DNA from: a virus
Taxonomy: Duplodnaviria; Caudoviricetes
Direction: 5' to 3' (one strand)
Virus record (IMG/VR): IMGVR_UViG_3300023218_000040
Coordinates: 1 to 64,000 of that record
Length of the DNA stretch: 64,000 bases
In this document: one piece after another, positions 1 to 64,000 of the stretch
Layout of the letters: every line of letters starts with the position of its first letter
How positions within the stretch are numbered: the first letter of the stretch is position 1
Position numbers and translations under genes: made by a program
The notes under the pieces: model-generated
What the model saw: the letters and a program-made list of their open reading frames with translations, nothing else
What the model was told of the DNA's origin: nothing
Databases searched by the model: none

Positions 1-921
1 AGCTATATCCGAGGCACGCTCCCATCTTTCGTGTCCAGGCCACCGAGGAACAGAAACGAACCAGTTGTTTTCCTTAGCAATTTGAAAGAAACCGTCCCAT
101 TCTCCTTCTTTGCGGTCTGGTATTAAAACTATCTCTTTTCCGCTGACTTTCAAGAGGTTTACCTGTTTCTCAGTCATGCGGTCATTACGAACTGCTACAC
201 AGCCCAGTATCAACGCATCCAGTGGGGACTCTACCACAAACAGATATCGAGCGTCATAACTGGATATGAGATGCTGATTGAATACGTAATCTTTGGGGGC
301 TTTCTGAATGAAACGTTTGGGTCCGCTTTTCCTGAAGATGTGTCGGCCAAGGTAACCAACGATCTTGTCATTGTAGTGGATGTACGGGATCAGCATGTAA
401 TATGGTTGCTCAGGAGACCACATCAATGGCAGCTCCTTTACCAAATAGCCCAACCTTCTTTCCTTGGCTGCATACTGCATAACCTTGTTTGCAGCAGGGT
501 CTATATGAGCCACATCAAGAAGTGGCACACTGCCTTTTGGCAATCTGGCTGATGGAAATTGCCAAGATACCTCAGCTTCCTTTTCTACGAATTCAACCTC
601 TCCGCTTGAAGTGTACCTCTTGTTGTTCCACTTCATTATTTCCTTCAGCGGGATCTTACGAACGTCACCACCCAACATTTCAAAGAGCTTACGAGGGCGA
701 CCACCAAAACCTTCCTCTGGCTCCCAACCGGTTGGACGTAGGTTGAAGTCGCAACCACCGTTAAAGCAGTAATAACGGAAGCCACCCGTAGGAGTGAATT
801 TGAAACCCCCACGATAGCGACGGTCGCCACAGGCTGGACAACAAAGGTTAATCCAACCCGAGGGCGATACTCGTCGGTTGCCGGGGATTACCAGCTTGAT
901 TTCAGCGAGGATATCCGTCAT
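1..921 (-). CDS. gp61: DNA primase (T4 gp61-like), 3'-truncated by the window edge
   Basis: Not in the ORF track because no stop lies in the window. Manual translation from ATG 921: MTDILAEIKLVIPGNRRVSPSGWINLCCPACGD...FRYYCFNGGC (Zn finger), IVGYLGRHI, then Toprim FVVESPLDAL...LIPDRK...SDIA. The frame is open to base 1. Confidence 0.88.
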   Translation of the reverse strand, partial: MTDILAEIKLVIPGNRRVSPSGWINLCCPACGDRRYRGGFKFTPTGGFRYYCFNGGCDFNLRPTGWEPEEGFGGRPRKLFEMLGGDVRKIPLKEIMKWNNKRYTSSGEVEFVEKEAEVSWQFPSARLPKGSVPLLDVAHIDPAANKVMQYAAKERRLGYLVKELPLMWSPEQPYYMLIPYIHYNDKIVGYLGRHIFRKSGPKRFIQKAPKDYVFNQHLISSYDARYLFVVESPLDALILGCVAVRNDRMTEKQVNLLKVSGKEIVLIPDRKEGEWDGFFQIAKENNWFVSVPRWPGHERWERASDIA

Positions 922-942
922 TTATAAAATGTATGACGAGTA

Positions 943-1233
943 TCAATGGAAATCAACTTTCTCCCCAAAACGATAGTAGTCGTCCGTCTTCATGATTCCG
1001 CCTTTGAATTCTGGGAAGAACTCGCAAGCTCGATCATACATCCAGGACACTCCGTCGAGGTCTCCACTAACCAGGATTTGGACGTACATATTATCATCAT
1101 CCTCACTGATCTCACGAACCAGAGCATATTCCCCGTCAGCATTGGACTCGGTATCATACTCGAAGTTGTGATCTATCGGTGCCTCGCTTTTACATCTCTC
1201 GAAGAATTTCTTCATCTCGTCGTCCATGGTCAT
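943..1233 (-). CDS. Hypothetical acidic protein (96 aa)
   Basis: ORF with an ATGA overlap to the upstream gene, co-oriented in the operon. Confidence 0.7.
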   Translation of the reverse strand: MTMDDEMKKFFERCKSEAPIDHNFEYDTESNADGEYALVREISEDDDNMYVQILVSGDLDGVSWMYDRACEFFPEFKGGIMKTDDYYRFGEKVDFH

Positions 1234-1697
1234 CTCCCATCGTATGTCCGTCCCACGGTCAGGTGGTACTTGTAGAAAGTCTTGAGGCCAAGTTCGTCAC
1301 GAATTTCATCAATCCTTGGACAGTAGACATCCACGAACCAGAAGTCTCCATCTTCAGCGTACCGAGTGCCACGGTCACCGGCAAGACAAGCATTGTGAGA
1401 ATACCAGAACTCAACCTCTTCTCCCTGATACTTACCCCACAAAGAGCGGAACTCACGACGTGGAGTTTCACCACGAATGATGGATACATGGGCATCCCAA
1501 GAAGGCTGACACAGCCAGTCGTCCTTCATGGCAGTCATGCCCCAAAAACGACGGGAAACCCACCAACGATAGTAGCGGGTGATTTCACGATCCACGTTCA
1601 AAACGCACCACCACTTTGTGCGGCGTTTCATGCCACCACGCTTTGGGTCGTAAACGATTCGACCGGTAGAACGAAAGTTGTAGACAGAGGTATCCAT
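1230..1697 (-). CDS. 2H phosphoesterase-family protein
   Basis: Two HxS/T motifs (AHVSII, YHLTVG) about 73 aa apart in a 155-aa protein; SD-like AGG precedes the ATG. Confidence 0.7.
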   Translation of the reverse strand: MDTSVYNFRSTGRIVYDPKRGGMKRRTKWWCVLNVDREITRYYRWWVSRRFWGMTAMKDDWLCQPSWDAHVSIIRGETPRREFRSLWGKYQGEEVEFWYSHNACLAGDRGTRYAEDGDFWFVDVYCPRIDEIRDELGLKTFYKYHLTVGRTYDGR

Positions 1698-1706
1698 CCT
1701 GATATT

Positions 1707-1927
1707 TTACCAGGATGGAACCTCATTTTCAAGCGAGTTTAGAGAACCAGTTCGGGGTTTGGTGACGTGGTTAATTGCTAGGTCACGTCCTTGGTTGGCA
1801 ACTTTCTTTGGTATGCTGGATCTTTACCCAAGAATAATTACAGCATCAGTAAGTTCAACGCTGGTCATGGCTGTTACAACCAAGTCCACAAAGCGATCAG
1901 AACGTCAACGTCGTTGTCATACCCCAT
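1707..1927 (-). pseudogene. Degenerate, frameshifted remnant paralogous to the 1950-2693 gene
   Basis: MGYDNDVDVLIALWT matches MAYDYDTDILTGLWT at 9/15 positions. Later frames give FLGK and KVANQGRDLA, versus FLAK and QVANRARDRA in the neighbour. Confidence 0.55.
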
Positions 1928-1949
1928 TGTCGTTTCATTCGCCAATGAA

Positions 1950-2693
1950 TTATGTTAGATCGCTTTCTCTGATCTGTCCTGCGAATACCTGTAGAGCACG
2001 GTCACGTGCCCTGTTGGCAACCTGGGTTACCTTAGCCAAGAAGACACCACCGTTCAGACCACCTTTAGTCAATCCGTTTGGATTGCCCGGAGCCTGAATG
2101 GAAATACCAGCGTTGGCAATGATAAGGTCGTTAGCACCGCCGGCGGCCTGCGTGATAACAAAGCCAGCAGCAGCGGTCGCAGGAGCAACAGGCTCCTGGT
2201 AGATGCGCAGACGACGGTCTGGAGTGACCTCTGCGAAGATTCCAGCAGCAGTTAGAGCACCGTCACCGTTGATAGCAGTAACTACGTCATCGACTGTGGT
2301 ACCACCAGCAGCAACTATAGAGATAGAAGCACCACCGCTTACACCGTCAAGCTCAGCAAACTCGATATCATCGGTTGCTGTAAAGACTGCGTTAGGCTTG
2401 TTTCCTTCTACAATTACCTGCTCGTTGCGGGAAGTGCTTCCATAGACAAAACCACCGGAGCCAAAACCCTCAAGCATGGTGCTCAGGCAGAAGTGGAAAA
2501 GGCGAGCCTCGTCACGGTCTGCCAGCAACTCCATGTGGGAGCGAACTGCTTCAATGGTCGAAAGAATTCTATTCTCTGCCACGTCGTCTGTTAATGTTGG
2601 GTTTGCTGCTAGGAAAGATGCGTATGGTTCTGCACCATCTTCAGCACCAGTCCATAGACCAGTAAGAATATCTGTATCGTAATCGTAAGCCAT
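1950..2693 (-). CDS. Probable virion structural/decoration protein (Ala/Gly-rich)
   Basis: ORF track 1950-2726. Better start is ATG 2693 (GAGGA SD). A late-promoter motif lies at 2730-2736. Confidence 0.6.
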   Translation of the reverse strand: MAYDYDTDILTGLWTGAEDGAEPYASFLAANPTLTDDVAENRILSTIEAVRSHMELLADRDEARLFHFCLSTMLEGFGSGGFVYGSTSRNEQVIVEGNKPNAVFTATDDIEFAELDGVSGGASISIVAAGGTTVDDVVTAINGDGALTAAGIFAEVTPDRRLRIYQEPVAPATAAAGFVITQAAGGANDLIIANAGISIQAPGNPNGLTKGGLNGGVFLAKVTQVANRARDRALQVFAGQIRESDLT

Positions 2694-2729
2694 TGTAAGT
2701 TTCCTCGTTTCAAGGTTGGTTGGCAATTA

Positions 2730-2736
2730 TATTTAC
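2730..2736 (-). promoter_or_regulatory. T4-like late promoter motif GTAAATA
   Basis: Same motif as found before most structural genes in the window. Confidence 0.6.
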
Positions 2737-2856
2737 ACCAACAAGTGAGGAATAGTGGCTTATCGGACTCCTACTTAGAAAGGTGTGCCTCAAACACCGC
2801 AGAAGGCTTTTCCTCGTGCCCAATACGGCTTGACATTCATTTACATGTCAAATTCA

Positions 2857-3345
2857 TCAAGAAAGATATTCCTCATCGAGCGAGATCCATGTCTGGGTCC
2901 ATTCTTCCGAATTGGTGAACACTAGCGGGGACATGTGGGACGGGGGGCAGATGTTCATATCGAGGAGGAAATACATCCATACCGGCTCTTTCAACCCTTC
3001 GACATTGACTTTTCTGCGTTCATATAAATCGCCATGGTCCTCGATCATGTCCAACTGCCACAGAGCCATGCCCGAGATCCTGTAGACTTCACCAGAGATA
3101 CGAAACTCACCAGGAATGACAGCAGGAAAGAGGTTCATTATTGACACCATTTCGTACTTGCTGTCTTTGGTTCTGGTTACCGTCAGGAGTTCTGATTCTT
3201 CCAGAATAGGAGAGTTGTAGAACCCACGCTTCAGGGTGCCATACACGAAAACCAGATGTCCATTCTGGGCGTATTCGGGGCTTTCCTTTAGCTTTCGCAG
3301 CCAAGCTAGTTGGTGCATATTTTGCATTTGATTGGATTCTTCCAT
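2857..3345 (-). CDS. Gamma-glutamylcyclotransferase (GGCT/AIG2-like) fold protein, copy 1
   Basis: LVFVYGTLKRG, ISGEVYRI, LDMIED, Y.R..V, WMYF motifs. Start 3345 chosen for its GGAG SD. Confidence 0.85.
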   Translation of the reverse strand: MEESNQMQNMHQLAWLRKLKESPEYAQNGHLVFVYGTLKRGFYNSPILEESELLTVTRTKDSKYEMVSIMNLFPAVIPGEFRISGEVYRISGMALWQLDMIEDHGDLYERRKVNVEGLKEPVWMYFLLDMNICPPSHMSPLVFTNSEEWTQTWISLDEEYLS

Positions 3346-3845
3346 GCTCGATACTCCATTTTGTTGATCCATTTACCACGAGCCTGTTTCACAGCGTATT
3401 CCGTGATCTCAGGGGCTCTTGGTGTAATTGTCCATCCGGTGAAGAAATACATCCACGCCTTGTCCCCACCGACTAGAATGCGTATCCTTTTGTATGTTGT
3501 TGGGTGCCCCTCGCAGAGATCTACCATCTGTAGCATTGGACCGGTGATTTCGTACAGTTCTCCGCAGAGATAGTGATCTCCGTCTTGGGCAACAGGAACT
3601 CGGGTGTCATCCTTCTTGTGCCAAATTCCCAGGTCATATTCTGGAGTTTCAGTTTTTGCGTGACCAAGGAACTTGGTTCGACCATCTTGATGAAGACGGT
3701 TGTGGTTGATATGACCCTGTTTCATGGTTCCATAGACGAATAAAACGTGACGTGCAGCACGGCTGTAATCTGGATCGTTCACAAAGTCCCGACTGAGCAT
3801 CGCAAGCTCGTCTTCATCAAATAGTAATGTCTCGTCTATATCCAT
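3306..3845 (-). CDS. Gamma-glutamylcyclotransferase (GGCT/AIG2-like) fold protein, copy 2
   Basis: LFVYGTMKQG, LCGELYEI, VDLCEGHP, AWMYF motifs. Confidence 0.85.
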   Translation of the reverse strand: MDIDETLLFDEDELAMLSRDFVNDPDYSRAARHVLFVYGTMKQGHINHNRLHQDGRTKFLGHAKTETPEYDLGIWHKKDDTRVPVAQDGDHYLCGELYEITGPMLQMVDLCEGHPTTYKRIRILVGGDKAWMYFFTGWTITPRAPEITEYAVKQARGKWINKMEYRAWKNPIKCKICTN

Positions 3846-3870
3846 GATTTGGTCCTATAGGCTATGTGCA

Positions 3871-3899
3871 ATGGTAACATAAATACTGGTGACTGTCAA
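3871..3899 (-). promoter_or_regulatory. Sigma70-type promoter for the GGCT pair
   Basis: TTGACA-17 nt-TACCAT on the minus strand. It overlaps a plus-strand late motif (ATAAATACTGG, 3879-3889). Confidence 0.65.
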
Positions 3900-3913
3900 G
3901 GATACTGTACCAA

Positions 3914-4429
3914 ATGAGCAACAGAGTTATCTACAACGTAGAATACAACATCCCTCGGGTCAATCTGAGCCTGCCAGGACGGCAGAATCGTTCGGGTGAT
4001 GGAATCCTGAAATTAATTCCTGGAATAGATGAACCAATCGAGTTTGTATTTGGCAATCAGGATGGAGTTCCAATCAACCTCTTACCTTTCACAGACAAGG
4101 GGAAGGTCAAGATTGTATTCTGGGTAATGGAGACTCAAGAGGATTTGGAGCAGATTCCGGGGCAGCAGAAGATTATCTTCTCGAAAGAACTGATAGTAGA
4201 CCAGCCACACGTCGGTAGAATTATCTGTTTGCTCACAGCGGAAGACACCCTCCGCTTGGCAGAGGAACAGACCGGCGCAGTACGTTGGGGGTTATTTATG
4301 ATTAACGAAAATGGTGCAGTGTTTCCTGCGGAAGTTAATCGTAATCGTAAGCGCTATGGAACTGTTCAGTTAGATTTTGATTCGGGCATTCCAGTAGCTG
4401 AACTAATCAAGTCCACCAACCTGAGATAA
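3914..4429 (+). CDS. Putative virion structural protein (beta-rich)
   Basis: 171-aa ORF, first gene of the plus-strand late locus, preceded by TAAATACTGG. Confidence 0.6.
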   Translation: MSNRVIYNVEYNIPRVNLSLPGRQNRSGDGILKLIPGIDEPIEFVFGNQDGVPINLLPFTDKGKVKIVFWVMETQEDLEQIPGQQKIIFSKELIVDQPHVGRIICLLTAEDTLRLAEEQTGAVRWGLFMINENGAVFPAEVNRNRKRYGTVQLDFDSGIPVAELIKSTNLR

Positions 4430-4473
4430 GCTGGTAAATAACTAAACCGAGACTTCGACCGAGGAAAATAACA

Positions 4474-4821
4474 ATGGTAGCACGTGCTTATCCAGATCTG
4501 GGGGGCATTAACGGGGAGCAAATAAATCAAGCTACTGATTACTCTCCACGTGGACTGGACAGGGACAGCATCCAGACGTTTGTCTTCGAGTGCGATCCTC
4601 TTGATCCGCTGACTGCAATCCTGAATTTGCAGGGCTCCAACGATTTTCCTTCCAGTACAAATGCTGAAAGCATTTGGGTAGATTTGCTCACCATCGATGT
4701 TGATGCCGAGGGTGGTACCTTCTTTGTTGAAACAGATATTGAGGTAGCACGTATCAGGTTGGTTTGCAAAACCGGAAATTATACTGGCGGTAGGCTGAAG
4801 AACTGCCGCAGCATGAGGTAA
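4474..4821 (+). CDS. Putative virion protein, small beta-sandwich
   Basis: GTAAATA at 4434-4440 and GAGGA SD. Resembles the N-terminal domain of the 44985 protein (L.GSN...L.TID). Confidence 0.6.
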   Translation: MVARAYPDLGGINGEQINQATDYSPRGLDRDSIQTFVFECDPLDPLTAILNLQGSNDFPSSTNAESIWVDLLTIDVDAEGGTFFVETDIEVARIRLVCKTGNYTGGRLKNCRSMR

Positions 4822-4829
4822 CAAAAACA

Positions 4830-7187
4830 ATGACAGTATCCATTATATCCGGTATTCCAGTATATGCGGGACCAACAGACATCGTAACAAGCGTTGTCGC
4901 TCCAAACATCAACGGAGGATTTGGAACCCTTGCTATCGGTGACATTACTGGACTTCAGGCAGCACTCGATGCAAAGCTAGATGATGTTCTCGGTACGATT
5001 GGTGCACTCAACGTTGCTGCAACTGGAGCCGAACTGAATTTTCTATCTGGTGTTACTGCTAATATCCAGACTCAGCTTGATGGCAAGCTCATGCTTACCG
5101 GCGGGACATTGACCGGTGACTTGCTCTTTGATTCCGCAACTCAACTACTTATTGACTTTGGTACTACTCTGCTTCCAGGTCTAGCATTCAACGGTGACTC
5201 GGATACTGGTATCTGGTGGCCTGCCGCTAACACTATCGGATTCGCAACAGCCGGTTCTGATGTACTTCATATGCTACCAAGTGGTTTGCTTCGTGTGCAG
5301 ACGGGTGGTTACGAAGCTCTTGTTGTAGCAGATGATGACGTTCCTAACAAGAAGTACGTGGACGATGCCATTGCTGCTGCTACCAGTGGCCCATTCCTAC
5401 CACTAGCCGGTGGTGTCATGGCTGGCACCATTGACATGGAAGGAAATCTAATCATTTTGGATGCCGATGGAGACTCCACTATTGGTTCTGCTTTGGATGA
5501 TGTTCTAGAAGTCATTCTTGGTGGTGTTGTGGACCTACGTGTTGACAATACATGCCTCGATCTTGTCACCCCAAAGCCAATCAAGAATGTCACCAACCCG
5601 ACCAACCCACAGGACGCAGCTACCAAGGATTACGTCGATACTGAAATTGTCGCATTGAACTTGGGCGGAACCGGTCCGTTCTTACAGCTTTCTGGCGGAA
5701 CGATGACTGGTGCTCTGGACATGGGCACGAACCTTATCAACAACGTAATCGATCCTGCTGCTGCACAAGATGCTGCCACGAAGAACTATGTTGATACTGA
5801 AATCGTCGCATTGAACCTGGGCGGAACTGGTCCGTTCTTACAGCTTTCTGGCGGAACGATGACTGGCGCTATTGATTTGGGTGGATTTGCAATTACCAAT
5901 CTTCTGGATCCTGTGAACCCACAGGATGCTGTAACAAGAGCATTTGCGGATGCTACCTACATCAGCACCACGGGACCGGCTGGTCCTCTTGGTGGTGACC
6001 TTGATGCCGGTGGGTTCAAGATCGTCAACCTTGCAAACCCAACGAATCCGCAAGATGCTGCTACCAAGGACTACGTTGATAGTAACTTCTTGAATCTAGA
6101 TGGCTCCAGCGCAATGACTGGTGACATTGATGTAGGTGGAAATCTAATCACTAACCTTGCCGCTGCTACTGCAAACGATGAGGCTGTAATTCTTGGTCAG
6201 GCTAATTCTCTATATTTCCGCTTGGATGGATCTAGCGCAATGTTGGCTAATGCTAACATTGGCGGATTCAAGCTGGAGAACGTTGCTAACCCAACTGCTA
6301 ATCAAGATGCAGTTACACTGGCTCACGCAGACTCAAACTACCTGCGTGCTGACGGCACCACGGCTGCTACCGGTAACTTGAACCTAGCAACCAATCGTAT
6401 CATCAACCTTGGAAACCCTTCTGTTGCTCAGGATGCAGCAACCAAGAATTACGTTGACACCGAGATCACATCTTTGAACCTTGGCGGATCTGGTCCGTTC
6501 CTACAGCTTGCTGGTGGAACCATGGTTGGTGACATCACCATGGATAGCAACACTCAGGTTCTTGCTGATGATGGTAATTCTGCTGCTCCAGGATATGCTT
6601 TTGACTCTAGTCCTTCGACTGGTATGCTATGGGATGGCATCAATATTCAGTTGTCGCTTGCTTCTTCCCCAGCATTGACTATTGCTCCATCGTCCGGTGC
6701 TAACGAGATTGATGTTCATGGTAGAAAAGTAACCGGTGCTGACGATCCTACTGATCCAAGCGATCTTGTTACCAAGAATTTCTTGGATAACGCAGCATTC
6801 GTTAAGGTTCTGGCTCGTGTGCCCGGTGTTGACCTTATGGTGACAGGAACGACCTCATTATTCACTGTTCCAGTAGCGACCATGAATATCATTACTCAAA
6901 TCATCTTTCGTACAACTTCCTATGTTCCTGGTCCTACTCCAACCAATCCAGAAATCTCTGTTGGAACAAGCGGTCCAAACTACAACAACATCGTGGTCGA
7001 TAACACAGTATTGGATTGGGGTGGAACCGCTGGTGCTGGAGACCAAGCGGTACATGTGGCACCTAAGAACGGTGCTGAAACACCAAACGCTGGCTCCGAA
7101 GTCAAACTTCAGGTAGATACAGCGGGTGGCGGTTCGTTCTCGTCACTGGTAGTAGAGGTAATCGTACTAGGAATCGAATTGCAATGA
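4830..7187 (+). CDS. Tail/head fibre-like structural protein with (N/D)PxxxQDAATKxYVD repeats
   Basis: 785 aa; several DAATKxYVD and FLxLxGGTMxG repeats, plus PxxxFxGDxDTG and DDxPNKKYVD modules. Confidence 0.8.
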   Translation: MTVSIISGIPVYAGPTDIVTSVVAPNINGGFGTLAIGDITGLQAALDAKLDDVLGTIGALNVAATGAELNFLSGVTANIQTQLDGKLMLTGGTLTGDLLFDSATQLLIDFGTTLLPGLAFNGDSDTGIWWPAANTIGFATAGSDVLHMLPSGLLRVQTGGYEALVVADDDVPNKKYVDDAIAAATSGPFLPLAGGVMAGTIDMEGNLIILDADGDSTIGSALDDVLEVILGGVVDLRVDNTCLDLVTPKPIKNVTNPTNPQDAATKDYVDTEIVALNLGGTGPFLQLSGGTMTGALDMGTNLINNVIDPAAAQDAATKNYVDTEIVALNLGGTGPFLQLSGGTMTGAIDLGGFAITNLLDPVNPQDAVTRAFADATYISTTGPAGPLGGDLDAGGFKIVNLANPTNPQDAATKDYVDSNFLNLDGSSAMTGDIDVGGNLITNLAAATANDEAVILGQANSLYFRLDGSSAMLANANIGGFKLENVANPTANQDAVTLAHADSNYLRADGTTAATGNLNLATNRIINLGNPSVAQDAATKNYVDTEITSLNLGGSGPFLQLAGGTMVGDITMDSNTQVLADDGNSAAPGYAFDSSPSTGMLWDGINIQLSLASSPALTIAPSSGANEIDVHGRKVTGADDPTDPSDLVTKNFLDNAAFVKVLARVPGVDLMVTGTTSLFTVPVATMNIITQIIFRTTSYVPGPTPTNPEISVGTSGPNYNNIVVDNTVLDWGGTAGAGDQAVHVAPKNGAETPNAGSEVKLQVDTAGGGSFSSLVVEVIVLGIELQ
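5620..5872 (+). repeat. Intragenic tandem duplication (about 95-bp near-identical units, 156-bp period; third copy near 6440-6530)
   Basis: gatactgaaat(t/c)gtcgcattgaac(t/c)tgggcggaac(c/t)ggtccgttcttacagctttctggcggaacgatgactgg occurs twice, with differences mainly at synonymous sites. Confidence 0.85.
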
Positions 7188-7588
7188 TTGATGAAGAAAC
7201 CCGAATGAATATTGAAGAAACTCGTGCGAAACATGAGTTTCTTACTTTCCTAATTATGGAAAGCGGTGAAGTCAAGGTAGGCATCATCCAGAACGAAAAC
7301 ATGAAGATGGTCATGTTATATGACTTTGAAAAGATTCGGGGTAAAATAAAACGCAAGCAATTCCTCGAATATGGCGATGAGTGGTGGTGGGGTAGTAATC
7401 AGTCCGTGCCAGTGGATTCGTTTATCGGGGATGATTTTGATTGCTATCATCCCGCCTTGACAGGCTATCCCAAAAAATCCATCTGCCAAGTCATTGGCCC
7501 CTCTTTCTCCATACAAGAACAATATCTCAAGCGCATCAAGAAAAAGAAAATCGAAATCATCAATCGTCCTGTTGCCTCCACAGCCTAA
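7184..7588 (+). CDS. Conserved-looking phage hypothetical protein (WWWGSN motif)
   Basis: 134 aa; ATGA overlap with the fibre gene. Confidence 0.7.
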   Translation: MIDEETRMNIEETRAKHEFLTFLIMESGEVKVGIIQNENMKMVMLYDFEKIRGKIKRKQFLEYGDEWWWGSNQSVPVDSFIGDDFDCYHPALTGYPKKSICQVIGPSFSIQEQYLKRIKKKKIEIINRPVASTA

Positions 7589-7624
7589 ATACTTGGGTAT
7601 CTAAACCCATTATGAGACAGTCGG

Positions 7625-9571
7625 ATGTCAGTTTTTCAAACACTGCTAGGCACTAACCAAAATAGATTTCGTATCGGTCTAGTAGGACCAACAATCTACA
7701 CTGGAACCCCTAACCCAACAGTTACCCCACCCACGCCTGTAACTGATGGTTTTCGTGATGGTGATCTATACATCTGCACCTTGTCTGGCGCTGAAGCCAT
7801 CTGGCTCTTACAGAGCGGCACATGGGTGCAAGTTGGTGTTGGTGGTGGATCGTTTGTAGGCGACATCACCATGAACCCAGGAACACATATTTTTGGTGAC
7901 TCCACAGCTACCGCTACCGACCCTTCATTTACTTTTAATGGTGATCCCAACACAGGATTCTATCGAAGCGCTGTTGACGAGATTGGTATTTCCACAGCCG
8001 GAACTCAAAGATTTGCAGTAGAAGCTGATGGTACTCTTTCCGCAACGACTGTATCATACGAGACTCTGGTGCTGTCCGACAATGACATTCCGAATCGGAA
8101 GTTTGTTGTTGACAACTTCCTTGCCATAGCTGGAGATACGATGACTGGCGACTTGACGTTCGCATCATCAGCACAAGCTCTTCTCTCTAATGGTACCGCA
8201 GCAAACCCATCTATCACCTTCACCAGTGACTTGAATACTGGTCTGTTTTACCCTGCTGCTACTGGTGAGATTGCCATCTCTTCTAATGGAACAACTGTAG
8301 CCACGTTTTCTCCAAGCGGTCTAGAACTCGGAATTGGCAATCAGGTTGTCGGACCAAACGGAACCGCTGCTGTTCCTGATTACAGCTTTACTGGTGATCT
8401 CACAACAGGTGTATTTGGAACCGGTATCGCTGGACAAATTGGTTTTTCATCCGGTGGTTCACAAACCCTTCTATTGGATGCAACCACTGCATCAGGAACT
8501 CTTCTGTGGAGAGGAGGCGATGGTGTAGTAGAGACTCCAGCAATATCATTCAACTCCGATCCGGATACTGGATTCTTCTGGTCCTCTTCCGGAGTGGTCG
8601 AGTATTCGTCCAACGGATCAAGCTCCTTCGCTTTGGATGGAACTGCAATCGATGGAACCGTGTTCTGGCGTGGTGGTGATGGTACATCAGGCTTACCAGC
8701 GCTATCATTCAACTCCGATCCGGATACTGGCTTCTTTCTGTTGTCTTCAGGAACAATCGGTTTTTCATCCAACTCGTTCTCGTCGTTCGCCATTGATAAC
8801 ATTGCTATCGATGGAACCGTGTTCTGGCGTGGTGGTGATGGGTCCGCTGTAAGTCCAGCAATGTCATTCTCTTCAGCAACCGACACTGGATTGTTCTTGT
8901 CATTAGGTGGGGTAGTTATCTCTACCGGCGGCACTCAGAAGGTCAGTATTGAGTCCGATGGTACGTTGTCGGTTAACACACTTGGATACGAATCCTTGGT
9001 TCTTGCTAACAATGACATTCCAAACAAGCTGTATGTGGATAATCGTGCTCACACGGGACTCATAAACATCTGGGTTCCGGCCAAGGATATGACTCCAACT
9101 ACAACCGCAGGATGCGCTACTCTAACTCAAGTTGAGTTGATAGCTGGACAACCAGAACTTGAAGTCCTCGACTTTGATCAGTCATCTGATGAAAGTGCTC
9201 AGTTTAGCATTGCTATTCCAAACGGATGGGACAAAGGAAGCATCTTTTGGCAAGCATACTGGACTTCGGTATCTGCAACTACTGATAACGTGGCGTGGAG
9301 ACTTCAGGCAGTAGCAGTAGCGGATGGAGATCCAATCGCTGTAGCGTATGGTTCATTTGCTGAGGTCATTGATGCAGCACAAGGAACTGCTAATGACCTG
9401 TATGTATCAGCTATTTCAGACGCAACTCCGGTTGCTGGAACACCAACCAATAATGAGCTTGTGTACTTTAAGATCACTCGTAACACTGCAACTGGAACGA
9501 ACCTAGCTGCTGATGCACGACTGATTGGTGTCAAAATCTTCTATACTCGTGACCAGGGCAACGACGCTTAA
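7625..9571 (+). CDS. Tail fibre-like structural protein
   Basis: 648 aa; repeated PSxxFxxDxxTG and DIPNK modules; CTAAATAC late motif at 7585-7592. Confidence 0.8.
   Translation: MSVFQTLLGTNQNRFRIGLVGPTIYTGTPNPTVTPPTPVTDGFRDGDLYICTLSGAEAIWLLQSGTWVQVGVGGGSFVGDITMNPGTHIFGDSTATATDPSFTFNGDPNTGFYRSAVDEIGISTAGTQRFAVEADGTLSATTVSYETLVLSDNDIPNRKFVVDNFLAIAGDTMTGDLTFASSAQALLSNGTAANPSITFTSDLNTGLFYPAATGEIAISSNGTTVATFSPSGLELGIGNQVVGPNGTAAVPDYSFTGDLTTGVFGTGIAGQIGFSSGGSQTLLLDATTASGTLLWRGGDGVVETPAISFNSDPDTGFFWSSSGVVEYSSNGSSSFALDGTAIDGTVFWRGGDGTSGLPALSFNSDPDTGFFLLSSGTIGFSSNSFSSFAIDNIAIDGTVFWRGGDGSAVSPAMSFSSATDTGLFLSLGGVVISTGGTQKVSIESDGTLSVNTLGYESLVLANNDIPNKLYVDNRAHTGLINIWVPAKDMTPTTTAGCATLTQVELIAGQPELEVLDFDQSSDESAQFSIAIPNGWDKGSIFWQAYWTSVSATTDNVAWRLQAVAVADGDPIAVAYGSFAEVIDAAQGTANDLYVSAISDATPVAGTPTNNELVYFKITRNTATGTNLAADARLIGVKIFYTRDQGNDA
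8500..8840 (+). repeat. Intragenic repeats of the WRGGDG...FNSDPDTG module
   Basis: tcattcaactccgatccggatactgg occurs twice and atcgatggaaccgtgttctggcgtggtggtgatgg occurs twice. Confidence 0.8.
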
Positions 9572-10197
9572 TCCAAGTTTCGTGCAATCAACTGTGCGTG
9601 CAGAATAACTAGAAGAGCGAATGCCATTGCATGAGACTTCTTGAAGAAGTACCGCTTTGGATCATTGTCTGGATTTTCCTCGTCTATTTTCGTCCAAATT
9701 ATTTTCCTGATTTCCTCTCTTGGTTTACCAATAAGGTATCGCTTTCGTGGTCTGATTACAGCAAGAAGTATTGCAACGTCTTCCACAGACTGCGGAGGGT
9801 ACTGTTGGCAGATGCCAAGGTGTTTGGCAAGATGAGTTAGCTGATACCGATTGTCTTCATTGTAGAAAAAGCGTTCGTCAGTAAACCAAGACCAATTCAC
9901 AGGCTTATCAAGAAGCTCGTCAATTTCTTCGTTGGACTCGACCAGATCGTACACATGATTTGGGATCAGGTCTACCTTGAAGTAGCCCAGCTCTTCTGCG
10001 ATCTTGTATTCGAACGCCGACAGACCCGTTATTGGATCAATAGGAAGCTTCTGGAAGTAGATGCCAGTGTTGTGTGGCAGCAACCTTCCATTGTTTTCTT
10101 GAGATGCCCGGACAAAGTTTGACAGGAACGAGATTGCTTTATTCCGATCACTGACATCCAGGTCTACGTCAGGCAGTTCGGTCGCTGTCGGTATCAC
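9568..10197 (-). CDS. Minimal DNA polymerase III alpha (DnaE)-like catalytic-core protein
   Basis: PDVDLD, HNTGIYF, YFKVDL, P.SVED.A.LLAVIRP and FKKSHA are recognisable DnaE motifs in only 209 aa. GTG start with AGGAG SD. Confidence 0.8.
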   Translation of the reverse strand: MIPTATELPDVDLDVSDRNKAISFLSNFVRASQENNGRLLPHNTGIYFQKLPIDPITGLSAFEYKIAEELGYFKVDLIPNHVYDLVESNEEIDELLDKPVNWSWFTDERFFYNEDNRYQLTHLAKHLGICQQYPPQSVEDVAILLAVIRPRKRYLIGKPREEIRKIIWTKIDEENPDNDPKRYFFKKSHAMAFALLVILHAQLIARNLD

Positions 10198-10894
10198 CGT
10201 TGAAATGCTCCTGACATATCTTCTGTACTAGGTTACTAGTTTCCTTCTCGTCACGAACCTTGTCAATCCAATATGACAGGTTGATGTGATCGTCCAGAGC
10301 AAACTCAAGCTCGCCACTGAATCGAGCAACCAACTCATCCAAACATCGTTCATAGCCTAGAAGAACCCATGGGGACAACCGATTTTCACGAACCATGTTC
10401 AAAGCCTGTCCAGGAGTAATGCTGGAGAAAAACTCAACCTGTTCTATTCTGTGATCTTCACACCACACAGCGATGTTCTTGATCGTAGTTTCTACTTGCG
10501 ACTCTGGATCTTCAGTCTTACGAACGTACTCTCGGAATTGTTCCAAACGATCTTCACGATACCAGTCCTTCTCGGGGATATTATGATCCACCAGCCAATC
10601 CACATATTTGTAGCTGGATACCACATATTCCTGTGAAGAAAAATCAGCAAGTTTGACGAAGGCACTGTAGAACGGGGACTTGCAGAAATCCTCCATGTTC
10701 TTCATCTTGCCACTGCGAAGCAGACCGGTTCTACGCTGCCAGTGGTTGAATAAGCGATGGGCTCGGATTACAGTGATGTTGTTGCTATCGATGAAGCGCT
10801 GTTTCTTATCACACATGTGCTTCTCGAACCATGTTTTCCTCTTGAAGTCACGGTTACAGAATGTGCATCGATACTTTCGCTCTAGGAGTCCCAT
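10169..10894 (-). CDS. C2H2 zinc-finger-containing protein
   Basis: YRCTFCNRDFKRKTWFEKHMC at the N-terminus; lies in the replication operon. Confidence 0.7.
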   Translation of the reverse strand: MGLLERKYRCTFCNRDFKRKTWFEKHMCDKKQRFIDSNNITVIRAHRLFNHWQRRTGLLRSGKMKNMEDFCKSPFYSAFVKLADFSSQEYVVSSYKYVDWLVDHNIPEKDWYREDRLEQFREYVRKTEDPESQVETTIKNIAVWCEDHRIEQVEFFSSITPGQALNMVRENRLSPWVLLGYERCLDELVARFSGELEFALDDHINLSYWIDKVRDEKETSNLVQKICQEHFNGDTDSDRTA

Positions 10895-11394
10895 TATGCT
10901 TGTTTCCTCAGTGAGTCAAAGGATTTCTCTAGATCCCTGACATCTTTTGGTTGATATCCAAAGGATTCAGCTAGACGACCCATGGCAGCCTTACTGTTTG
11001 TTTTGCACCACAGAACGGTTTCACTCTCGTTTATGTCCACGTACTTATTGCTCAGTAAATCCAACATTTTGGATACCTGTCTAGCCTTTGTCGGTTTGAA
11101 GAACCTATGTCTAGTCTTTTTACCAAGACCACAACATGCTAGCAACTTCACTTGCAACTCCGGGTGGTCATACAAATCAAACCACCCCATGTTCCCTATC
11201 TGATTAAAGTTCTCGACCAATTCAGCATGATCCGCAGGATTATCCGATCCGGTCATCCACTGTGGAAGCATCCAGATTACGTTCTTTCTTAGTTCCTTCA
11301 GCATATCAGGGTCTTCCCGAAGAGCTTCGTAGATGCCAAGGTTGTTGTCATCCATGTAGGATAACACCGCAAATAGATCCAACTTCCCACTCAC
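10894..11394 (-). CDS. Hypothetical protein, possibly a clamp-loader small subunit (gp62-like)
   Basis: 166 aa, KLDLF N-terminus, coupled in the replication operon. The functional call is tentative. Confidence 0.4.
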   Translation of the reverse strand: MSGKLDLFAVLSYMDDNNLGIYEALREDPDMLKELRKNVIWMLPQWMTGSDNPADHAELVENFNQIGNMGWFDLYDHPELQVKLLACCGLGKKTRHRFFKPTKARQVSKMLDLLSNKYVDINESETVLWCKTNSKAAMGRLAESFGYQPKDVRDLEKSFDSLRKQA

Positions 11395-11897
11395 CAGATA
11401 TCACCGATTGGCCTGTACACTTCGAACTTGCTAGCCGAGAACATGGCACACAGAGGCCCCTTGTTGTTGTCTCCTGGGCGATCTCCCTCCCCCAAGGGAA
11501 CCACAAGCAAATCCTTGTCGCCAAGCTGTGGAGCCGTCCAAGTGGACTGAGGAAAGATGGTCCCTGTTCTCAAAGGTAGGAATTCTGGAGCATATCCGTC
11601 AAGTGGGTTCAGACAGAACACAGGGAACTGTTTTCCCCCCACATCCGACAGCGGAATAGATTGCAGGTATTCCATGTCGGTACACAAGACTGACCAATGC
11701 AACGGCATCACAATCTCATGGTTTCCAATTCGTAATGTGACAGAAGCAGATGAAAATTCTTCGAGGAACTGAATCATCTCAAAGAAGAAATCTGGCTCTT
11801 TCAAATTCTTGAAGCTCAGCACCGAATGATGTACTTCATCACCAACCGACATATTATCGGTATTGATTATTCCGTTTTCAACTGTCAGAACTAACAT
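11391..11897 (-). CDS. Phage hypothetical protein
   Basis: Likely start MLVLTVENG at 11897, overlapping the UvsW stop. The longer ORF-track extension overlaps UvsW and is unlikely. Confidence 0.7.
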   Translation of the reverse strand: MLVLTVENGIINTDNMSVGDEVHHSVLSFKNLKEPDFFFEMIQFLEEFSSASVTLRIGNHEIVMPLHWSVLCTDMEYLQSIPLSDVGGKQFPVFCLNPLDGYAPEFLPLRTGTIFPQSTWTAPQLGDKDLLVVPLGEGDRPGDNNKGPLCAMFSASKFEVYRPIGDIW

Positions 11898-13326
11898 TCT
11901 TGTACTCCACTTCAATGATTTCGAATTTTTGTTTCGCTTCTTTGTATAAGCTACGTCTTGTTGCTGCGTGCTTCTTGGAGAGGCCGGAATCACCACAGAT
12001 ATCAAACACGGTGAGATGCGTTTTGTCATCGGTTCTTCTAAGACCACGACCGAGCGTTTGCATAACCTTCTCAAACTTCTTACCGGGCTCTATAATAATT
12101 AGATTGAAGATACGTGGAATGTCAATACCAGTAGATGCAATACCGAACGTGCAGATCAATACGTTGTTATCGCCCTGATTAAATTTATCGTAAACCTCGG
12201 TACGATTTTTGTCTCTTCCGTCAAGAGATGTGGCTTCCGGAAGTGCCTCAGCTAGAATCTTGCCGTGTTTCCTGTATTGAACAAGAACCAACGTGTTACC
12301 CATGTTATTCGCTACTTCACGGATGGTCTCGGCCATGTAAAGAACACGATCTTTGTCGGTGAATATCCAATTCAATTCATCGGACCATGTTTCGTGATGA
12401 TCACATGACACCAAATAGGACTTATTCTTTGAGTCCTTCAATCTCATCTGATATATTTGAGCTTTAGCTAGAATGTTTTTGTGCTGCAATTCCCATGAGC
12501 GAAGAGTGAAGATGGTCTCTCCAAGGACGGCCAAGATTTGGCTACGTGCCAAGTCTTCCTTGGGTAAGGTTCCAGTGCAGCCAAATCTAAACGGTACATT
12601 GGCTGCTGGACCGGACAACATCTCGTTCAGTACCTTTGCCTTCGCTTGGTGAACTTCGTCTACAATGACTGTCATCACTCCGGAGAACAACTCCGGGAAA
12701 TGATCTAGAGATTGCCAAGTGGCAATGGTGACAGTCTTTCGATCCTTGATTTCACCATACCACATACCAGCATCAATACCTATTTGCTTGAAGGTGTATT
12801 GGGTCTGAACAACAAGATCAATATTTGGGACGATGACAACAACATTACCAACCTCGGAATAAATTTTTGACAACACACCACAGATGATAGTCTTTCCGCT
12901 ACCCGTGGCTAGTTCCAAGACGCCACCGCCATTTTCAATACCCTTATTGACAGCATTGACTTGATGCTCCCAGAGGATAATAGGCTTGCCATCCTTCTCG
13001 TACTCAGAAACAACCAACTCATTGATAAATTCAATCTTCTCGACTAGATCATCATAAGTCTGCCTCTTATCCTCTTGGATCTCGATGTCGTACCCAAGCT
13101 GACTAAGAGGATCAACGATGCGGTCAACCAAATTGAGATAGGTAGCCCCACTGGCCTTGAACAGACGAATCTTACCGTCCCACCTACCAAGTTTGTAAGC
13201 AGGCATGTGAATGTAGCCAGGAACCCAGAAGGTCAGTGCCTCCTGTGCTTTACTCATAGCCTCGGGGTCAAGTCCTTTTACCCTGACGTTGACTTCATCT
13301 TCAATGATTAGTTTTGCTGTTGGCAT
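11878..13326 (-). CDS. uvsW: UvsW-like SF2 DNA helicase
   Basis: LATGSGKT, VIVDEVH, GCTGT and QTLGRGLR motifs; start MPTAKL at 13326. Confidence 0.93.
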   Translation of the reverse strand: MPTAKLIIEDEVNVRVKGLDPEAMSKAQEALTFWVPGYIHMPAYKLGRWDGKIRLFKASGATYLNLVDRIVDPLSQLGYDIEIQEDKRQTYDDLVEKIEFINELVVSEYEKDGKPIILWEHQVNAVNKGIENGGGVLELATGSGKTIICGVLSKIYSEVGNVVVIVPNIDLVVQTQYTFKQIGIDAGMWYGEIKDRKTVTIATWQSLDHFPELFSGVMTVIVDEVHQAKAKVLNEMLSGPAANVPFRFGCTGTLPKEDLARSQILAVLGETIFTLRSWELQHKNILAKAQIYQMRLKDSKNKSYLVSCDHHETWSDELNWIFTDKDRVLYMAETIREVANNMGNTLVLVQYRKHGKILAEALPEATSLDGRDKNRTEVYDKFNQGDNNVLICTFGIASTGIDIPRIFNLIIIEPGKKFEKVMQTLGRGLRRTDDKTHLTVFDICGDSGLSKKHAATRRSLYKEAKQKFEIIEVEYKNVSSDS

Positions 13327-13987
13327 CAAATAGTTCTTCGTATCGTTGTAACCACACCACTTCGGTCTTCTTCCAATGATCATGTCTGGGACAGCGACGA
13401 ACCCAATCAAGCCATTCTTCGTTGTACGCTGGAGTCAAATCTATATTCAAAGCTCTCATTTTCGCCAAGAAAACAGGATTCTCTTCTGCCCACACTATCA
13501 TCTCAGAATGACTCATTTGAATATCGTAAACCCTTAGCTTTTGCATCTGTACTTCGATCCCAAATCTAGAACATATGACCTCTAGCAGCCGATGGTCAAT
13601 CTTTTCGTATTCTGATTTGAATGGTTCTTGGCTACGAATAGTTCGAGGTATATCCTTAATGTAACCTTCTGGGGCATCATGTAGCAGAGCAAACTTCTTC
13701 AAATGATCTGGAACAACGTAACTCAATGCAACACTGTGCCATGCTACTGAATATGGATACGGGGATTGATTTCCATATCTATACTCACAGGCAATCCCAT
13801 GAGCAATATCTTCTACAAAGATTTCGTCCTCATGTGGTTGAAGAGGCCACATAAACCTTCCACTAAAAGTCTGCAACGAATGGTGCATACTGCGCCCCCT
13901 GAGAGGTTGCCAGTATGCACCATTGTATACCCACTGGTCTCCATCTTTAGAGACCATATCCCCCGGTGTTACGCTCTCTTGATCCAT
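13301..13987 (-). CDS. HD-domain phosphohydrolase (YfbR-like 5'-deoxynucleotidase)
   Basis: DIAHG...R(Y)GN...YSVAWHSV...ALLHDAPEGYIKDIP. Confidence 0.85.
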   Translation of the reverse strand: MDQESVTPGDMVSKDGDQWVYNGAYWQPLRGRSMHHSLQTFSGRFMWPLQPHEDEIFVEDIAHGIACEYRYGNQSPYPYSVAWHSVALSYVVPDHLKKFALLHDAPEGYIKDIPRTIRSQEPFKSEYEKIDHRLLEVICSRFGIEVQMQKLRVYDIQMSHSEMIVWAEENPVFLAKMRALNIDLTPAYNEEWLDWVRRCPRHDHWKKTEVVWLQRYEELFDANSKTNH

Positions 13988-14517
13988 GTTTCCTCAATGC
14001 CTGCCACACGAAGGTCTTTGATTTGACTCAACGACATTCCTCTTTGGTCCAGCGATAGAACTACATTCTCAAGCTGATGCTGCTTGTTGGCTACGCATCT
14101 AATGAGGTCCGCTAGAAGCCTGGAATTCTCTTCTGCTGTGGTGAACTGCTTGGCATCCGTGGTGCTCACCTTTCCATACTCTGCCTTGGCATCAGGATCG
14201 GTGATATACCATTTGTATCGATCAGCGGTGTGACCTTCGTACACGGTGTCTAACCAGATACGAACTTGTTGAGCATCCGTGTATAAGGTGCGGTAGAAAA
14301 ACGCCAAACCTGGGGTCTCCATGATCAGAGTGTTTAGTTCCTTGTCCTCTAGAATACAATGCTGCTCAGCATCTTCTACGGCGTCACCCCAATACTCGGC
14401 TGCTGCCAGAATAACTTCAGAGAACTCCTTCATGTTCTCATCATCAGAAATGTCATTGAGACTGTCCCTGATCTGCTCGAAGAATACTCGTGACTTAAAC
14501 TTCGCCTTCTTCGCCAT
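13969..14517 (-). CDS. uvsY: UvsY-like recombination mediator
   Basis: Lies between UvsX and UvsW; helical, with C-terminal L.QIKDLRVAGIE. Start MAKKAKF at 14517. Confidence 0.65.
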   Translation of the reverse strand: MAKKAKFKSRVFFEQIRDSLNDISDDENMKEFSEVILAAAEYWGDAVEDAEQHCILEDKELNTLIMETPGLAFFYRTLYTDAQQVRIWLDTVYEGHTADRYKWYITDPDAKAEYGKVSTTDAKQFTTAEENSRLLADLIRCVANKQHQLENVVLSLDQRGMSLSQIKDLRVAGIEETWIKRA

Positions 14518-15673
14518 CGTTTGGCTCCTCCATGGTATGAACGTAATCTGCGGCTCCGGAGATATCCTCATCAGCTACAGACATCGCTTGCTCTGCGTGC
14601 TGTCTAAACTCCTTTTCACGAAATTTCACTTCAGTACCATCCTTATCCGTGAACGCACGCCATCCTTGCGATGGTGTGTACACAACACCCTCGGACATCA
14701 GAAGGTCGTACAGTCCTGAGTAGCGATCCATGCCACCGAGGTATGGGATCTGAATAGCCACCTTCTCGAACGGCTTGGATACACGGGATTTCAAGTTTTC
14801 GGCCTGAGAAATGATACCCGCAATTCTCTTTTTCTTCTTCTGGTCAGCAAGCTGTTTTTCCTTGATCTTCTCGTAATGCTCGGAGACAGCCTCGTCTTCT
14901 ACATCATCAGAGTAGAGTTCCTTCTTGTCCAGCATGAGAACACCAGAAGCAGCAAAAATCAGTTTGTGTCCACCTGTAGTCTTGTACTTGTGACCGATTG
15001 GACGACCAGTCGCCGGATGCTTTTCCTGGTTATCATAAATGTGAGCGATGCCAATTACCAGAATAGGAAGACCACCAACAAGATGATTGATCTTGGTGAT
15101 CAAATCACCCGTTTGTTTTGCCTTTTGTCCCTGATCTCCCTTCATAACACCAGACTGTGCAGCATCCCACTGCGACAATGTTAGAGCCATGGACCACGAA
15201 TCAATAACAAACACGATTGGTTGAATTTCATCACCAGCCTTCTGTGCATCACGCATAAACTTCACAGTCTTAGAAATCAGGTCGTTAATATCTTCAAGTG
15301 TAGCAGCGTTAGCATAACTGAAATTTTCATCGGAGGTATCGATGCCAGCACGCTGGAAGAACTTGGTACCTTCCTGTCCTGTGTTGGCCCGCTCGACATC
15401 GAACCAGACTACGTGTGCGCCATGATCACGCTGGGCGTGAGCGGACACGTATGCAGCCTGAAGAGACTTACCGGACCCAGAACTACCAAAATAGACGTAG
15501 TTACGTCCAAAAAGTAACCCGCCATTAAAGCGTCCGCTCATCATTCTGTTTAAAGCGTAGTTTCCGGTGTCGGCCCACAACTCACTCGTGTCAAATCCAA
15601 CCGATACGGTTTCGGACTTACTTGACATGAGCACGCTTCTTAGGCCAGCACCAAAGGACTTTTTCTTTGCCAT
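14495..15673 (-). CDS. uvsX: UvsX/RecA-like recombinase
   Basis: DTGNYALN..MSG, P-loop GSSGSGKS, FVIDSW, TTGG and KSRVSKPF motifs. Confidence 0.93.
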   Translation of the reverse strand: MAKKKSFGAGLRSVLMSSKSETVSVGFDTSELWADTGNYALNRMMSGRFNGGLLFGRNYVYFGSSGSGKSLQAAYVSAHAQRDHGAHVVWFDVERANTGQEGTKFFQRAGIDTSDENFSYANAATLEDINDLISKTVKFMRDAQKAGDEIQPIVFVIDSWSMALTLSQWDAAQSGVMKGDQGQKAKQTGDLITKINHLVGGLPILVIGIAHIYDNQEKHPATGRPIGHKYKTTGGHKLIFAASGVLMLDKKELYSDDVEDEAVSEHYEKIKEKQLADQKKKKRIAGIISQAENLKSRVSKPFEKVAIQIPYLGGMDRYSGLYDLLMSEGVVYTPSQGWRAFTDKDGTEVKFREKEFRQHAEQAMSVADEDISGAADYVHTMEEPNDGEEGEV

Positions 15674-15696
15674 AGTGATTTCCTTTGATAGACAGT

Positions 15697-15721
15697 AAGG
15701 GGGTGGCAAAGCCACCCCCTT
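15697..15721 (-). terminator. GC-rich hairpin between gp32 and uvsX (weak terminator or attenuator)
   Basis: AAGGGGGTGGC-aaa-GCCACCCCCTT is an 11-bp perfect stem with only a short U tail. Confidence 0.6.
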
Positions 15722-15734
15722 CTGTTCCTCCCCA

Positions 15735-16931
15735 TTAAGCAGACTTGTTTACTCGACTGCGGATCTTATCAGCAAGAGCCTGCACATTAGACACTGGTGA
15801 TGCGTCGTCCGTTGTGGACCCCTCAACACCGATATCATCGGTAGATGCCTCCACTGTCTCATCGTCAGCGTCCTTGGTCTTACCACGTTGTGCACGAAGC
15901 TTAGAAAGTGCGTCGCTTGCGCCGCCAGCTTTCTTGGCGTTATTATCTGCCTTGGCCTTTTGTGCAGTCGAAGTAACAGACTTGCTATCTCCGTCATCGC
16001 CGCTGCTGTCATCAGAGGATGACGAACTACGTGGCTTGATTGGCTTAAAGCCAGCTTCCTCCCACTCCTTCTGCCACACACCATTCTCGCCATGCAGCAT
16101 TCGGTCAATGGAAACCTTCATCATCTCGGCCAGAATATCGTACTGCTCGTCTGATGGACGATCAGGCAGCCTCTTGGTCAGATCGTGAAGACCGTATTTT
16201 GCAATGGCCGCAATCTGTTCTTCGTCAAGCGAGGTCATCTTGCTCTGCCACTGCGAACCAGCAGTCCAGTCAGCGTACTCACCACGCTGCATCTTCTTGA
16301 TGATGAAGTTATGTCCTTCGAACTTGTCGAGATTAATGGTGTTATCACCATCCAGAAGCGCAACCACGTCTTCCACGGTGAACTCACCAGTAGGAAGCTT
16401 CTCGAACGGATCTTCCTCATTCTCAAAAATCGAGTCGAAGATCTTCTTGTGAAGCATCTTGTTGACCGGGAAGACACGGATTGGGTTCTCAGGGATTTCG
16501 TTCTCGGACATACCTGCCTTGATAACGAAGCCCTGGTAGTAAAAGGTTGGCTTTTTCCAATGGAAACCGGCGATTCGTTTTAGCCTGTCGGCGTCAGCGG
16601 TTTGACCAGTGTTTCGTAGCTCCTTCTCCTCGCCATAAAGAGCACGAACTGGCGCAAGCACAGGGCACTTCTCGCCACGATCATACATCTCACGGCATGG
16701 AGCCATGAACTTCCAGACCTTCGTGCTATCCTCCGGACTGGTGAAGCTCATTGGAAGAAGAATACGCTCAGCCCAGAATGCTCCGGTAAACTGATCGTTG
16801 TAGGGAAGGAATCGTACAGTGGCGGCTGCGCCGAAGTTCAAATTCCAAAAAGGAAAGACAGAGTTGTCCTTCTCAAAGGATGGTTGGCGTTCCTTAACAC
16901 GCTTTTTCATTGCGTCAAGCATATTACTCAT
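15735..16931 (-). CDS. gp32: Single-stranded DNA-binding protein (T4 gp32-like)
   Basis: ATVRFLP, C..MY...CPV, acidic low-complexity C-terminal tail, adjacent to uvsX. Confidence 0.85.
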   Translation of the reverse strand: MSNMLDAMKKRVKERQPSFEKDNSVFPFWNLNFGAAATVRFLPYNDQFTGAFWAERILLPMSFTSPEDSTKVWKFMAPCREMYDRGEKCPVLAPVRALYGEEKELRNTGQTADADRLKRIAGFHWKKPTFYYQGFVIKAGMSENEIPENPIRVFPVNKMLHKKIFDSIFENEEDPFEKLPTGEFTVEDVVALLDGDNTINLDKFEGHNFIIKKMQRGEYADWTAGSQWQSKMTSLDEEQIAAIAKYGLHDLTKRLPDRPSDEQYDILAEMMKVSIDRMLHGENGVWQKEWEEAGFKPIKPRSSSSSDDSSGDDGDSKSVTSTAQKAKADNNAKKAGGASDALSKLRAQRGKTKDADDETVEASTDDIGVEGSTTDDASPVSNVQALADKIRSRVNKSA

Positions 16932-16932
16932 G

Positions 16933-17006
16933 ATAGAGTTCTCCTAAGTTCTGTGCAGTTCCTTTGGGTTCTGCAAAGGTTTATTAAGTTCTATAAGTTC
17001 TATAAG
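16933..17006 (-). repeat. Periodic GAAC repeats (about 10-nt period) in the gp32 mRNA leader
   Basis: Plus-strand GTTC at 16938, 16948, 16958, 16968, 16988 and 16997, with a degenerate copy near 16978. Confidence 0.8.
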
Positions 17007-17578
17007 CCAGTAGATCCGAAGTGACCTTCTCCCCGCTCTGTATCATCCAACTCATCAACGTATTCTAGAGTTGGCAACAGCACCGGCTTGACAATCATTT
17101 GAGCAATCCGCATACCACGTTCAACGAAGAACTTCTTGGTAGACAGATTGATCAAGATGATCTTGATCTCACCACGATAATCAGAGTCAATGGTTCCTGG
17201 CGTATTCAGAACCGTAAGACCATGATTTGCTGCTAGTCCCGACCGAGGTCGAATTTGAGCTTCGTAGCCTACTGGAAGTGCAATCGAGACACCCGTAGGG
17301 ATAATCTCTCTCGCACCCATATTATTTAGACAAACAGGCTCATAGACTGCTGCATAAAGGTCAACACCAGCACTACCAATCGTGGCAGCCTTCAGATTGG
17401 GGAGATCACCGTAGTGCCCAAGCTTCTTTACTCGAATCGACACATGAGGCGAGTTATTAGTAGCGTCTACACGTGCTGGAGTTGGAAGAGCACGTTCAAC
17501 GACTTCTTTGCCGCCACCGAAGTGGGCAGCAACTTCTTGAACCATTTCTTCGTGGGTCCGGGTCGTCTTATCTGACAT
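17000..17578 (-). CDS. dut: Trimeric dUTPase
   Basis: AGVDL, RPRSG, GTIDSDYRGE, RIAQ and RGEGHFGSTG motifs; start MSDKTT. Confidence 0.95.
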   Translation of the reverse strand: MSDKTTRTHEEMVQEVAAHFGGGKEVVERALPTPARVDATNNSPHVSIRVKKLGHYGDLPNLKAATIGSAGVDLYAAVYEPVCLNNMGAREIIPTGVSIALPVGYEAQIRPRSGLAANHGLTVLNTPGTIDSDYRGEIKIILINLSTKKFFVERGMRIAQMIVKPVLLPTLEYVDELDDTERGEGHFGSTGL

Positions 17579-17606
17579 AACACCCTCTCTGTTCGATGTT
17601 TTCCAG

Positions 17607-17635
17607 AATATGAGTACATCAAAACCTAAAGTCAA
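17607..17635 (-). promoter_or_regulatory. Sigma70-type promoter heading the dut-gp32-uvsX-uvsY-uvsW operon
   Basis: TTGACT-17 nt-CATATT, overlapping the TerL stop codon. Confidence 0.55.
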
Positions 17636-20600
17636 GATATCGATACAGTAGGCGGTAAAGCGATATTATCCGGATGATCAAAGTCGTCGGGATCATAATC
17701 ATCTATGTCAGGGCGAATCAGGTCATCCAGGTCTGGTTCATGGTACCTAATTTCATCTACAAGGTGACACATGAGAATACAGGACATCACGATATCGTCC
17801 TTGGCTCCTTCCTTTGCTGCATACGACTGTCCGCTTTTGACAAATGTCTTTAGCTGCGAGGCTAAATGCTTGGAGCGAACCACAAACAGATTTCTCTCCA
17901 CGAGGTTCTTAAACTCCACAGCATAACGCTTTTTACTGGATACACTGGTCAAAAGGCCACGCCACCTGTTTGTCACCTTGGTATCCATACCTCCACCAAG
18001 AACGTTAATAGAAGTCATGGTCGAGTCAATGAGGAAACCTGGGAAAGTCATCTCGTCTTCGTACTCGATGGCATTCAAGATACCGATACCAAGTCCATTC
18101 CTCTCTACAGAGTAATAAGTTTGGCATCCACCTTCGTGTGCAGGATCATTCATCTGAATCATGAAGATGCGCTTCAAGGTACGACGAAGCATTTTGGTCT
18201 GCTCAACCTGATCCACGTAGTTGTTGTTCCACTCTGCTACCTGTGTCATCTGTGGAATCTCCCACACCTGAATACACGCATCGTCCGCAGCCACACCTTC
18301 TGAGGGATCAAGAACCACACCATAGATTTGGTTCGGAAGAATCTCCTCGTACCAACGCATTCCCCATTTATCGATGAATTGAGGCTTACGAACAGTCTGA
18401 CGAAATGTGGCCATCTTGGCAGCCGAAATCAAGGTGGAGTCTCCGGAAACGAATGCACACTCATACTCACGTAGCCATTCCTCCTCGGTCAAACCCGAAG
18501 AAAGAACCTGACGCTTGAATTTTTCATCACGAAATCCTCCACGACCATCCGGGATCCTAGACCAGTGGGCATGGAAACCAATAAAGCCTTCCAGAGTGTC
18601 ATCGTCACCGATGTCCAGATCTTCTTCCTTGCTGCTATACAGCATACGAGCGTCTTCAGTTTCATACTCGATATCGTATTCTTCAGTATTTTCATCAGGA
18701 ACGTCCAACATCTGCCTTTCAGCAAACACATCTCTCCAAACATCTGAGCTTGGATGCCTAGTAGAGTTGAACCAAATGGAGGCGAATTTGTCTTCGTCTG
18801 TGTTCGGGGTTGATGTGATAATACATTTACCACCAGTATTAGAACCAATCATTCCATTCTGTGCAAAGGTATGAGTACCAGGGACGGTAAAATCATATGT
18901 GATGCATGAACCATCTTCAATGTAAGCTATGCGTTCCCAAGTAGAATTCCTACAATACTCCTGAAAGAATACCTCAAATTTCTCTAGTAGGTGAGACAAT
19001 TTATGACGTACAATAGATTCAACACCACGAAGCCAATTGACGGTAACATGTCTGTTCGGATGATTATCCAAACATTTGTCAAATCTTCGACCGTGTGTTC
19101 TCCACCAGTTTTTGGATTTACCTGATTCTGTTAAAAGATCCACTAAGGTTGAGCGTATATGCCGAACAGGAATCGTAAACAATTTAGAATCATCCTGATT
19201 CCGTATAAAACATACCCTGTTGGCTGCCGTCGTTTTTTTGTTGATTCTAAATCCAATAATATCAAGAAACATTTGAGTTTGACTCAGCGGTATGTACAGA
19301 TTCCAAGAAGGACGGAAGCATTCGGTTATAGCTCGGTTGTCAGCTATTACCCTTGATTTCTGTTCTTTATTAGGAATAATATCCGGGAGGAAACCAAGAT
19401 TTGTTAACAATAATTGTACATCTCTCAATAACTCAAGGCTAGTTGATGTTAAAATCACCCCTTTATTACAAGCACACCCGTCACCATCAAATAGTCCTGA
19501 TAGGTAATTTATAATTGTTTCTCTAGTACCTTGAAGAATTGCATCTGGTACTCTTTTATCGTAACACTTGGCATGTAAATCAACTCCCCACTCAGAAAGT
19601 TGAAATACTAATTTAGAACTGGTACAATATAATTTTGTGGGCTCTGAATTAGATACCCTGAATGATTCTTTTTTTCTTTTCAGGAATACATTTCTAAATT
19701 CAGAATCGGTATTTGAGATCCATACCGTAGATTTTTTTCCGTTGTTACCGGATACCCACCCTTCGGCGGTGTATCCTCCTAACATGTAGGCATCATCCGG
19801 TGTCAATGTAATATTACCGAATAGGTTTAACCCCACATCAACTCTTAGGTAATCATTAGTGGTTAAGTTTTTTGCCTTAACCATTTCCCCGCTATAGCTT
19901 CTTGGAACATATAGGGGGTGATCTAAAGTAGCCTCCAAAAATCTGCCTTTGGAAGTTGTAATCTTTTTAGTAGCAGAAAACGGACTTACGTATCCATGAG
20001 AAACCTTTTCCATTCCTTCTTTTCCATAGATCATAAGGTCATTTCGTTCCTTATAGTCTCCGGTTTTCCATCCAGAGTGTAGATTCCCTATTCTTTCAAA
20101 TCCCCTTTGAGTAAAAACTAGTGTATCACCAGACACGCATGCAATAGTCGGGTAAATGGCTGTCCAAAACTCGTTTGCGATACCAGGACGAACGAATGCA
20201 AACTCGTCCAGGTAGATTAGTGAGTTGGACTTACCTCGACCGGACGTTGCTGTGGTCGCAGTAGCAAGTAGTTTGGAGTTGTTGTCAAATTCTTTAGTGT
20301 GAACTTGATTGACCTTGCATCCTGGTTTTAACCACCATGGTAGTTCTTCGTAAGCATACCACAGACGACTCATGATGTCCTTGGCACCATCGTGATCCTT
20401 GGAAGCAATCAAGATATGCTGATCGTCCTTGAAAATGGCATACCACAAAAGGTAAGCAGCAGCGGTTGCGGTTTTACCACACTGACGAGACAGCAGAGCG
20501 ATTACAAGTCGATTGCTATTGTAGCAATCGACTAGACTTTCCTGGTAATCAAACAAGTTAAACTTCACAGCACCACGAGTTGGATGCTGGATGTATACAT

Positions 20601-20727
20601 ACTCACGGATAAAATATACAGCATCATTGGCACATCGAAGAAGCTCTTCGATTTGCTTAGTGGTATACTCTTGTTGATAGCCAGACGGCTTGATCTTGCC
20701 GCCTTCGTCTTCGGCCAAACGTGGCAT
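17632..20727 (-). CDS. gp17: Terminase large subunit (gp17-like), interrupted by an intein
   Basis: Walker A SRQCGKT, Walker B YLDEFAF, ITSTPN, nuclease LDPSEG and DDIVMS. Confidence 0.96.
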   Translation of the reverse strand: MPRLAEDEGGKIKPSGYQQEYTTKQIEELLRCANDAVYFIREYVYIQHPTRGAVKFNLFDYQESLVDCYNSNRLVIALLSRQCGKTATAAAYLLWYAIFKDDQHILIASKDHDGAKDIMSRLWYAYEELPWWLKPGCKVNQVHTKEFDNNSKLLATATTATSGRGKSNSLIYLDEFAFVRPGIANEFWTAIYPTIACVSGDTLVFTQRGFERIGNLHSGWKTGDYKERNDLMIYGKEGMEKVSHGYVSPFSATKKITTSKGRFLEATLDHPLYVPRSYSGEMVKAKNLTTNDYLRVDVGLNLFGNITLTPDDAYMLGGYTAEGWVSGNNGKKSTVWISNTDSEFRNVFLKRKKESFRVSNSEPTKLYCTSSKLVFQLSEWGVDLHAKCYDKRVPDAILQGTRETIINYLSGLFDGDGCACNKGVILTSTSLELLRDVQLLLTNLGFLPDIIPNKEQKSRVIADNRAITECFRPSWNLYIPLSQTQMFLDIIGFRINKKTTAANRVCFIRNQDDSKLFTIPVRHIRSTLVDLLTESGKSKNWWRTHGRRFDKCLDNHPNRHVTVNWLRGVESIVRHKLSHLLEKFEVFFQEYCRNSTWERIAYIEDGSCITYDFTVPGTHTFAQNGMIGSNTGGKCIITSTPNTDEDKFASIWFNSTRHPSSDVWRDVFAERQMLDVPDENTEEYDIEYETEDARMLYSSKEEDLDIGDDDTLEGFIGFHAHWSRIPDGRGGFRDEKFKRQVLSSGLTEEEWLREYECAFVSGDSTLISAAKMATFRQTVRKPQFIDKWGMRWYEEILPNQIYGVVLDPSEGVAADDACIQVWEIPQMTQVAEWNNNYVDQVEQTKMLRRTLKRIFMIQMNDPAHEGGCQTYYSVERNGLGIGILNAIEYEDEMTFPGFLIDSTMTSINVLGGGMDTKVTNRWRGLLTSVSSKKRYAVEFKNLVERNLFVVRSKHLASQLKTFVKSGQSYAAKEGAKDDIVMSCILMCHLVDEIRYHEPDLDDLIRPDIDDYDPDDFDHPDNIALPPTVSIS
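18838..20139 (-). mobile_element. Intein (434 aa) with a LAGLIDADG homing endonuclease in TerL
   Basis: YPTIA|CVSGDT...HTFAQNGMIGSN|TGGKC; LAGLIDADG-like blocks YMLGGYTAEG and YLSGLFDGDG. Confidence 0.93.
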
Positions 20728-21734
20728 TATACTGCCTCGGGTTCAATCGCAATCAGTCTACTAGCGTCCAGTTTTTCTTTTTGTGCTACTCGGCGTACAG
20801 CCTTAGCTCGTGCATCAGTCTCAGTAAACGCCTTGATTAAAGCAGTATAAGACCTACCAGTATCCTGGTCTTTAACCATGACCTCGTAGTTCTTCAGGTT
20901 TTGCTCACGAAGCGTCTTGGTGTAGCGAAAATCCCGGTCGTGTCCTTCCAGCTTAACCTTGTTTTCATCAAGAACCTTGAATGTTCCACGACCACGCTTC
21001 AACAGATCAGAAACGAACTCATGGGTCATTGGCTTGTTCTTGAACGGACCCGACACGTGGACCACGCTGGGATCTACTTTGTAACGTTCCAGTAGATAGT
21101 ATCCCTTGCGAGGGGTGTGACCAAGCATGTCATGCATGCACAGGTGAGTAGTAACAAAAGATTCGTATAGTTTAGGAGTCACATTTCTATCATTGATTTC
21201 CGCTTCACGTGTCTTGCGGTCGGTCTCTAGCTCCTTCATGAAATCAGCCAGTCTGGCCGTCCCTACGTACTTCTGAGCGTCTGGATCGATGTCACCATCA
21301 TCTGGGGTACCATTCCAGTCCTTAGCCGTATGTGTAAGATTCTTATACTCTCCACCCTCTTCATCAGCCATGTTTAGTGGATCATTGCCTTCCCACTTCT
21401 CTCCCTCACGGTAAACTGCGATCCACTCCCAATGAATATCGGTGAAGTAGGCAATCTTCTGGCGTAATACTTCATTTGGAACTTCCGTTCCTAGTACAGC
21501 CTTCACGTGAAACACGGTATCGATACCGGGCTCATCGTGGCTTGGTGGGAACATAGGCTCATAGGCAGCAAGTGGGTTGTAGGAAATTCTCTCAAGAGAG
21601 CGCAAATCATAACCTAACAGACCTAGCTGTAGGTTGTAGAATGTCTCGTCGTTGTGGATATGACGGCTCGACTTAATGTTGTAAGTGAACTCTTCATCCT
21701 GTTCAGCGAGATATGCTTGAAACTTCTTGCTCAT
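20727..21734 (-). CDS. Hypothetical late protein between TerS and TerL, possibly an internal head protein
   Basis: 335 aa, TAATG-coupled to TerL, own GTAAATA at 21760-21766; N-terminus MSKKFQAYLAE. Confidence 0.7.
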   Translation of the reverse strand: MSKKFQAYLAEQDEEFTYNIKSSRHIHNDETFYNLQLGLLGYDLRSLERISYNPLAAYEPMFPPSHDEPGIDTVFHVKAVLGTEVPNEVLRQKIAYFTDIHWEWIAVYREGEKWEGNDPLNMADEEGGEYKNLTHTAKDWNGTPDDGDIDPDAQKYVGTARLADFMKELETDRKTREAEINDRNVTPKLYESFVTTHLCMHDMLGHTPRKGYYLLERYKVDPSVVHVSGPFKNKPMTHEFVSDLLKRGRGTFKVLDENKVKLEGHDRDFRYTKTLREQNLKNYEVMVKDQDTGRSYTALIKAFTETDARAKAVRRVAQKEKLDASRLIAIEPEAV

Positions 21735-21762
21735 AGTGAAAATCCTTCGTCGGTTCTAATAT

Positions 21763-22260
21763 TTACTCAGGTTCTCCATTTTGGGCTTCTGCCCTTTTTG
21801 CATCATTTAACATCTTCATAATGTCTTCTCTAGAACCGAAGAAATTGGCGTTGATCGTTTGTGGTCTTCCAGACCCACCATTGAACGACTTCTCTTCCAT
21901 GCGTTGCTTTTTCTTTTTCAACTGAAGGTCGGTTTTATGCTTGATGGCATCGAGGGTGGTACCCATAATCATAGACGTGACTTCCATGTGTCGATTGCGC
22001 TTGTCTGGCTGGACCTCGGGTAGTTCTTCGTATAGTTCCTGGAACATACCCATGCTCTTGCCAATAAAATCATCAAGCTGCTTTTCGCCCTCAACTAAAC
22101 GGTATTCGATGTCGCTCAGGTCAGGCAAATCTGGATTATCCACACTAATTATTTCATGTGGTTCCACGGTCACAAGCGGGGCTCTATCTTCGATTAGACC
22201 CTCCTCTGGAATTTCCATATCCAGAGCTTCTGCAATGTTCTTATTCAGGCGATGTGTCAT
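21763..22260 (-). CDS. gp16: Terminase small subunit (gp16-like)
   Basis: R.MEV...IM..TLD and TINANFFGSREDIMKML C-terminal pattern; position upstream of TerL. Confidence 0.75.
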   Translation of the reverse strand: MTHRLNKNIAEALDMEIPEEGLIEDRAPLVTVEPHEIISVDNPDLPDLSDIEYRLVEGEKQLDDFIGKSMGMFQELYEELPEVQPDKRNRHMEVTSMIMGTTLDAIKHKTDLQLKKKKQRMEEKSFNGGSGRPQTINANFFGSREDIMKMLNDAKRAEAQNGEPE

Positions 22261-22904
22261 ATCTTTCTGGATCTTGACGCCTTCGGTACCTTTCCGGCCC
22301 TCGGGCTCTTGCTACTACTTACCCTTGATTTCTGACTAGCACGGGTGGTTCTCGATGCTGTTCCTAAGTTATTCGCCGTCTGCTTCCGAACCTTCTGTGG
22401 TTTCGTCGGATTCGGAGCCTTAATTTGTTCTTTTCCGACAGCTTTGATAGGATTCTTTCGTCCTTTTCGGTTGGCGTGATTTGCATACAATTCTGCTTCG
22501 GTAAGGACGAGGAAATCAACTCCACGTCTTCCGGCCCACTGCGTTGCAGCACCCCATTTGGCTTCGTTTCTCGCTCTGATTACCGCATCTTTAGTGTTGC
22601 GAGCATGTGCCTCCGATGCCTCGTGAAGAGGCTTGATCTCGATTAGCTTAGTGCTGGGGGTTCCACCCCTCTTTTTGTATGTAACCAAGAAGTCCGGAAT
22701 GTAGATAGATTGCTTACCATTCAACGGATTTGAGTATGGGATCTTTATAGGTTCGGATGCCCACTCCATTACATCCGGGTGATTATCACAGTACCGCATG
22801 AACTCTAGTTCCCACGTGCTACGATAGACAATCGGGTATTCCCCGGTGTACTTTGATGGAAATTGTGGTGTAAACAGACCCTTTGATGGTCGTCTCCTAG
22901 CCAT
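22257..22904 (-). CDS. gp4: Head completion nuclease (gp4-like) with a basic C-terminal tail
   Basis: F.P.FPSKY.G...IVYRSTWE..FM..CD...W.SE...IPY...Y.PDF...EIKP. Confidence 0.9.
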   Translation of the reverse strand: MARRRPSKGLFTPQFPSKYTGEYPIVYRSTWELEFMRYCDNHPDVMEWASEPIKIPYSNPLNGKQSIYIPDFLVTYKKRGGTPSTKLIEIKPLHEASEAHARNTKDAVIRARNEAKWGAATQWAGRRGVDFLVLTEAELYANHANRKGRKNPIKAVGKEQIKAPNPTKPQKVRKQTANNLGTASRTTRASQKSRVSSSKSPRAGKVPKASRSRKI

Positions 22905-24562
22905 TAAGATTCACCCTCATCAACATCATTCAATACATCATTTCTCTGTCGAATAAAGGAATTCAATGCAGCCTCAAGTGCTTGCTGTTCTCCCTGTAGC
23001 TCTTGAACTCTGGGATCATTCACGTTCTGTCCATTCTCTGCCAGGATAGCTGCCTGTTGATCCAAGTTAGCACCAATCATCTGGTTAGCTTGTGCAATAT
23101 TTGCATTCGCACGTTCGAGGTTAGTCATGTTCTGTTGTGCCAATGCAGCATTTCTAGGATTTGGGATTACCCCAGAAGGCATCGTTGGAACTCCACCAAG
23201 CTTACTTTGTGTGTTTGCCAATGCACTTTGGGTAGAAGCATTGCCAGTATCATTTCTACGTTGTTGAGATCTCTGACCAGCAAGAGATTCTGTCAATTGT
23301 TCTTTCTTCTCTTGTAGCTTAGCCTGTTTCCTGAGTATAACACTACCTTCCGGCGTGGTCGGGTCTATCGGTCCAGCAGCAATCAAACGTTCCTGCTCTG
23401 CTTCCACCCTACGCAATTCTGCTTCCTTACCAGCTATTGTGGACGGAACAGTAGGCTCAGGAGCAGATATCAAAATAGGTTCTAGTTGAATTGCTTCACC
23501 CAAGCCAAATGTTTGCACACCTGAATCCTCAAGAGCTTGTTCTTCTTTTTCTTCATCTGTTGGAAATCTAACCGAATCATTCACGGTCTGTGCTTGCTTG
23601 ATTTCATCAGGAATGTTGCTAACCAAATCCCCCAGGCTAGGATTGGCAGCAAATACACTTGCCAATGAATCCAATGTAGTGGTCGCTTGGTTTTGATTTC
23701 TAGCGATGATTTGACGCCCAATACCATTCTTTCGTGTAACTTCAGCACCATCCATAGGAAAGAATCCAAGTATGGTACTGATGTAGTCACGTAGACGACC
23801 ACGATTCTGACCAAAGGTCCAATAATAACTTTCGTACTCAAAGTTGGCAGTGACCTCAACTTTGCCGGTTCGATCCTCTTCGTCTAGATTCTCGTGATCC
23901 CAAACAGTGATCACCGGGTTATGAAACCAGTATACATTAATAGCATCAGGCTCAGTTCCCAAATCATAAATGACAATCGACTCGAAGAAGTGGCGCATAT
24001 CATTGGGCTTGAGTTTCATGCCGAGAGATGGACGACGACTCATACTAGAACGCATCTCTTCTCCAGTTAGCCTCTCGGTGAATTGATAATCACCAGAAGC
24101 GCTGGACGAACTAAGATTAGACGCAGTGTTGGCACCAATGTTCTCACCTACCGTGGCAAGGTGACTATAAAAGTTCATGTATTCCTTCCACAATGCCTGA
24201 GTTACGGAGGTAGAGTCATCATCGAATGTCATACTTCCGCCTTGGAACTCGATGATAGTCGGAATCTTGATCCACTTGTTGTATGATCTTAAAGTCTCAT
24301 ACTTGACTTCAGGCTTGGGATGATCGATGCGCTTCAGTTGGGTATAGATTTTTCCGTTGCACAGAAACTCTTTCAGGTTACTAACAGGGTTTTCAAACAC
24401 TTGTTCGTTCACCTTGAATTCCACTAGATAGGTAAACTTGAACCGAGGAATGCTCATCGGCCCATCTTGGTTCTGGAAGTTGCGCTCGCTTTGGGCGTAA
24501 TTAGCTATAGGCCAGCCTTGCTCGTTGCCACCAACTCCAAAATTTCTGTTGTTTACTGCCAT
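22904..24562 (-). CDS. Tail-tube-fold baseplate protein (gp48/gp54-like) with a coiled-coil extension
   Basis: N-terminal tube-like fold (PRFKFTYLVEF...MTFDDDS...NFEYE) and a Q/E-rich C-terminus. Confidence 0.65.
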   Translation of the reverse strand: MAVNNRNFGVGGNEQGWPIANYAQSERNFQNQDGPMSIPRFKFTYLVEFKVNEQVFENPVSNLKEFLCNGKIYTQLKRIDHPKPEVKYETLRSYNKWIKIPTIIEFQGGSMTFDDDSTSVTQALWKEYMNFYSHLATVGENIGANTASNLSSSSASGDYQFTERLTGEEMRSSMSRRPSLGMKLKPNDMRHFFESIVIYDLGTEPDAINVYWFHNPVITVWDHENLDEEDRTGKVEVTANFEYESYYWTFGQNRGRLRDYISTILGFFPMDGAEVTRKNGIGRQIIARNQNQATTTLDSLASVFAANPSLGDLVSNIPDEIKQAQTVNDSVRFPTDEEKEEQALEDSGVQTFGLGEAIQLEPILISAPEPTVPSTIAGKEAELRRVEAEQERLIAAGPIDPTTPEGSVILRKQAKLQEKKEQLTESLAGQRSQQRRNDTGNASTQSALANTQSKLGGVPTMPSGVIPNPRNAALAQQNMTNLERANANIAQANQMIGANLDQQAAILAENGQNVNDPRVQELQGEQQALEAALNSFIRQRNDVLNDVDEGES

Positions 24563-24575
24563 ATCTGAGCCCTTT

Positions 24576-24590
24576 GTAAATAGTATTTAC
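24576..24590. promoter_or_regulatory. Palindromic bidirectional late promoter GTAAATA-G-TATTTAC
   Basis: Perfect inverted pair of the late motif between the divergent gp48-like and rpsU genes. Confidence 0.75.
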
Positions 24591-24619
24591 TTTCACCCCC
24601 ACTGAGGATTGAGGACAAT

Positions 24620-24841
24620 ATGAGAGTAGATGTAAAAAACGACAACGTAGAAAAGGCTCTGAAGATTCTGAAAAAGAAGCTATTCGATGATGGCTTGATT
24701 AATGAAATCACCAAGAGACGATTCTATGAGAAACCGTCTGAGACTCGAAAGAATAAGAAGAACGAGGCAAAGAACCGGCAGCGTAAAGTTCTCTTGAGAG
24801 AACGTGAACAGAGGCGACAAGGGTATTTGAGAGGCAGATAA
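24620..24841 (+). CDS. rpsU: 30S ribosomal protein bS21
   Basis: V.V..DNVEKALK.LKKK...G...E...R.FYEKPSE.R; GAGGA SD. Confidence 0.93.
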   Translation: MRVDVKNDNVEKALKILKKKLFDDGLINEITKRRFYEKPSETRKNKKNEAKNRQRKVLLREREQRRQGYLRGR

Positions 24842-24865
24842 GAAAAGGGGCATAAGCCCCTTTTC
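24842..24865. terminator. Bidirectional intrinsic terminator between rpsU and the tail tube gene
   Basis: GAAAAGGGGC-ataa-GCCCCTTTTC with T/A runs on both sides. Confidence 0.85.
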
Positions 24866-24885
24866 GTTTTGGTCTGTACGAACCG

Positions 24886-25644
24886 TTACAGTCCGACCGA
24901 TACCGATCCACCAGCCGAGAAGTTACTGTTCGAAATGAATCCACTTGCGGTTAGAACGGTGCTGGATGCTCCAGTGGTTGAAATTGAACCCTGTGCACCA
25001 ACACCAGTAGAAGCCACACCAGACTGAGAATTGATCTCCTCCTGATGGCTGAACACACCCATACGGAATCCATCCTGGTCGAACCCAATCACGTTGTCGT
25101 AACGTAGGGTCAGGCTAATTTCCATTGCGGTGGCGTCCTCATAGGTAAGCTCACCGAGATCCATGTTTATAATCTGGCAACCGGCGAAGCACCACTTCTG
25201 AATGATGTTCGGGTCGGATGCGGAACCACCAGCGGATTGACCACCAGCAAGAACGTCCAGGTCCATCTCGAACTTGTAGTTCTCACCAGCACGGCTCATC
25301 GTCTGATCGAAGAAATTCTGTTGCTTGGCGACCTGTTCCTGAACACGTCGGCCAACGGAATTCGTGATGTCATCAATGAAAGTGATTGTCAATTCTTGCC
25401 ATTCACCACGAGTAGAAATATATACCGTGGATACATAGGAGTATAGAGTTTGTGTTTCAAAGGCTAAGTTAGGACGACCAATACGTCGAATCTGACGAGT
25501 CAAATCATATGGTGCAACTTCACCTGGAGTTCCGAAATCGAAAAACAGCACTCGAAATCGATTGGATAGAATTGGTTGAAGTACTGCGGAACGGTCTCCA
25601 TTCAGGCCCGGGACTCCAAAATTTGCTAACGAATTTACGCTCAT
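24886..25644 (-). CDS. gp19: Tail tube protein (gp19-like)
   Basis: PILSNRFRV.F, GEWQELTITF.DD, W...GC, L.Y......I.LTLRYDN. Start MSVNSL with a late motif at 25671-25677. Confidence 0.88.
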   Translation of the reverse strand: MSVNSLANFGVPGLNGDRSAVLQPILSNRFRVLFFDFGTPGEVAPYDLTRQIRRIGRPNLAFETQTLYSYVSTVYISTRGEWQELTITFIDDITNSVGRRVQEQVAKQQNFFDQTMSRAGENYKFEMDLDVLAGGQSAGGSASDPNIIQKWCFAGCQIINMDLGELTYEDATAMEISLTLRYDNVIGFDQDGFRMGVFSHQEEINSQSGVASTGVGAQGSISTTGASSTVLTASGFISNSNFSAGGSVSVGL

Positions 25645-25695
25645 ATACCTTCCCTCGAATGTTATTGTCTTATTTATCACGAATTGAACATTAGC

Positions 25696-27132
25696 ATGAA
25701 GAAGAAAACTACTGAACAATTCATCGAAGAAGCTATTGCCATGCATGGTGACAAATATTCTTATGACAAATCTATTTATCGTGGGGCGCATGCTCTTATT
25801 ACCATAACCTGTCCATTGCACGGAGATTTTGAGCAACGGGCACGGCATCATTTAGACGGAAAACAATGTTCATCGTGTACCGGGAATAGAAAATTAACTA
25901 CGGAGGAATTTGTCAACCGGGCTAGAAAATTACATGATGGCTATGATTACTCCAAAGTAAAGTATGAGAATAGTAATAAAAAGGTTATTATTAGGTGTAA
26001 AATTCATGGAAATTTTAGGCAATTTCCGTATCATCATTTGAATGGAAACGGCTGTCCCAAATGTCATCATGTGAGATTGAAGTTTATACAGACAAATTCT
26101 CATTCGGATTTCGTATCCAAAGCTAACGATGTCCATGGTAATACATATCAATATATCCCCCATGATGACTTCAATGGTTCTTCAAAAACAACCATACAAT
26201 GTAACAAGCATGGGGTATTCCATCAGTTGGCAACAAATCATCTTAGAGGTTCGGGATGCCCTGCTTGTGCCAATAAAATATCACAACCACAAATAGACAT
26301 AGCTAATCAGATAAGATCATTAGGACTAACCTGTTTTGAAAATCATCGTGAAATAATTCCTCCTTATGAACTGGATATCTATGTTCCAGAATTATTCACA
26401 GCCATAGAATATTGTGGATTGAGATGGCATTCTGAAACCTTTGGTAAAAAGACCAGAAATTACCATATAAACAAGCTGAAGCTTTGTGGAGAAGCAGGAG
26501 TTCGCTTGATCACTATTTTCGAAGATGAATGGATCAACAAAACCGAGATCGTGAAACGGAGACTTAATCATATTCTGACTAATACCAATAACAAGATTTA
26601 TGCTAGGAAATGTCAAATCAGAGAAATTACCAAGGAAGTTGCCAAGCAATTTCTTGATATCCATCATCTACAAGGATATTCAGGATGCAAATACCGGTAT
26701 GGGTTATATCACGGCGGTGAATTGGTATCGGTCATGACTTTCTCTAAGCCTAACATTTCCAAAGGTTCCAGAGGAAATAGTGAAGGTATATATGAAATCA
26801 ACCGTTTTGCGTCTTCCATTATAGTTGTTGGTGGCGCATCCAAACTACTTAATCATTTCGCAACTAACTTACGACCCAACAAGGTTATTTCATATTGCGA
26901 TTTGCGTTGGTCTACCGGTAATCTGTATCACAAGATGGGCATGTCACTAGTCAGAACTTCAGCACCTAATTATTGGTATATCGATAAACAGTTTCGTATC
27001 CATAGATTTGCGTTACGAAAGGGTAATATCCCGACTGATGATCCCAAACTGACAGAATGGGAAAACAGAAAACTGCAAGGATATGACAGGATTTGGGATT
27101 GCGGAAATCTGGTATTTGAAAAGCAGTATTAA
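25696..27132 (+). CDS. Free-standing endonuclease: 3 Zn-ribbon (C..HG.F) repeats + Vsr-like nuclease + GNAT-like C-terminal domain
   Basis: ELDIYVP...AIEYCGLRWH...ITIFEDEW, then VGGASKLL...ISYCDLRWS.G.LY...RIWDCG. Confidence 0.85.
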   Translation: MKKKTTEQFIEEAIAMHGDKYSYDKSIYRGAHALITITCPLHGDFEQRARHHLDGKQCSSCTGNRKLTTEEFVNRARKLHDGYDYSKVKYENSNKKVIIRCKIHGNFRQFPYHHLNGNGCPKCHHVRLKFIQTNSHSDFVSKANDVHGNTYQYIPHDDFNGSSKTTIQCNKHGVFHQLATNHLRGSGCPACANKISQPQIDIANQIRSLGLTCFENHREIIPPYELDIYVPELFTAIEYCGLRWHSETFGKKTRNYHINKLKLCGEAGVRLITIFEDEWINKTEIVKRRLNHILTNTNNKIYARKCQIREITKEVAKQFLDIHHLQGYSGCKYRYGLYHGGELVSVMTFSKPNISKGSRGNSEGIYEINRFASSIIVVGGASKLLNHFATNLRPNKVISYCDLRWSTGNLYHKMGMSLVRTSAPNYWYIDKQFRIHRFALRKGNIPTDDPKLTEWENRKLQGYDRIWDCGNLVFEKQY

Positions 27133-27701
27133 GTACGAACTTTGCCATAGGTAACATATGGCATTGCATGTTCAATCTTCAACGAAGGAATGTTTTCCTC
27201 GCTTGTCCCCTTGATGTAACCAATTAAAACCTGCATCACCACATAGTGGGTGCAAACCATCACATTCTTTCCTTCGTTCACCAATGGAAATATGTACTCC
27301 TTTGCATACGGAACCGCACGCTCCTCAACGTCTTTCATGGATTCACCCATGGGCGGTGCTTCAAAGTAATCCCGTTGCCATAGCTTGTATTTCTTGGGTG
27401 GGAGTATCTTACGCATTTCAGAGTACTTCATGCCCTCCAAAACGCCTCCAGAACGCTCCCTAAGCTCTTCCACGAGCACCCAGGACTCTGGTGGATACTC
27501 ATCCCCTAGAACGATTCTGAGCGTATCCTGGCAGCGCTCAAGGTCAGATGAAAATATAGCGTCCCACTTATATCCACGGTACGTTTCACGGACATCAAGA
27601 CTCTGCTCCTTCCCAAGCTTAGAAAGGGGCGTATTCAATTGTCCCGATTTACGGTTCTCTGTATTGGCGACCGATTCACCGTGACGAAGTAATACTAGCA
27701 T
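27129..27701 (-). CDS. Histidine phosphatase (phosphoglycerate mutase family)
   Basis: LRHGES, SSDLERC..T, ELRER, GES, VCTH. Confidence 0.9.
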   Translation of the reverse strand: MLVLLRHGESVANTENRKSGQLNTPLSKLGKEQSLDVRETYRGYKWDAIFSSDLERCQDTLRIVLGDEYPPESWVLVEELRERSGGVLEGMKYSEMRKILPPKKYKLWQRDYFEAPPMGESMKDVEERAVPYAKEYIFPLVNEGKNVMVCTHYVVMQVLIGYIKGTSEENIPSLKIEHAMPYVTYGKVRT

Positions 27702-28228
27702 CAGTGCAACACATTGAATGATATGGATTTTGTTCCTGGATCACGATTCTCCCAGAAGTTATTAGCTGACTCTAGAAAGTTATCGTTCACCTGAACACTG
27801 TCCTCCATCATCTCCATGATTCGGTCAAGTCGAACTCGTAACTCGCTAGAATGAACGTAGCGTTCTACGAACTCATCATATGGAATGATCTCACCGTAAT
27901 TGTGATGATAGCCGTCGTGGTCTGCCTGTGGCTCGTAGCTGGTCATCATCACACCACGATACTGACTCACGTCATTCGCAGCATAACCCATCGACGGGTC
28001 AGAAGGCTTGTCGCTGACCACTAACTCACTAAAGAATTCGATGACGAAATGCTTGGATTTGGATTCAGCCTGGATGAAGCACTTCTTCCCAATGCCCCTA
28101 TTATGCGGAATCGAATGGACTGGCTTGATACCAGCCATCGTATCGACTAGCTCCTTGAGGCTGATTGGAAGTTCGTTGCGATTCTTTGGATCGCCTTTTG
28201 CTATCTGATGCATTCCGGGCTTAGCCAT
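27701..28228 (-). CDS. Hypothetical protein
   Basis: Start MAKPGM at 28228 with a GGAGG SD. The longer ORF-track start overlaps the upstream gene. Confidence 0.7.
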   Translation of the reverse strand: MAKPGMHQIAKGDPKNRNELPISLKELVDTMAGIKPVHSIPHNRGIGKKCFIQAESKSKHFVIEFFSELVVSDKPSDPSMGYAANDVSQYRGVMMTSYEPQADHDGYHHNYGEIIPYDEFVERYVHSSELRVRLDRIMEMMEDSVQVNDNFLESANNFWENRDPGTKSISFNVLH

Positions 28229-28271
28229 GATCGTTTCCTCCATAGAGTATATACTGCCCTCGGTAGCATTT

Positions 28272-30221
28272 TCAAGCCCCAATACCGGCTCTTCGAAGAA
28301 TCTCCTCAAAGTCAATGTCAAAACTTTCTTCAAGAACTTTTGTAACGTCATTTTTCTTAGATTCTCGCATCGTAATCCACTGTGCGAAGTGGTATGCAAC
28401 AGTATCTATCATGTTTTCTAGTTCGATATCATGGATGCCCTCTTCAATCTGTTCAGCAAGAGGGTCTTTCTGGTCCAATTCAGTAAGATCCGAGTGACTT
28501 CTATTTTCAGACAGATAATCATAGTCCATTCTAAAACCATCAGCGTTCCATTCAAGATACTCAAAGTAGTACTCATCGGAATTATCGTGATCACCTTCAA
28601 TACCAGCAGCAATTATATCTAAGATTCCGTCAAGTTTAATGACGGTGCCCCACTCACCTTGCCAGTTGTTATCTTCTTTTGGACCAGTATAAAAACTATG
28701 TGGGCGCATTGGATATCCAACATTAGCATATTCTTCAATTCTCTCTATCACTTTTTTACGAAGCTCCTTAACAGTCTTTTCAGTAAGATCCGTAGTGTCC
28801 TCGATGGCGTCATGAATTGAGTTAAACAGGTAATGGTAAAAGCGATTCGAGTTGCCTTCACGCATGATAATTGAAGCGGCATTCTGCAATGCATCATATC
28901 GATCAATGCTTCCGCTGTAGTCCTGGTCGGTTCCACGAATGACGGCTTCCTGCTGTTCCGGCGGTAACTTCTCCAAGATCTCTAATACTATCTCCGGGGT
29001 AATTTGTTTCTCGAAACTTTCTTCGCCAAAAGTCATATCATTAATATCGTCCAGAGCACTATACAGACTCTCAACCGGTTTGTCGTCAAATTCTCTGGCA
29101 ACGTCGTGGAAATCTTCCCATTCGTCCACCCAAACATTCCACCATTTCCAGTTGCTATTATCACGCTCTACGTCGAATGTTTGATATAACAAGCCATGTT
29201 CTCGCACTAAATCTTCGATGGCGGCAATACCACGGTCATAGTCACCCATGTTCATCAGTTTTTCTACTACAGCGGTTGGACCCTCTAGTCCTGGTTTCTC
29301 AGCGATCAATTCATCCTTAACTTCATCATCAAGGTCTGAAATATTGAAGTTGTTCTCGGACATGTAGCCGCCACCCTTGATTCCCACTACTGCTTCGTGT
29401 TGAAGCAAGGGGATAATGTACTTGTGATATCGTTTTGCTGGCTTATCGTTTCCTCGACCCTTCATTTCACCAAGCATTCCGTTATCGTCCAAGATGAACG
29501 TCAACACCGGAGTTAGGGTTACATCATCTCCAACTTGTTGCTTTCTACGTAGACTTAGAATTGTATCAGTGGAATGCTTTCGTGGGGAGTTTCCGCAGTG
29601 TCCCATGGCTTTAGCTTCTGCCGGGCAATACGATTTATTCAAGTCATACCAAGCATAGCCATCACCAAAATCAATGATTAAATCAGCAGCATCATCATGC
29701 GGAACTGTTCGTTCTTGGTCTTCACGCCAATCGGATTCAAGCTGATTGAAAGTGTCGTAGACTTCGGATGGGGTCTGCCAAGCGAATGTATACTGCTGAA
29801 TACCAGAAATGGGCATGCTCAAGAAGTGAACAAGAAATCGCTTAACATTTCCATCCATAAACATGGACAGTGAACTCTTGATGTTTCCAACGGTAGTTCC
29901 AGACTTAGCAGCAACCTGTTTAATCTTCTTCTCTACCATCTGACCAAACGTCGAGTCCGACTTAGATAGCTGCTCTAGTAATGAAATCTGAAGATAGCGT
30001 AGATACCAAATAACACGATCTTCACGTTCTAATGCTTCCCTGGCCCATTCAATTTCCTTGGCTACTTGATTCTTGAGTTGCGGAGCTATTTCGAGAATGC
30101 CCTGGAACATAGGCATGAGACGCTTAGGAGATGGCGGTGCTTCGTCCAAGCGTACTTCCTCTGCCTCAAGCAAAGGTAGTCCAGCTAATCGGAGTATGTC
30201 GTTGACTTCAGCTTCATACAT
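28272..30221 (-). CDS. Acidic 649-aa late protein, probable internal head protein with a PcfJ-like central domain
   Basis: ILRLAGL at the N-terminus and EILRRAGI at the C-terminus; central E.KAMGHCG...ILSLR...P.LT...EMKGRGNDKP. TATAAATA lies 5 nt before the ATG. Confidence 0.7.
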   Translation of the reverse strand: MYEAEVNDILRLAGLPLLEAEEVRLDEAPPSPKRLMPMFQGILEIAPQLKNQVAKEIEWAREALEREDRVIWYLRYLQISLLEQLSKSDSTFGQMVEKKIKQVAAKSGTTVGNIKSSLSMFMDGNVKRFLVHFLSMPISGIQQYTFAWQTPSEVYDTFNQLESDWREDQERTVPHDDAADLIIDFGDGYAWYDLNKSYCPAEAKAMGHCGNSPRKHSTDTILSLRRKQQVGDDVTLTPVLTFILDDNGMLGEMKGRGNDKPAKRYHKYIIPLLQHEAVVGIKGGGYMSENNFNISDLDDEVKDELIAEKPGLEGPTAVVEKLMNMGDYDRGIAAIEDLVREHGLLYQTFDVERDNSNWKWWNVWVDEWEDFHDVAREFDDKPVESLYSALDDINDMTFGEESFEKQITPEIVLEILEKLPPEQQEAVIRGTDQDYSGSIDRYDALQNAASIIMREGNSNRFYHYLFNSIHDAIEDTTDLTEKTVKELRKKVIERIEEYANVGYPMRPHSFYTGPKEDNNWQGEWGTVIKLDGILDIIAAGIEGDHDNSDEYYFEYLEWNADGFRMDYDYLSENRSHSDLTELDQKDPLAEQIEEGIHDIELENMIDTVAYHFAQWITMRESKKNDVTKVLEESFDIDFEEILRRAGIGA

Positions 30222-30229
30222 ATTGGTAT

Positions 30230-31816
30230 TTATAAGTTTCTGACGAACTTCAGATTACCACAATCCCATATACGGTCGAGTCCCTGAGCCTGCCTATTCT
30301 CCCATTCGGTTAGTCTATGATCATCACCCGGTACGATTCCCTTTCGAAATGTAAATCGATGAATTCTTGTCGCACCACTTACATACCAGTAATTGGGTGG
30401 TGTTGCACCAACCAATTCGAAACCTAGTGTTTCGTATAAGTGACCATTGGACCATCTCCTATCTGCGAACGATACTATAGTTTGAGGGTTTTGGTCAGTA
30501 ATGAATTTATGCAATAAACGGCTTGCACCACCAACTACCAACGAACCATCAGTGCAATATCTAGCCATTTCCCAATACGTTTGATTACGTCCTCCTTTGG
30601 CTATAGATGGATGAGAAAACGTCATAACACTTTTCAAAACGTGTTCATCAAAAAGTCCCAACTTTATCGATGATTTGGTGTATCCCTGCAAGTGGTGAGT
30701 TTCACAAAACGATTTGGCATCAGTAGTTGAAATTTCTTGAATATTCAACTTTCGAGCGTATGAACGATTCTGGCATTTATTTAATAGAACAGCAATTCTA
30801 TTCATTACCACATATTTTCGTTCATACCATTCATCTTCAAAGATTGTAATTAAGCGATATCCTTTCTCTTCGCACAATCGCATCTTAGTAAGGTGATAGT
30901 CACGCCCCTTACCCTGTCCTTCTCCGTGCCAATACAATCCGCAATATTCAATAGCCAATTTATAATCAGGCACTACTATATCTAGTTCGAGTGGGAAAAT
31001 AACCCGTCGATCTCCAAGATATGCAGTAACGCCAATAGAACGTATATGATCTATGATTTCTATTTCTGCTTTACTATGTTTGATAATCCTGGGATGACAT
31101 TGTGGACACATATCGGCACGGAATTTTGATTCTGTAAAACATTGCCTAGTGCGTACGAAATGGTAACCACAAGTCTTACAACATACTTCAAGTCGCCAAT
31201 CATCAATGAAACGTAAAACATCTAAATTAGCCAGTGTCGCATATTTCTTATACTCTTTTTGATGTTCGATTCTTTTCAGAGTCCATGACGTTTTACTTCT
31301 TCTGCTAATCAACTCCTTAGATCTGTTGCTGTGCTGTTTACCTCTGAAAAAAGCAAGATCATCACCACGCTGTCGCCGGGTTTCCAACCCTTGCTTAGTC
31401 CTTTCCGTGGCCATTTCGGTGCCTCTGGCTTTCGAAGATGCATCAGCTATTAGCTTTTTAGTCTTTTCGGTGTGGTGGCGTCCCCACATTGGATGATTTG
31501 TAGAATCGGCATAACGCAATTTAGCCTTACTACGAAGTTTTTCTTTCTGTTCCTCACTACACGGAATACCCCTATTGTGTCCAGGTTTACCGGTTTTGGC
31601 TGCACTTATTCTCTCACCCTTCCGTTTCCTGGAACACTCTGGACAATCCTGGCGAAAATGATCATGAGGCTTCTTCCAATACTCAATATCATGGATCTTG
31701 CAACGTATCGACAATTTGGTCTTCGAATCATGGTATACCGTAGTAGCATAATCATACTTGCCACATTCACCGCTGTGCCACGTCTGATGTTGCCTAATGA
31801 AATCTCCCCTATCCAT
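30230..31816 (-). CDS. Free-standing endonuclease: Zn ribbon + NUMOD3-like repeats + Vsr-like nuclease + GNAT-like domain
   Basis: HPMWGRHHTEKTK and FFRGKQHS repeats; LELDIVVP..KLAIEYCGLYWH; VGGASRLL; IVSFADRRWS; RIWDCG. Confidence 0.85.
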   Translation of the reverse strand: MDRGDFIRQHQTWHSGECGKYDYATTVYHDSKTKLSIRCKIHDIEYWKKPHDHFRQDCPECSRKRKGERISAAKTGKPGHNRGIPCSEEQKEKLRSKAKLRYADSTNHPMWGRHHTEKTKKLIADASSKARGTEMATERTKQGLETRRQRGDDLAFFRGKQHSNRSKELISRRSKTSWTLKRIEHQKEYKKYATLANLDVLRFIDDWRLEVCCKTCGYHFVRTRQCFTESKFRADMCPQCHPRIIKHSKAEIEIIDHIRSIGVTAYLGDRRVIFPLELDIVVPDYKLAIEYCGLYWHGEGQGKGRDYHLTKMRLCEEKGYRLITIFEDEWYERKYVVMNRIAVLLNKCQNRSYARKLNIQEISTTDAKSFCETHHLQGYTKSSIKLGLFDEHVLKSVMTFSHPSIAKGGRNQTYWEMARYCTDGSLVVGGASRLLHKFITDQNPQTIVSFADRRWSNGHLYETLGFELVGATPPNYWYVSGATRIHRFTFRKGIVPGDDHRLTEWENRQAQGLDRIWDCGNLKFVRNL

Positions 31817-31862
31817 AATAGAGTTTCCTGTATTTATAGCAATATCTACAGAAATTAGGCAC

Positions 31863-31897
31863 TAAGTGATGAGATATCAAGGATATCTCATCACTTA
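31863..31897. repeat. Perfect 16-bp inverted repeat downstream of the tail sheath gene
   Basis: TAAGTGATGAGATATC-aag-GATATCTCATCACTTA. Confidence 0.9.
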
Positions 31898-31907
31898 TAA
31901 GTTCTAG

Positions 31908-34277
31908 TTAGAACGGAAAGTCGTCGCCAGTTCCAAGTACCGTAATAGGTACAAAGATGAATTCGATTGCACGTGCTGGCTTGATAGCTACGTCAACAAA
32001 TAACTCGTTGCGGTCGATAACTTCCGGTGGATTATTGCTTTCATCGACTCGCACGGCGAAGTCAAACAAAGCACGTAGGGACTTCAGACCAGCAAGGTAA
32101 CGCTCGGTTACAATCTGAGCCGAACGACGAGTCACCGCATCATTGATTTCGAACAGGAACGGCTCCAACAGACGCTGTAGGTCGTACTTCATCTTGGCGA
32201 TGAGTCGTGCCACGTTGATGCGGTCAAGTGCGGATGCGAATCCCTGGTTCGTCTTCTGACCAAACACAACCAGACCACGAGTTGGCATGAATGCGATTGG
32301 GTTGATGCGGTTATCATATAGTACATCACGCTGAGATTTGGTTAGAACCAGCGGAGTGTATTCACCATCGTTGTTAATGTGACCAACCGAAGAAGCATTG
32401 TCAACACGACCACGGCGGAAGCCGGCTGGTGGGAACCAAGGTGCAGCTACCGAGTCAGAGAATGCGATTGTACGTAATGCAATATGAGATGGTGGCTGTA
32501 CAACATCCTCTCCGTCAAGGTTGGTAGCCAATGCCCATGGGTACCAGAAACCGGCAAATGCCGATGGTCCAGAAGCAAAGCCACGCTCACCAGTCGCCAC
32601 AACATTGTTGGCGTTGGTAATCCACTCGGCTGCCGTAATCTCACGACCCTCTGGAATACCATTCGGAATCATGAACTTCGGCGTATCAGCAACCACGAAT
32701 GCAGTTTCGTTGTTGTCAGCGTTCAAAGCAATCATCTCATCGTATAGTTCAGGGTATCCTGGGCATGCGATAAGCTGGAAGAAATTAACCTCGGCACGAA
32801 TCTCCTGGTTTGCAACGAACTGAGCTTGTAGTGCCTCTACCACAACGTCACGCTGTGCCAAACGACCGAACTTATCCCCTGCGGCTGGCTCCCAGAAGTT
32901 CCCAGTTTGAGGAACAACCACAAAGCTACCTGCCTGCTCTACAACTGTTACAGCATCAAAGTCTGGGTTAAAGACCTTGACAGTGTTGCGAGTGCGAGAC
33001 TCGCCAGTGTTGCACCAGTACGTACCGTTCAATACGGCAGAAGCTACCGGATCATCAGGCTGGAACAGGACTGCATCACGAATGTTAACCCAGGCACCAC
33101 CAGTACGACGCATGATCTGTGGGTAGTTGTCACGTGCCTCTGGGGTTGACAGATCAACCCAGATTGCGCCCTCAGCAGGAAATACTGGAGCAGATGCAGA
33201 AATGACCTTCTGACGATTGGTTGGGTTTGATACCGTGGTGGTCTCGATTGGTACCCACTGGTTACCAAAGCCAACATCGGTTCCTTCCAAATACAAAGCG
33301 AAGTCAGTGAACGTGTCATCGAACCAGTATGTTCCAGTGTCTGGTTCAGAAACAGGAGCCTCAGACTGAATGAATACTGGTAGAGGAATGAACGTGGTGC
33401 CCGTTCCGACAAACAGTGGGCGTGCACCAGTAGTGTTTACATTCGAGATGTCTTCCCAGATGGTGTTCTCATTTGGAACAGGCATCATGGTGTCACGGAT
33501 GATCGTCTGGCTAACAAACACGCCATCCGCTGCACGAAAGCGACGTAGTTTCAGGTTTACACCACCAGCAGAAGAAGTTGTCTTCCACCAGTAGTCACCA
33601 TCGGCAACGCTACCACCGGTAGGAGTAGTGGGAGATACGTGCAGGTTCGTTCCTGCGCCAAAGTCAGTTGCTAGGTTGGCGTCCGTAGCCTCCTTCCAAG
33701 AACCAGCAAACTTGTAAACGATCTTACCATCAGAATTGGAGTAGTCAAATCCCCAATCTCCGTTAGAACCATCTGCACCGGTTGGTGGAGTGGTGAACAC
33801 CAAGAAATCATTGGTGTCAGTGATTGGATTGAATACACCACCGCTGCGAACAAAGATACCACCAACAACCTCATCGGAATCAATCCAATAGGTGTTGTCA
33901 GGTGGCGGAAGAACTGGCTCAACCTCAGATGGAACCAATTGTTCCAGCGGAAGATTAACACGTAGTATAAATGCACGGCTACCACGACCCAGGAAGCTGT
34001 GAGCGGCCAACAGAGCGTATTCGTTGGTCTCGTCTCCTGGAACTGGTTCACCAGCGCTCTCAACAAACACCGGGTTGCCGTAGTTTAGCAACAATTCACG
34101 CTGCGATGTAACCAAACGTAGCTTGCCAGACTCAACCGTTCCCGGTGCTGTAGCTGCTCCGTCCGAAGAAATCTTGTTCGACCTCGTGGCGATTATGAAT
34201 AGCGGAATCGTTTGCGGGTTAGGTTCGGCGTAGATACTGGCGTCTGTAACGCTAACCGTAACTGATGGTGAAGTCAT
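31908..34277 (-). CDS. gp18: Contractile tail sheath protein (gp18-like)
   Basis: SP.V.V...D.S.Y, YG.P.F, ACPGYP, PWFPPAG.RRG, LY..RINPI, ALDRINVARL, FE.ND..TR, DVAIKP.RAIEFI. Confidence 0.96.
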   Translation of the reverse strand: MTSPSVTVSVTDASIYAEPNPQTIPLFIIATRSNKISSDGAATAPGTVESGKLRLVTSQRELLLNYGNPVFVESAGEPVPGDETNEYALLAAHSFLGRGSRAFILRVNLPLEQLVPSEVEPVLPPPDNTYWIDSDEVVGGIFVRSGGVFNPITDTNDFLVFTTPPTGADGSNGDWGFDYSNSDGKIVYKFAGSWKEATDANLATDFGAGTNLHVSPTTPTGGSVADGDYWWKTTSSAGGVNLKLRRFRAADGVFVSQTIIRDTMMPVPNENTIWEDISNVNTTGARPLFVGTGTTFIPLPVFIQSEAPVSEPDTGTYWFDDTFTDFALYLEGTDVGFGNQWVPIETTTVSNPTNRQKVISASAPVFPAEGAIWVDLSTPEARDNYPQIMRRTGGAWVNIRDAVLFQPDDPVASAVLNGTYWCNTGESRTRNTVKVFNPDFDAVTVVEQAGSFVVVPQTGNFWEPAAGDKFGRLAQRDVVVEALQAQFVANQEIRAEVNFFQLIACPGYPELYDEMIALNADNNETAFVVADTPKFMIPNGIPEGREITAAEWITNANNVVATGERGFASGPSAFAGFWYPWALATNLDGEDVVQPPSHIALRTIAFSDSVAAPWFPPAGFRRGRVDNASSVGHINNDGEYTPLVLTKSQRDVLYDNRINPIAFMPTRGLVVFGQKTNQGFASALDRINVARLIAKMKYDLQRLLEPFLFEINDAVTRRSAQIVTERYLAGLKSLRALFDFAVRVDESNNPPEVIDRNELFVDVAIKPARAIEFIFVPITVLGTGDDFPF

Positions 34278-34390
34278 TTTCTGTATTCCTCTCAATAGGA
34301 GATTTCGTGCTATTCATATTTATCAAGACGCTGACTTTTGAGGACTCGAACCTCATATAAGAACTTTGTTCCTGGTGTACATATATATCT

Positions 34391-35110
34391 ATGGGACGAA
34401 AAGTAACTACAGAGATTTTTATTAAGGAATCCCGGAATCTTCATGATGGAAAGTACACCTATGAGAAGACAGTGTTTGTCTCTTCACGAGACAACGTGAC
34501 GATCACATGTCCAATTCATGGGGATTTTCAACAACGGGCGTCTTCACACGCACAAGGAAACGGCTGTAAGAAATGTCAAGATGACAGCCGTCGAATGACT
34601 ACTGAAACTTTCATAAAGAAAGCTCGTCAGATTCACGGTAATCGTTTTGATTATTCTAAAGCTGACTATAAGGGTTCACATAAACGTGTAACCATAATTT
34701 GTCTCCTTCACGGCGAATTCACTCCATTGGCCTACCTCCACCTTCAAAAGAAAGGTTGCAGTATTTGCAAATATCTGAATCACCCAGGTGGCTATACGTA
34801 TGAATTGTTCGACCGTGATGAAGAGTTAGCGAGATCCATTGGGGTGTTCTATATTGTAGAATACCAATTCGATGATGAAACTTTCATCAAGATAGGAATT
34901 ACTCAGCACGACGCTTACGTGAGGCATAAAAGCTATTGGAAAAACGTCGAGGTTTTGTTAGAAAGGCCGATGAGACTGAAAGAAGCTTTCCATTATGAAC
35001 AAGTATTGCTTCATAGAAAAGATTTGCAACCCTACCGGTATACTCCAAAAAATCTAATGGCTGGAGTAACCGATTGTTTCACCGTTGATGTGAAACCACT
35101 TTTGTTCTAA
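34391..35110 (+). CDS. Putative homing endonuclease: 2 Zn-ribbon repeats + GIY-YIG/T5orf172-like C-terminus
   Basis: ITCPIHGDF and IICLLHGEF; FYIVEY...IKIGIT...R. Confidence 0.75.
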   Translation: MGRKVTTEIFIKESRNLHDGKYTYEKTVFVSSRDNVTITCPIHGDFQQRASSHAQGNGCKKCQDDSRRMTTETFIKKARQIHGNRFDYSKADYKGSHKRVTIICLLHGEFTPLAYLHLQKKGCSICKYLNHPGGYTYELFDRDEELARSIGVFYIVEYQFDDETFIKIGITQHDAYVRHKSYWKNVEVLLERPMRLKEAFHYEQVLLHRKDLQPYRYTPKNLMAGVTDCFTVDVKPLLF

Positions 35111-35116
35111 CGAGTC

Positions 35117-35617
35117 TTACTCCAGGTCTATCTGCTTAACATCCTCAAGTTTGTCTTTTCTGACCAATAGAAGTAGCACTACACGTCCATACATTGGGAA
35201 ATCGTCCTCCATTCTTCCGTACGGCACGTACCCTACATTATCCAGGTCGTTCTTTCTGCGACTCAGTAACCTAGTGTAGATTCTTTCTCGGTGTGGCTTT
35301 GCACCCAATAACAATATCTGCGGCTTCTTTTTCGTCAGATAATCTCCGATGATGTCCATGATTGTGGAGAATACTAGGAACTCGTTGCCACTGCCGATTT
35401 CGTATTCTTCCCACTGTCCATCAATTTCCGCAGCGAAACCCATCATGTGAGTATCAAACCCAGGTATGATTGGAATCTGACGGCCTAGACCTACAACGTA
35501 TCGGATGTCTCCAATATGAAATTCGGCAGCGTACTGGAACATTCCAGGGAATGGATTGTTATGAACCGATAGCCACTCCCAAGCTGCTGTGCGGTTGAAT
35601 AATTCCAGTAGTGTCAT
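35117..35617 (-). CDS. Hypothetical protein, possibly virion-internal
   Basis: 166 aa, coupled downstream of gp15; MTLLELF start; G.GNEFLVFSTI..II motif. Confidence 0.7.
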   Translation of the reverse strand: MTLLELFNRTAAWEWLSVHNNPFPGMFQYAAEFHIGDIRYVVGLGRQIPIIPGFDTHMMGFAAEIDGQWEEYEIGSGNEFLVFSTIMDIIGDYLTKKKPQILLLGAKPHRERIYTRLLSRRKNDLDNVGYVPYGRMEDDFPMYGRVVLLLLVRKDKLEDVKQIDLE

Positions 35618-35622
35618 GTCCT

Positions 35623-36467
35623 TTATCCAAACGTCTGAAATCGTAGAACATCATCCTCATCAGCCTTGATGACACACCGAAAGATTTCATCCAGATCATC
35701 AAACTCGATGACATCTGTAACCTCGGGATCGCCACTGTTCAAATCCAAAATAGGAACCTGAATCTTGAAGATATGCTTGGTCTCCAAAACCTTGGCTGGG
35801 GCCGATAGCCACAACGTAGTAGTGAATGGCAAAGTGATGACGTTCAGCGGATCAATGTCTACACCAGAAGGAACAGCCGCTTCAAAACGTACATCCAAAT
35901 CAAAGTTCAACGTCGTCAGGAAAGTCCAGTCAGCAATACTATTAGACAAAGCAATGTCCATCTCAGGGTTGAAGACCACACCAATCTGCTCTAGAATCTG
36001 AAAACCCTGGTCCTGGTTTGAACCCCAAATGGATAGCTCGAAGTTTAACTCGTACGGCACTGGTTGATAGCGCTCTACGGTCTTTCGCCTTCCAGGCTGA
36101 TTGATGAGAAGCTTGCCCTCTGGATCACGAGCACGCTCTACAAATTGCAGTTTCTCAATGTGCTGTGGTTGTTGTCGCCATTCGGCTTTCTGTCGCATAC
36201 CGGTCATGATTAGCGACATTATAGGTACGTATGCGACTGTATTCTCACTACCACCTTGAAGAATGTAACCGACTGTTCGGTCCATGCTGCCGTACATGAT
36301 TGGAACATCCAAGAAGTGATGCTTGCCATCACGCTGAACACCAGTACGAACCTGATAGCCAGCAAACATCGCCATGATTTGAACAATCATGCGCTTTATC
36401 TGTGCGTCGTAAAAAAAAAAGGTTTCCGTCTCAATCCCTGAAGACGGCTATTATCAGCATTATTCAT
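35623..36467 (-). CDS. gp15: Tail terminator/sheath stabiliser (gp15-like); start and body separated by a T10 frameshift
   Basis: The body 35623-36390 has VPIMYG, QPVPY.LNFELSIW, QILEQI...FNP and ..TL.F...LWLSAP. The family-type FFYDAQIKR N-terminus is in frame with the body, but the promoter/SD/ATG 36467 is in another frame across A10 at 36411-36420. Confidence 0.85.
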
Positions 36468-36498
36468 TTAAAGCCCTTAAACATTAGCTTAGTATTAG

Positions 36499-36527
36499 TA
36501 TTTAGGGATACATGAATATCCTAAATA
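36499..36527. promoter_or_regulatory. Back-to-back late promoters for gp15 (minus) and the HNH gene (plus)
   Basis: TATTTAGGGATA-catgaa-TATCCTAAATA, an imperfect inverted repeat. Confidence 0.7.
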
Positions 36528-36559
36528 TATTCGTATTGGAATCATAACGAGGATACAAA

Positions 36560-37711
36560 ATGCTATCCAAAGAGCAGGTTATTGAACAGTGTATGTCTTT
36601 CTATAAGAGGACCAACAGACTTCCTCGCCAGAAAGATTTTAGTTGCATAGATGGAGTTAATCAACATGTAGTTGAGAAATATTTTAACTCCATGAAAAGA
36701 TTATACCAAGCGATGGGAGTTGATAAAGATATCAGACGTAGAACCAAACTATCCCTGATTGCCTCGGGTCGAAATTTCAAATCTGGTAATGGTAGGTATC
36801 CGACTAGAAGGGATATAAACAGAGCCAATGGTTTTCGTCATGGAGATAAGACCGTTGTAAAACTCTTTGGTTCTTGGGATGCTTATCTTGATTCTATAGA
36901 GTATGCTGACCACACTAAATTCACCCCGGTTGGCAAGCGCCGTAGGCGTAACATGTCTGAACGAATTTTCTTAGATTGGTTATGCAACCAAAGGTATGAA
37001 AAGAATGGGTGCTGGATTTGGACCAAAAACACTAACTCTGGTGGGTATGGCTTAGTCATATATCAAGGGAAATATCACCTTGTACACCGCCTTTCGTATT
37101 CAATGCTGATTGGAAATATACCAAACGATATGGTGATTCGTCATATCTGTGACAATCCAGCTTGTTACAACCCGGAACATCTGATGATTGGCACCCATTC
37201 AGATAATCGTAAGGACCACACTAAAAGAAATCCCATCAACTCTAGAAAATCCTCCGTCGTCAAAAAACCGGCTGGCATTTGGGGGGACGACTTATATCTC
37301 TGGGCTCTATCTGTTTGCACCGAAAAGGATGGGTGTATGTTGTATCCATCATCCCGAAAATATCCAGTAGTGTTCCATAAAGGGAAAAGCTATCGAATGG
37401 GTAGACTACTGTACAGCATAAATCACTCAATGGAGTATTCAGGAAATTGGATAGCTCGGCACACTTGTCACAATCCCAAGTGTATAAATCCACAACACAT
37501 TGTTAGTGGAACAAGATCTGATAATGCTATTGACAGCAGAGAGAAGTCATCTGTATCACGTATTTCAATGAATATAGCAAGGGAAATTCGAAAGGAATGG
37601 TTGAACTCTTCAACTAAACCAACAACATTCGATAAGCAATGGGCTACGATTTTGGGGGTATCAGTATCAACAATTGCCTCTATCAGACACAATCGAATTT
37701 GGAAAGAATAG
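36560..37711 (+). CDS. Free-standing HNH homing endonuclease with two HNH domains
   Basis: CWIW...GYG...HRLSY...IRHICDNPACYNPEHL..GT..DN..D, a second ARHTCHNPKCINPQH..GT..DN, and N-terminal HTH-like repeats. Confidence 0.88.
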   Translation: MLSKEQVIEQCMSFYKRTNRLPRQKDFSCIDGVNQHVVEKYFNSMKRLYQAMGVDKDIRRRTKLSLIASGRNFKSGNGRYPTRRDINRANGFRHGDKTVVKLFGSWDAYLDSIEYADHTKFTPVGKRRRRNMSERIFLDWLCNQRYEKNGCWIWTKNTNSGGYGLVIYQGKYHLVHRLSYSMLIGNIPNDMVIRHICDNPACYNPEHLMIGTHSDNRKDHTKRNPINSRKSSVVKKPAGIWGDDLYLWALSVCTEKDGCMLYPSSRKYPVVFHKGKSYRMGRLLYSINHSMEYSGNWIARHTCHNPKCINPQHIVSGTRSDNAIDSREKSSVSRISMNIAREIRKEWLNSSTKPTTFDKQWATILGVSVSTIASIRHNRIWKE

Positions 37712-37719
37712 TGTTCCTC

Positions 37720-37911
37720 TCAAGAAGTTGTCTCGGATGAATGTGGATCGACCTTAACCCTAAGTTTCTTCTTGCCACCACGACGTTTGGACTTGATGCT
37801 TTTATACTTAATTGAGTCATCGGGCAATGGATACTCATGCCGTGGCTCAATGTCCGGGTGCAGATAATGACTATTGTCATGACCTTCTCTGTACAAGTCC
37901 CAAATCTTCAT
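37720..37911 (-). CDS. Small hypothetical protein (63 aa)
   Basis: ATGA overlap with the gp14 stop; basic C-terminus. Confidence 0.55.
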   Translation of the reverse strand: MKIWDLYREGHDNSHYLHPDIEPRHEYPLPDDSIKYKSIKSKRRGGKKKLRVKVDPHSSETTS

Positions 37912-39179
37912 GAATCCTTAAGCCTCCCATCGTTGGCGTCATCAAGGTTTTCGAATGGTTCACGCTTGCTACTGCTATCACCATCTCCCGATGGGTTAGA
38001 TCGATCTTCTCTTTCTGTTAGCACATCATGAATACTTTTGAGTTCCCATGGTCGCTCACGGTCTTCGTTGGACCTATCAGACATAAACTCTCGTAATTGG
38101 ACAACCCAATTGTATGGCTGCCATTCACGCTTATTATCCTTCTCCATCAACTTCCAACGACGACGATCTGCTTCATATCTGAAAAGTCGGTTTGGAACAA
38201 AATCAATACGAAGGAACCATTCACCATCCGCAGGGCTACTTGGAAAGTTAACCCCTTGTGCTACTGGCTCGCCGTTATCCGGCTTTCCATCACCCGTCCA
38301 ACGGTATGGCTTACGACTTGGGTGATCTGGACACCAGTACAGAATGGTGGTATCAAACCACGTGGTGTTAACGTATTCACGTGCTTGCTGTTGATTGGCT
38401 TCTGTTACAGCCATTTTTGTATCACGGTTGGACATCTGGTCTGCTAAGCTCCTTCCGTATTCGTCCTGACGGTCAAACAAGTCAAGGAACTCTTGCTGAT
38501 GTCGCATCGGCTTCAAAGTGACAGCCGAAATATGACGGGCATACATCGGGTCGTATCCAGCAGGAGACCACACAATAGAAGCAACTTCATACCACTTGTT
38601 TGCTCTTCGTCCGTCCAAGCCTACTTCACGCAGATGAGGCATTTCAATCACATCACCAGGAAATAGTCGGCGGTCTAATTGCCTTTCCATTTCCTCGGTG
38701 TGGATCTCAAGAGTGATAACGTCATTAGCCAAAGCCAATCCAAATCGAGCATACTCAAGTTCATTCTGACTTACGGTGTACACCACACGAAGGGTCGGGA
38801 TAGTATCAAAATCATACTCACGATCTCGTTCTTCAAGAAGAATTGTATCCTGAATACCAAGGAACGAACCAACGTCCGTAGCCTGTCCCTGATTTTCAGG
38901 CCCGTATGGGTTTTCACGAGTGTCATCCACATCGAATAGGTTCTCTTCATTTGCCGTGTCATCACCATGTGGGTCAACTTTTACGCCAAAGTTATCCTCG
39001 TCCTGGTCGAATGTTCCAACCAAACGATATACGTTCACATCAATGCCACCCATCTCAATATGGTGGCGCATTAGATCAGACAGGAACTTACTCGTCTTAG
39101 TTTTGTTACCAAAATGAGACGGTCCTTGTGTGTCCTTTGCGAACCAAGTGAATGGGTTGTTTGGTCTGAATTTTGGCAT
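37908..39179 (-). CDS. gp14: Neck protein (gp14-like)
   Basis: IQDTILLEERDR.YD, ARFGL.L..D, R.FPGDVIEMPHL, W.P.GYDP; late motif at 39216-39222. Confidence 0.85.
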   Translation of the reverse strand: MPKFRPNNPFTWFAKDTQGPSHFGNKTKTSKFLSDLMRHHIEMGGIDVNVYRLVGTFDQDEDNFGVKVDPHGDDTANEENLFDVDDTRENPYGPENQGQATDVGSFLGIQDTILLEERDREYDFDTIPTLRVVYTVSQNELEYARFGLALANDVITLEIHTEEMERQLDRRLFPGDVIEMPHLREVGLDGRRANKWYEVASIVWSPAGYDPMYARHISAVTLKPMRHQQEFLDLFDRQDEYGRSLADQMSNRDTKMAVTEANQQQAREYVNTTWFDTTILYWCPDHPSRKPYRWTGDGKPDNGEPVAQGVNFPSSPADGEWFLRIDFVPNRLFRYEADRRRWKLMEKDNKREWQPYNWVVQLREFMSDRSNEDRERPWELKSIHDVLTEREDRSNPSGDGDSSSKREPFENLDDANDGRLKDS

Positions 39180-39313
39180 TGCTCTTTCTATAATTCATAC
39201 TAAAACGGATTTGAGTATTTAGCACGTATTCAATTACTACACTATTGAACTACACCAATATCTGAGTATCTTCATATAAGTATAGAAATCGGAATGGTTA
39301 AAAAAGGTACGGT

Positions 39314-40759
39314 ATGAGTAGAAATCACACGACGGCATCTGCTATTTCGAGAGCTATAGGTATTCATGGAGATCGGTACGACTATTCTCTATTCGAATAT
39401 CATGGGGACAAAAACCCTTCTATCATCATTTGTAAAGAGCATGGTCCATTCGAACAACGGGCTGGTAATCATTTACAAGGTCAGGGATGTCCGGATTGTG
39501 GTTTGTTAGATAGGAGTGAAAAACGTAGATTAGGAAAGAAACGTTTTCTAGAACAATGTTTAAAGATACATGGCGAAGCTTATGATTACTCACAATTCGT
39601 CTATCACAATAACAAGACCTCTGGTGTCATTATATGTCCTATCCATGGAGAATTTTCAAAAACCCCTATTGCTCATCTAAACAAAAAACGAGGATGTCCG
39701 TTTTGTACAAACGGGTATTATGAGAGAAAATCCAGTAACACCTTTATTCGTGATGCTAACCTAATTCATGAAGGAAGGTACAATTATGACCGAACAATAT
39801 ATAAAGGAGCATTTGTAAAAACAAATATAGTGTGTCATAAACATGGACAATTTGAGCAAGCACCCAAGGAACATTTACGTGGGAGGGGATGTCCGAAGTG
39901 CTCCACTACTACATCTACTCCACAATTAGAAATAGCCGGATACTTTAAGATGAACGGTTATGAAGTATCCTTAAATGATCGTAATGCTATCGCCCCATTA
40001 GAGTTGGATGTGTTCATACCCGAACTAAAACTTGCTATTGAATATTGTGGATTGTATTGGCATACAGAAAACATTTTAGGTAAAGAATATCATTATGAAA
40101 AGTATAACCGGTGTAAAGAACAAAACATTGTATTGATAACTATTTTCGAAGATGAATGGTTAGAAAAGAAGGATTGTGTTCTCAGAATACTACAAAACAG
40201 AACTGGTAATAATAAGACAATTACCGGTGCTAGAAACTTAGATGTCACAAAAATATCAGCCAGAGATAGTCATATATTTTTAGAAACGTTTCATATTGCC
40301 GGAAAATCTAGAGGATCTGTTCATCTAGGCGCATATCATAAGAACGAATTAATAGGAGTCATGACATTTGGTAAACCTACTAGACAATCTACCCATGAAT
40401 GGGAACTTCTAAGATTTGCTACCTCTGGGTTATATCCAGGATTGGCATCAAAGATGTTTAGAACATTTGTGAAGGATTATAATCCAAATACCGTAGTGAC
40501 CTTTGCAGATTGTAGATGGTTTTCTGGAAAAGTATTTGAGAGAATGGGATTTAAGTTTCAAAAACAGATACCTATAGATTACTCATACGTTAAAAATAAA
40601 AGGCGATACCACAAGTCGTTTATGAGAAAAGAACGTGTGCAAAACAGAGAATGCATCCCCACTGAAGGGAAAACAGAAAAAATGTTATCGAAAGAATTAG
40701 GATATTCCAGAATTTGGGATTGTGGAAAAAATCGATATGAATGGTTCAACCACGAATAG
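39314..40759 (+). CDS. Free-standing endonuclease: 3 Zn-ribbon repeats + Vsr-like nuclease + GNAT-like domain
   Basis: LELDVFIP.LKLAIEYCGLYWH, FEDEW, PGLASKMF, VVTFADCRW, RIWDCG. Confidence 0.85.
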   Translation: MSRNHTTASAISRAIGIHGDRYDYSLFEYHGDKNPSIIICKEHGPFEQRAGNHLQGQGCPDCGLLDRSEKRRLGKKRFLEQCLKIHGEAYDYSQFVYHNNKTSGVIICPIHGEFSKTPIAHLNKKRGCPFCTNGYYERKSSNTFIRDANLIHEGRYNYDRTIYKGAFVKTNIVCHKHGQFEQAPKEHLRGRGCPKCSTTTSTPQLEIAGYFKMNGYEVSLNDRNAIAPLELDVFIPELKLAIEYCGLYWHTENILGKEYHYEKYNRCKEQNIVLITIFEDEWLEKKDCVLRILQNRTGNNKTITGARNLDVTKISARDSHIFLETFHIAGKSRGSVHLGAYHKNELIGVMTFGKPTRQSTHEWELLRFATSGLYPGLASKMFRTFVKDYNPNTVVTFADCRWFSGKVFERMGFKFQKQIPIDYSYVKNKRRYHKSFMRKERVQNRECIPTEGKTEKMLSKELGYSRIWDCGKNRYEWFNHE

Positions 40760-41558
40760 GCTGAGGAATTTCCCCACTATCAGAATATAATAACAAGTCA
40801 TCTTCCAACACTTGTTTACGTTCCCAACCTTCACTAACTAATGCTTCTCCCTTCATAACCGTTCCACCTTGCGCACCGGGTAAGGTACTAAAAAGACGAT
40901 ATTTTTCACCCAAAATGACTTTGCACTCGGCCATCGAATACTCTTGAAGCCAGCGATAGGCCCAATGATCATTCAGTAACTCTTCCCATGACTTGAGCAC
41001 GCTGCAATCGGCAATAATAACCTCATCCTGGTCTGGAACCTGAGTAAGAAAAATACTATTCGTTTCATTTCTCCAGACAAAATGGAGTTCTCTTACAAAC
41101 AGACGATCCAAGGTCTCTTGGTACTGAAGAGTCAGGTCGTAGGACACCAAATCAAAGGCGGCACCATTCTGTCCAATGCCTCCACGAAGCAGTGTGTTAG
41201 CCGTGGCGGCTCCAAACGACTCGAACGCACCAGAGCCACCGGCGTTTCCTCCGAACAGCCCACGGGCTCTCCAAAGGCGTGTGACAGAATCCACTTTCTC
41301 ATCAAAAATATACTGCTGAACCTGGGGGAGAACGTCAATCACAGCGTAGGACTTATAATAGCAACGACCGGAATGGGTTCTGTAGGTGTCCACCGCTCGA
41401 CGCCAGGACACGTCAAAGTCTTCGTCTTCCAGGTGAACGTCAATGCTCTGGCCACCAAGACGAGTGTTAACCTCATAATAGAATCGCTCCAGCTTCCTTT
41501 TGGTCTCTGGGCGATTGACCTCGTGGTCTGATGGTTGCACTAGATCGAAGGTAGCCAT
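40746..41558 (-). CDS. gp13: Neck protein (gp13-like)
   Basis: RLGGQSIDVHLEDEDF, WLQEYSMA.CK.ILGE, LPGAQGGTVMKGEAL; late motif at 41583-41589. Confidence 0.88.
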   Translation of the reverse strand: MATFDLVQPSDHEVNRPETKRKLERFYYEVNTRLGGQSIDVHLEDEDFDVSWRRAVDTYRTHSGRCYYKSYAVIDVLPQVQQYIFDEKVDSVTRLWRARGLFGGNAGGSGAFESFGAATANTLLRGGIGQNGAAFDLVSYDLTLQYQETLDRLFVRELHFVWRNETNSIFLTQVPDQDEVIIADCSVLKSWEELLNDHWAYRWLQEYSMAECKVILGEKYRLFSTLPGAQGGTVMKGEALVSEGWERKQVLEDDLLLYSDSGEIPQPIRG

Positions 41559-41682
41559 TCCAGTTCTCCAGTTTGTTCCAAGTATTTACCAACAGCGGAA
41601 ACACTGACCCTTCAGGACTAAAATACATTTCTCAGGCTTACCTCAGCCATTTACCTTGAAGATTTCTATACGGAGGCATAAG

Positions 41683-41712
41683 TTGACATAGATTTCATGT
41701 AAACCATATATA
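41683..41712 (+). promoter_or_regulatory. Sigma70-type promoter with a long leader
   Basis: TTGACA-18 nt-TATATA; about 115 nt to the ATG at 41830. Confidence 0.6.
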
Positions 41713-41715
41713 AAT

Positions 41716-41829
41716 GTGTGACTCCTACCCTACAGAGGATTACACGTTTATTAACCAAGACCACAGGCAGTAAGCCCCGGCAAGTAGGTCGGGCATTTGA
41801 AGTCCTGCGGCAGTACAAGGAGATGTGAT
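41716..41829 (+). ncRNA. Candidate structured 5' leader RNA
   Basis: Hairpin GTGTGA.TCCT/AGGA.TTACAC (41716-41745), then nested CCACAGG/CCTGCGG and GCCC/GGGC stems (41761-41810) before the AGGAG SD. Confidence 0.4.
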
Positions 41830-42684
41830 ATGTTTAGCTCAACTAGAGAGTATGAGGCTTGCGTGCTCGTCAATGGCAAGCCAGTCACGGAAGTGACTCA
41901 CAACGGGCGCACCTACATCGAAGGTCGGAATAATTCTGTCTACAAACTTCGCTTCACCAACAAGACCAGCCGGCGTGTTCTAATTATTCCCTCAGTGGAC
42001 GGATTAAACGTCCTCGACGGCAAGCCATGCGGCAAGGATTCCAGAGGATACGTAGTGGGTGCTTACGGAAGCATCACCATCCCAGGTTGGACCGTCGATG
42101 GTAGCACTGCTGCCAAGTTCATGTTCAAGCCACAGAACGCAGATCGGAGCAAGGATGAGACGTACGTGGAAGCCATGGGTGAGAACCCTGAGAACCAAGG
42201 TGTTATCGGTTTCATGGTATTCACGGAAGCATACCCAGTAAATCCAAGAATCTGGAGAAAGTCTACGTTCCTTCCGAAAAATAGATGGGATGATGGTACT
42301 GATGATGCAAGCGATTGTATGATCCGCTCATCTGTATCCAGCGCTGCGTTTAGTACGAATGCCATGGGGGTCAGTTCAAATGTGACTACAACAATGAATT
42401 CTTCTGATGCTATGCCAAACCCAGATGAGGGCAAGAGCCTTGGTACTGGTTTTGGAAAGGCCACCGACTTCGAAACCACTACGACTAGCTTCAGTAAGGC
42501 GTCTTCGAATCCACAGGTGGTATTCAGCTTCTTCTACGATACGTTGCAGAACCTGAAGAAGATTGGAGTACCAGTGAAGCACTTCCAAAAGAAGGGACGA
42601 AAGAAGAAGGGTCCGAACCCTTTTCCTATGTCACCTGAACTGATGGGACTTTGCTGCCAACCACCAAGAGGATGGAGAAGATGA
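41830..42684 (+). CDS. Hypothetical protein (VDGL.V.DG...GYV...I.GW motif)
   Basis: 284 aa with an AGGAG SD; motif pattern recalls a widespread uncharacterised phage/bacterial family. Confidence 0.75.
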   Translation: MFSSTREYEACVLVNGKPVTEVTHNGRTYIEGRNNSVYKLRFTNKTSRRVLIIPSVDGLNVLDGKPCGKDSRGYVVGAYGSITIPGWTVDGSTAAKFMFKPQNADRSKDETYVEAMGENPENQGVIGFMVFTEAYPVNPRIWRKSTFLPKNRWDDGTDDASDCMIRSSVSSAAFSTNAMGVSSNVTTTMNSSDAMPNPDEGKSLGTGFGKATDFETTTTSFSKASSNPQVVFSFFYDTLQNLKKIGVPVKHFQKKGRKKKGPNPFPMSPELMGLCCQPPRGWRR

Positions 42685-42902
42685 CTATCTGCCATTGTTC
42701 TGATCCAGAGTGCGCATGGCTGGGTTGTAAAGCAACTCGGAGAAGGGGACAGGCACCGCCTGTCCCCTTCATCCCAGTATGGCCTCGACCAGATAGAATA
42801 GGATGGAAGTGTCCAAATTGCGGGTCTGGTATATCTCCGGATGAAAAGAGTTGTCCAAACTGCCAGCCAAAGTTCACCGGAACGGTTTCCGAGCCTTCTT
42901 GA
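42681..42902 (+). CDS. Small zinc-ribbon protein
   Basis: ATGA-coupled; CHCSDPEC and CPNCG...CPNC. Confidence 0.65.
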   Translation: MTICHCSDPECAWLGCKATRRRGQAPPVPFIPVWPRPDRIGWKCPNCGSGISPDEKSCPNCQPKFTGTVSEPS

Positions 42903-43164
42903 AGCGTTTGTTGTACCAATCCGAGATTAATGATCCTATAAGGACTAGACCGATGATGCAAATTGCAATCAGAATAAACCACCAGAACACCAAAAACGGC
43001 CACAGACCGATGTACACGTACACCCACGGATCTACCCAGGAAAACACTTCGTACTCCCCAAACAAGAGATAGAGAAGAAGGCCAATGGCAGCATAGAAGA
43101 TCGCTGCTATCGGCCCTCCGACCTTCACAACAAACTCGTTGGGGGACTTAACTTGTTTAATCAT
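42874..43164 (-). CDS. Small membrane protein (2 predicted TM segments)
   Basis: Hydrophobic stretches; ATGA overlap with the upstream ORF. Confidence 0.65.
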   Translation of the reverse strand: MIKQVKSPNEFVVKVGGPIAAIFYAAIGLLLYLLFGEYEVFSWVDPWVYVYIGLWPFLVFWWFILIAICIIGLVLIGSLISDWYNKRFKKARKPFR

Positions 43165-43352
43165 CGAACCTTCACGCTTGTTCGATCACCGATGGCAACC
43201 AGGGCATCCTCCAATGCTTGATCGATGAGGAAATTGTTGCCGGCGCACGACTCCATCTGACTACGCACGATGTGTGACAACCTCCGGATGATTGCATCCC
43301 GGTCAGTTACATCGTCCCAAGTTGGGTCATCAATTTGGTCTGTGGGTCTCAT
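43161..43352 (-). CDS. Small hypothetical protein
   Basis: 63 aa, GGAG SD. Confidence 0.6.
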   Translation of the reverse strand: MRPTDQIDDPTWDDVTDRDAIIRRLSHIVRSQMESCAGNNFLIDQALEDALVAIGDRTSVKVR

Positions 43353-43364
43353 GGTTTCTCCAGG

Positions 43365-43463
43365 TCAATCGTCTCGTAAGAACGCAAGATAGCACACTAC
43401 GGCAAAAGTGACAACACCTAGCCATAGGTGAATAATGTCCCAATTTTGAATTATCCAGTTCAT
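43365..43463 (-). CDS. 32-aa single-TM peptide
   Basis: MNWIIQNWDIIHLWLGVVTFAVVCYLAFLRDD; GGAG upstream; below the ORF-track cutoff. Confidence 0.5.
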   Translation of the reverse strand: MNWIIQNWDIIHLWLGVVTFAVVCYLAFLRDD

Positions 43464-43605
43464 CGGCTGGTATCTCCGGGTTAGAAAGGCGTCCTGTTTC
43501 CACTCCCAGGCAATCAAATCCTCTTCCGCTCTCGAAGCCACATAAGCCTCCGAGACACCGGTCGAATCTATGATATTCTTGCCTCTATCTCAACAACGGA
43601 TAGCT

Positions 43606-43634
43606 AATATATATTATCCATTTTTATCTGTCAA
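43606..43634 (-). promoter_or_regulatory. Sigma70-type promoter
   Basis: TTGACA-17 nt-TATATT. Confidence 0.7.
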
Positions 43635-43642
43635 GAAATAAT

Positions 43643-43975
43643 TTAAGAGACCTCGGCCTCAACGCATTCTTGTAAGCCCCTGATTTTCCCCCGTTTTTCT
43701 GGGTCGGCGGGGTTGGAAAGCTCACATCCGCCACGTTCTCCAATAAAAATCTGTCGAACTGTACGGTTTGTGATGGCCTGCATGGGGGTTTCGTTGATGA
43801 GTCCCACTTCGGTCAATACTTCAATGGAACGGTTGCTGGAGAAAGGATATACCTCGAAACGTTTGAATTCGTAGCCGTCACCGTGATGCAATAGGATATT
43901 CTCCCGAAGCTGTTCGAGAGCTTTCTTCTGCGAAGGGGTTACTGGTACCCCGTTGTACTCCGGTGTAGCGGTCAT
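43643..43975 (-). CDS. Hypothetical protein
   Basis: 110-aa ORF with an acceptable start context. Confidence 0.6.
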   Translation of the reverse strand: MTATPEYNGVPVTPSQKKALEQLRENILLHHGDGYEFKRFEVYPFSSNRSIEVLTEVGLINETPMQAITNRTVRQIFIGERGGCELSNPADPEKRGKIRGLQECVEAEVS

Positions 43976-44081
43976 TAGTTATCCGATGGAGTGAATAAGG
44001 TTATGGTTGGAGACCATTATTGTGGTTCCTTGTCTTGTGCTCATGACCTAAATACTTACATGTTCAACGGAGAAAGTCAAG

Positions 44082-44492
44082 ATGTCCCACAGCCTGTTAG
44101 GAAAAGCAGTTGACGATGTGCTAGCCCAATTCTGGGGACCACACGAGGGTCGCAACTATTTCACTACTACCGTTGTTCCACAGCTACGCATCCAGGTATT
44201 TGGTTCAGATCCAGCAACCTCAGTTGTTGTTGAAGAAAATACTACTCTTGAATTTCGTGGTTCGAACAACTCTAATGCAATCGGTAGCTTTCCGGTTCGT
44301 GGTGCTAAGTTATTTCCAACAACCAACCCAGCAGATTGGACAATCATCGGTGGTCCGGTTCTGGTTGCATCAGGGTTAGTTGTTGTAGCGTTGACTGCTC
44401 GTCCAGATCCATATGGTATCCGAGTTCGTGTGTCAGCTACTGGTGGCGATCCAGTAGTCGGTAGCGTGGTTGTTGCTACCGAGTGGAACTAA
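44082..44492 (+). CDS. Putative virion protein (beta-rich)
   Basis: CTAAATACT at 44048-44056, GGAG SD. Confidence 0.65.
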   Translation: MSHSLLGKAVDDVLAQFWGPHEGRNYFTTTVVPQLRIQVFGSDPATSVVVEENTTLEFRGSNNSNAIGSFPVRGAKLFPTTNPADWTIIGGPVLVASGLVVVALTARPDPYGIRVRVSATGGDPVVGSVVVATEWN

Positions 44493-44883
44493 ATCTCCAT
44501 CCACGTAAGATTTGCTCTCTTCTCCTCTTAGCCCAAGACTTGGACACTACTCTTAGATTTTCTGCTACGTGTAGCCCACACACGTTCCGGCCTCGTAACG
44601 GTATCTCGTGAGCAACCAGCAATGGTATACCCATTTCACGACTTAGTCTCTCACACTCCTTATAAATGCGTTCAATCTCTATTTCATTAGCCCACCGTGG
44701 CGTGGCTCTTTTGATATCACGGTTTCGCTTCCAGTTCAATTGGTAATTGCAATGCTCGTCTGGGTTTTCCTTGCGCCATACAGCTTGTTGAACACGAGAA
44801 CAAGATACGCATTTCCGATTGGACACGTATCGCTGTGTTCCTCCACACTTTTTACATGGCTTTCCAATCTTCAGTTGCATCAC
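44476..44883 (-). CDS. HNH endonuclease-like protein, probably catalytically degenerate
   Basis: CKKC...CVSC; ATPRWA; VAHEIPLRGRNVCGLHVAENL. The usual VDH and terminal EN..K.N residues are altered. Confidence 0.7.
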   Translation of the reverse strand: MMQLKIGKPCKKCGGTQRYVSNRKCVSCSRVQQAVWRKENPDEHCNYQLNWKRNRDIKRATPRWANEIEIERIYKECERLSREMGIPLLVAHEIPLRGRNVCGLHVAENLRVVSKSWAKRRREQILRGWRFSSTR

Positions 44884-44984
44884 TCAATTACCGGCATAGC
44901 TGAGTAGGTACTTAACTAAATACTGGCACATTAAGCAGACATTCAAGTCTGTCAATTTAATTAATTCATTAGGAGACAATAATT

Positions 44985-47270
44985 ATGGCATCGAAGGTTC
45001 TTCTTCCACAGACTGGCAATGCCGCTCCCGCTCCTGGTGGTACTGGTGCGATTACTTCGTTCCCAGGTTCTCAGAGTGTTCGCATCATTCAGGTGAACCC
45101 AGGTCCGAATTCCGGTCCAGTTACTGCTACTTTGGAGGTTAAGGGAAGCAACAAGCCAGCCCCTGGCGCTACTGATTTTCAGACGCTAGCCACTATCGAT
45201 CTAACTGGTCATCAGCCCGGTTCGAATGGTAGTTTCACTTTGTACATTCGTGATTCTTCCACGAGCGTTCAGGTTGTTGCCACTGCATTCACTGCTGGTC
45301 AGGTTGCAGTATTCGGTGACGGCAACGACGCAGCCAAGCTAGCTGGTAGCTCTGGTACTACTTTGTCTCAGGCAACTGCTGTTGTTACTTCGCAGCTAAA
45401 CGTGACCGTTGTTGGTCAGAATGTACATATCGCCGCTCCGGTCGTTCCATCGATCACTTCCGACGACGTGACCTATGCTCTGAACTTTAATGAGACCGTT
45501 ACTGACGTTCTTGATCGTCTAGACAGCTTCAACGAGACCATCACTGCTGCCGGTGTTGTAGAAGCTGACGTAAGCCTGCTTGCCGGTAAGGCTGCATATG
45601 GTCTAACCATGGCTGACCTCTGCAAGCTAGCAGATGTTGATGCATCAGCCACTGAACTTAATCAATCTGTCGGTTTGACTGGAAACATTCAGACCCAGCT
45701 TGACGCTATTACTGGTGGCTTCGCCATTGGTCCTGGCGTTGATATCACCGGTCTGGTTGTTGCTGCCGCTGACATCAATACACTGTTTGACGTAAGTCCA
45801 ACAGTCACGATGACTCAACTAAACAACTTTCTGACTGGTTTGGTTGCCACCGCTGGTGACTTGAACTCTTTGGCAGGAACTGCTGGTGACGTAACCGCTG
45901 TTGACTTTGTGAAGCTAGGCAACATTACCGCTTCGGCTGCTGAAATCAACGTTTTGAACGGATTGCTAACAACTGCTTCTGAATTGAATGTTCTGGCTGG
46001 TTCTGGTATCGTTTCTGGCGATATCGCCGCAATCGTTGGCCTCGGAGCAACTGGTGTAACGGCTACAGAGTTCGCTTTCCTTTCCGGTCTATCCGAGAAC
46101 GTACAGGCTGCTTTGAATACAATTACTCCGCTTCCAGGTCTTACCTCTTCGGTTAACGATCTGAACCTGTTGACTGGTGCCTTCGCTGGTACTGGTGCAT
46201 ACTCTGGCGGTGCTATCACTGCTGCCGAGATTTCTCGACTGGACGGTATTACCTCCAATATTCAGGCCCAGATTGACAGTAAGCGTAATGTTGCTGACAC
46301 CATCGGTATTTCTGAGATTACGGGTGCCTCTATTACCACTACGGAGCTTAACTTCCTTCAGGGTGCTACCTCGAATATCCAGGCTCAGATCGATGCAATT
46401 GGAACTGGTTTCCTATCGTTGACTGGTGGAGACATGACCGGACCTCTGTGTCTTGCTGATGGTTCTGTTGGTTCGCCTTCACTGTGCTTCACCAACGACC
46501 CAGGCAATGATACCGGTATCTTCCGTACTGCTCCTGGGTTTGCTTTCACCGTTGATGCTGCACAGGTTGCTCGTTATGACGGAGTTTCCCTAACGTTGGG
46601 TACTGCCGCTGTAACTGCTGAGCCTTTGATCCGCCACAGCGGTTTTGGTTTAACCAATCCGCAATACAGCTTCGTTGGTGACGACGATACGGGTGTAACT
46701 CGTACCGGTGCTGACCGTATTGTTCTTGCTGCTGGTGGTGTGGCTCAGGTTGACGCTGACGGTGTTGCTAATCAGTTGACCCTTGGTGGTCCTACTGCTT
46801 TCAACAACGATGTTGTGGTCTCTGGTCTCTTTGGTGGTATCAAGGAGCTTGGTCGAGCAACCGTTGATGGTTCTTCTGTAGCTAACACGGCCTTGTACAC
46901 GGTACCTGCCGGACGTACAGCAATTGTTACCGCTATCCTAGTACGTCTGTCCAACGCCGTAGTTGGTGGTGGTAGCTATACCGGTAGCGATAACACCATG
47001 CGTATGAACATCGGTTTCAGTCCTCCATACGGTCAGATCGTTGACAACATCAACAACACAACAATCTTCAATCCGTCTTATGGCTTCGACACTAATATGC
47101 AGGTTATGCCGCTGGGTTGGGGTGACAACGTGTTCCCTGCCGTTTCGGGTTCTGCTGGTAAAGACTATCAGGCTCTGGCATCAGGCGCTGTTCTTACCGC
47201 TAGCGTCTCGGTTGGTGCCAACTTCGACTCGTTCGACATGGACCTCATTGTGCTGGGTTACGAACTGTAA
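44985..47270 (+). CDS. Fibre-like structural protein, paralogous to 4830-7187
   Basis: 761 aa; AAE(I/L)N.L.G.T.NIQ.Q repeats; shared C-terminal domain (LYTVP...IVLGYEL vs LFTVP...IVLGIEL); CTAAATACTGG at 44916. Confidence 0.8.
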   Translation: MASKVLLPQTGNAAPAPGGTGAITSFPGSQSVRIIQVNPGPNSGPVTATLEVKGSNKPAPGATDFQTLATIDLTGHQPGSNGSFTLYIRDSSTSVQVVATAFTAGQVAVFGDGNDAAKLAGSSGTTLSQATAVVTSQLNVTVVGQNVHIAAPVVPSITSDDVTYALNFNETVTDVLDRLDSFNETITAAGVVEADVSLLAGKAAYGLTMADLCKLADVDASATELNQSVGLTGNIQTQLDAITGGFAIGPGVDITGLVVAAADINTLFDVSPTVTMTQLNNFLTGLVATAGDLNSLAGTAGDVTAVDFVKLGNITASAAEINVLNGLLTTASELNVLAGSGIVSGDIAAIVGLGATGVTATEFAFLSGLSENVQAALNTITPLPGLTSSVNDLNLLTGAFAGTGAYSGGAITAAEISRLDGITSNIQAQIDSKRNVADTIGISEITGASITTTELNFLQGATSNIQAQIDAIGTGFLSLTGGDMTGPLCLADGSVGSPSLCFTNDPGNDTGIFRTAPGFAFTVDAAQVARYDGVSLTLGTAAVTAEPLIRHSGFGLTNPQYSFVGDDDTGVTRTGADRIVLAAGGVAQVDADGVANQLTLGGPTAFNNDVVVSGLFGGIKELGRATVDGSSVANTALYTVPAGRTAIVTAILVRLSNAVVGGGSYTGSDNTMRMNIGFSPPYGQIVDNINNTTIFNPSYGFDTNMQVMPLGWGDNVFPAVSGSAGKDYQALASGAVLTASVSVGANFDSFDMDLIVLGYEL

Positions 47271-47288
47271 TATGACACTTGCCTTGTC

Positions 47289-47317
47289 AGAAAAGGGGGC
47301 TTTGAGCCCCCTTTTCT
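47289..47317 (+). terminator. Intrinsic terminator
   Basis: AGAAAAGGGGGC-tttga-GCCCCCTTTTCT. Confidence 0.85.
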
Positions 47318-47340
47318 TTGGGGTTATGTTGAGGCGCATT

Positions 47341-47372
47341 AGCCTGTCATTACGGGAGCCTGTCATTTCGGG
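47341..47372 (+). repeat. 16-bp tandem direct repeat abutting a late promoter
   Basis: AGCCTGTCATTACGGG AGCCTGTCATTTCGGG followed directly by TAAATA. Confidence 0.85.
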
Positions 47373-47408
47373 TAAATAATATCAAGCGCTTTATTATGGA
47401 AACCTACC

Positions 47409-50400
47409 ATGGCGGACAACCAACAGCAATTTTGGCTTTTTGAAGTATTCGGAACAGATCCTGAACAAATCGGGTTCTTTGGTAATGCTGGCATTATCAT
47501 ACCACGTGGTACCACCGCAGAACGTCCCTCTTCTCCGGTTGATGGTCACATCAGACTTAACACTGATTCCGTTCAATTTGAGGCATTCTTTGATGGAATT
47601 TGGCAATCTCTCGGATCTGGTGGCAGTGGTGGCACGTTTATCGGACAAACCGATACTCCAGGGACATACGTCGGTCAGGGAAATAAGGTTCTACGTGTAA
47701 ACAGTGGCGCTACTGATGTAGAATTCTCTCCTGTTCAAGTTTTGAACTCTGGTGCAATCAGCGTTGCTGGTATCACCAACTATGAGAATTTGGTTACGGG
47801 TGATGATGTTATCCCTAACCGCAAATATGTACAAGACCAGGATGCTCTACGCCTAGCATTGACTGGTGGTACCGTAACCGGTAACATCACCATGTCTGGT
47901 GCTACCGTTACTGGTCTTCCAACCACTCCCGTTGGTTCAACAGATGCCGCATCCAAGGCATACGTTGATAGCATTTCTGCTGGTCTAGATCCAAAAGAGT
48001 CTGTCCGACTAGCTACCACTAGTGCTATCACTCTATCTGGTAACCAGTCCATTGACGGTTTCCTAACCGTAGATGGTGATCGAATTCTGGTCAAGAACCA
48101 AGGCTCTGCTGCTGATAACGGCATTTACATTGCTAACGCTGGGGCATGGACCCGTTCTACAGACCAGGACGGAACCCCAGCCAACGAAGCTTCTGGTGGT
48201 AATTTTACCTTCGTTGAAGAAGGTACTGCGAACGCAGGCACTGGTTGGGTAGTTGTTTGGGATGGACTGATTAACGTTGGCGTTGATCCAATGAACTGGA
48301 CTCAGTTCTCTGGCGGTGGTGGTGCATTTCTACCTCTGGCTGGTGGAACTATGTCTGGTTCTATCGTTATGGGTGCTCCTGGCGTTCAGTTCATTGGTGA
48401 TGTATCTGGCGCTCCTGGTACTCCTCCGTTCACATTTGCCGGTGATACCCTAACTGGCATTCATCAATTAGGTGTCCCTGGTACTATCAATTTTGTTTCC
48501 GGTGGTGCCGCCAACTGGTCTATCGCACCGGCCCCTGGCGCATTTCTACCAGCAACAACACTAACCCACGACATTGGTTCTATGGGATTGAAGATTGCCA
48601 ACTTCTATGGTGATCATCATTTAATGAATTTTGGTGCTGCTGGTGACCCATCATACTCTTTTGAGGGCGATACAAACACTGGTATGTACAACGGCGGTGG
48701 TGACATTCTTAACTTCGCCACGGCTGGTACGTTACGCTTCATTATTGAAGCGGACGGAACCCTATCTGTCCCTCCGGGTACCTATGAGAATCTAGTCACT
48801 AATGACGATGTTATACCTAATAAGAAGTTTGTCGATGACGCAATAGCTGCTGTCGCAACTTATGTTACCGTTGCTGGTGATTCTGGTTCTGCTACTGCTT
48901 CAACTCAGGGCGAAACAGTTAGTCTCATCGGAGCAACTTCGGGTGGTATCACGACCGTTGGTAGTGACGGACCAGATCAGGTAACCTTCGGTATCACACC
49001 AATTGATTTGGTAACTGGTGGTGCAACTCTGGCTACTGGCGATTTCATTATTGTCAGTGACGCTGCGGATGGTGTAACCACGCTTGCCCAAAAGTATACC
49101 TTTGGTGACGTAATCACCGATCTCGGACTTAGCACGCAAACATTAACTGCAAGTGAGGGTGTGCAGCTAGTAGCCGATGACATTCAGCTTGACATTAACG
49201 GACTGGGTGATCTTGTAGCATTTGGTACATTTCCGGTTAGTCCTTCACCGGGTACCATCACTGTTGCACTAGAGGATATAAGTGCAGCCACATCTGGTCA
49301 TGCCAAGTTGACCGTCGCAGAACTTCTTTTTCGTTCTATCAAACCTGTAGCCGATAGTGGTATTGCTATCAGTGGTCAAACAATTGGTGGTATTAATGAT
49401 GTTCTTGGTGTTGAGTTAGATTTAACGACCATCATTACCGCCGATGATACGCTGGAAACAAATGATTTCTTTGCGTATCAAGATGTCAGTGCTGGTAATC
49501 TACGAACTGCCACGTTTGGTAACTTGTTTGAAAATCTTGATGTTCCACACGGCATTACATCTAATGGATTTGTAGTACGCACAGCCGATGACACTTACGC
49601 ATCACGTTCGATTGTAGTAAGTGGTCCTGGTAACGAAGATGGTCTATCTATCACGGACGGTGATGGTGTTTCTGGTAACCCAACAATTGGTTTGGATATT
49701 GTTGGAAACGCATTGGCTGGTGAAGATGTTGCTACAGGTGACCTCTTCCTGTTGTACAACGCTTCGTCTTCAGCTAACGAAGCATTCACTCTGGCCGAAG
49801 TTGCTGCTGGTATTTCTACCGAACTGACAATTAACAATACGTTGTTGGTTGATGATGACCTCGATACGAGGATTCAAGTAGAAGAAGGTACTGATGATGA
49901 TACCATCCGCTTCGATGTTGGCGATAGTCCTGCCGGATATGGCGCTGTTCAAGATATCCTAACTCTATCCTCTGCCGGTTTCAACCTAAGCATGGGCACG
50001 GCGGATTCTGGAACTAATGGTGCCCCAATCGAACTGACTGCTGGTACTGGTGGTGCTGGTGGTGTTGGTGGTCTTTTTAGACTCATTGCTGGTAGTGGTG
50101 ACTTTGTTGGTGGTAATACCGGTGGTACCATGGAAGTATCTGGTGGTACTTCCCCTGGTGGTGGTACCGGTGGTAATGCAAGTCTAAGTGGTGGCCCATC
50201 TCTAGGCGTTGGTATTGGTGTTGGTGGTAATGCAACTGTTGCAGGTGGTACCAGTGCCAACGGAACTGGTGGTGAAGTTAGTATCATTAGCGGAATTGGT
50301 AATAATAGTGGTAGCGTAAACATCAGTACACCAAACGCAGTAAATGGTACGTCGGGTGCCATCTCGATTACTACTGGCGATTCTGTTGGCGCTGGTAACG

Positions 50401-51341
50401 ATGCTGGTGACATCACAATCGCAGCCGGTGATGGAAACCCCGGTGGAGAAAATAATGGTGAAGGTGGTGATGTACTGATCTCTGCCGGTAACTCTGATTT
50501 CGCAGATGCCGGTGGTATCATCACACTAACCGCTGGAACGGGGGGTTCTACTGGAGATGGTGGAGGAATCACTATTACTGCTGGTAATGGTGGTTCCACT
50601 TCCGGCGATGGGGCAGATATTAATCTAAACGCTGGTAATGCAGACGGTTCTGGTTCTGGCGGTGATGTTAACATCAACGCTGGTGCCGGTGCATCCCCTG
50701 GTGGTGCTATCAACCTAACCGCTGGTAATTCTACCTCTACGGATATTGGTGGACCTGTAAACATCACGGCTGGTAATGGTGGTCCAAATGATGGTAATGG
50801 CGGCGTAGTTGTAATCACTGCCGGTGACGGTGGCGCAACAAATTCTAATGGTGGTGATATCGAACTTCGTCCGGGTTCTCTAGCAGGAACTGGAATGAAC
50901 GGTGTGGTTCGGGTCATTGGACCAGCTATTGGTTCTGCTGGTGCCATTCGTCTTGAGGACAATACTGGTGGTCAATTTGTTAGTATTGAAGCCCCAGCTA
51001 CGGTCCCAACAAGCCATTCATTGATTCTTCCTGCGGCTCCTGCCAGTGTAACTAATGCTCCACTGGTATCTGATACCAGTGGTAACTTGAGCTTTGGTTC
51101 CTCGGCAGTTGGTACGGTTCGTAAGTTTGCTCAGGACAACGCTACAACATCAACATCCGAACAGTTTACTCACAGCCTGGGAACGACGGATGTTATCGTT
51201 CAGGTATACGACCTAACAACTTCTCCAGCCACTCAGTTTGTCCCAGGTGATATTGAAATCGATGATGCCAATAACGTGACAATTACCGTGGCAATAGCCC
51301 CGGGTGGTGCAGGCGAATACCGTGTCGTGATCACTGGATAA
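47409..51341 (+). CDS. Large tail fibre/adhesin-like protein with a Gly-rich repeat region
   Basis: 1310 aa; N-terminal IPRGTTAERP...G.IR.NT; LDPKESVR.ATT module; (I/V).I.AG.GG repeats around 49990-50940; C-terminal HSLGT.DV.VQVYD. Confidence 0.85.
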   Translation: MADNQQQFWLFEVFGTDPEQIGFFGNAGIIIPRGTTAERPSSPVDGHIRLNTDSVQFEAFFDGIWQSLGSGGSGGTFIGQTDTPGTYVGQGNKVLRVNSGATDVEFSPVQVLNSGAISVAGITNYENLVTGDDVIPNRKYVQDQDALRLALTGGTVTGNITMSGATVTGLPTTPVGSTDAASKAYVDSISAGLDPKESVRLATTSAITLSGNQSIDGFLTVDGDRILVKNQGSAADNGIYIANAGAWTRSTDQDGTPANEASGGNFTFVEEGTANAGTGWVVVWDGLINVGVDPMNWTQFSGGGGAFLPLAGGTMSGSIVMGAPGVQFIGDVSGAPGTPPFTFAGDTLTGIHQLGVPGTINFVSGGAANWSIAPAPGAFLPATTLTHDIGSMGLKIANFYGDHHLMNFGAAGDPSYSFEGDTNTGMYNGGGDILNFATAGTLRFIIEADGTLSVPPGTYENLVTNDDVIPNKKFVDDAIAAVATYVTVAGDSGSATASTQGETVSLIGATSGGITTVGSDGPDQVTFGITPIDLVTGGATLATGDFIIVSDAADGVTTLAQKYTFGDVITDLGLSTQTLTASEGVQLVADDIQLDINGLGDLVAFGTFPVSPSPGTITVALEDISAATSGHAKLTVAELLFRSIKPVADSGIAISGQTIGGINDVLGVELDLTTIITADDTLETNDFFAYQDVSAGNLRTATFGNLFENLDVPHGITSNGFVVRTADDTYASRSIVVSGPGNEDGLSITDGDGVSGNPTIGLDIVGNALAGEDVATGDLFLLYNASSSANEAFTLAEVAAGISTELTINNTLLVDDDLDTRIQVEEGTDDDTIRFDVGDSPAGYGAVQDILTLSSAGFNLSMGTADSGTNGAPIELTAGTGGAGGVGGLFRLIAGSGDFVGGNTGGTMEVSGGTSPGGGTGGNASLSGGPSLGVGIGVGGNATVAGGTSANGTGGEVSIISGIGNNSGSVNISTPNAVNGTSGAISITTGDSVGAGNDAGDITIAAGDGNPGGENNGEGGDVLISAGNSDFADAGGIITLTAGTGGSTGDGGGITITAGNGGSTSGDGADINLNAGNADGSGSGGDVNINAGAGASPGGAINLTAGNSTSTDIGGPVNITAGNGGPNDGNGGVVVITAGDGGATNSNGGDIELRPGSLAGTGMNGVVRVIGPAIGSAGAIRLEDNTGGQFVSIEAPATVPTSHSLILPAAPASVTNAPLVSDTSGNLSFGSSAVGTVRKFAQDNATTSTSEQFTHSLGTTDVIVQVYDLTTSPATQFVPGDIEIDDANNVTITVAIAPGGAGEYRVVITG

Positions 51342-51458
51342 TAACAATGAGAATCGAAATCGATCTCACTATCGATGGAACTCAAATGGTGGTGGAACCT
51401 ATCACTTGATCCAAAACATTTCGTCCCTATGTTTCTTCACAAACGTCTGGGTGGACAC

Positions 51459-51543
51459 ATGAAGATCTTCAGCATCGATTTATCTAAAACCGGATCAAAC
51501 TCGCTTGTTTGATGCTCTCATAGTTTTGGGATATGACCTATGA
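51459..51543 (+). pseudogene. Remnant of a sulfotransferase-like gene (PAPS-binding N-terminus only)
   Basis: MKIFSIDLSKTGSNSL plus, after a one-base shift, FDALIVLGYDL*, resembling KIFxIGLSKTGTxSLxxAL.ILGY. The stop overlaps the Stealth ATG (ATGA). Confidence 0.55.
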
Positions 51544-52346
51544 GTAATGTTACAACAACACAGAAAGAAGAAGTCGATGTGGTCATTCCTTGGGTGAATG
51601 ACAAAGAAGACTGGCAGAGCCTTCGCTATGTCATTCGTTCCGTTGAAAAGAACTTTATCGATATGCGCAACCTATGGATTGTTGGGGATAAGCCAGATTT
51701 TCTGGATCCAAACACCTATAACTACATCCCTAATCCGTCGAAAGACAGTAATGATCTTTTGGTTAGGAATAGACATTTCTGCAACTCGATGTATTTGGCT
51801 GCAATTTGCCCCGAGGTATCTCCAACGTTTTTGTATATGGCCGATAACCATTACCTCGCAACCCCCAGAACTGCCAAGGATTTCCGAACTACAATCTTAG
51901 TGCGAGAAAATATGGCTGAATATTCTCAGATCGAAAGGAAAACCGCCAACACATCATGGCAACTCATGATTTGGGACACGATAGATCGCCTGCTAGATCA
52001 TGGGTTATCAGGGTGGAACTATGAGACACACACCCCTAAACTAGTCAACAAAGACAAGCTTCTTGACTGTCTCGTTTTCTTTGGCATCGGAGATGGCAAA
52101 CTTATCTGGCAAACAGCTTACTTCAACATGTTTCTTACACCAACAACCCGGGGACATCTATCCGAGTCTACCAAGTTGAAAGCTGGGTTCTACGAGAAGT
52201 GCACTGCTGACGAAATTGCGGCCAAGTGTATGGATGCCATCTACATTAATCACAATGACCTTGGTTTGAGTGACGAATTGAAGGCATATTTGGAAGCCTA
52301 CTTTTCAACGCCATCAAAATACGAAAATACTGAGCCCTCGGAGTAA
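51540..52346 (+). CDS. Stealth-family (hexose-1-phosphate transferase-like) protein
   Basis: DVVIPWVN (CR1-like), LRYVIRSVEKN...NLWIVG..P.FL and FLYMADN (CR2-like), ETHTP (CR3-like). Confidence 0.75.
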   Translation: MSNVTTTQKEEVDVVIPWVNDKEDWQSLRYVIRSVEKNFIDMRNLWIVGDKPDFLDPNTYNYIPNPSKDSNDLLVRNRHFCNSMYLAAICPEVSPTFLYMADNHYLATPRTAKDFRTTILVRENMAEYSQIERKTANTSWQLMIWDTIDRLLDHGLSGWNYETHTPKLVNKDKLLDCLVFFGIGDGKLIWQTAYFNMFLTPTTRGHLSESTKLKAGFYEKCTADEIAAKCMDAIYINHNDLGLSDELKAYLEAYFSTPSKYENTEPSE

Positions 52347-52396
52347 GGTACTACCAGTAAATACTGGTATCCACAAGCGTTTCAGGAAAGCAATAG

Positions 52397-53071
52397 ATGG
52401 CTGATACTCCAAAAAATAATCATTGGCAACGAGTTGTCCTCTCGCCAACAGGCGTTACTCCTGGAACATATGACCGAGCCAAGGTAACTGTCAACGATGA
52501 AGGCCGAATTGTCAACATCTCCAGCAACGCTGCGTCTTCCGCAGCCGTTGTTGGCACAATCGGTGATCTACCAACAGTATCAGGCGGAACTCCAGCAAAC
52601 GGAGAGATAGCGGTTGTCCTAAATGATGGTTCTGGAAACGAACAGATCTACGTCAACAACAGCTCGAATGTAGACCTTGGTGCTCCTCTTAATCGTTGGC
52701 GTTTGGTTGCCTCCACGGACGTTGTAACACCGCCGTTCGACTTTCGCCAATCGGCCATTGGAACTGCTGCCAACCAAACAATCTCGTTTCCAATCCAGGA
52801 CACCGGTATCATCAAGGAGATTGCTGTAGTAATAACCACTTCTTACAGTGGTGGTGCAACGATTTCTATTCAAGATAATGCTGGTTTTGTCTACATGCAA
52901 ACATCGGAAATCAACCCACAATTGGAAGGCATCTACAAGACTGACCTATCCGGTAACCTAGCAGACATCCAGACTAATAGCGCCCCAGGCGAGGGTCAGA
53001 TGCGTGCCATCGTGGGTGGAGCCCCAAGCGTAGGCGCAGGAGTAGTCTTCATCACCTTCGTTCAGCCGTAA
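52397..53071 (+). CDS. Putative fibre-associated structural protein
   Basis: GVTPGTY..VTV..EGRI fibre motif; GTAAATACTGG at 52357. Confidence 0.7.
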   Translation: MADTPKNNHWQRVVLSPTGVTPGTYDRAKVTVNDEGRIVNISSNAASSAAVVGTIGDLPTVSGGTPANGEIAVVLNDGSGNEQIYVNNSSNVDLGAPLNRWRLVASTDVVTPPFDFRQSAIGTAANQTISFPIQDTGIIKEIAVVITTSYSGGATISIQDNAGFVYMQTSEINPQLEGIYKTDLSGNLADIQTNSAPGEGQMRAIVGGAPSVGAGVVFITFVQP

Positions 53072-53451
53072 CGGTCTGCAAGCCTCTCTACAAGCTCTCT
53101 GATGTATTGGAAGGTCTTCGGTGCCTTGTGGGCTAGGTCTGCTAATCCAGAACCCAAGGGAGCCACAGGGAAGACCACAATGCCCCCAGCGAACAGGTGC
53201 TGAATCACCGGTTCCATGTCCTCATTAATCCATTCTTTATTTCTCTCAAGTTGGTCATCGGACAGGAATGCAAATCGGTCCTTGGTAGGAGTCCTCTTCG
53301 TCCTCACGCCCACTGCATTGGATTTGCCACGGCAGACCATAGCCAACCCTCCACGTCCTCTACGCAGGTTATTATCACCAAACACGTAGAGAACGCTTGG
53401 ATTCATATCAAGGTCAGCTTCCTCGATACGAGACTGAAAGATAACAGGCAT
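53062..53451 (-). CDS. Macrodomain-like phage protein (VFGDN...G.GG...NA.G)
   Basis: LYVFGDNN..RGRGG.A...RG..NAVG.RTK and P..LGSGLA; TAATG-coupled to the nucleotidyltransferase gene. Confidence 0.6.
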   Translation of the reverse strand: MPVIFQSRIEEADLDMNPSVLYVFGDNNLRRGRGGLAMVCRGKSNAVGVRTKRTPTKDRFAFLSDDQLERNKEWINEDMEPVIQHLFAGGIVVFPVAPLGSGLADLAHKAPKTFQYIRELVERLADRYG

Positions 53452-54335
53452 TAGTATATTTCACTCTTGATGAGCCGCATGATGTCGATATCCACTTGAT
53501 CGTTCAGATCATTCCACTCAGGCGTACCTTTGTGATCATGATCCAACACTGCATCAGAAAATTTGAAATTGCTACCGTCCTCAAATGACTTGAACATCAT
53601 TCTTTTGGCACAGGCGTGCAGTTCTTCATAACTCTTGTTGTAGAGTTCAAAGTCAACTTCTCCACGCTTGATCTTCAGCACCACTTCGGCAGCAAATCCA
53701 GTCGCAGCAAGAGGCATTTCCTCACCATCCAGAAGGTCGATGATGAACGTTAGAAGCCGATAGGCGTGCGATGCGCTCTTCCAGTTTATCGGTTCGTCCG
53801 GAGTACCGTACATTGCACGCTTATTCATCTGCTCAGCCGTAAAAAACGTAGCAAGTACGGTATCCCCGACATTCATCTTGACCAAGGTGCGAAGCATGTC
53901 CATCACCGAATAGACTTTGGGGTTCACGCACGTTGCCAACGAGAACAAAGGCTCGAAAAAGTTGATGTTGCCCTTCAGCGCATGCTTACGGTAGTTCTGC
54001 ATCGGATGAAGCTCGCAATCGAGCTTGTCCGTAACAAGACTAAAACGCTGGTTGCGACCGAAATACAGGTCTTCGAATGAGGGCAGGTAAACTGCCTTCA
54101 TGTCGATATCGGAATCCTCGGTCACGCACCTATAGTTCAGAGAACCAACCGCAGCCACAAACGCAACCTGACGGCCCACGTAGTGCTCCTCGTAGGCTTT
54201 CAGGTGAGGGGCCAGGGAACTGTAAACGCCATAGGCATCAGACAGCAAGGGAACCGACTCAGGCTCCTTAAGAGTGTCATACACTAAGCCCACAGTTCTC
54301 TGTGCCTCATTCAGCTTTTTTTCGAACAGGTCCAT
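53451..54335 (-). CDS. Pol-beta-superfamily nucleotidyltransferase (RlaP/NrdC.11-like)
   Basis: VGSLNY...EDSDID.K.VY.P, N.NFFE.LF, K.ASHAYRLL, LKIKRGE. Start MDLFEKK. Confidence 0.85.
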   Translation of the reverse strand: MDLFEKKLNEAQRTVGLVYDTLKEPESVPLLSDAYGVYSSLAPHLKAYEEHYVGRQVAFVAAVGSLNYRCVTEDSDIDMKAVYLPSFEDLYFGRNQRFSLVTDKLDCELHPMQNYRKHALKGNINFFEPLFSLATCVNPKVYSVMDMLRTLVKMNVGDTVLATFFTAEQMNKRAMYGTPDEPINWKSASHAYRLLTFIIDLLDGEEMPLAATGFAAEVVLKIKRGEVDFELYNKSYEELHACAKRMMFKSFEDGSNFKFSDAVLDHDHKGTPEWNDLNDQVDIDIMRLIKSEIY

Positions 54336-54349
54336 CGTACATCTCTGGG

Positions 54350-54397
54350 TTGACAAATCTTCCTGAGTAATATACACTATGGACTTTACCGAGTCAA
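54350..54397. promoter_or_regulatory. Overlapping divergent sigma70 promoters for the RNA ligase and nucleotidyltransferase genes
   Basis: Plus strand TTGACA-17-TACACT (54350-54378); minus strand TTGACT-17-TATATT (54397-54369). Confidence 0.75.
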
Positions 54398-54401
54398 GGC
54401 A

Positions 54402-55070
54402 ATGAACACACCACCCAAATATCCAAGCACCCCACATTGGCCCGCCTCACAGACGGTCCATCGGGACGACTCTCTTCACCAGACTCCAGCAGAGTTTGTG
54501 GGACGGGAAGTTGTAATCACTGAGAAGGTGGATGGTGGAAATACTTGCCTCTTCAATGGGGGAGTGTATGCTCGCTCGGTGGCTGCCCCATCGACGGCTA
54601 AGTGGTTTGCTATGGTGAAGAAACATCACGCCTGGAAGTTCAATTGTCAGCTTGATATTGCGGTCTATGGCGAGGACATCTATGGTGTTCATTCAATCAA
54701 GTACGCCCCTGTGGCTGAAGAAGAAACCTACCGTATCTTCGCCATTCGGGCTCTGAATACCGACCCAGATCGCTTCTACTCTTGGGACGACCTGGAGGCT
54801 TTCGGGGCGCAGTGGGGCATCAAGACGGTCCCTGTGATATATCGTGGGGTCTTCGACTCCATATATGATATCACGAACTTCTTCGAGACTGAGCTTTCTA
54901 ATGAAAGCGGTATTGGAGGGCAGGACCGTGAGGGGTTCGTCATGCGGGTCGCTGACAGCTTCCCTGCGGACGAATTCGCTCTTCGAGTGTGCAAGTACGT
55001 GCGTCCTAACCATGTTCAGACGGATGAGCATTGGACGAAGAACTGGAAGCCATGCGAGATTAAGCGTTAG
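54402..55070 (+). CDS. ATP-dependent RNA ligase-family protein
   Basis: Motif I TEKVDG, YGE, FAI, EGFVMR, KYVR; KYPSTPH.P.S N-terminus. Confidence 0.88.
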   Translation: MNTPPKYPSTPHWPASQTVHRDDSLHQTPAEFVGREVVITEKVDGGNTCLFNGGVYARSVAAPSTAKWFAMVKKHHAWKFNCQLDIAVYGEDIYGVHSIKYAPVAEEETYRIFAIRALNTDPDRFYSWDDLEAFGAQWGIKTVPVIYRGVFDSIYDITNFFETELSNESGIGGQDREGFVMRVADSFPADEFALRVCKYVRPNHVQTDEHWTKNWKPCEIKR

Positions 55071-55075
55071 GGCAA

Positions 55076-55098
55076 GGCGGGAGGGCTTCCCTCCCGCC
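55076..55098. terminator. Hairpin between the convergent RNA ligase and hsp20 genes
   Basis: GGCGGGAGGG-ctt-CCCTCCCGCC. Confidence 0.7.
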
Positions 55099-55110
55099 GC
55101 CCTCGTCTTA

Positions 55111-55611
55111 TCAGGCCGACTTGACAGCCTTCAGGGTTTCCGTAGAACCGGGAATCACGTCTTCTGCTCCGTTCATATTAATAACTTTAAGCTTCCGTGG
55201 CTTTTCTGATTCCGGAATGACCCTGGTCACTGGAATAGTCAGCAAGCCATTCCTCATGCTCGGAACGCCCACTTCCATGTTGTCACCTAGACGGATCTCC
55301 AGGCTGAAATCACGACGAGCAATCCCCCGATGTAGGTACTCTTCGTTGTTGCCAGTTAGTAGACGACCAGAGATGGACAAATTACGGTTCTTTACTTCCA
55401 CATCGATTTGGTCAGGATCAAATCCAGTAGCAGCAACTTCTACCATGTACTTGTCCTCATCGATCTTGATGATGTTGTACTTTGGATAGTTGACATCCGG
55501 CGCATTCACATAGTTTCGAAGTTCGCTGAAAAGCGGTCCAAAACCTAGGACACGTGGATGATGAAAGGTTGATTCGAGTTCATCGAATAGACGAGTTAGT
55601 TCGTTACTCAT
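55111..55611 (-). CDS. hsp20: Small heat-shock protein (Hsp20/IbpA-like)
   Basis: YPKYNIIK, VEVA.TGF, YLHRGIARRDF, NGLL.I. Confidence 0.95.
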   Translation of the reverse strand: MSNELTRLFDELESTFHHPRVLGFGPLFSELRNYVNAPDVNYPKYNIIKIDEDKYMVEVAATGFDPDQIDVEVKNRNLSISGRLLTGNNEEYLHRGIARRDFSLEIRLGDNMEVGVPSMRNGLLTIPVTRVIPESEKPRKLKVINMNGAEDVIPGSTETLKAVKSA

Positions 55612-55615
55612 TTTA

Positions 55616-55672
55616 GTATCCTCCTAGTTAGCAAGGTTACATTGTATAAGGCCCCAAAAGGCGACCTCACAC
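55616..55672 (-). ncRNA. ROSE-like RNA thermometer in the hsp20 5' UTR
   Basis: Hairpin 1 GUGUGAGGUC..UUUU..GGCCUUAUAC; hairpin 2 CCUU(G)CU-AACU-AG GAGG pairs UUGCU with the SD and leaves a bulged G. Confidence 0.7.
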
Positions 55673-55713
55673 TATATTTATGTCTCTTGCTCTGGAGAAT
55701 CAAGGTTTTGAAC

Positions 55714-56229
55714 TTACTTGAATACATCTGATATCTTGGAGCCAAATCGAGAGGGAGAAAAAAATCCCATCAGTTTGCGTTGTTTCTCGTCACCACGACC
55801 GCTGGTCACACGAACCTCGAAGCCTATGTATTTGCCGTTCCCGTAACCGTTCTTTTCGAAATGCTGACGCACCGCTTGCTTCATCATCGGTACAGAGGCA
55901 GCTACGATCCCGCTGGGGGTTTTGGCAATGTACAATTGAGCCTTGCCTTTCATGTCCCGACCCTCGATACCTTTATCAATGTCCTTCATGATCTCGAAAA
56001 TGATATCTTTTCCGGTCTCTCGTCCCTTGATCTGAACAGTAAGCTGCTTCTTATTAGTTTTGTTCCTGATGTATGCATCGATCTTGTCGTGCATGTCCGC
56101 ACTCTGCGATGCAGAAACGATCTCGTAGTCCGTTCCTTCGAGCATCTTTGCAACCGCATCGAAGATTTGCTTCTCCAGGGCTTTGCCTCTGGCTACTCGG
56201 TCCTGAAAGCTTCTATCTGCTATTACCAT
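55714..56229 (-). CDS. PD-(D/E)XK-family nuclease-like protein
   Basis: G..LE, DMHDKIDA, VQIK.R; late motif GTAAATA at 56255-56261 and GGAG SD. Confidence 0.65.
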   Translation of the reverse strand: MVIADRSFQDRVARGKALEKQIFDAVAKMLEGTDYEIVSASQSADMHDKIDAYIRNKTNKKQLTVQIKGRETGKDIIFEIMKDIDKGIEGRDMKGKAQLYIAKTPSGIVAASVPMMKQAVRQHFEKNGYGNGKYIGFEVRVTSGRGDEKQRKLMGFFSPSRFGSKISDVFK

Positions 56230-57752
56230 CGGATAGTCTCCATACTGTTGTCTCTATTTACATCCCACTGCAATCGTAATTTTCCACAATCATATATAGA
56301 GTAATATCCTATATCATTCAACATTTGCTCCTTTGTAAGCAAAGAATTTGTTGCTTCACCAGAATCTAACATGCTCCTTTTTGTCTTGAATCTGCGGTGT
56401 TTTCTGTCTACAAAGTTAGTCCAAAATTTCGCTGGAGCAGTAGCACCATCAACTATAAACCCGGATATGGATTTGAAAGAACCAGTAAACCAACGTCGAT
56501 CTACAAACGCTACTACCGATGTATATCCTTTTTCACGTATTGCATGCTTAAACATCTTGGATCCCACACCAGGGTTGTTCTTTCCATTAGTCACAAATCT
56601 CTTCATTTCCACGACATCTTTTCTACCACGTTCATCTGACGGGTAACCAAACACCATTACCGAAATCAATTCATCTCCGTGGTAAGCTCCAATTCGGTAA
56701 TTGCCGGATTGTCCAGCACCAAGCAAATGATGCTTGTTCAAAAATTCTGATGCTGTAGCCCACGAAACCTCAAGAATAGTTGTGTTTCTGGCATACACAC
56801 CTTTGGGTGAACACCCTAAAAAATGTGCTAACGTGCTCTTAACGATTTCTTGCTTGTCTCTCCATTCATCCTCGAAAACTGTTATTAATCTAATACCTTT
56901 TTGTTCGCACAATTCGTGTTTTTTCAAGTGATACCTTTTATCTTTATTACCAAAGAAAGAAGAATGAGTGCGCAATCCACAATATTCTATTCCTAAATTG
57001 ATAGCTGGTATAAGAATATCGATTTCATATGGATTTATGGTATCTCTATCATTCTCTACTACTTCTACATTAAAACTCTTAACAAAATCACAAACTTCTT
57101 TTTCTGCTTTAGATGTTTGTTTTCCTATGGCACATTTTGGACAACCCACACCGGTATACATATGATGACCAGCATATTGCTCAACTTCACCATGTTTGGG
57201 GCAATCGATTTTTACCTTTTCATATTGATTGGTATATTCTACATTCGGATAACTGTATTTTCCATCATGTTTTTTTATGGAACGTTTAATGAATTCCTCA
57301 TTACCAACCCGTCGCTTTTCATTGGCACATTTTGGACATCCAGAACCATTTTTATGTCTAGAAACTTTCTGTTTAAACAATCCGTGATCAGGACATTCTA
57401 TTTCAAGTATATGACGGCTTCCTCTAAAATTTTCAGGCTTTTTGATGGGGTATTTGTACTTTTTTCCATGAATAGCAGTAAACTCTTCAATAAATTTGTT
57501 CCATCCCAGTTGTCTACCAGGACGGGTGAATGTTGTACATACGGGACAAAATATGTTTCGTTGAAGTATTCGATTGAATTTAGTTTTACAAACATTACAA
57601 ACAAATGGATAACTTATCCACTTACCATTCCTATGCTTTCCTTTATACTCTTTCAGTGTAAATTCTAAATGAATATCTGGCAACAGATCATTACTGATTT
57701 TATCATATGATCTCTGTAATTTTGTTGTTGATACTTTTTCCGACATGTTCAT
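56223..57752 (-). CDS. Free-standing endonuclease: Zn ribbons + Vsr-like nuclease + GNAT-like domain (tandem copy A)
   Basis: YEIDILIP...GIEYCGLRTH, FEDEW, NNPGVGSKMF, VAFVDRRWF, IYDCGKLR. Confidence 0.85.
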   Translation of the reverse strand: MNMSEKVSTTKLQRSYDKISNDLLPDIHLEFTLKEYKGKHRNGKWISYPFVCNVCKTKFNRILQRNIFCPVCTTFTRPGRQLGWNKFIEEFTAIHGKKYKYPIKKPENFRGSRHILEIECPDHGLFKQKVSRHKNGSGCPKCANEKRRVGNEEFIKRSIKKHDGKYSYPNVEYTNQYEKVKIDCPKHGEVEQYAGHHMYTGVGCPKCAIGKQTSKAEKEVCDFVKSFNVEVVENDRDTINPYEIDILIPAINLGIEYCGLRTHSSFFGNKDKRYHLKKHELCEQKGIRLITVFEDEWRDKQEIVKSTLAHFLGCSPKGVYARNTTILEVSWATASEFLNKHHLLGAGQSGNYRIGAYHGDELISVMVFGYPSDERGRKDVVEMKRFVTNGKNNPGVGSKMFKHAIREKGYTSVVAFVDRRWFTGSFKSISGFIVDGATAPAKFWTNFVDRKHRRFKTKRSMLDSGEATNSLLTKEQMLNDIGYYSIYDCGKLRLQWDVNRDNSMETIRW

Positions 57753-57826
57753 ATTGATAATGTAACACAACTATAATGACAATCAAGATTTTACACTTGT
57801 TATGTACTTATCAACATTTGAACATA

Positions 57827-57851
57827 AAAGGGGGAGCCCTAGGCTCCCCTT
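57827..57851 (-). terminator. Intrinsic terminator
   Basis: GGGGAGCC-tag-GGCTCCCC followed by CTTTT on the minus strand. Confidence 0.8.
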
Positions 57852-57871
57852 CTACTTAGAATTGGACACTC

Positions 57872-58000
57872 TTATCCAATTAGTGAATTTCCTTTCTTCA
57901 GATTTTCCTGCTTGGTGAGAAGCTGCAAGTTTCCTTCAATATGAAGCCCGCACACACTCTCTCCATGCAATGGAATGATGTGGTCAACGTGATTCTTCAC
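57872..58000 (-). CDS. 42-aa HNH-motif mini-ORF or HNH remnant
   Basis: MKNHVDHIIPLHGESVCGLHIEGNLQLLTKQENLKKGNSLIG; its GTG overlaps the upstream TGA (GTGA). Confidence 0.6.
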   Translation of the reverse strand: MKNHVDHIIPLHGESVCGLHIEGNLQLLTKQENLKKGNSLIG

Positions 58001-59877
58001 GTTGATTCCCAAACCAATCTGAGTTTGCCGCAATCATAAATGGGGTAGTATCCCAGGCTGTTTAACATTTGCTTCTTCGTCATATTTGGGTCAACCCCAT
58101 CCTTCTCTATCATGCTTTTTTTGGTTTTGAATCTACGCTGTTCTCTAGTGGAAAAATCAGTCCAATACTTCGTCGGCTGCGTCTTTCCATCTACTACAAA
58201 ACCAGAAAGCGCTTTGAAAGAACCAGTGAACCACCGTCTATCAACAAAGGCTATCACTTTAGTATACACCTTCTCGTCAACCGCATGCTTGAACATCTTG
58301 GAACCAACACCGGGGTTGTTCCTGCCATTCGTGACGAATCGCTTCATCTCGATGATATCCTCCATCCCACGCTCGTCGGAAGGATAACCAAACACCATGA
58401 CCGCTACTAACTCATCACCATGATACGCCCCGATTCTGTAGTTTCCTGGCTGACCAGCACCAAGAAGATGGTGCTTTTCCAAAAACCCGGAAGCAATCGA
58501 CCACGGAATATCATGTATTCTTGTTTTTCTGGCGAATACACCCTTCGGAGTGCATCCTAGAAAGTGCGACAACGTGCTCTTAACGATTTCTTGCTTGTCC
58601 CTCCACTCGTCCTCAAATATGGTAATCAATCGATATCCAGCATCTTCTGCCTTATCATGCTTCCGCACATGATAGTTGCGGTCCTTTCCTCCCTCACTTG
58701 AATGCCAATACAGACCACAATACTCTATAGCTAACTTCTTCTCTGGAATTACGATGTCGAGTTCGTATGGTGCTATAATACTTCGGTCTCGTTGAATTAC
58801 ATTGCCCTCACCAACCAAAGATGATACGAATTCGTATACCTCGATTTCACCTTTTGAAGTGATGCATGAACATATGGGACACCCTTGTCCTATCCAATGA
58901 TTCTTCGGTATTTGCTCAAAATCTCCATGCTCTTTACACGTTATCGTGACCTTCTTGTCAGCCAAGACATATTGCATCTTGGAGTAGTCATATCGGTCAC
59001 CGTGTGCCAATTTGAATCTCGCTATCACATCTTCTTGTGTGTTTCTGTTTGCATCAGCCATGCATTTAGGACAGCCATGACCTTTTTTGTGTAGTTTTGG
59101 AAGTTGTTCAAAATACCCGTGGTTTTTACACGTTATGGTAACGGGCGTACCATCACTAACGTATTTTGTTTTCGAATAATCATACTTCCCCCCGTGTATT
59201 TTCTTGAAATGTTCTATGACTTCTTCGGTGGTAAAAAGTCTGGTTCCACCACACTTCGGGCACCCGTGCCCACCATATAGATGGCCTCCAGCAAGTTGCT
59301 CAAAGCTTCCGTGAAGTGGGCAAATAATGGTCACCGGTCTGTTTTGGGATACGTAATCCACCAACGAATAATCGTATCGGTCGTTGTGTGCCTCTTTTGA
59401 CCTGGAAATAAAGGTATCGGTATCTAGTGAGCGAATTTCTATCGCACAAGACTTGCATCCACTTTTGAGATGGGAATGTGGTAGTTGTTCCCATACACCG
59501 TGTTTTGGGCACCGAATAGCTATTTTGGTATGTGCGTTCTTGTAGTCCACCAAAGAGTAGTCGTAGAGGTCGCCATGCACTGCTTGCGCCTCTTCAATGA
59601 ATCTTTTTTTGTCCCAAGGTTTGCGTCCACCAACACCCGGTCTCTTTTTACCTTTGGAAGTAGTACCACGTCTATCATTGAAGCATCCGGGGCAACCCGA
59701 AGTATTCAACACATGGTTCTTCGCCGTGGGGAAAAAATCGCCATGGATCTTACAAGTTACACGAATTTTTGACTGAAGATTACGGAATTCGGATAGGTCA
59801 TACTCATACCTATCACCATGAACTTCACAAGCTTTATCTAAAACTAAATCGGATGTCCATCGAATTCTGGATGACAT
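57997..59877 (-). CDS. Free-standing endonuclease: 5 Zn-ribbon repeats + Vsr-like nuclease + GNAT-like domain (tandem copy B)
   Basis: Five C..HG.(F/W) repeats; YELDIVIP.KKLAIEYCGLYWH; C-terminal half highly similar to copy A. Confidence 0.87.
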   Translation of the reverse strand: MSSRIRWTSDLVLDKACEVHGDRYEYDLSEFRNLQSKIRVTCKIHGDFFPTAKNHVLNTSGCPGCFNDRRGTTSKGKKRPGVGGRKPWDKKRFIEEAQAVHGDLYDYSLVDYKNAHTKIAIRCPKHGVWEQLPHSHLKSGCKSCAIEIRSLDTDTFISRSKEAHNDRYDYSLVDYVSQNRPVTIICPLHGSFEQLAGGHLYGGHGCPKCGGTRLFTTEEVIEHFKKIHGGKYDYSKTKYVSDGTPVTITCKNHGYFEQLPKLHKKGHGCPKCMADANRNTQEDVIARFKLAHGDRYDYSKMQYVLADKKVTITCKEHGDFEQIPKNHWIGQGCPICSCITSKGEIEVYEFVSSLVGEGNVIQRDRSIIAPYELDIVIPEKKLAIEYCGLYWHSSEGGKDRNYHVRKHDKAEDAGYRLITIFEDEWRDKQEIVKSTLSHFLGCTPKGVFARKTRIHDIPWSIASGFLEKHHLLGAGQPGNYRIGAYHGDELVAVMVFGYPSDERGMEDIIEMKRFVTNGRNNPGVGSKMFKHAVDEKVYTKVIAFVDRRWFTGSFKALSGFVVDGKTQPTKYWTDFSTREQRRFKTKKSMIEKDGVDPNMTKKQMLNSLGYYPIYDCGKLRLVWEST

Positions 59878-59940
59878 GACCTAAACCCTTCCAATACTAT
59901 CCCGCCAATATATGCGGTTATTTAGGGTTTGTAAAGGTCA
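59877..59940 (-). promoter_or_regulatory. Late promoter inside an RBS-sequestering hairpin
   Basis: TGACCT-ttac-AAACCCT pairs with AGGGTTT-AGGTCA(TG). CTAAATA (59919-59925) overlaps the inner end of the 5' arm. Confidence 0.65.
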
Positions 59941-59947
59941 AAAAGAA

Positions 59948-59968
59948 AAGGGCACCAACGGTGCCCTT
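59948..59968 (-). terminator. Terminator of the major capsid gene
   Basis: AAGGGCACC-gtt-GGTGCCCTT followed by TTCTTTT. Confidence 0.85.
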
Positions 59969-59996
59969 CTTCCTGCTTCGTAAGTTGTTGTTATTC

Positions 59997-61220
59997 TTAC
60001 AAAAAGCTCAAGGTAGCGGCGTTAATTCCAACCAAACCAAGATAGTCGGCACTGTTACCGAGCGACGTCGCACTGTTTACGAACTCCACGTAGCCATATC
60101 TGGTGTAGAAGCTGGTTACCAGTTCGAACGTGTTCGGGTCGGTGACCACGCCGTGCGTCGTCAAAGGTACGTATGGTGTGTAAAATGTCGCAGCGTCAAC
60201 TTCGCTAGATCCCTTATATCCGATTAGGACCGGAGTGTCGTCATCAGCGTAGTTGTCAACGTAGACACGCATCGAGTTGTTGAGCGTACCAACATACTTG
60301 TTGTTGGTAGGTGCGTCGAACGAACCCTCAGTCGTACGGGCAAAAGCCGATGCACGAGCAGACTCGATTACGGTCAGGATGGTTGGGGATATAACCGCCC
60401 AGTTACCCTTACCACGACGGGTACGAACAGCGATACGGTTTGCCTCACGACCGATTAGAACGGCCAGAGCGGCGAATTCGTCAACAACCGAAGTTGCTTG
60501 ACCAGACACTGCGGACTGATCAAAAGTATTTGCAACGGTTGGTGTAGGTGGCAGAGCACGCAGGTTGCGTAGAATTTCCTGGTCGATTTCGACCGTGATG
60601 TCCTGAGCAACAGCAGCCAGTAGCTCTTCTTCTACGTCCACACCGTACTGGTTCTGAGCGTCTGTCTGAGCCTCAACAGTCCAGCGAGCCGATAGGCGGC
60701 GGGACTTAGCTTCGACAACCTGCTTCAACATCTCCAGCTTAACAGCGTTACCTGGAACACCTTCAAGCTGAGCAGTCAATGCACCAGCAGGGGTGGCGGC
60801 AACCTCGTTACCAGAGTATGAAGCAGCTAGGTCACGTACGTGTAGAGGAGCTAGCATTTCCTCTCCAGCAATGGTGCCAGCACCAGCAGAAGTTGTTCCG
60901 TAGACGTAACGAAGGGTCATGATCTGTGCGACCGGACCCGGCATTGGCTGTACGCCAACCAGTTCGTTTACGATTACGTTTGGTAGCACACGACGAATGA
61001 TAGGCAGAATTACCTTGTTCAGCGTTGCAATGTTACCCGTGGATACGGCAGAAGCTGAGGCATTTTCCATCAGATACTTCTGGCGTCCCACGAAATCCTT
61101 ACGGGTGTTCTCTAGGCACTTGTCCATGATCTTAGCCTTCTTTGGCGGAAGACCATCCATCAAGGCTTCCTTGATGCGCAGCCACTTCGAGTTACCCTTT
61201 TCAGTGATCACGTTAGGCAT
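59997..61220 (-). CDS. gp23: Major capsid protein (gp23-like)
   Basis: LVGVQPM.GP, VEAKSRRL.ARWT.EAQ.D, EI..EID.EI, IGYKG, FY.PYVPL, TRYG; late motif at 61266-61272. Confidence 0.97.
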   Translation of the reverse strand: MPNVITEKGNSKWLRIKEALMDGLPPKKAKIMDKCLENTRKDFVGRQKYLMENASASAVSTGNIATLNKVILPIIRRVLPNVIVNELVGVQPMPGPVAQIMTLRYVYGTTSAGAGTIAGEEMLAPLHVRDLAASYSGNEVAATPAGALTAQLEGVPGNAVKLEMLKQVVEAKSRRLSARWTVEAQTDAQNQYGVDVEEELLAAVAQDITVEIDQEILRNLRALPPTPTVANTFDQSAVSGQATSVVDEFAALAVLIGREANRIAVRTRRGKGNWAVISPTILTVIESARASAFARTTEGSFDAPTNNKYVGTLNNSMRVYVDNYADDDTPVLIGYKGSSEVDAATFYTPYVPLTTHGVVTDPNTFELVTSFYTRYGYVEFVNSATSLGNSADYLGLVGINAATLSFL

Positions 61221-61313
61221 TGTTCTTTCCTCTCCTTATAGGGGGTGGGAGAATGTATTCTTGGTTATTTAGAAATTTGTTACCAAAATACGTCCCATAT
61301 CCCTCAAAAACGG

Positions 61314-62399
61314 TTATTTTTCGATTCCGGCTAGGCGTGAAATCTCTAGAATCTCATCATCATCTGCCGCATCGGTGTTGCGAGACTCCTTGAGAGTACG
61401 CTGTCCACCGGTCTTCAGTTCTACTACCGACTCTTCCAGCTTACGGCGCTTGTGCTGCTTTGCTGGTGCCTTGGCTTCGTTCAATAGCTCTGGGAGCCAC
61501 TTCTTGTATGTTGCCTGTAGCTTATCGGTACGAGATGCTTCCAACAGATCCTTCATCTTCTCACGAGTTCGACCTGTTAGCGGACTTAGCATCTTATTGA
61601 TAGCACGTGCACGGACCACAGACTCTTGTAACTTCTTCTTGCTGAGTTCTGCGTTACGTGCCGCTTCCCTTGCTTCCTTGATTTTCTTATTTGCCTTAGC
61701 CTCAAGCATTCGGGCTCGCTTCTGCGACTCCTTCAGCTTTCCGGTTATAGCACGGAATTCCTTATTGCTGTCAAAGAACTGACGACGGAAGGTGGTCATG
61801 AACGACTCGTAAATCTCACGACCGAAGTCAGACTGACGGGCAGCCTTGATGTCTTCACGAAGCTCATCTAGGGTACCCTGAACCTGAACATTCACGATGT
61901 GCTCAAGAACAGCCGCAGCCTTCTGACGGAACGCATCACGGTCGGACTCTAGCTGAGCCTTCTTTTCCGTTAGTGCATTCAAATATGCCTTGCGATTGAC
62001 CTTCTCACTTTCATGAAGCTCAGAAAGTTCACGTGCAAGCACGCCTTCAATGACCTTCTCAACTGCACCAAGACGCTTTGCTACGTATTCACGGGCATGC
62101 TCCTTTACAGTAGCACGCTCGTCAACGAGCTTCTTCTTCAATGTATCAACTTCCTCCAAACCAGTTCGGAGGTCACTGACTGCACCATTCAGTTCCTGCT
62201 CTAGAAACTGTTCAAGAGCAGCATGGATAGCCTTCTTATCCTTAGCGTAACGCTCAGCAAGTTCACCACGAATTGCCTTCTCCTGCTCCACCTTGGCTTC
62301 CGCCAATGTGTCGCTGAATACCTTCGCAATCTTCTTTCGAGTGTCTTCGTTAAGAACGTCCATGCTCTCTAGGATCTTCTGTAGAGTATCCTCAAGCAT
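61314..62399 (-). CDS. gp22: Prohead core scaffold protein (gp22-like)
   Basis: Coiled-coil E/K-rich protein between gp21 and gp23; C-terminal ISRLAGIEK. Confidence 0.88.
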   Translation of the reverse strand: MLEDTLQKILESMDVLNEDTRKKIAKVFSDTLAEAKVEQEKAIRGELAERYAKDKKAIHAALEQFLEQELNGAVSDLRTGLEEVDTLKKKLVDERATVKEHAREYVAKRLGAVEKVIEGVLARELSELHESEKVNRKAYLNALTEKKAQLESDRDAFRQKAAAVLEHIVNVQVQGTLDELREDIKAARQSDFGREIYESFMTTFRRQFFDSNKEFRAITGKLKESQKRARMLEAKANKKIKEAREAARNAELSKKKLQESVVRARAINKMLSPLTGRTREKMKDLLEASRTDKLQATYKKWLPELLNEAKAPAKQHKRRKLEESVVELKTGGQRTLKESRNTDAADDDEILEISRLAGIEK

Positions 62400-62400
62400 C

Positions 62401-63051
62401 TTACTTTCTCCACTTGTATTGATCCCGGACTTCCGTCAGGAATCGAGTGATTTCTTGTTCTAGAAAACGTTGTGCGTCTTCATCATGACGTACGTATTCT
62501 GTTAGCTTCATAGCCTCTTGACCATGCTTGCTCCCCATCAAACTCTCTGCAAGAGAAGCATGAGGATAAGCACTTGGAGCGCTTGGGTTTGCAACAATGT
62601 CCACCGTAACGATGTCAAAATCACTTACCCTTCCCTGACCGTCAATATTTCCGGAACCACGTGAACTTACGCCCATCTGCATACCGGCTTCAATACAACC
62701 CTTGACGATCAAACCCATTCCAGCATTCACGATTCTCATCGCACCCATGCCGTTATTTCCATTCATATTCATCTCAGTGATGACATGAGAGATCCTGTCC
62801 ATGTTAATGTTCAGTCCCTCTGGATGGTCTAGCTCGCCAGGGATCGGACCTTTTGACTGAATACGCTCGTTTATATGACCCACGGCTTTTTCAATTTCAT
62901 TCCGTGGGTACACACGACCATTATGGTTCTGCGTCTCACCCTCAAGGAATAAACCCTTCAGGTAATAGAACCCGTCTTTACCGTTGCTTTCTCCGACAAG
63001 AGGTTTGGCTTCGGGTAAAATGACCTCAGTCAGTAAACGTTTCTCAGTCAT
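62401..63051 (-). CDS. gp21: Prohead protease (gp21-like)
   Basis: N.NGRVYP, GELDHP, GVSSRGSG, DIVANPSAP.A. Confidence 0.96.
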   Translation of the reverse strand: MTEKRLLTEVILPEAKPLVGESNGKDGFYYLKGLFLEGETQNHNGRVYPRNEIEKAVGHINERIQSKGPIPGELDHPEGLNINMDRISHVITEMNMNGNNGMGAMRIVNAGMGLIVKGCIEAGMQMGVSSRGSGNIDGQGRVSDFDIVTVDIVANPSAPSAYPHASLAESLMGSKHGQEAMKLTEYVRHDEDAQRFLEQEITRFLTEVRDQYKWRK

Positions 63052-63081
63052 TTGACTATTTGCTCCAGATTACGTAATGAA

Positions 63082-64000
63082 TTAATCCTCGTCCTTCGAA
63101 TAGGCAGGCTCATCATCGTCATCGTATTCTTTGTCGTAGTCCTTGGACTTCTTGTCTTCATCGTCCTTGGACTTGTAGTCATTAGACTTGTAGTCCTTGG
63201 ACTTCTTGTCTTCATCATCGTATTCGCCCTTGGACTCGTAACCCTTGGACTTGTAACCCTTGGACTTGTAGTCATCGTCGTATTCGTTCTCGGTTTCCAT
63301 ACGATAAGACTTGTCACCATGACCCATGCCTTCCATCTCGTCCTCTTCATGTTCAACACTATCAAGGTCGTCATCGCCCTCTAAATCAAGGTCGAAATCA
63401 AAGCCCATGTCATCATCGTTCATGTCGTTTTCGTAATCCATCTCTGAATCACTATCGCCATCCATGTCCATATCCATGTTGTTTTCATAGTCTGCATCGT
63501 CCATGCCGTCCGAAGCATCAGGAGAACCCATACCGTTGTCATCCATGCCGATCATGAGGTCATCATAGTCCTCGTCGCCATCCTCAACGTCCGTTCCTTC
63601 ATCCTCGTAAGACATGTCACCGCCCATCTCGTTGTATGGATTGCGGCCATCACCCTTCTTGTTGTATACCGAGTCTAGATGATCCATGTTTTCAAATACG
63701 TCGGACAAATCGAACTCATCAGAACCTAGAAGGTCCGAGATGTTCTTTGCCGACTCCATCTGTTGTTCACTCTCTGGAGCATCCCTGTTATCGGACGGCT
63801 TGTGGGTTACTGTGTTTGCCATGCTGGAAGGATCAGTGTTTAGCTCCTCAAAGCTAATCTCTTCTGCCACTCCGGACAGCGAGTCCTCAGCAGCCTCTAG
63901 CTGGTCCCATAGGTCTCGTGACTTTTCTAGCACGAGTGTGTGAAGCTTTTCAGATGCGACCTTTGCAGCGCCTTCGTTGACAACTCGAAGCTTACCCTTC
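63082..64000 (-). CDS. Highly acidic prohead core-type protein (gp67-like position), 5'-truncated by the window edge
   Basis: The frame of ORF 63082-63933 stays open to base 64000; D/E/M-rich with YKSK and DDEDKKSKDY repeats. Confidence 0.7.
   Translation of the reverse strand, partial: KGKLRVVNEGAAKVASEKLHTLVLEKSRDLWDQLEAAEDSLSGVAEEISFEELNTDPSSMANTVTHKPSDNRDAPESEQQMESAKNISDLLGSDEFDLSDVFENMDHLDSVYNKKGDGRNPYNEMGGDMSYEDEGTDVEDGDEDYDDLMIGMDDNGMGSPDASDGMDDADYENNMDMDMDGDSDSEMDYENDMNDDDMGFDFDLDLEGDDDLDSVEHEEDEMEGMGHGDKSYRMETENEYDDDYKSKGYKSKGYESKGEYDDEDKKSKDYKSNDYKSKDDEDKKSKDYDKEYDDDDEPAYSKDED

Follow-up and report, generated by a model that had tools for sequence, protein, structure and literature searches.

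A divergent environmental phage carries the probable C-terminal unit of a split minimal DNA polymerase III alpha

In cyanobacteria, the family C polymerase DnaE is encoded by two distant genes, the split falling in the fingers and the two chains being ligated by a split intein. A split minimal DNA polymerase III (Pol III) alpha has also been described, from sequence, in the group 2.2 jumbo phages, and was proposed by its describers as a picture of the ancestral family C enzyme (Iyer, Anantharaman, Krishnan, Burroughs & Aravind, 2021, Viruses 13:63, PMC7824862); our search of the literature found no experiment or functional study on any member of this split-enzyme family. The locus presented here is a further example of that published polymerase, and thus a new example of an oddity known since 2021, to which it adds a divergent environmental member, a precise location for the split, natural fused forms and a demonstration at fold level that the transferase core spans the two halves.

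The window analysed comprises 64,000 nucleotides (positions 1 to 64,000 of the 204-kb IMG/VR record IMGVR_UViG_3300023218_000040), and its relevant features are collected in Table 1. We put at roughly 85% the probability that its 209-residue DnaE-like protein is the C-terminal unit (C-unit) of the split minimal Pol III alpha, encoded by two genes, of the T4-like jumbo phages of group 2.2. In common with the published copies, it belongs to phrog_11778, starts at the DxD strand, keeps the invariant residues and sits in a gene block that follows UvsW; it is 31–38% identical to the C-units of RaK2, 121Q, PA5oct, Atu_ph07 and XacN1. It differs from them in its uncultured lineage (no cultured-phage copy exceeds 38% identity, with many metagenomic ones at 50–78% and one protein, P0001, from a 360,469-bp contig, at 98%), in an insert around residues 108–120, in the tail-fibre genes that separate it from the primase, and in that neither the partner N-terminal unit (N-unit) nor the family B polymerase (PolB) is on the fragment. 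The cyanobacterial DnaE-n/DnaE-c pair likewise makes a family C polymerase from two distant genes, whereas in the present case the break falls inside the palm active site, with no intein.

Table 1. Coordinates of the putative split-polymerase gene and associated features in the window.
Feature	Position	Strand	Evidence
gp61-type primase, open at contig start	1..921	-	tblastn with RaK2 gp61
Probable C-terminal unit (catalytic-carboxylate and fingers-core) of split minimal DNA polymerase III alpha	9568..10197	-	phrog_11778, invariant residues, PDB profile, AF2 model
CCHC (C2H2-like) zinc-finger protein, 241 aa	10169..10894	-	phrog_11058 E=2.4e-39
Conserved 166-aa protein	10894..11394	-	phrog_11758 E=1.7e-6; syntenic in relatives
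Conserved 168-aa protein, directly after UvsW	11391..11897	-	phrog_11279 E=4.5e-24; syntenic
UvsW-type DNA helicase	11878..13410	-	Pfam ResIII, Helicase_C, UvsW_N
UvsY-like mediator	13969-14571	-	PF11056, phrog_231
UvsX-like recombinase	14495-15715	-	phrog_97 E=5.8e-52

The C-unit ORF is a genuine gene, opening with a GTG at 10197 (an AGGAG ends ~9 nt upstream) and closing on a TTAA (9568–9571) that its stop shares with that of a convergent tail-fibre gene. The family phrog_11778, labelled “DNA polymerase”, matches the product with E=1.6e-49 in PHROG; a Pfam search gave no match at E≤1. Single-sequence searches against solved structures found too little (phmmer with the C-unit against PDB sequences returned nothing relevant, and hhalign of the family profile against single-sequence E. 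coli DnaE recovered the RP motif alone, at 12% probability), and profile or fold comparison was therefore needed. The top matches of the family profile among PDB sequences are solely Pol III alpha, with three collinear motif blocks in 5lew (E=0.0017). The AlphaFold (AF2) model of the C-unit (pLDDT 90.2) matches solely Pol III alpha/PolC chains in Foldseek, the top eight at probability 1.0, and comparison by VIA gave Z 9.8 to 3e0d_A and Z 8.3 to E. coli 2hnh, the next unrelated fold standing at Z 3.7. Model residues 2–209 align with E. coli residues 394–780 (2hnh), a span from which ~180 residues are trimmed in the C-unit. The minimal family C protein that an earlier note on this DNA had proposed is thereby borne out by PHROG, PDB profile and predicted fold.

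All of the motifs listed in that note are present and collinear with E. coli DnaE (positions taken from the K-12 dnaE translation), and the matches are beyond chance: PDVDLD (residues 9–14), HNTGI (42–46), FKVDL (73–77), LAVIRP (145–150) and FKKSH (185–189) correspond to PDFDVDF (D401/D403/D405), KHAGGVVI, VKFDF (K553/D555), ALFRPGP and FNKSH (K758/H760). In an alignment of 37 diverse homologs (37–78% identity), D10, D12, D14, H42, G45, K74, D76, P150, K152, K186, S188 and H189 are invariant, and the insert around residues 108–120 is lineage-specific. The three catalytic aspartates, equivalent to D401, D403 and D555 of E. coli (with K74 equivalent to K553), are thus retained as claimed, and the loss of conservation among homologs that the note had named as evidence against its own reading was not seen. 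This invariance also bears on whether the C-unit, with or without an N-unit, might be a non-catalytic derivative, a subunit with a structural or regulatory part in the T4-like replisome or the recombination apparatus. Such a role would suit the missing thumb and the loss of most DNA-contacting parts, as well as the family B replicase that these phages already have, but the aspartates, K74 and KSH remain invariant down to 37% identity and N-units retain GRGS, as selection on an active site would lead one to expect; we regard a non-catalytic function as highly unlikely.

Relative to DnaE/PolC (2hnh, 3e0d, 5lew, 3f2b), the C-unit shares the fold and a Pol-beta-like palm with the D401/D403/D555, K553, RP and FNKSH elements, but departs from the canonical one-chain architecture of ~1100 aa in its 209 residues, in escaping detection by PF07733, in having no PHP, thumb, beta-clamp-binding, OB or tau-binding domains, and in an active site that would be spread over two genes. 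The earlier note had correctly listed the PHP, clamp-binding and OB domains as absent (the thumb is missing too); what it overlooked is the further absence of the palm's N-terminal half, the part with the GRGS triphosphate-binding motif. Only eight residues precede PDVDLD, in this protein as in its homologs, and nearly all of the ~300 cluster representatives of the family are 180–220 aa long and begin at PDxDxD.

The missing half was located in relatives using a profile built from three natural fused forms, unsplit proteins from metagenomes (P0165, 336 aa; P0180, 353 aa; P0184, 375 aa). This profile has exactly two matches in each of RaK2, the PA5oct-like PAC2 and Phosso, namely the C-unit and a distant ORF at profile positions 9–132. 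The latter, the N-unit, lies 34–224 kb from the C-unit, is 169–177 aa long with the motif GVGRGSSV, and ends after EFLK, one loop before the PDxDxD strand; the GRGS motif was seen only in N-units and in the N-part of the fused forms. At least 8000 proteins, 172–177 aa long and carrying PF07733, make up the N-unit family. It occurs in 93 records of the phage collection and the C-unit in 96, from identical genera, the 96 all being jumbo phages of RaK2/121Q/PA5oct/Atu_ph07/XacN1 type. The C-part of the fused forms is 34–37% identical to the 209-aa protein and has the same motifs; the differences are the GRGS N-part in the same chain and, in two of the three, DxDxE in place of DxDxD. A search for homologs of the P0180 N-part among short proteins returned no matches, and a MAFFT alignment mixing fused forms, N-units and C-units was discarded, the N-unit tails being misplaced.

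As modeled by AF2 (pLDDT 86, pTM 0.85), fused P0180 is a complete Pol III alpha core fold, with Z of 22–25 to Pol III alpha/PolC (including 24.8 and 24.6; 3e0d_A residues 292–841). The region that generic Pol-beta-fold transferases match, model residues ~70–222, includes the split site at ~138. These observations weigh heavily against the idea, put forward in the earlier note, of a self-sufficient stand-alone C-family palm acting in primer extension, as a terminal transferase or as a signalling nucleotidyltransferase, with neighbours binding DNA. Although the gene is intact, conserved and closely packed with its neighbours, a zinc-finger gene among them, and although its three aspartates are all invariant, the C-unit starts at the DxD strand without the G-S strand–helix motif needed by every Pol-beta-fold nucleotidyltransferase; lacking this element, which a separate gene encodes in relatives, the C-unit alone could not form a nucleotidyltransferase core. 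In the fused homolog, the alignment to generic transferases is confined to a stretch spanning the N+C junction, the halves co-occur in phage records and are joined in three natural proteins, and the remaining DnaE segment, whose discovery as a split gene the note had set against its proposal, is found in RaK2, PAC2 and Phosso, that is, in every complete relative examined. What the stand-alone palm retains in its favour is that searches of the 204-kb record turned up no N-unit, and we accord it very little probability.

That negative result comes from several searches of the record: PF07733, the fused-form profile and a local HMM on six frames did not find an N-unit, a GRGS-type regular expression over all ORFs gave no candidate, and phmmer of the ORFs with E. 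coli DnaE 271–400 and the fused-form N-parts returned nothing; scans of viral, genomic and metagenomic contigs for a fuller genome of the lineage yielded none but short or distant ones, and the five related IMG/VR contigs (15–50 kb) also contained no N-unit. A profile search for the missing DnaE parts, as had been proposed, therefore recovers the N-unit in complete relatives and not in this record, which is ~55% complete. It also yielded no PolB, DnaB or topoisomerase II, nor a clamp loader or gp44/45; the entire replication module is missing, and for this reason we read the missing genes as incompleteness rather than loss; since no N-unit was found, the partner is assumed for this genome. UvsW, UvsY, UvsX, a gp32-like SSB and the gp61 primase are present. 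The last (26% identity to RaK2 gp61 over 289 aa, E=7e-25, at 40–855) marks the exit of the replication module (helicase etc.) from the record at the contig start. The N-unit may alternatively have been lost in this divergent lineage and another partner used.

A further alternative is a DnaE whose two parts are joined by a trans-splicing intein, after the manner of the cyanobacterial dnaE genes joined by split inteins, or a decaying piece of full-length dnaE. Pfam results for the C-unit show no intein domain, and the eight residues before PDxDxD, together with N-units ending right after EFLK, leave no room for intein halves; the uniform 180–220 aa across the cluster representatives argues against decay. 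Both variants have next to no probability in our estimation.

In the preferred reading, a Pol III alpha split over two genes, the C-unit would supply two palm strands bearing the metal-binding carboxylates D10, D12 and D76, and would add K74 beside the third aspartate, a hairpin with H-x-x-G, and a reduced fingers core in which RP and KKSH are kept. The N-unit, from a separate gene of ~170 aa, would supply the strand–helix whose R-G-S motif (E. coli R362-G363-S364) holds the dNTP triphosphate. We infer that the two units associate non-covalently, without an intein; with two chains associating, the active site would be built across the chain boundary. Both heterodimer assembly and DNA polymerase activity are predictions of this scheme, in which the product would be a polymerase core of ~380 aa, devoid of PHP, thumb, clamp-binding and OB domains, that works alongside the phage family B replicase and not in its place. 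More speculatively, the C-unit might act in recombination-dependent replication or repair, to judge from its fixed place at the end of the UvsX–UvsY–UvsW block. A polymerase pared down to ~380 residues, with its active site put together from the products of two genes, would offer nature's own minimal version of the family C catalytic core. The C-unit also matters in practice for annotation: Pfam misses it, and it frequently carries the label hypothetical or, misleadingly, that of a complete “DNA polymerase”.

The conserved block runs from UvsW (38% identical to RaK2 UvsW) at its head through the 168-aa, 166-aa and CCHC proteins to the C-unit, with the UvsY and UvsX genes upstream on the same strand. 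The zinc finger previously noted next to the C-unit is confirmed in a CCHC variant (C-x2-C-x12-H-x-C, with C10, C13, H26 and C28 invariant in 10 homologs), its gene overlapping the start of the C-unit by 29 nt; the protein profile matches classical zinc fingers in the PDB (E=6e-7, finger region only). Its gene has the same position in RaK2, PAC2, Phosso and IMG/VR and MAG contigs, and it occurs in 93 phage records, in the genera of the C-unit. The 168-aa protein, found in 89 phage records of the same genera, had no match when its profile was compared with PDB sequences; its start is likely the ATG at 11897, at whose Met an alignment of eight homologs begins, and not the mechanically listed TTG at 12074.

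These three genes lie between UvsW and the C-unit, are translationally coupled, and have a phyletic range as narrow as that of both polymerase halves. It is conceivable, though we think it doubtful, that their products are further subunits of the split polymerase and make up for the DNA binding or processivity that disappeared together with the thumb, clamp-binding and OB domains, in a multi-chain family C enzyme for UvsX/UvsW-driven recombination-dependent replication or repair.

The 166-aa protein had been suggested to be a possible clamp-loader subunit, an identity that gained no support from direct comparison: hhalign against T4 gp62 gave a probability of 0.3%, and the protein has no Pfam match and no PDB sequence match by profile. 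The suggestion finds an echo in a weak language-model lead, PF16790 on 11% of the members of the nearest ESM Atlas cluster. In RaK2, the ORF directly after gp44 is other than the homolog of this 166-aa protein.

The 209-aa product that the earlier note had described as DnaE-like, hereafter the C-unit, begins at a GTG codon at 10197, with an AGGAG ending ~9 nt upstream, and shares its first 29 nt with the gene upstream. Its stop and that of a convergent tail-fibre gene (the second of the two tail-fibre-like genes) overlap in a TTAA tetranucleotide. All of the motifs originally listed for this protein are present and collinear with those of E. coli DnaE, as read from the K-12 gene. No Pfam family matches the C-unit; in PHROGs it corresponds over its full length to phrog_11778 'DNA polymerase' (E=1.6e-49), and tblastn recovered full-length relatives (30-38% identity) in 96 phage records, all of them jumbo myophages of the RaK2/121Q/PA5oct/Atu_ph07/XacN1 kind. 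Large protein collections hold >150 close and ~300 representative relatives, nearly all of 180-220 aa. Among 37 aligned relatives, the most distant at 37% identity, residues D10, D12, D14, H42, G45, K74, D76, P150, K152, K186, S188, and H189 are invariant, such that the catalytic aspartates noticed previously (D10, D12, and D76) are indeed kept; PDxDxD lies within a few residues of the N-terminus in every aligned relative. C-unit genes also occur at six loci (L022-L027) on contigs binned with MAGs of Polynucleobacter, Legionellales, Rickettsiales, Verrucomicrobia, and Chitinophagaceae; these look like mis-binned phage contigs, because phage-type neighbours are present on L024 and L026.

Coordinates and motifs of the C-unit gene and of other loci in the genome
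Feature	Position	Strand	Length	Remarks
gp61-type primase	1-921			runs off contig start
Two tail-fibre-like proteins	4830-9571	+	785 and 648 aa	repeated NPxxPQDAxTKxYVD-type motifs
C-unit	9568-10197	-	209 aa	
C-unit motif PDVDLD				PDFDVDF in E. coli DnaE (D401, D403, D405)
C-unit motif HNTGI				HAGGV in E. coli DnaE
C-unit motif FKVDL				VKFDF in E. coli DnaE (K553, D555)
C-unit motif LAVIRP				ALFRPGP in E. coli DnaE
C-unit motif FKKSH				FNKSH in E. coli DnaE (K758, H760)
CCHC zinc-finger protein	10169-10894	-	241 aa	
166-aa protein	10894-11394	-	166 aa	
168-aa protein	11391-11897	-	168 aa	true start at 11897
HD-type deoxyribonucleoside 5'-monophosphate phosphatase	13301-13987	-		phrog_318, E=4.8e-35; between UvsY and UvsW
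Large terminase (TerL)	17632-20727	-	1031 aa	~430-aa insert at aa ~196-631
HNH/homing endonuclease	25684-27132	+	482 aa	phrog_559, E=1e-120; opposite strand, between tail-tube-like genes
Second TerL-like ORF	80896-83832	-	978 aa	same genome, beyond the window; RaK2 TerL aa 90-448, 27% identity, E=2.5e-30 (tblastn)

A profile of the C-unit family searched against PDB sequences returned DNA polymerase III alpha as its top match (5lew, E=0.0017, three collinear motif blocks). From the alignment we built an AlphaFold2 model (mean pLDDT 90.2, pTM 0.83), for which the best 15 Foldseek matches in the PDB are without exception Pol III alpha or PolC-type chains; VIA-align superimposed this model on Thermus 3e0d_A with Z 9.8 and on E. 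coli 2hnh with Z 8.3 (rmsd 3.7 Å, 187 residues), the best unrelated fold reaching Z 3.7. The 209-aa ORF is real, and its DnaE-like assignment is upheld by PHROGs, the PDB profile search, Foldseek, and VIA-align. Model residues 2-209 have their counterpart in E. coli 394-780; of the palm, this leaves the C-unit only the second half, alongside a trimmed fingers core and no thumb, and palm residues ~280-393, including the R362-G363-S364 loop, are absent. In E. coli, this loop binds the triphosphate of the incoming nucleotide. A Pol-beta-fold nucleotidyltransferase requires both the triphosphate-binding loop and the carboxylate strands, and the C-unit is therefore an incomplete palm rather than the stand-alone one proposed in the earlier note.

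Three longer relatives emerged from an exhaustive search of the representatives, all of them metagenomic proteins from outside the window: P0165 (336 aa), P0180 (353 aa), and P0184 (375 aa). In all three, the C-unit match lies in the C-terminal part, whereas the N-terminal part has a GRGS motif and is followed by the PDxD strand. These are natural unsplit forms of a minimal Pol III alpha; DxDxE replaces DxDxD in two of them. When a profile built from the three fused forms was run on the complete RaK2, PAC2 (PA5oct-like), and Phosso records, each genome yielded exactly two matches: the C-unit, and an ORF lying 34, 44, and 224 kb from it in the three genomes, which matched the N-part of the profile only (E 2e-17 to 2e-22). 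The latter ORFs (169-177 aa, hereafter N-units) contain GVGRGSSV and stop directly after EFLK, the loop preceding the DxD strand; the split point is exact and conserved. Neither side of the break (the N-termini of C-units or the C-termini of the relatives' N-units) leaves space for intein halves, and Pfam detected no intein domain. At least 8000 proteins, each 172-177 aa long and with PF07733, belong to the N-unit family. The two halves co-occur: N-units are present in 93 phage records, distributed over genera in the same way as the 96 C-unit records.

The AlphaFold2 model of fused P0180 (pLDDT 86, pTM 0.85) aligns with Pol III alpha and PolC at Z 24.8 and 24.6, covering 3e0d_A residues 292-841 (rmsd 3.2 Å, 311 residues). 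Generic Pol-beta-fold transferases (ANT(2''), Cid1, and Pol beta) align to residues ~70-222 of this model, a span that straddles the split position near residue 138; as modelled, the transferase core thus spans both parts, and catalysis would require the N and C pieces together. We infer that the two chains pair non-covalently, building a single active site between them; the resulting ~380-aa core is predicted to polymerise DNA. The split minimal Pol III alpha system is already published: Iyer et al (2021, PMC7824862) reported that in group 2.2 jumbo phages a 'phage-specific minimal version' of Pol III alpha accompanies the family B polymerase. The C-unit described here is a divergent environmental copy of that system; the literature searched contained no experimental work on the enzyme.

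The earlier note had suggested looking for the missing DnaE parts elsewhere in the genome; a separate N-unit gene exists in RaK2, PAC2, and Phosso, and none was found in the 204-kb record by PF07733 (which detects N-units elsewhere), by the fused-form profile, or by a local HMM built from six N-parts and applied, with every filter switched off, to all six-frame segments. The source record in IMG/VR is 204,014 bp long, with a CheckV completeness of ~55%. In RaK2, the N-unit is flanked by the topoisomerase II genes on one side and by the gp44 clamp loader on the other; tblastn found no topoisomerase II (also sought with Pfam), gp44, gp45, RNase H, or NrdA in the 204-kb record, which also has no family B polymerase or DnaB-type helicase. 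The replication module lies outside the available fragment and, since the genes that flank the N-unit in RaK2 are missing together with other replication genes, absence of the N-unit is best explained by incompleteness. A homolog 98% identical to the C-unit (P0001) lies on a 360,469-bp contig, and no N-unit was found on five related short contigs. For this phage, the N-unit is a presumed partner.

The C-unit is the last gene of a tightly packed minus-strand block (overlaps of 1-29 nt) that runs UvsX, UvsY, HD-type phosphatase, UvsW, 168-aa protein, 166-aa protein, zinc-finger protein, C-unit. From UvsW onward, RaK2, PAC2, and Phosso have the same order, as do IMG/VR contigs and MAG-binned phage contigs. 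Conservation of the position behind UvsX/UvsY/UvsW, together with the separate family B replicase of relatives, suggests more speculatively a role in recombination-dependent replication or repair. The zinc-finger gene overlaps the C-unit start by 29 nt. Its finger is a CCHC variant (invariant in 10/10 homologs); its profile matches classical C2H2 fingers in the PDB (E=6e-7) over the finger only. We found the zinc-finger protein in 93 and the 168-aa protein in 89 phage records, in the genera that also carry the polymerase halves, a distribution compatible with a functional link or, equally, with clade-specific core genes. The clamp-loader subunit suspected in the 166-aa protein has a weak language-model lead in its favour and gained no support from hhalign against T4 gp62 or from a profile search of the PDB, which gave no match; in RaK2, gp44 is directly followed by a different ORF.

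The HD-type phosphatase here occupies the slot between UvsY and UvsW, and RaK2 has a DnaQ-like 'DNA polymerase exonuclease subunit' just before UvsW; the two tail-fibre-like genes lie between primase and C-unit where RaK2 has two small genes only. The insert in the large terminase matches families known from helicase and ribonucleotide reductase inteins or homing elements, and RaK2 TerL aligns in pieces flanking a ~1.27-kb gap; the insert is probably an intein.

Follow-up and report, generated by a model that had tools for sequence, protein, structure and literature searches.

Candidate Hef-type homing endonuclease genes fused to a Mom-like domain between virion genes of a jumbo phage

We identified five genes that very probably encode mobile homing-type nucleases within the window, a 64,000-nucleotide stretch (positions 1 to 64,000) of the 204-kb Caudoviricetes record IMGVR_UViG_3300023218_000040. 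Sequence comparison places them in a large and already described 'Hef-like' family of T4-like, ViI-like, Campylobacter and jumbo phages. On balance we favour reading the five as free-standing Hef-type (EDxHD, Vsr-like) homing endonuclease genes whose C-terminal Mom-like domain is probably active and may mark the element's own target.

The first-pass annotation had described five ORFs sharing an N-terminal array, a nuclease core and a conserved C-terminal domain. All five are present in the window and are 35-41% identical to one another over their full length (alignment A1):

25696-27132, plus strand: copy 1 (P0001), 482 aa from a TTG at 25684, with an ATG at 25696; three zinc ribbons (residues 43-65, 105-127 and 173-195); nuclease ~26266-26562; Mom-like domain ~26563-27129
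30230-31816, minus strand: copy 2 (P0002), 528 aa; N-terminal zinc ribbon, NUMOD3 and a second zinc ribbon (residues 212-240); nuclease ~30800-31099; Mom-like domain ~30233-30799
39314-40759, plus strand: copy 3 (P0003), 481 aa; three zinc ribbons; nuclease ~39893-40186; Mom-like domain ~40187-40756
56223-57770, minus strand: copy 4 (P0004), up to 515 aa, with possible ATG starts at 57752 or 57746; two DUF723 zinc ribbons and an N-terminal CxxC...CxxC; nuclease ~56832-57131; Mom-like domain ~56226-56831
57997-59877, minus strand: copy 5 (P0005), 626 aa; five zinc ribbons (DUF723, E 3e-15); nuclease ~58573-58872; Mom-like domain ~58000-58572

The order of parts is common to the five, a variable N-terminal array of treble-clef zinc ribbons being followed by a Vsr-like nuclease and a C-terminal GNAT domain. 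Each window copy carries two to five ribbons of the form C-x-HG...H...C-P-x-C (Pfam DUF723/DUF4379). Variable arrays of zinc ribbons and NUMOD3 had been proposed for the whole set; the variable ribbons occur in all five but NUMOD3 in the copy at 30230 alone (P0002; 28.2 bits, gathering score 20.4). The sequence TATAAATA lies 22 nt upstream of the ATG of that gene. Invariant blocks in the alignment comprise E-x-D...P....(A/G)IEYCGL..H, LIT(I/V)FEDEW, AR, H..G, E..R, G..S, D.RW and DCG, and every motif quoted earlier (PGVGSKMF, PGLASKMF, VGGAS(K/R)LL and (S/T/A)(Y/F)xDxRW) was recovered. Full-length matches to phrog_559 and phrog_3339, both labelled 'homing endonuclease', had E-values of 1e-74 to 1e-122 (1e-120 for P0001 against phrog_559).

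The previous count of five family members holds for the window but is too low for the record, which contains three more elsewhere and eight in total. Recent duplication of the five copies was considered and rejected, as most pairs are 28-51% identical per domain and only the tandem pair P0004/P0005 is closer (66% for the Mom-like domain, 59% for the nuclease and 21% for the N-terminal array). Beyond the record, the profile of the Mom-like domain matches at least 19,702 protein clusters, and the nuclease is also carried by 152 of the 158 sequences examined (150 top matches and the eight paralogues).

Family members include a LIMEstone 'Hef-like' gene and a coliphage ORF between nrdA and nrdB. 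Hef of the T-even phage U5 and the 'Hef-like' genes of Acj9, 133, LIMEstone (F-LimIII/VII/VIII/X) and Campylobacter phages have the same order of nuclease and Mom-like domain, the presence of the latter in U5 Hef itself being suggested by gene position. Hef cuts nrdB (reviewed in PMC2988022), and Hef-type enzymes have been assigned to the EDxHD family (PMC3239194). The LIMEstone-species gene upstream of a baseplate wedge gene and the nrdA-nrdB ORF of coliphage FL44 resemble the window copies across both domains, and Hef-like genes and window copies alike are free-standing between conserved genes, often with several per genome. Identity to these relatives is however only ~30% (31% between P0003 and the FL44 ORF over nuclease and Mom-like domain), and the arrays differ, being DUF723/DUF4379 in the window and DUF7487 in the LIMEstone-species copy, whereas the FL44 protein has no Pfam-recognised array.

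The location of the copies beside tail and capsid genes, noted earlier, was confirmed, their neighbours in the window being the tail tube, sheath, sheath stabiliser, head-tail adaptor and major capsid protein genes. P0001, flanked by the tail tube gene and an ORF at 27129-27701, is encoded on the opposite strand, and P0005 is directly downstream of the major capsid gene (59997-61220). A megablast search of positions 25000-45000 against cultured phage genomes gave no match. Two relatives were compared, G001 (a 103-kb fragment with a 94% identical capsid protein) and G002 (376 kb, 93% complete), and each of the five window copies is absent from the syntenic gap in one or both. Copy 1 is missing in G002, where the flanking genes are 71 bp apart, as is copy 2 downstream of the sheath gene; copy 3 is missing in G001 (flanking genes 129 bp apart) and in G002, and copy 4 in G001, between the capsid and Hsp20 genes. 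The capsid-adjacent position of copy 5 is empty in G001, G002 and phages Phosso and GAP32. Alignment of the copy 3 boundary DNA with G001 (77% identity) was too fragmented to define a target site. Since they are missing at the same positions in two close relatives, the genes behave as free-standing homing endonuclease genes, in agreement with the selfish, homing-like character originally proposed. The family has no copy in the 103 kb of G001, one in G002, elsewhere in the genome, and eight in the studied record, and is not a stable component of the defence or offence repertoire of this lineage.

Copies 1-3 were present in all three phage-holding samples (four metagenome runs of one study; contigs on 24500-42000). 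No contig without copies 1-3 was found in those runs, although contigs drop rare variants and element-free alleles could be missed. An apparent joint from 40071 to 26512 in metagenome contigs was rejected as a rearrangement, as it falls in a 32-nt stretch common to the paralogue P0006.

The proposed Vsr-like core has its best match, by sequence and by predicted fold, in the EDxHD prototype I-Bth0305I (PDB 3r3p). The family profile matches I-Bth0305I at E 1.2e-9 over the whole nuclease domain, and the AF2 model of the P0002 nuclease (pLDDT 90.7) found 3r3p first in Foldseek (E 2.6e-5, TM 0.70/0.75, rmsd 2.9) and Vsr (1cw0, 1vsr) next. The invariant D and H of the family align to catalytic D196 and H213, and across 152 homologues conservation at the E/D/E/H/K positions is 97-100%. 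From sequence and model the domain is assigned a Vsr-like fold in which the catalytic D and H are intact. The x position of EDxHD (N208 in I-Bth0305I) is variable in the family (C, N or D), and D222, the last Asp of the motif, aligns to a His that is 95% conserved. I-Bth0305I likewise carries its DNA-binding modules N-terminally; it differs in being intron-encoded, in having NUMOD2/HTH repeats and in lacking a Mom-like domain. It requires dimerisation (PMC3239194). A predicted homodimer from two copies of P0003:194-481 (nuclease plus Mom-like domain; alignment A6) scored 0.00, which speaks neither for nor against dimerisation.

The C-terminal domain is, by sequence and modelling, a Mom-family GNAT with Mu Mom as its closest solved structure. 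The Pfam Mom family (PF25680) matches all five copies, P0002 at 31.6 bits, above the gathering score of 27.1, and the other four under it at 16.6-23.3 bits (18 bits for P0001). Matches to phrog_1384 ('Mom-like') range from E 1e-6 to 3e-13, and hhalign against Mu Mom gave E 1.7e-5 and 79% probability. The search against Mom and other GNATs that had been suggested for this domain returned a GNAT fold, the AF2 model of the P0002 domain (pLDDT 92.6) matching Mu Mom (8bv8) first in Foldseek at E 6e-9 against 7e-6 for the next GNAT, a difference of ~1000-fold. By VIA, Mu Mom gave Z 13.8 and the longest alignment (154 residues, 20% identity). Phmmer with a single C-terminal domain found no match among PDB sequences, and the family HMM (A4) did not retrieve the Mom chain from them at E <= 0.1, giving weak generic GNAT matches; the sequence link to Mom is therefore remote, and the assignment draws on Pfam, PHROGs, hhalign and the fold search together.

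Mu Mom is a Gly-tRNA(Gly)-dependent GNAT that modifies adenine N6 in double-stranded DNA, with H58, R111, S124, D149 and R151 essential and S124A abolishing activity (PMC13219725). The acyl-CoA chemistry of the first-pass annotation is outdated and, like the acyl-CoA binding assay suggested with it, no longer fits, since Mu Mom transfers glycine from Gly-tRNA(Gly) (PMC13219725). Its recognition of a GNAT-like domain recalling Mom stands, with equivalents of Mom's catalytic residues kept: among the 158 sequences H58, R111 and D149 are conserved at 99%, R151 at 96%, Y159 at 95% and S124 at 77%. The five window copies all retain the equivalents of R111, S124, D149, R151 and H58; three of them have Tyr or Phe at the Y159 position, and P0004 and P0005 have Lys there. 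In other paralogues the S124 position is Thr (P0007) or Gly (P0006). The domain differs from Mu Mom in being fused rather than stand-alone, in its own invariant D-C-G motif, in the lack of conservation of an equivalent of the dimer residue W48 and in the insertion between beta-6 and beta-7. In Mu Mom this insertion is longer, HTH-like and needed for activity; in the model its putative counterpart spans approximately residues 148-171 of the domain and retains conserved Arg and Lys.

On this evidence from sequence and model we judge the Mom-like domain somewhat more probably catalytic than not. The strongest alternative, which we regard as unlikely, is that it serves without transfer activity as a DNA-binding, base-flipping or dimerisation module, its pocket only gripping a flipped adenine. 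Mu Mom is a tight dimer and is predicted to flip adenine (PMC13219725), I-Bth0305I depends on dimerisation (PMC3239194), and the required Ser is the least conserved active-site position, being Gly in 16% of the family, including P0006, in proteins whose nuclease is intact. In the FL44 protein encoded between nrdA and nrdB, Asn replaces the equivalent of D149. Given these substitutions, Mom-like catalysis is not obligatory for every active nuclease. However, conservation of H, R, D, R and Y at 95-99% across ~150 clusters that are at most 50% mutually identical is the pattern of an enzyme, the conserved basic residues of the beta-6/beta-7 insertion fit binding of a nucleic-acid substrate, and DNA binding is already supplied by the zinc-ribbon arrays.

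The idea of a protein that both cuts and protects, raised in the first-pass annotation, is not new. Iyer, Anantharaman, Krishnan, Burroughs and Aravind predicted restriction combined with protective momylation for Mom-REase fusions of jumbo phages in 2021 (PMC7824862), proteins that match those of the window in kind, as do the phages that carry them. They treat Mom-REase as a conflict system akin to restriction-modification, whereas presence and absence here point to selfish homing. In its phage-serving form, the Mom domain would momylate phage DNA broadly while the nuclease degraded unmodified host or superinfecting DNA, the genes not being selfish. Both active sites are conserved, and many sites could be covered by eight paralogues whose DNA-reading arrays differ. 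We nevertheless hold this to be quite improbable, as close relatives have none or one such gene, so that such genes lie outside the core strategy of the lineage, each copy is an insertion that separates conserved virion genes, with two copies encoded on the opposite strand, the closest relatives of the nuclease are proven homing enzymes, and DNA-binding arrays that are long and modular point to recognition sites that are long and rare, not to restriction sites that occur often. That the domain is a generic acetyl-CoA-dependent GNAT acetylating a protein or small molecule, unrelated to DNA, is very hard to credit: many CoA-dependent GNATs match the model at Z ~13 and the family HMM weakly matches glyphosate N-acetyltransferase (E 0.001), but Mu Mom leads in Foldseek by three orders of magnitude with the longest structural alignment, the Mom-specific D149-x-R151, R111 and H58 are conserved, and 152 of 158 sequences combine this domain in one protein with a DNA-binding array and a DNA nuclease.

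Under the favoured reading of homing genes with an active Mom-like domain, the genes would have colonised a Rak2/GAP32-like jumbo phage, in the gaps that separate its conserved virion genes. The zinc-ribbon array, probably the site-reading part since it is variable, would direct the protein to a long DNA site within the neighbouring gene or close to it, where the nuclease, probably a dimer like I-Bth0305I, would break genomes without the gene, which would then be copied in by recombinational repair. The Mom-like domain, tethered to the same site, may act as an aminoacyl-tRNA-dependent adenine modifier, marking the target on the carrier genome so that the carrier is not cut. Such marking would solve the problem of self-immunity, as insertion of a free-standing element leaves the element's own target intact. 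That the domain serves to protect this target from the element itself is a possibility to which we give somewhat less than even weight, and its more specific version, in which the element's own array aims the domain to place a bulky adduct on one target adenine of the carrier genome, is rather doubtful.

Some observations run against this scheme. A diffusible modifier would in a mixed infection also shield the target allele, opposing homing. The conserved His in place of D222, the unconserved W48 position, the shorter insertion and the Gly found at the S124 position in 16% of the family likewise sit uneasily with the leading reading.

The window contributes new sequences to an idea already in print. 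The record as a whole adds eight diverged members to a family of phage homing endonucleases that is very large, at least 19,702 clusters matching the Mom-like domain, and these genes show clean presence and absence between close jumbo-phage relatives. They raise a general question about the function that a Mom-type DNA modifier, probably dependent on tRNA, has within a homing endonuclease. With the chemistry and structure of Mu Mom solved in 2026, this question can now be tested. If the self-marking reading is true, site-directed DNA hypermodification would be a self-immunity device of selfish genes, offering programmable adenine-modifying modules. Free-standing homing genes would then possess an epigenetic self-immunity, with restriction-modification logic inside a selfish element, and carrier and victim genomes could keep the same target sequence.

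The five ORFs proposed by the first-pass annotation are real, with the coordinates listed below, while its count of five gives way to eight paralogues in the 204,014-bp IMG/VR virus record (CheckV completeness 55 %), of which the window covers the first 64 kb.

Members of the family and accompanying genes (coordinates, strand where noted, description)
25696-27132, +, copy 1 (P0001)
28272-30221, -, 649-aa ORF adjoining copy 2
30230-31816, -, copy 2 (P0002)
34391-35110, nuclease gene of 239 aa, same zinc ribbons as the copies, different nuclease
36560-37711, +, gene for an HNH homing endonuclease (Pfam HNH_3, zf-His_Me_endon, HNH_repeat), flanked by the sheath-stabiliser and virion-protein genes
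39314-40759, +, copy 3 (P0003)
56223-57770, -, copy 4 (P0004)
57997-59877, -, copy 5 (P0005)
66283-67785, paralogue outside the window
112146-113633, paralogue outside the window
159474-161378, paralogue outside the window

The carrier's capsid protein shares 62 % identity with its counterpart in Sinorhizobium phage Phosso and 56 % with the counterparts in GAP32, CBB and their relatives, placing the carrier among the Rak2/GAP32-like jumbo myoviruses. Genes surrounding the copies encode tail tube, sheath, sheath stabiliser, a virion protein, head-tail adaptor, Hsp20 and the major capsid protein, and the same virion-gene module also holds two nuclease genes of other kinds (34391-35110 and 36560-37711). 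Relative to their neighbours, copies 1 and 3 are encoded on the opposite strand. Ahead of copy 2 (31817-31860), a hairpin is followed by TATAAATA, a T4-type late promoter box 22 nt upstream of the ATG, and GC-rich hairpins followed by T-runs (hairpin terminators) precede copies 4 and 5 (57771-57900 and 59878-59996), so that each of these three copies looks like its own transcription unit.

Using the capsid protein we identified two close relatives for comparison of gene order, G001, a fragment of 103 kb (94 % identity in the capsid protein, 79 % in the sheath), and G002, of 376 kb and 93 % complete (capsid 84 % identical). A profile search found no family member in the 103-kb fragment and a single one in G002, at an unrelated position. 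Copy 3 is absent from G001, where a gap of 129 bp separates the virion-protein and adaptor genes, and also from G002. G002 further lacks copy 1, with 71 bp separating the tail tube gene from the gene next to it, and both copy 2 and the 649-aa ORF downstream of the sheath gene. In G001, genes other than copies 4 and 5 fill the interval from the capsid gene to the Hsp20 gene, and no copy adjoins the capsid gene of Phosso or GAP32. The HNH gene likewise has no counterpart in G001 or G002. The five copies thus behave as free-standing homing endonuclease genes. The 649-aa ORF, with no PHROG match and no significant Pfam match, could have travelled with the endonuclease gene as cargo, or be a virion gene specific to the lineage.

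The capsid-Hsp20 interval forms a variable hotspot of ~4.3 kb in both phages (L009:9225-13566 in G001; 55612-59996 in the window), with entirely different gene content in each. Copies 1-3 are carried by contigs from three samples of one study. A near-identical strain, represented by a 31.7-kb contig from run X2 with only 20 differences over 24500-34385, is without the unrelated 239-aa nuclease gene; in its contig, 76 other letters join position 34385 to 35101, and substitutions and small deletions are densely clustered at 35132-35262 in the adjoining gene. The difference over 34385-35262 resembles the scar left by recent homing or co-conversion of this different nuclease gene.

Aligned over their full length, the five copies are 35-41 % identical. 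Long blocks within their C-terminal 290 residues are invariant, and the N-termini vary. Copies 4 and 5, which lie in tandem (56223-59877), are 66 % identical in the Mom-like domain, 59 % in the nuclease and only 21 % in the arrays, which suggests that the DNA-reading array was exchanged after a duplication. Within each domain most other pairs share 28-51 %, so either the family has long been present in this genome or it entered repeatedly. The arrays comprise two to five treble-clef zinc ribbons per copy, of the form C-x-HG...H...C-P-x-C (Pfam DUF723/DUF4379); NUMOD3 is present in P0002 only, alongside a different zinc ribbon.

A 42-sequence profile of the nuclease matched the catalytic domain of the homing endonuclease I-Bth0305I (PDB 3r3p) at E 1.2e-9, and its AF2 model (pLDDT 90.7) gave the same structure as best Foldseek match (E 2.6e-5, TM 0.70/0.75, rmsd 2.9), Vsr being next. 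The invariant Asp and His align to D196 and H213 of I-Bth0305I, and a variable C/N/D position to N208, whereas the position of its D222 is a conserved His here (residue roles from PMC3239194). We assessed conservation in 158 sequences, comprising the 150 best representatives (≤ 50 % mutual identity) and the eight paralogues; the nuclease is present in 152 of these, with its E/D/E/H/K positions 97-100 % conserved.

The C-terminal domain matches Pfam PF25680 'Mom' in all five copies, P0002 exceeding the gathering score, and phrog_1384 'Mom-like DNA modification protein' at E 1e-6 to 3e-13. A 53-sequence alignment matched Mu Mom at E 1.7e-5 (hhalign). Mu Mom (8bv8) was also the top Foldseek match of the AF2 model (pLDDT 92.6, pTM 0.83) at E 6e-9, the next GNAT being at 7e-6, and VIA against 8bv8 gave Z 13.8 with the longest alignment of any match, 154 residues at 20 % identity. 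A 2026 study of Mu Mom (PMC13219725; numbering that of the GenBank protein + 10) reported that R111, S124, D149 and R151 are essential and that H58, Y59, Y159, W48 and W181 are important. Among the 158 sequences the equivalents of H58, R111 and D149 are each 99 % conserved (His, Arg and Asp), R151 is Arg in 96 %, Y159 is Tyr in 95 % and S124 is Ser in 77 % (Gly in 16 %). The R111, S124, D149, R151 and H58 equivalents are kept in all five window copies, Lys occupies the Y159 position in P0004 and P0005, and at S124 the paralogues P0007 and P0006 have Thr and Gly. Unlike Mu Mom, the family has a D-C-G motif near the C-terminus (98-100 % of the 158 sequences) as well as an A-R(K) motif where the domain begins, for example in the Mom-like domain at 40187-40756. 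The Cys of D-C-G is invariant. Given the conservation of active-site positions, both nuclease and Mom-like domain look like working enzymes.

The family is very large. Full-length matches link the copies to phrog_559 and phrog_3339 ('HNH/homing endonuclease'; E 1e-74 to 1e-122), and the Mom-like domain profile matched 19,702 clusters at E ≤ 0.001. A tblastn search with P0003 matched 1,074 cultured-phage records, 116 of them covering at least 80 % of the protein and many only the zinc-ribbon region; the nuclease and Mom-like part was matched in T4-like, ViI-like, Campylobacter, Klebsiella and Xanthomonas phages. The matching genes are annotated as homing endonuclease, hypothetical protein and, once, 'nuclease/acetyltransferase'. 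Four free-standing genes of phage LIMEstone have been termed 'Hef-like' (PMC3296691); among them, the gene located upstream of the baseplate wedge gene belongs to the family, as seen in a phage of that species. The Tequatrovirus Escherichia phage FL44 (PP400790.1) carries a 544-aa member, annotated as hypothetical, exactly between nrdA and nrdB (L020:2640-4274). This is the position of hef, which replaces mobE there according to Sandegren et al. (2005); Hef cuts nrdB (PMC2988022), and Taylor et al. assigned Hef-type enzymes to the EDxHD family (PMC3239194). The FL44 member has Asn at the position of Mom's essential D149.

In the mechanism we envisage, the zinc-ribbon array would recognise a long site close to where the gene has inserted, the Vsr-like domain would cut element-free genomes, probably as a dimer like I-Bth0305I, and repair would copy the gene into the cut genome. 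Free-standing elements face a particular self-target problem, since their insertion leaves the target undestroyed. In our leading, still tentative, reading, a tethered tRNA-dependent adenine modification by the Mom-like domain would shield the carrier's own intact target. The acyl-CoA on which the first-pass annotation based its assay is superseded by charged tRNA, the donor of Mu Mom being Gly-tRNA(Gly). The phage tRNA cluster includes a tRNA-Gly(UCC) (genome 196619-196692, outside the window; 12 tRNAs in the 204-kb record), a match to this donor that may be coincidence. Because the Ser varies and the FL44 member has Asn at the D149 position, not every member can depend on Mom-type catalysis. 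A module that grips DNA or mediates dimerisation without catalysis is a somewhat less likely alternative. A true restriction-modification system serving the phage is improbable, being disfavoured by the presence and absence of copies among relatives, and a generic CoA-dependent acetyltransferase, with a GNAT ranking behind Mu Mom in the structural search, is very improbable.

For Mom-REase fusions of jumbo phages, Iyer et al. (2021; PMC7824862) predicted that restriction is combined with protective momylation; we found no experimental test of a nuclease-Mom fusion in the literature. The first-pass interpretation is partly supported, the domain architecture, intact active sites and mobility being established here, but is not new: the copies are additional members of an already known family, and protective modification has already been proposed in print.

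Follow-up and report, generated by a model that had tools for sequence, protein, structure and literature searches.

RNA thermometers of the ROSE type have been described as devices of heat-shock genes in alpha- and gamma-proteobacteria, the alpha-proteobacteria being the classical ROSE territory. In ROSE1 the bulged G is G83, located in the anti-Shine-Dalgarno (anti-SD) strand opposite the SD. The bacterial ibpA gene is driven by sigma-32. A phage RNA thermometer is found at lambda cIII. The Pseudomonas ibpA leader controls translation, and melting is confined to its hairpin II (Krajewski, Nagel and Narberhaus 2013, PMC3669281); a fourU thermometer is present at blyA of prophage SPbeta (PMC10586365). 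Full-text literature searches returned no paper describing a ROSE-like leader on a phage hsp20 gene. A candidate for such a leader is described here.

The hsp20 gene in question (55111–55611, minus strand) encodes 166 aa with a PF00011 match (E 4.2e-13) and lies in the window, a 64,000-nt stretch of viral DNA that is part of a 204-kb genome record (∼55% complete). The contig is that of a myovirus, with tail sheath and terminase, and represents a jumbo phage. By tail sheath, its nearest cultured relatives are the Pseudomonas phage PA5oct group and the Klebsiella jumbo phages (36–40% identity), and this kinship suggests a proteobacterial host. The leader itself had been taken in an earlier note as a hint of such a host, which proved to be a weak argument: it also stands before hsp20 in Syn9, S-RSM4, S-CAM8 and a Pelagibacter phage and, since cyanophages carry it too, is not diagnostic. 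The locus was recovered only from four DNA metagenome runs, all of a single study, and from no RNA run. Within the 204-kb record there is no second copy of the leader, and no HSP70 or Cpn10 gene was found. Directly 3' of the hsp20 stop codon lies a GC-rich hairpin without a U tract (55070–55102, minus strand), in the gap between two convergent genes. It is a probable terminator or 3' stabiliser and is not called by a simple terminator scan. A spurious mir-483 match corresponds to this hairpin, and L008, one of two related loci considered below, has one at the equivalent position behind its hsp20.

The leader elements follow each other on the minus strand (55675–55609) in the order TAAATA, hairpin 1, hairpin 2 and ATG. 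This RNAfold structure confirms what the earlier note had proposed, a 12-bp hairpin at the 5' end after TAAATA and a second hairpin over the SD. Hairpin 1 (55644–55672, minus strand) consists of 10 + 2 = 12 bp with a bulged G55662, a GCC...GG(G) top and a UUUU loop. Hairpin 2 (55616–55640, minus strand) includes the ribosome-binding site and has a GUA/UAC outer stem, an A·A mismatch and an AACU loop. Within it, the anti-SD CCUUGCU (55636–55630, minus strand) faces the SD AGGAGG (55625–55620, minus strand): CCUU (55636–55633) pairs with GAGG (55623–55620) and CU (55631–55630) with AG (55625–55624), while G55632 is left unpaired between them, so that the claimed anti-SD pairing with a bulged G holds as well. 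The ATG of hsp20 (55609–55611, minus strand) is unpaired and follows 8 nt after the SD. The folding energy of the leader is −22 kcal/mol (z = −2.83), a value equalled by 2 of 200 shuffles, and the inner 2 bp of hairpin 2 together with the bulged G are part of the minimum-energy fold at ≤30°C. Nearest-neighbour folding is sensitive to context: with coding sequence added, L008 and Syn9 were predicted to fold differently.

The top Rfam family for the leader is ROSE_3 (RF02523; 16.7 bits, E 0.16 on 131 nt), matched over model positions 1–69 of 69, and the score falls short of the Rfam gathering score of 43 bits. The assignment to the ROSE class, and the Rfam covariance search proposed to check it, are upheld in architecture, in top family and in the full-length match, but not in score. 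Elsewhere, ROSE_3 scores range from 15.7 (L007, the other related locus) through 26.8 (L128), 28 (L010) and 40.7 (L016) among other phage leaders to 69.2 for a Pseudomonas-type ibpA leader, and the phage covariance model R2 (see below) in turn matches the Pseudomonas-type ibpA leader. In detail the resemblance extends to each of the ROSE_3 sequence and structure traits compared. The element occupies the 5' untranslated leader of an hsp20/ibpA gene and ends at the ATG; the SD lies opposite a U(U/C)GCU sequence; hairpin I is stable and GC-rich, with its bulge at the same position as in the ROSE_3 consensus, and the AUG is unpaired. The bulged G of hairpin 2 is in the anti-SD strand, where that consensus also shows it. 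Judged from sequence and predicted fold, the closest known family of the phage leader is the short two-hairpin ROSE_3 type. When the phage's own genome was searched with RF02523, the hsp20 leader was missed; a weak match at 185418 is an ordinary promoter region, and was rejected along with a second weak match at 164194 (8.4 bits).

Upstream of the leader is a −35-like hexamer, TTGATT (55698–55703, minus strand), followed after a 17-nt spacer by TAAATA (55680–55675), which is part of the −10 region CATAAATA (55675–55682, minus strand). L007 and L008 have TTGACT in its place, at an unchanged 17-nt spacing, and CATAAATA is identical in both. Across the genome, TTGAC-N18-TAnnnT occurs 29 times (5.7 expected) and TTGAYT-N17-TAAATA three times (0 expected), and the promoter class is common to other genes of the phage, including tRNA genes. 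The presence of TTGAYT at a fixed 17-nt spacing in 3/3 relatives, together with the genome-wide enrichment, points to the general −35/−10 class of the phage as the putative hsp20 promoter, with a predicted transcription start at about 55670–55667. A simple sigma-70 scanner does not call this promoter, because the final base of the hexamer is A. The leader is preceded by TTGATT-N17-TAAATA instead of a heat-shock (sigma-32-type) promoter. A T4-type late promoter has TATAAATA some 6 nt upstream of the start site and needs no −35; CATAAATA matches this sequence at 7/8 positions, and a TTGAYT −35 is also present. The earlier note's picture of a chaperone made only in the heat, at capsid assembly, gets no backing from this promoter class, which is probably not a late one. 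An internal promoter noticed by eye within the leader (TACAAT, 55646–55641) has no −35, is not conserved in L007 or L008, and was rejected.

Inside the promoter lies a stretch, AUUCUCC..AGCAAG (55686–55700, minus strand), that is complementary to the SD and anti-SD and would be found only in read-through RNA. Temporal control of the kind known from T4 could be built on it: read-through RNA from 55714–56229 would silence hsp20 by pairing 55700–55686 with the anti-SD and SD, and only the gene's own promoter would then give translatable transcripts. A long fold does pair 55686–55700 with 55636–55618 in a 15-bp interrupted helix (z = −3.97), a comparable helix of partly different sequence forms in L008, where the upstream gene is also on the same strand, and AGCAAG is found upstream in 3/3 members of the subfamily (the window, L007 and L008). 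However, the L008 fold is no better than shuffles (z = −0.79), the upstream gene of L007 is divergent and AGCAAG alone pairs there, and only one of the 72 other leaders has AGCAAG, giving a total of 4/75 against 3.5 expected. As the conserved local hairpins would also be left unexplained, temporal control of this kind appears very improbable.

Conservation is most easily seen in L007 and L008, whose proteins are 60–63% identical to the window Hsp20: the promoter is kept, hairpin 2 is almost identical, and hairpin 1 is retained with a different sequence. The subfamily stays at these three sequences, since exact-pattern scans for closer relatives (21 specified window bases) gave no match in metagenome or genome contigs, and protein-pattern scans based on the three members gave none in metagenome or viral contigs. 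A wider survey, as had been suggested in the earlier note, turned out in favour of a shared structure. It covered 77 distinct viral or isolate hsp20 leaders, picked on protein alone, and the SD hairpin (3 bp, bulged purine, 2 bp) is present in 74 of them, the purine being G in 62 and A in 12. Within the phage's own genome, a loosely defined anti-SD hairpin is found at 4/154 start codons with a strong SD, and CUUGCU only at hsp20. When viral contigs were scanned blindly for the 17-nt SD-hairpin motif, 77 of the 117 matches lay before hsp20 and two before dnaK; in bacterial genomes, 72/120 matches to the same motif are directly before hsp20. A BLAST search of phage records with the 45-nt SD region was uninformative, returning only ribosome-binding sites of Firmicutes phages.

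Covariation is seen in both hairpins. The family consensus of hairpin 1 has seven pairs, six of them with compensatory changes, while its GCC..GGG top and bulge are conserved in sequence. On alignment A3, 86.9% of hairpin 1 cells are paired (65.4% in shuffles), and the covariation score of 0.557 (0.217 in shuffles) is reached by none of 500 shuffles. This strong signal comes with the consensus register; the window sits one column away from most of the other leaders, and its own pairing register does no better than shuffles on A3. For hairpin 2, 100% of cells are paired in the model-fitted alignment, variation in the anti-SD is limited to pair-preserving U/C opposite G, and the pair next to the SD core shows covariation (C-G 11, U-A 28). 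The covariance model R2, built from other phages with the window phage, L007 and L008 left out, matches 55609–55675 on the minus strand with 37.9 bits, and this is the single match at E ≤ 1 in the 204-kb genome; the E-values, 4e-7 for the 64-kb window and 1.2e-6 for the genome, are rough because calibration was short. A chance origin of the leader was rejected on these conservation and model results, and the comparisons support placing it in a family of phage hsp20 leaders that is conserved and covaries. It persists under three promoter types or more, in phages whose hosts differ widely, and its near-exclusive association with chaperone genes does not depend on the kind of promoter.

Such persistence bears on a simpler explanation, that the leader is a constitutive expression cassette without any sensing, in which hairpin 1 is a 5' stabiliser and a weak SD hairpin sets a fixed level, the whole having come along with the gene from some bacterial donor and been retained by inertia. 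Stable 5' hairpins are known mRNA stabilisers (discussed in PMC3669281), which lends this some plausibility, as does the weakness of hairpin 2, with a median stability of −2.7 kcal/mol at 37°C among phage hsp20 leaders. Joint acquisition of gene and leader is also possible, given that alpha-proteobacterial hsp20 has the same 17-nt motif. Inertia, however, does not explain a leader that is found under at least three promoter types in phages of very different hosts. Hairpin 2 is nearly invariant at 60% protein identity and alongside a changed hairpin 1 sequence; this, the covarying flanking pair and the restriction of anti-SD changes to pair-preserving U/C opposite G count against the constitutive explanation, which is considered unlikely.

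We regard it as rather probable that the leader, ∼57–60 nt long, controls translation as a short element of ROSE-like type, in which hairpin 2 opens on warming and allows translation of Hsp20. Its relatives would be the Pseudomonas ibpA thermometers with two hairpins and the alpha-proteobacterial hsp20 leaders. Transcription presumably starts a few bases past TAAATA, from the ordinary −35/−10 promoter class of the phage, and the stable hairpin 1 at the 5' end probably helps folding or protects the RNA from decay. The weak hairpin 2 would hold AGGAGG against CCUU(G)CU, in a helix that the bulged G makes metastable, so that the 30S subunit is likely to be excluded at low temperature; on warming, the helix would open and Hsp20 would be translated, the melting, its direction and its range all being inferred. 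On in-silico warming from 10 to 50°C, the probability that the SD is open goes up from 0.08 to 0.33 in the window leader; a Pseudomonas-type leader behaves similarly (0.04 to 0.34). Deletion of the bulged G in silico makes hairpin 2 about 3.6 kcal/mol more stable at 37°C, and the SD is then closed at all temperatures. For hairpin 2, stabilities of −3.7 kcal/mol at 37°C and −8.0 at 15°C are predicted, which suggests a lower set-point than that of Pseudomonas ibpA. Given so weak a hairpin 2 and a perfect SD, the AGGAGG may outcompete the hairpin, and repression is possibly slight at moderate temperatures. Further points run against a thermometer. In a stable habitat, one infection by a lytic phage may bring little change of temperature; the promoter is not of the heat-shock type; and 12 leaders have A in place of the bulged G.

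A different signal could be read by the same structure. The leader may be an autoregulation operator, or aggregation sensor, to which Hsp20 itself binds and represses, until titration by unfolded proteins, for example structural proteins of the phage, lifts the repression; this is fairly unlikely as the explanation, and it could coexist with thermosensing. In gamma-proteobacteria, IbpA (with a ROSE-like leader in E. coli) represses its own translation via the ibpA 5' UTR and needs R93 to do so (PMC10474464; see also bioRxiv 10.1101/2020.04.20.050740). The cationic pair R97/K98 is also required in IbpA, Lys at R93 is inactive, and IbpB is non-regulating (PMC10474464). The Arg equivalent to R93 is kept in the phage Hsp20 (R100 in GIARRDF), and also in the proteins P0002 and P0003 and in those of Syn9 and HTVC115P. 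Its presence says little, since small heat-shock proteins widely retain this Arg. Moreover, the equivalents of R97/K98 are Ser-Leu in the window protein, as in IbpB, and PA5oct has Lys at the R93 position. More favourable to binding by Hsp20 are the conserved GCC..GGG top and bulge of hairpin 1, as might be seen in a protein-binding site, and the association of the leader with chaperone genes under any promoter type, which fits a signal other than heat-shock transcription.

For phages in general, the favoured reading of the leader as a thermometer can be extended, tentatively, to the possibility that many phage lineages captured a ROSE leader with hsp20 (sometimes dnaK) and moved it off the host sigma-32 regulon behind promoters of their own, as a host-independent, post-transcriptional sensor. 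The lineages sampled for this include PA5oct-related jumbo myoviruses, T4-like cyanophages and pelagiphages. If capture did occur, the sensor would make the supply of chaperone follow temperature or, should Hsp20 bind the leader of its own mRNA, the amount of misfolded virion protein, and environmental phages of very high abundance would have a temperature dependence built into their yield. A ROSE-like leader is near-universal on the viral hsp20 genes sampled, under phage promoters, and across phages of both proteobacteria and cyanobacteria. Should temperature or aggregation be sensed, lytic phages would control their own chaperone post-transcriptionally, without the heat-shock sigma factor of the host, which bears on how phage production responds to environmental temperature. 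For studies of set-point tuning, the phage leaders also offer a large natural collection of weak, minimal ROSE hairpins, and the cultured relative PA5oct, growing on P. aeruginosa, makes the question of thermosensing directly testable.

Among cultured phages, counterparts are found in PA5oct (PQE65_gp225), Syn9, S-RSM4, S-CAM8 and HTVC115P, all of which have an SD hairpin with a bulged G and a UGCC..GGG hairpin upstream. These leaders carry no annotation, and no description of them was found in full-text literature searches. The PA5oct leader differs in having three hairpins and CUU(G)C. Promoters of PA5oct have TTGAC and an AT-rich −10 and are used by the host polymerase (PMC7318152). The Synechococcus phages Syn9, S-RSM4 and S-CAM8 are without a TTGACA-like −35 and have upstream AT-rich −10-like motifs, AAATAA or ATAACTA, while the Pelagibacter phage HTVC115P has TTGACA-N17-TATAAT. 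The thermometers of lambda cIII and SPbeta blyA are similar to the leader in being temperature-responsive structures of phage mRNA that gate a ribosome-binding site, but they belong to an unrelated structural class, with a different gene and logic, and neither is of the ROSE type or on a chaperone gene.

In bacteria, the 17-nt module AACCUUGCU-loop-AGGAGGAU of hsp20 leaders in alpha-proteobacteria (Pelagibacteraceae, Brevundimonas and other Caulobacteraceae) is identical to that of the window, although none of the corresponding proteins exceeds 42% identity to the window Hsp20. The leader of Pelagibacteraceae is also of the two-hairpin form, and its hairpin 1 is very close (AGUCGCC-UAAU-GGGGCUU, against GGUCGCC-UUUU-GGGGCCUU in the window). 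These copies differ in having cTTGAAA...CCCATAT upstream, which we take to be a sigma-32-type promoter, and those of Caulobacterales in having longer, GC-rich leaders with more hairpins.

With the Pseudomonas ibpA leader, the likeness covers the general plan, two hairpins in a leader of ∼60 nt before a small heat-shock gene, as well as the design of each hairpin. In both systems hairpin I is GC-rich, with a (U/C)-G-CC ... GG-G top and a bulged G, while hairpin II holds the SD in imperfect pairing with U(U/C)GCU, again with a bulged G. Neither AUG is paired. A temperature response has been demonstrated for the Pseudomonas leader and is predicted for the phage leader by in-silico melting, and hairpin II is the weaker in the phage (−3.7 vs −8.0 kcal/mol at 37°C). 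The phage element differs, finally, in being carried by a virus and in standing behind TTGATT-N17-TAAATA, a promoter of the phage's general class.

The hsp20 gene (55111–55611, minus strand) encodes a protein of 166 aa that matches PF00011 at E 4e-13. A same-strand ORF of unassigned function (55714–56229) ends 102 nt upstream of it, and this gap holds a -35-like TTGATT (55703–55698) and, 17 nt past it, a -10-like TAAATA (55680–55675, within CATAAATA). Two hairpins follow, also on the minus strand. The first (55672–55644) is 12 bp long, with G55662 bulged out and UUUU as its loop. The second (55640–55616) combines CCUU:GAGG, the bulged G55632 and CU:AG, is lengthened by a GUA/UAC stem, and pairs the Shine-Dalgarno sequence (SD) AGGAGG (55625–55620) over its whole length; the hsp20 ATG, 8 nt beyond the SD site, is unpaired. 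RNAfold gives the leader -22 kcal/mol (z = -2.83), and the two inner pairs beside the hairpin 2 bulge are part of the minimum-energy fold at ≤30 °C. On re-reading the sequence, the earlier note's description of the leader after TAAATA, with its hairpins and bulged G, proved right in all its details. A GC-rich hairpin past the stop codon (about 55102–55070, minus strand) recurs after hsp20 in one relative, so that hsp20 looks like a self-contained unit.

The neighbourhood includes RNA-repair genes: an RNA ligase (54402–55070, plus strand, PF09414) adjoins hsp20 and is convergent with it, and an RlaP-like nucleotidyltransferase lies at 53451–54437 (minus strand). On contig L005 of the same phage, a DUF7831 gene follows. 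Several large paralogous ORFs (56223–57770, 57997–59877 and 39314–40759), two of them just upstream of the hsp20 unit, combine DUF723 with Mom-like, HNH or REase domains and look like homing endonucleases; over 91 nt, one of them is 75% identical in nucleotide sequence to homing endonuclease genes of the PA5oct group.

The promoter-like boxes are not confined to hsp20. TTGAC-N18-TAnnnT occurs at 29 sites in this genome (5.7 expected) and TTGAYT-N17-TAAATA at 3 (0 expected), while cTTGAC(t/a)-N15-TATAAATA recurs before tRNA and other genes of the phage, with promoter-like copies outside the window at 149478, 185092, 196204, 196413 and 201659 (plus strand, coordinates of the genome G000). Because of this genome-wide enrichment, the hsp20 promoter is, by its motifs, of the phage's general -35/-10 class, and neither heat-shock nor clearly T4-type late. 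Production during capsid assembly, as had been proposed, is therefore unsupported. A study of Pseudomonas phage PA5oct reports TTGAC and AT-rich -10 boxes near its transcription starts and reliance on the host's polymerase (PMC7318152). Phage leaders collectively stand behind at least three promoter types, with the leader retained throughout.

A search of 5.8 billion sequences yielded only two Hsp20 relatives of more than 45% identity (63% and 60%), on the short contigs L007 and L008. Both keep the promoter boxes, as TTGACT-N17-(CA)TAAATA, and at the corresponding position have a hairpin 1 of different sequence. Hairpin 2 is almost identical letter for letter, with changes confined to the loop. 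The near-invariant hairpin 2, with changes that keep the pairs, does not sit easily with the rival reading of the leader as a constitutive stabiliser plus attenuator.

For an unbiased sample, 80 viral hsp20 loci were picked by protein patterns only, and the cultured phages Syn9, C48C1, HTVC115P, S-RSM4 and S-CAM8 were added. In this survey of phage hsp20 leaders, of a kind that the earlier note had suggested, the SD-hairpin core (3 bp and 2 bp on either side of a bulged purine) is present in 74 of 77 distinct leaders, the bulge being G in 62 and A in 12. As a control, even a loose definition of the core fits only 4 of the 154 strong-SD start codons in this phage's genome, and CUUGCU occurs among them at hsp20 only. 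The pair flanking the SD core covaries (C-G in 11 leaders, U-A in 28). In hairpin 1, the top (U/C)-G-CC...GG-G with its bulged G is common to the family and the lower stem covaries; of the 7 pairs that RNAalifold predicts, 6 show compensatory changes. In the hsp20 leader alignment A3, 86.9% of hairpin 1 cells are paired vs 65.4% in shuffles, and the covariation score is 0.557 vs 0.217, a value reached by none of 500 shuffles and far above that of every slid register. The window's own structure string scored poorly on the alignment because it is shifted by one column relative to the register of most leaders. For one viral subgroup (L148, L160 and about 15 similar loci, with leaders ending ...ACUUGCUGAAAAGGAGCUAAGU), RNAfold favours an alternative hairpin, ACUUGCU with AGC-U-AAGU, in which the loop takes in part of the SD and the ROSE-like pairing is lacking; two competing folds are therefore possible there.

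An independent test used covariance models that exclude the window and its two relatives. R1, made from a first set of leaders, gathered 57 from other phages; each of these stops at an hsp20 start codon, and there was no off-target match in 135 kb. From the 57, R2 was rebuilt. R2 matches 55609–55675 (minus strand) with 37.9 bits (E about 4e-7), the best match in the window and the only one at E ≤ 1 in the 204-kb genome. The model-fitted alignment, which is biased to the structure, has 96% of cells paired vs 80% in shuffles, and variation in its SD helix is limited to U/C opposite G. A second R2 match in the window (44928–44987, plus strand; 18.9 bits, E 0.05) ends at the ATG of a 761-aa ORF not assigned to a family; it was rejected as a further copy and is probably due to chance, since the SD hairpin would have no loop in this alignment.

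Viral contigs were also scanned, blind to gene content, for the 17-nt motif AACCTTGCT-N(3-8)-AGGAGGAT. Among the matches listed (at least 117 in all), at least 55 lie directly before an hsp20 homologue, in many protein lineages, at least 22 before a 67-aa ORF without family that is translationally coupled to hsp20, and at least 2 before dnaK; about 10 are lost to contig ends. The 67-aa ORF (L009:2629–2832, plus strand), from one marine viral lineage and with no Pfam or PHROG family, follows a ROSE-like leader, and its stop overlaps the hsp20 start (ATGA), which puts a unit of two genes under the leader. The DnaK gene (L098:3344–5386, minus strand, also on L100; 681 aa, PF00012 at E 8e-263) has the same AACCUUGCU...AGGAGGAU hairpin and lies directly after a tRNA gene, and a separate first hairpin is absent. 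Applied to bacterial genomes, this motif scan produced 120 matches, of which 72 stand directly before hsp20, and all those with titles listed are from alpha-proteobacteria (Pelagibacteraceae; Brevundimonas or other Caulobacteraceae). The Pelagibacteraceae copies are two-hairpin leaders with a hairpin 1 very near the window's, and sit behind cTTGAAA...CCCATAT, which we take to be a sigma-32-type promoter.

The most likely function is translational control, in which a metastable hairpin 2 would occlude the SD of hsp20 in the manner of ROSE. In silico, the probability of an open SD rises from 0.08 (10 °C) to 0.33 (50 °C), as against 0.04 to 0.34 for a Pseudomonas-type leader, and deletion of G55632 adds about 3.6 kcal/mol to the stability of hairpin 2 at 37 °C and keeps the SD closed at every temperature. 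At 37 °C, isolated hairpin 2 comes to -3.7 kcal/mol, compared with -8.0 for the Pseudomonas type and a phage median of -2.7; at 15 °C it comes to -8.0. These melting figures are model calculations, sensitive to sequence context. If the leader is a thermometer, its set-point would thus probably lie below that of Pseudomonas. A possible but less supported reading, compatible with thermosensing, is that Hsp20 represses its own translation through the leader, as E. coli IbpA does (PMC10474464): the Arg equivalent to IbpA R93 is kept, but where IbpA needs R97/K98 the phage protein has Ser-Leu, like the non-regulating IbpB. Silencing of read-through RNA, by pairing of upstream 55700–55686 with the anti-SD and SD, is seen as a potential pairing in the window and L008, but is not significant in L008 and not general in the family. 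AGCAAG, the complement of the anti-SD, lies ahead of the predicted transcription start in each of the three subfamily members, at differing positions (window 55686–55700, minus strand; L008:583–602; L007:940–945). In the wider family one leader only has it (4/75 overall vs 3.5 expected), and it would matter only in longer transcripts.

The window makes up the initial 64 kb of a 204-kb IMG/VR virus record, estimated 55% complete, and an identical Hsp20 is present on a 360-kb contig. Its gene content (tail sheath, large terminase, tail fibres) marks the phage as a jumbo myovirus. The large terminase subunit (17632–20727, minus strand, 1031 aa) is interrupted by an intein (Intein_splicing and LAGLIDADG_3 at residues about 245–628, a LAGLIDADG homing endonuclease) flanked by T4-type terminase segments. 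Among bacteria, no close homologue of the window Hsp20 was found (best identity ≤42%). The leader, from which a proteobacterial host had been suggested, is not diagnostic, as Synechococcus phages and a Pelagibacter phage carry it too; a gamma-proteobacterial host is plausible because the tail sheath is closest, among cultured phages, to those of the PA5oct group (39.6% identity) and of Klebsiella jumbo phages (about 36%). In PA5oct (L216:1230–1358; NC_071039.1, about 171930–172057), GATAAATA and then three hairpins precede the annotated Hsp20 gene, and the last hairpin masks the SD with a bulged G. Its neighbours are ClpX-like, ribosomal protein S21 and ClpS-like genes. This version offers a cultured system for experiments.

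A full-text literature search, in which subscription journals are thinly covered, turned up no account of a ROSE-like element in front of phage hsp20; the PA5oct paper makes no mention of an hsp20 leader element (PMC7318152), and a 2024 review raises viral RNAs acting like thermometers as speculation only. The window contributes a PA5oct-related member with a -35/-10 promoter, an SD hairpin with added GUA/UAC stem, an upstream anti-SD complement peculiar to its subfamily, and a tie to a cultured Pseudomonas phage.

The Rfam search proposed in the earlier note gave a divided answer. ROSE_3 (RF02523), the short Pseudomonas ibpA thermometer, is the top family and aligns full length (all 69 model positions, with a bulge in each hairpin), but scores only 16.7 bits, where the gathering score is 43. 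The same model gives 15.7 bits for L007, 26.8 for C48C1 (Kyanoviridae), 28 for the marine viral contig L010, 40.7 for the viral contig L016 and 69.2 for a Pseudomonas-type ibpA leader (unverified record ‘phage Y7’), which R2 matches in turn with 23 bits. Since each model finds the other's leaders, bacterial ROSE_3 and the phage leaders form a continuum, which starts with ROSE_3 and by these scores has the window at its far end. In the Pseudomonas elements, the 5' UTR is 61–62 nt long and folds into two hairpins; hairpin II contains the SD, in imperfect pairing with U(U/C)GCU, the AUG is unpaired, and hairpin I is GC-rich and shows no temperature response, hairpin II being the one that melts (Krajewski et al., PMC3669281). 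Every sequence and structure feature of that description recurs in the predicted window leader.
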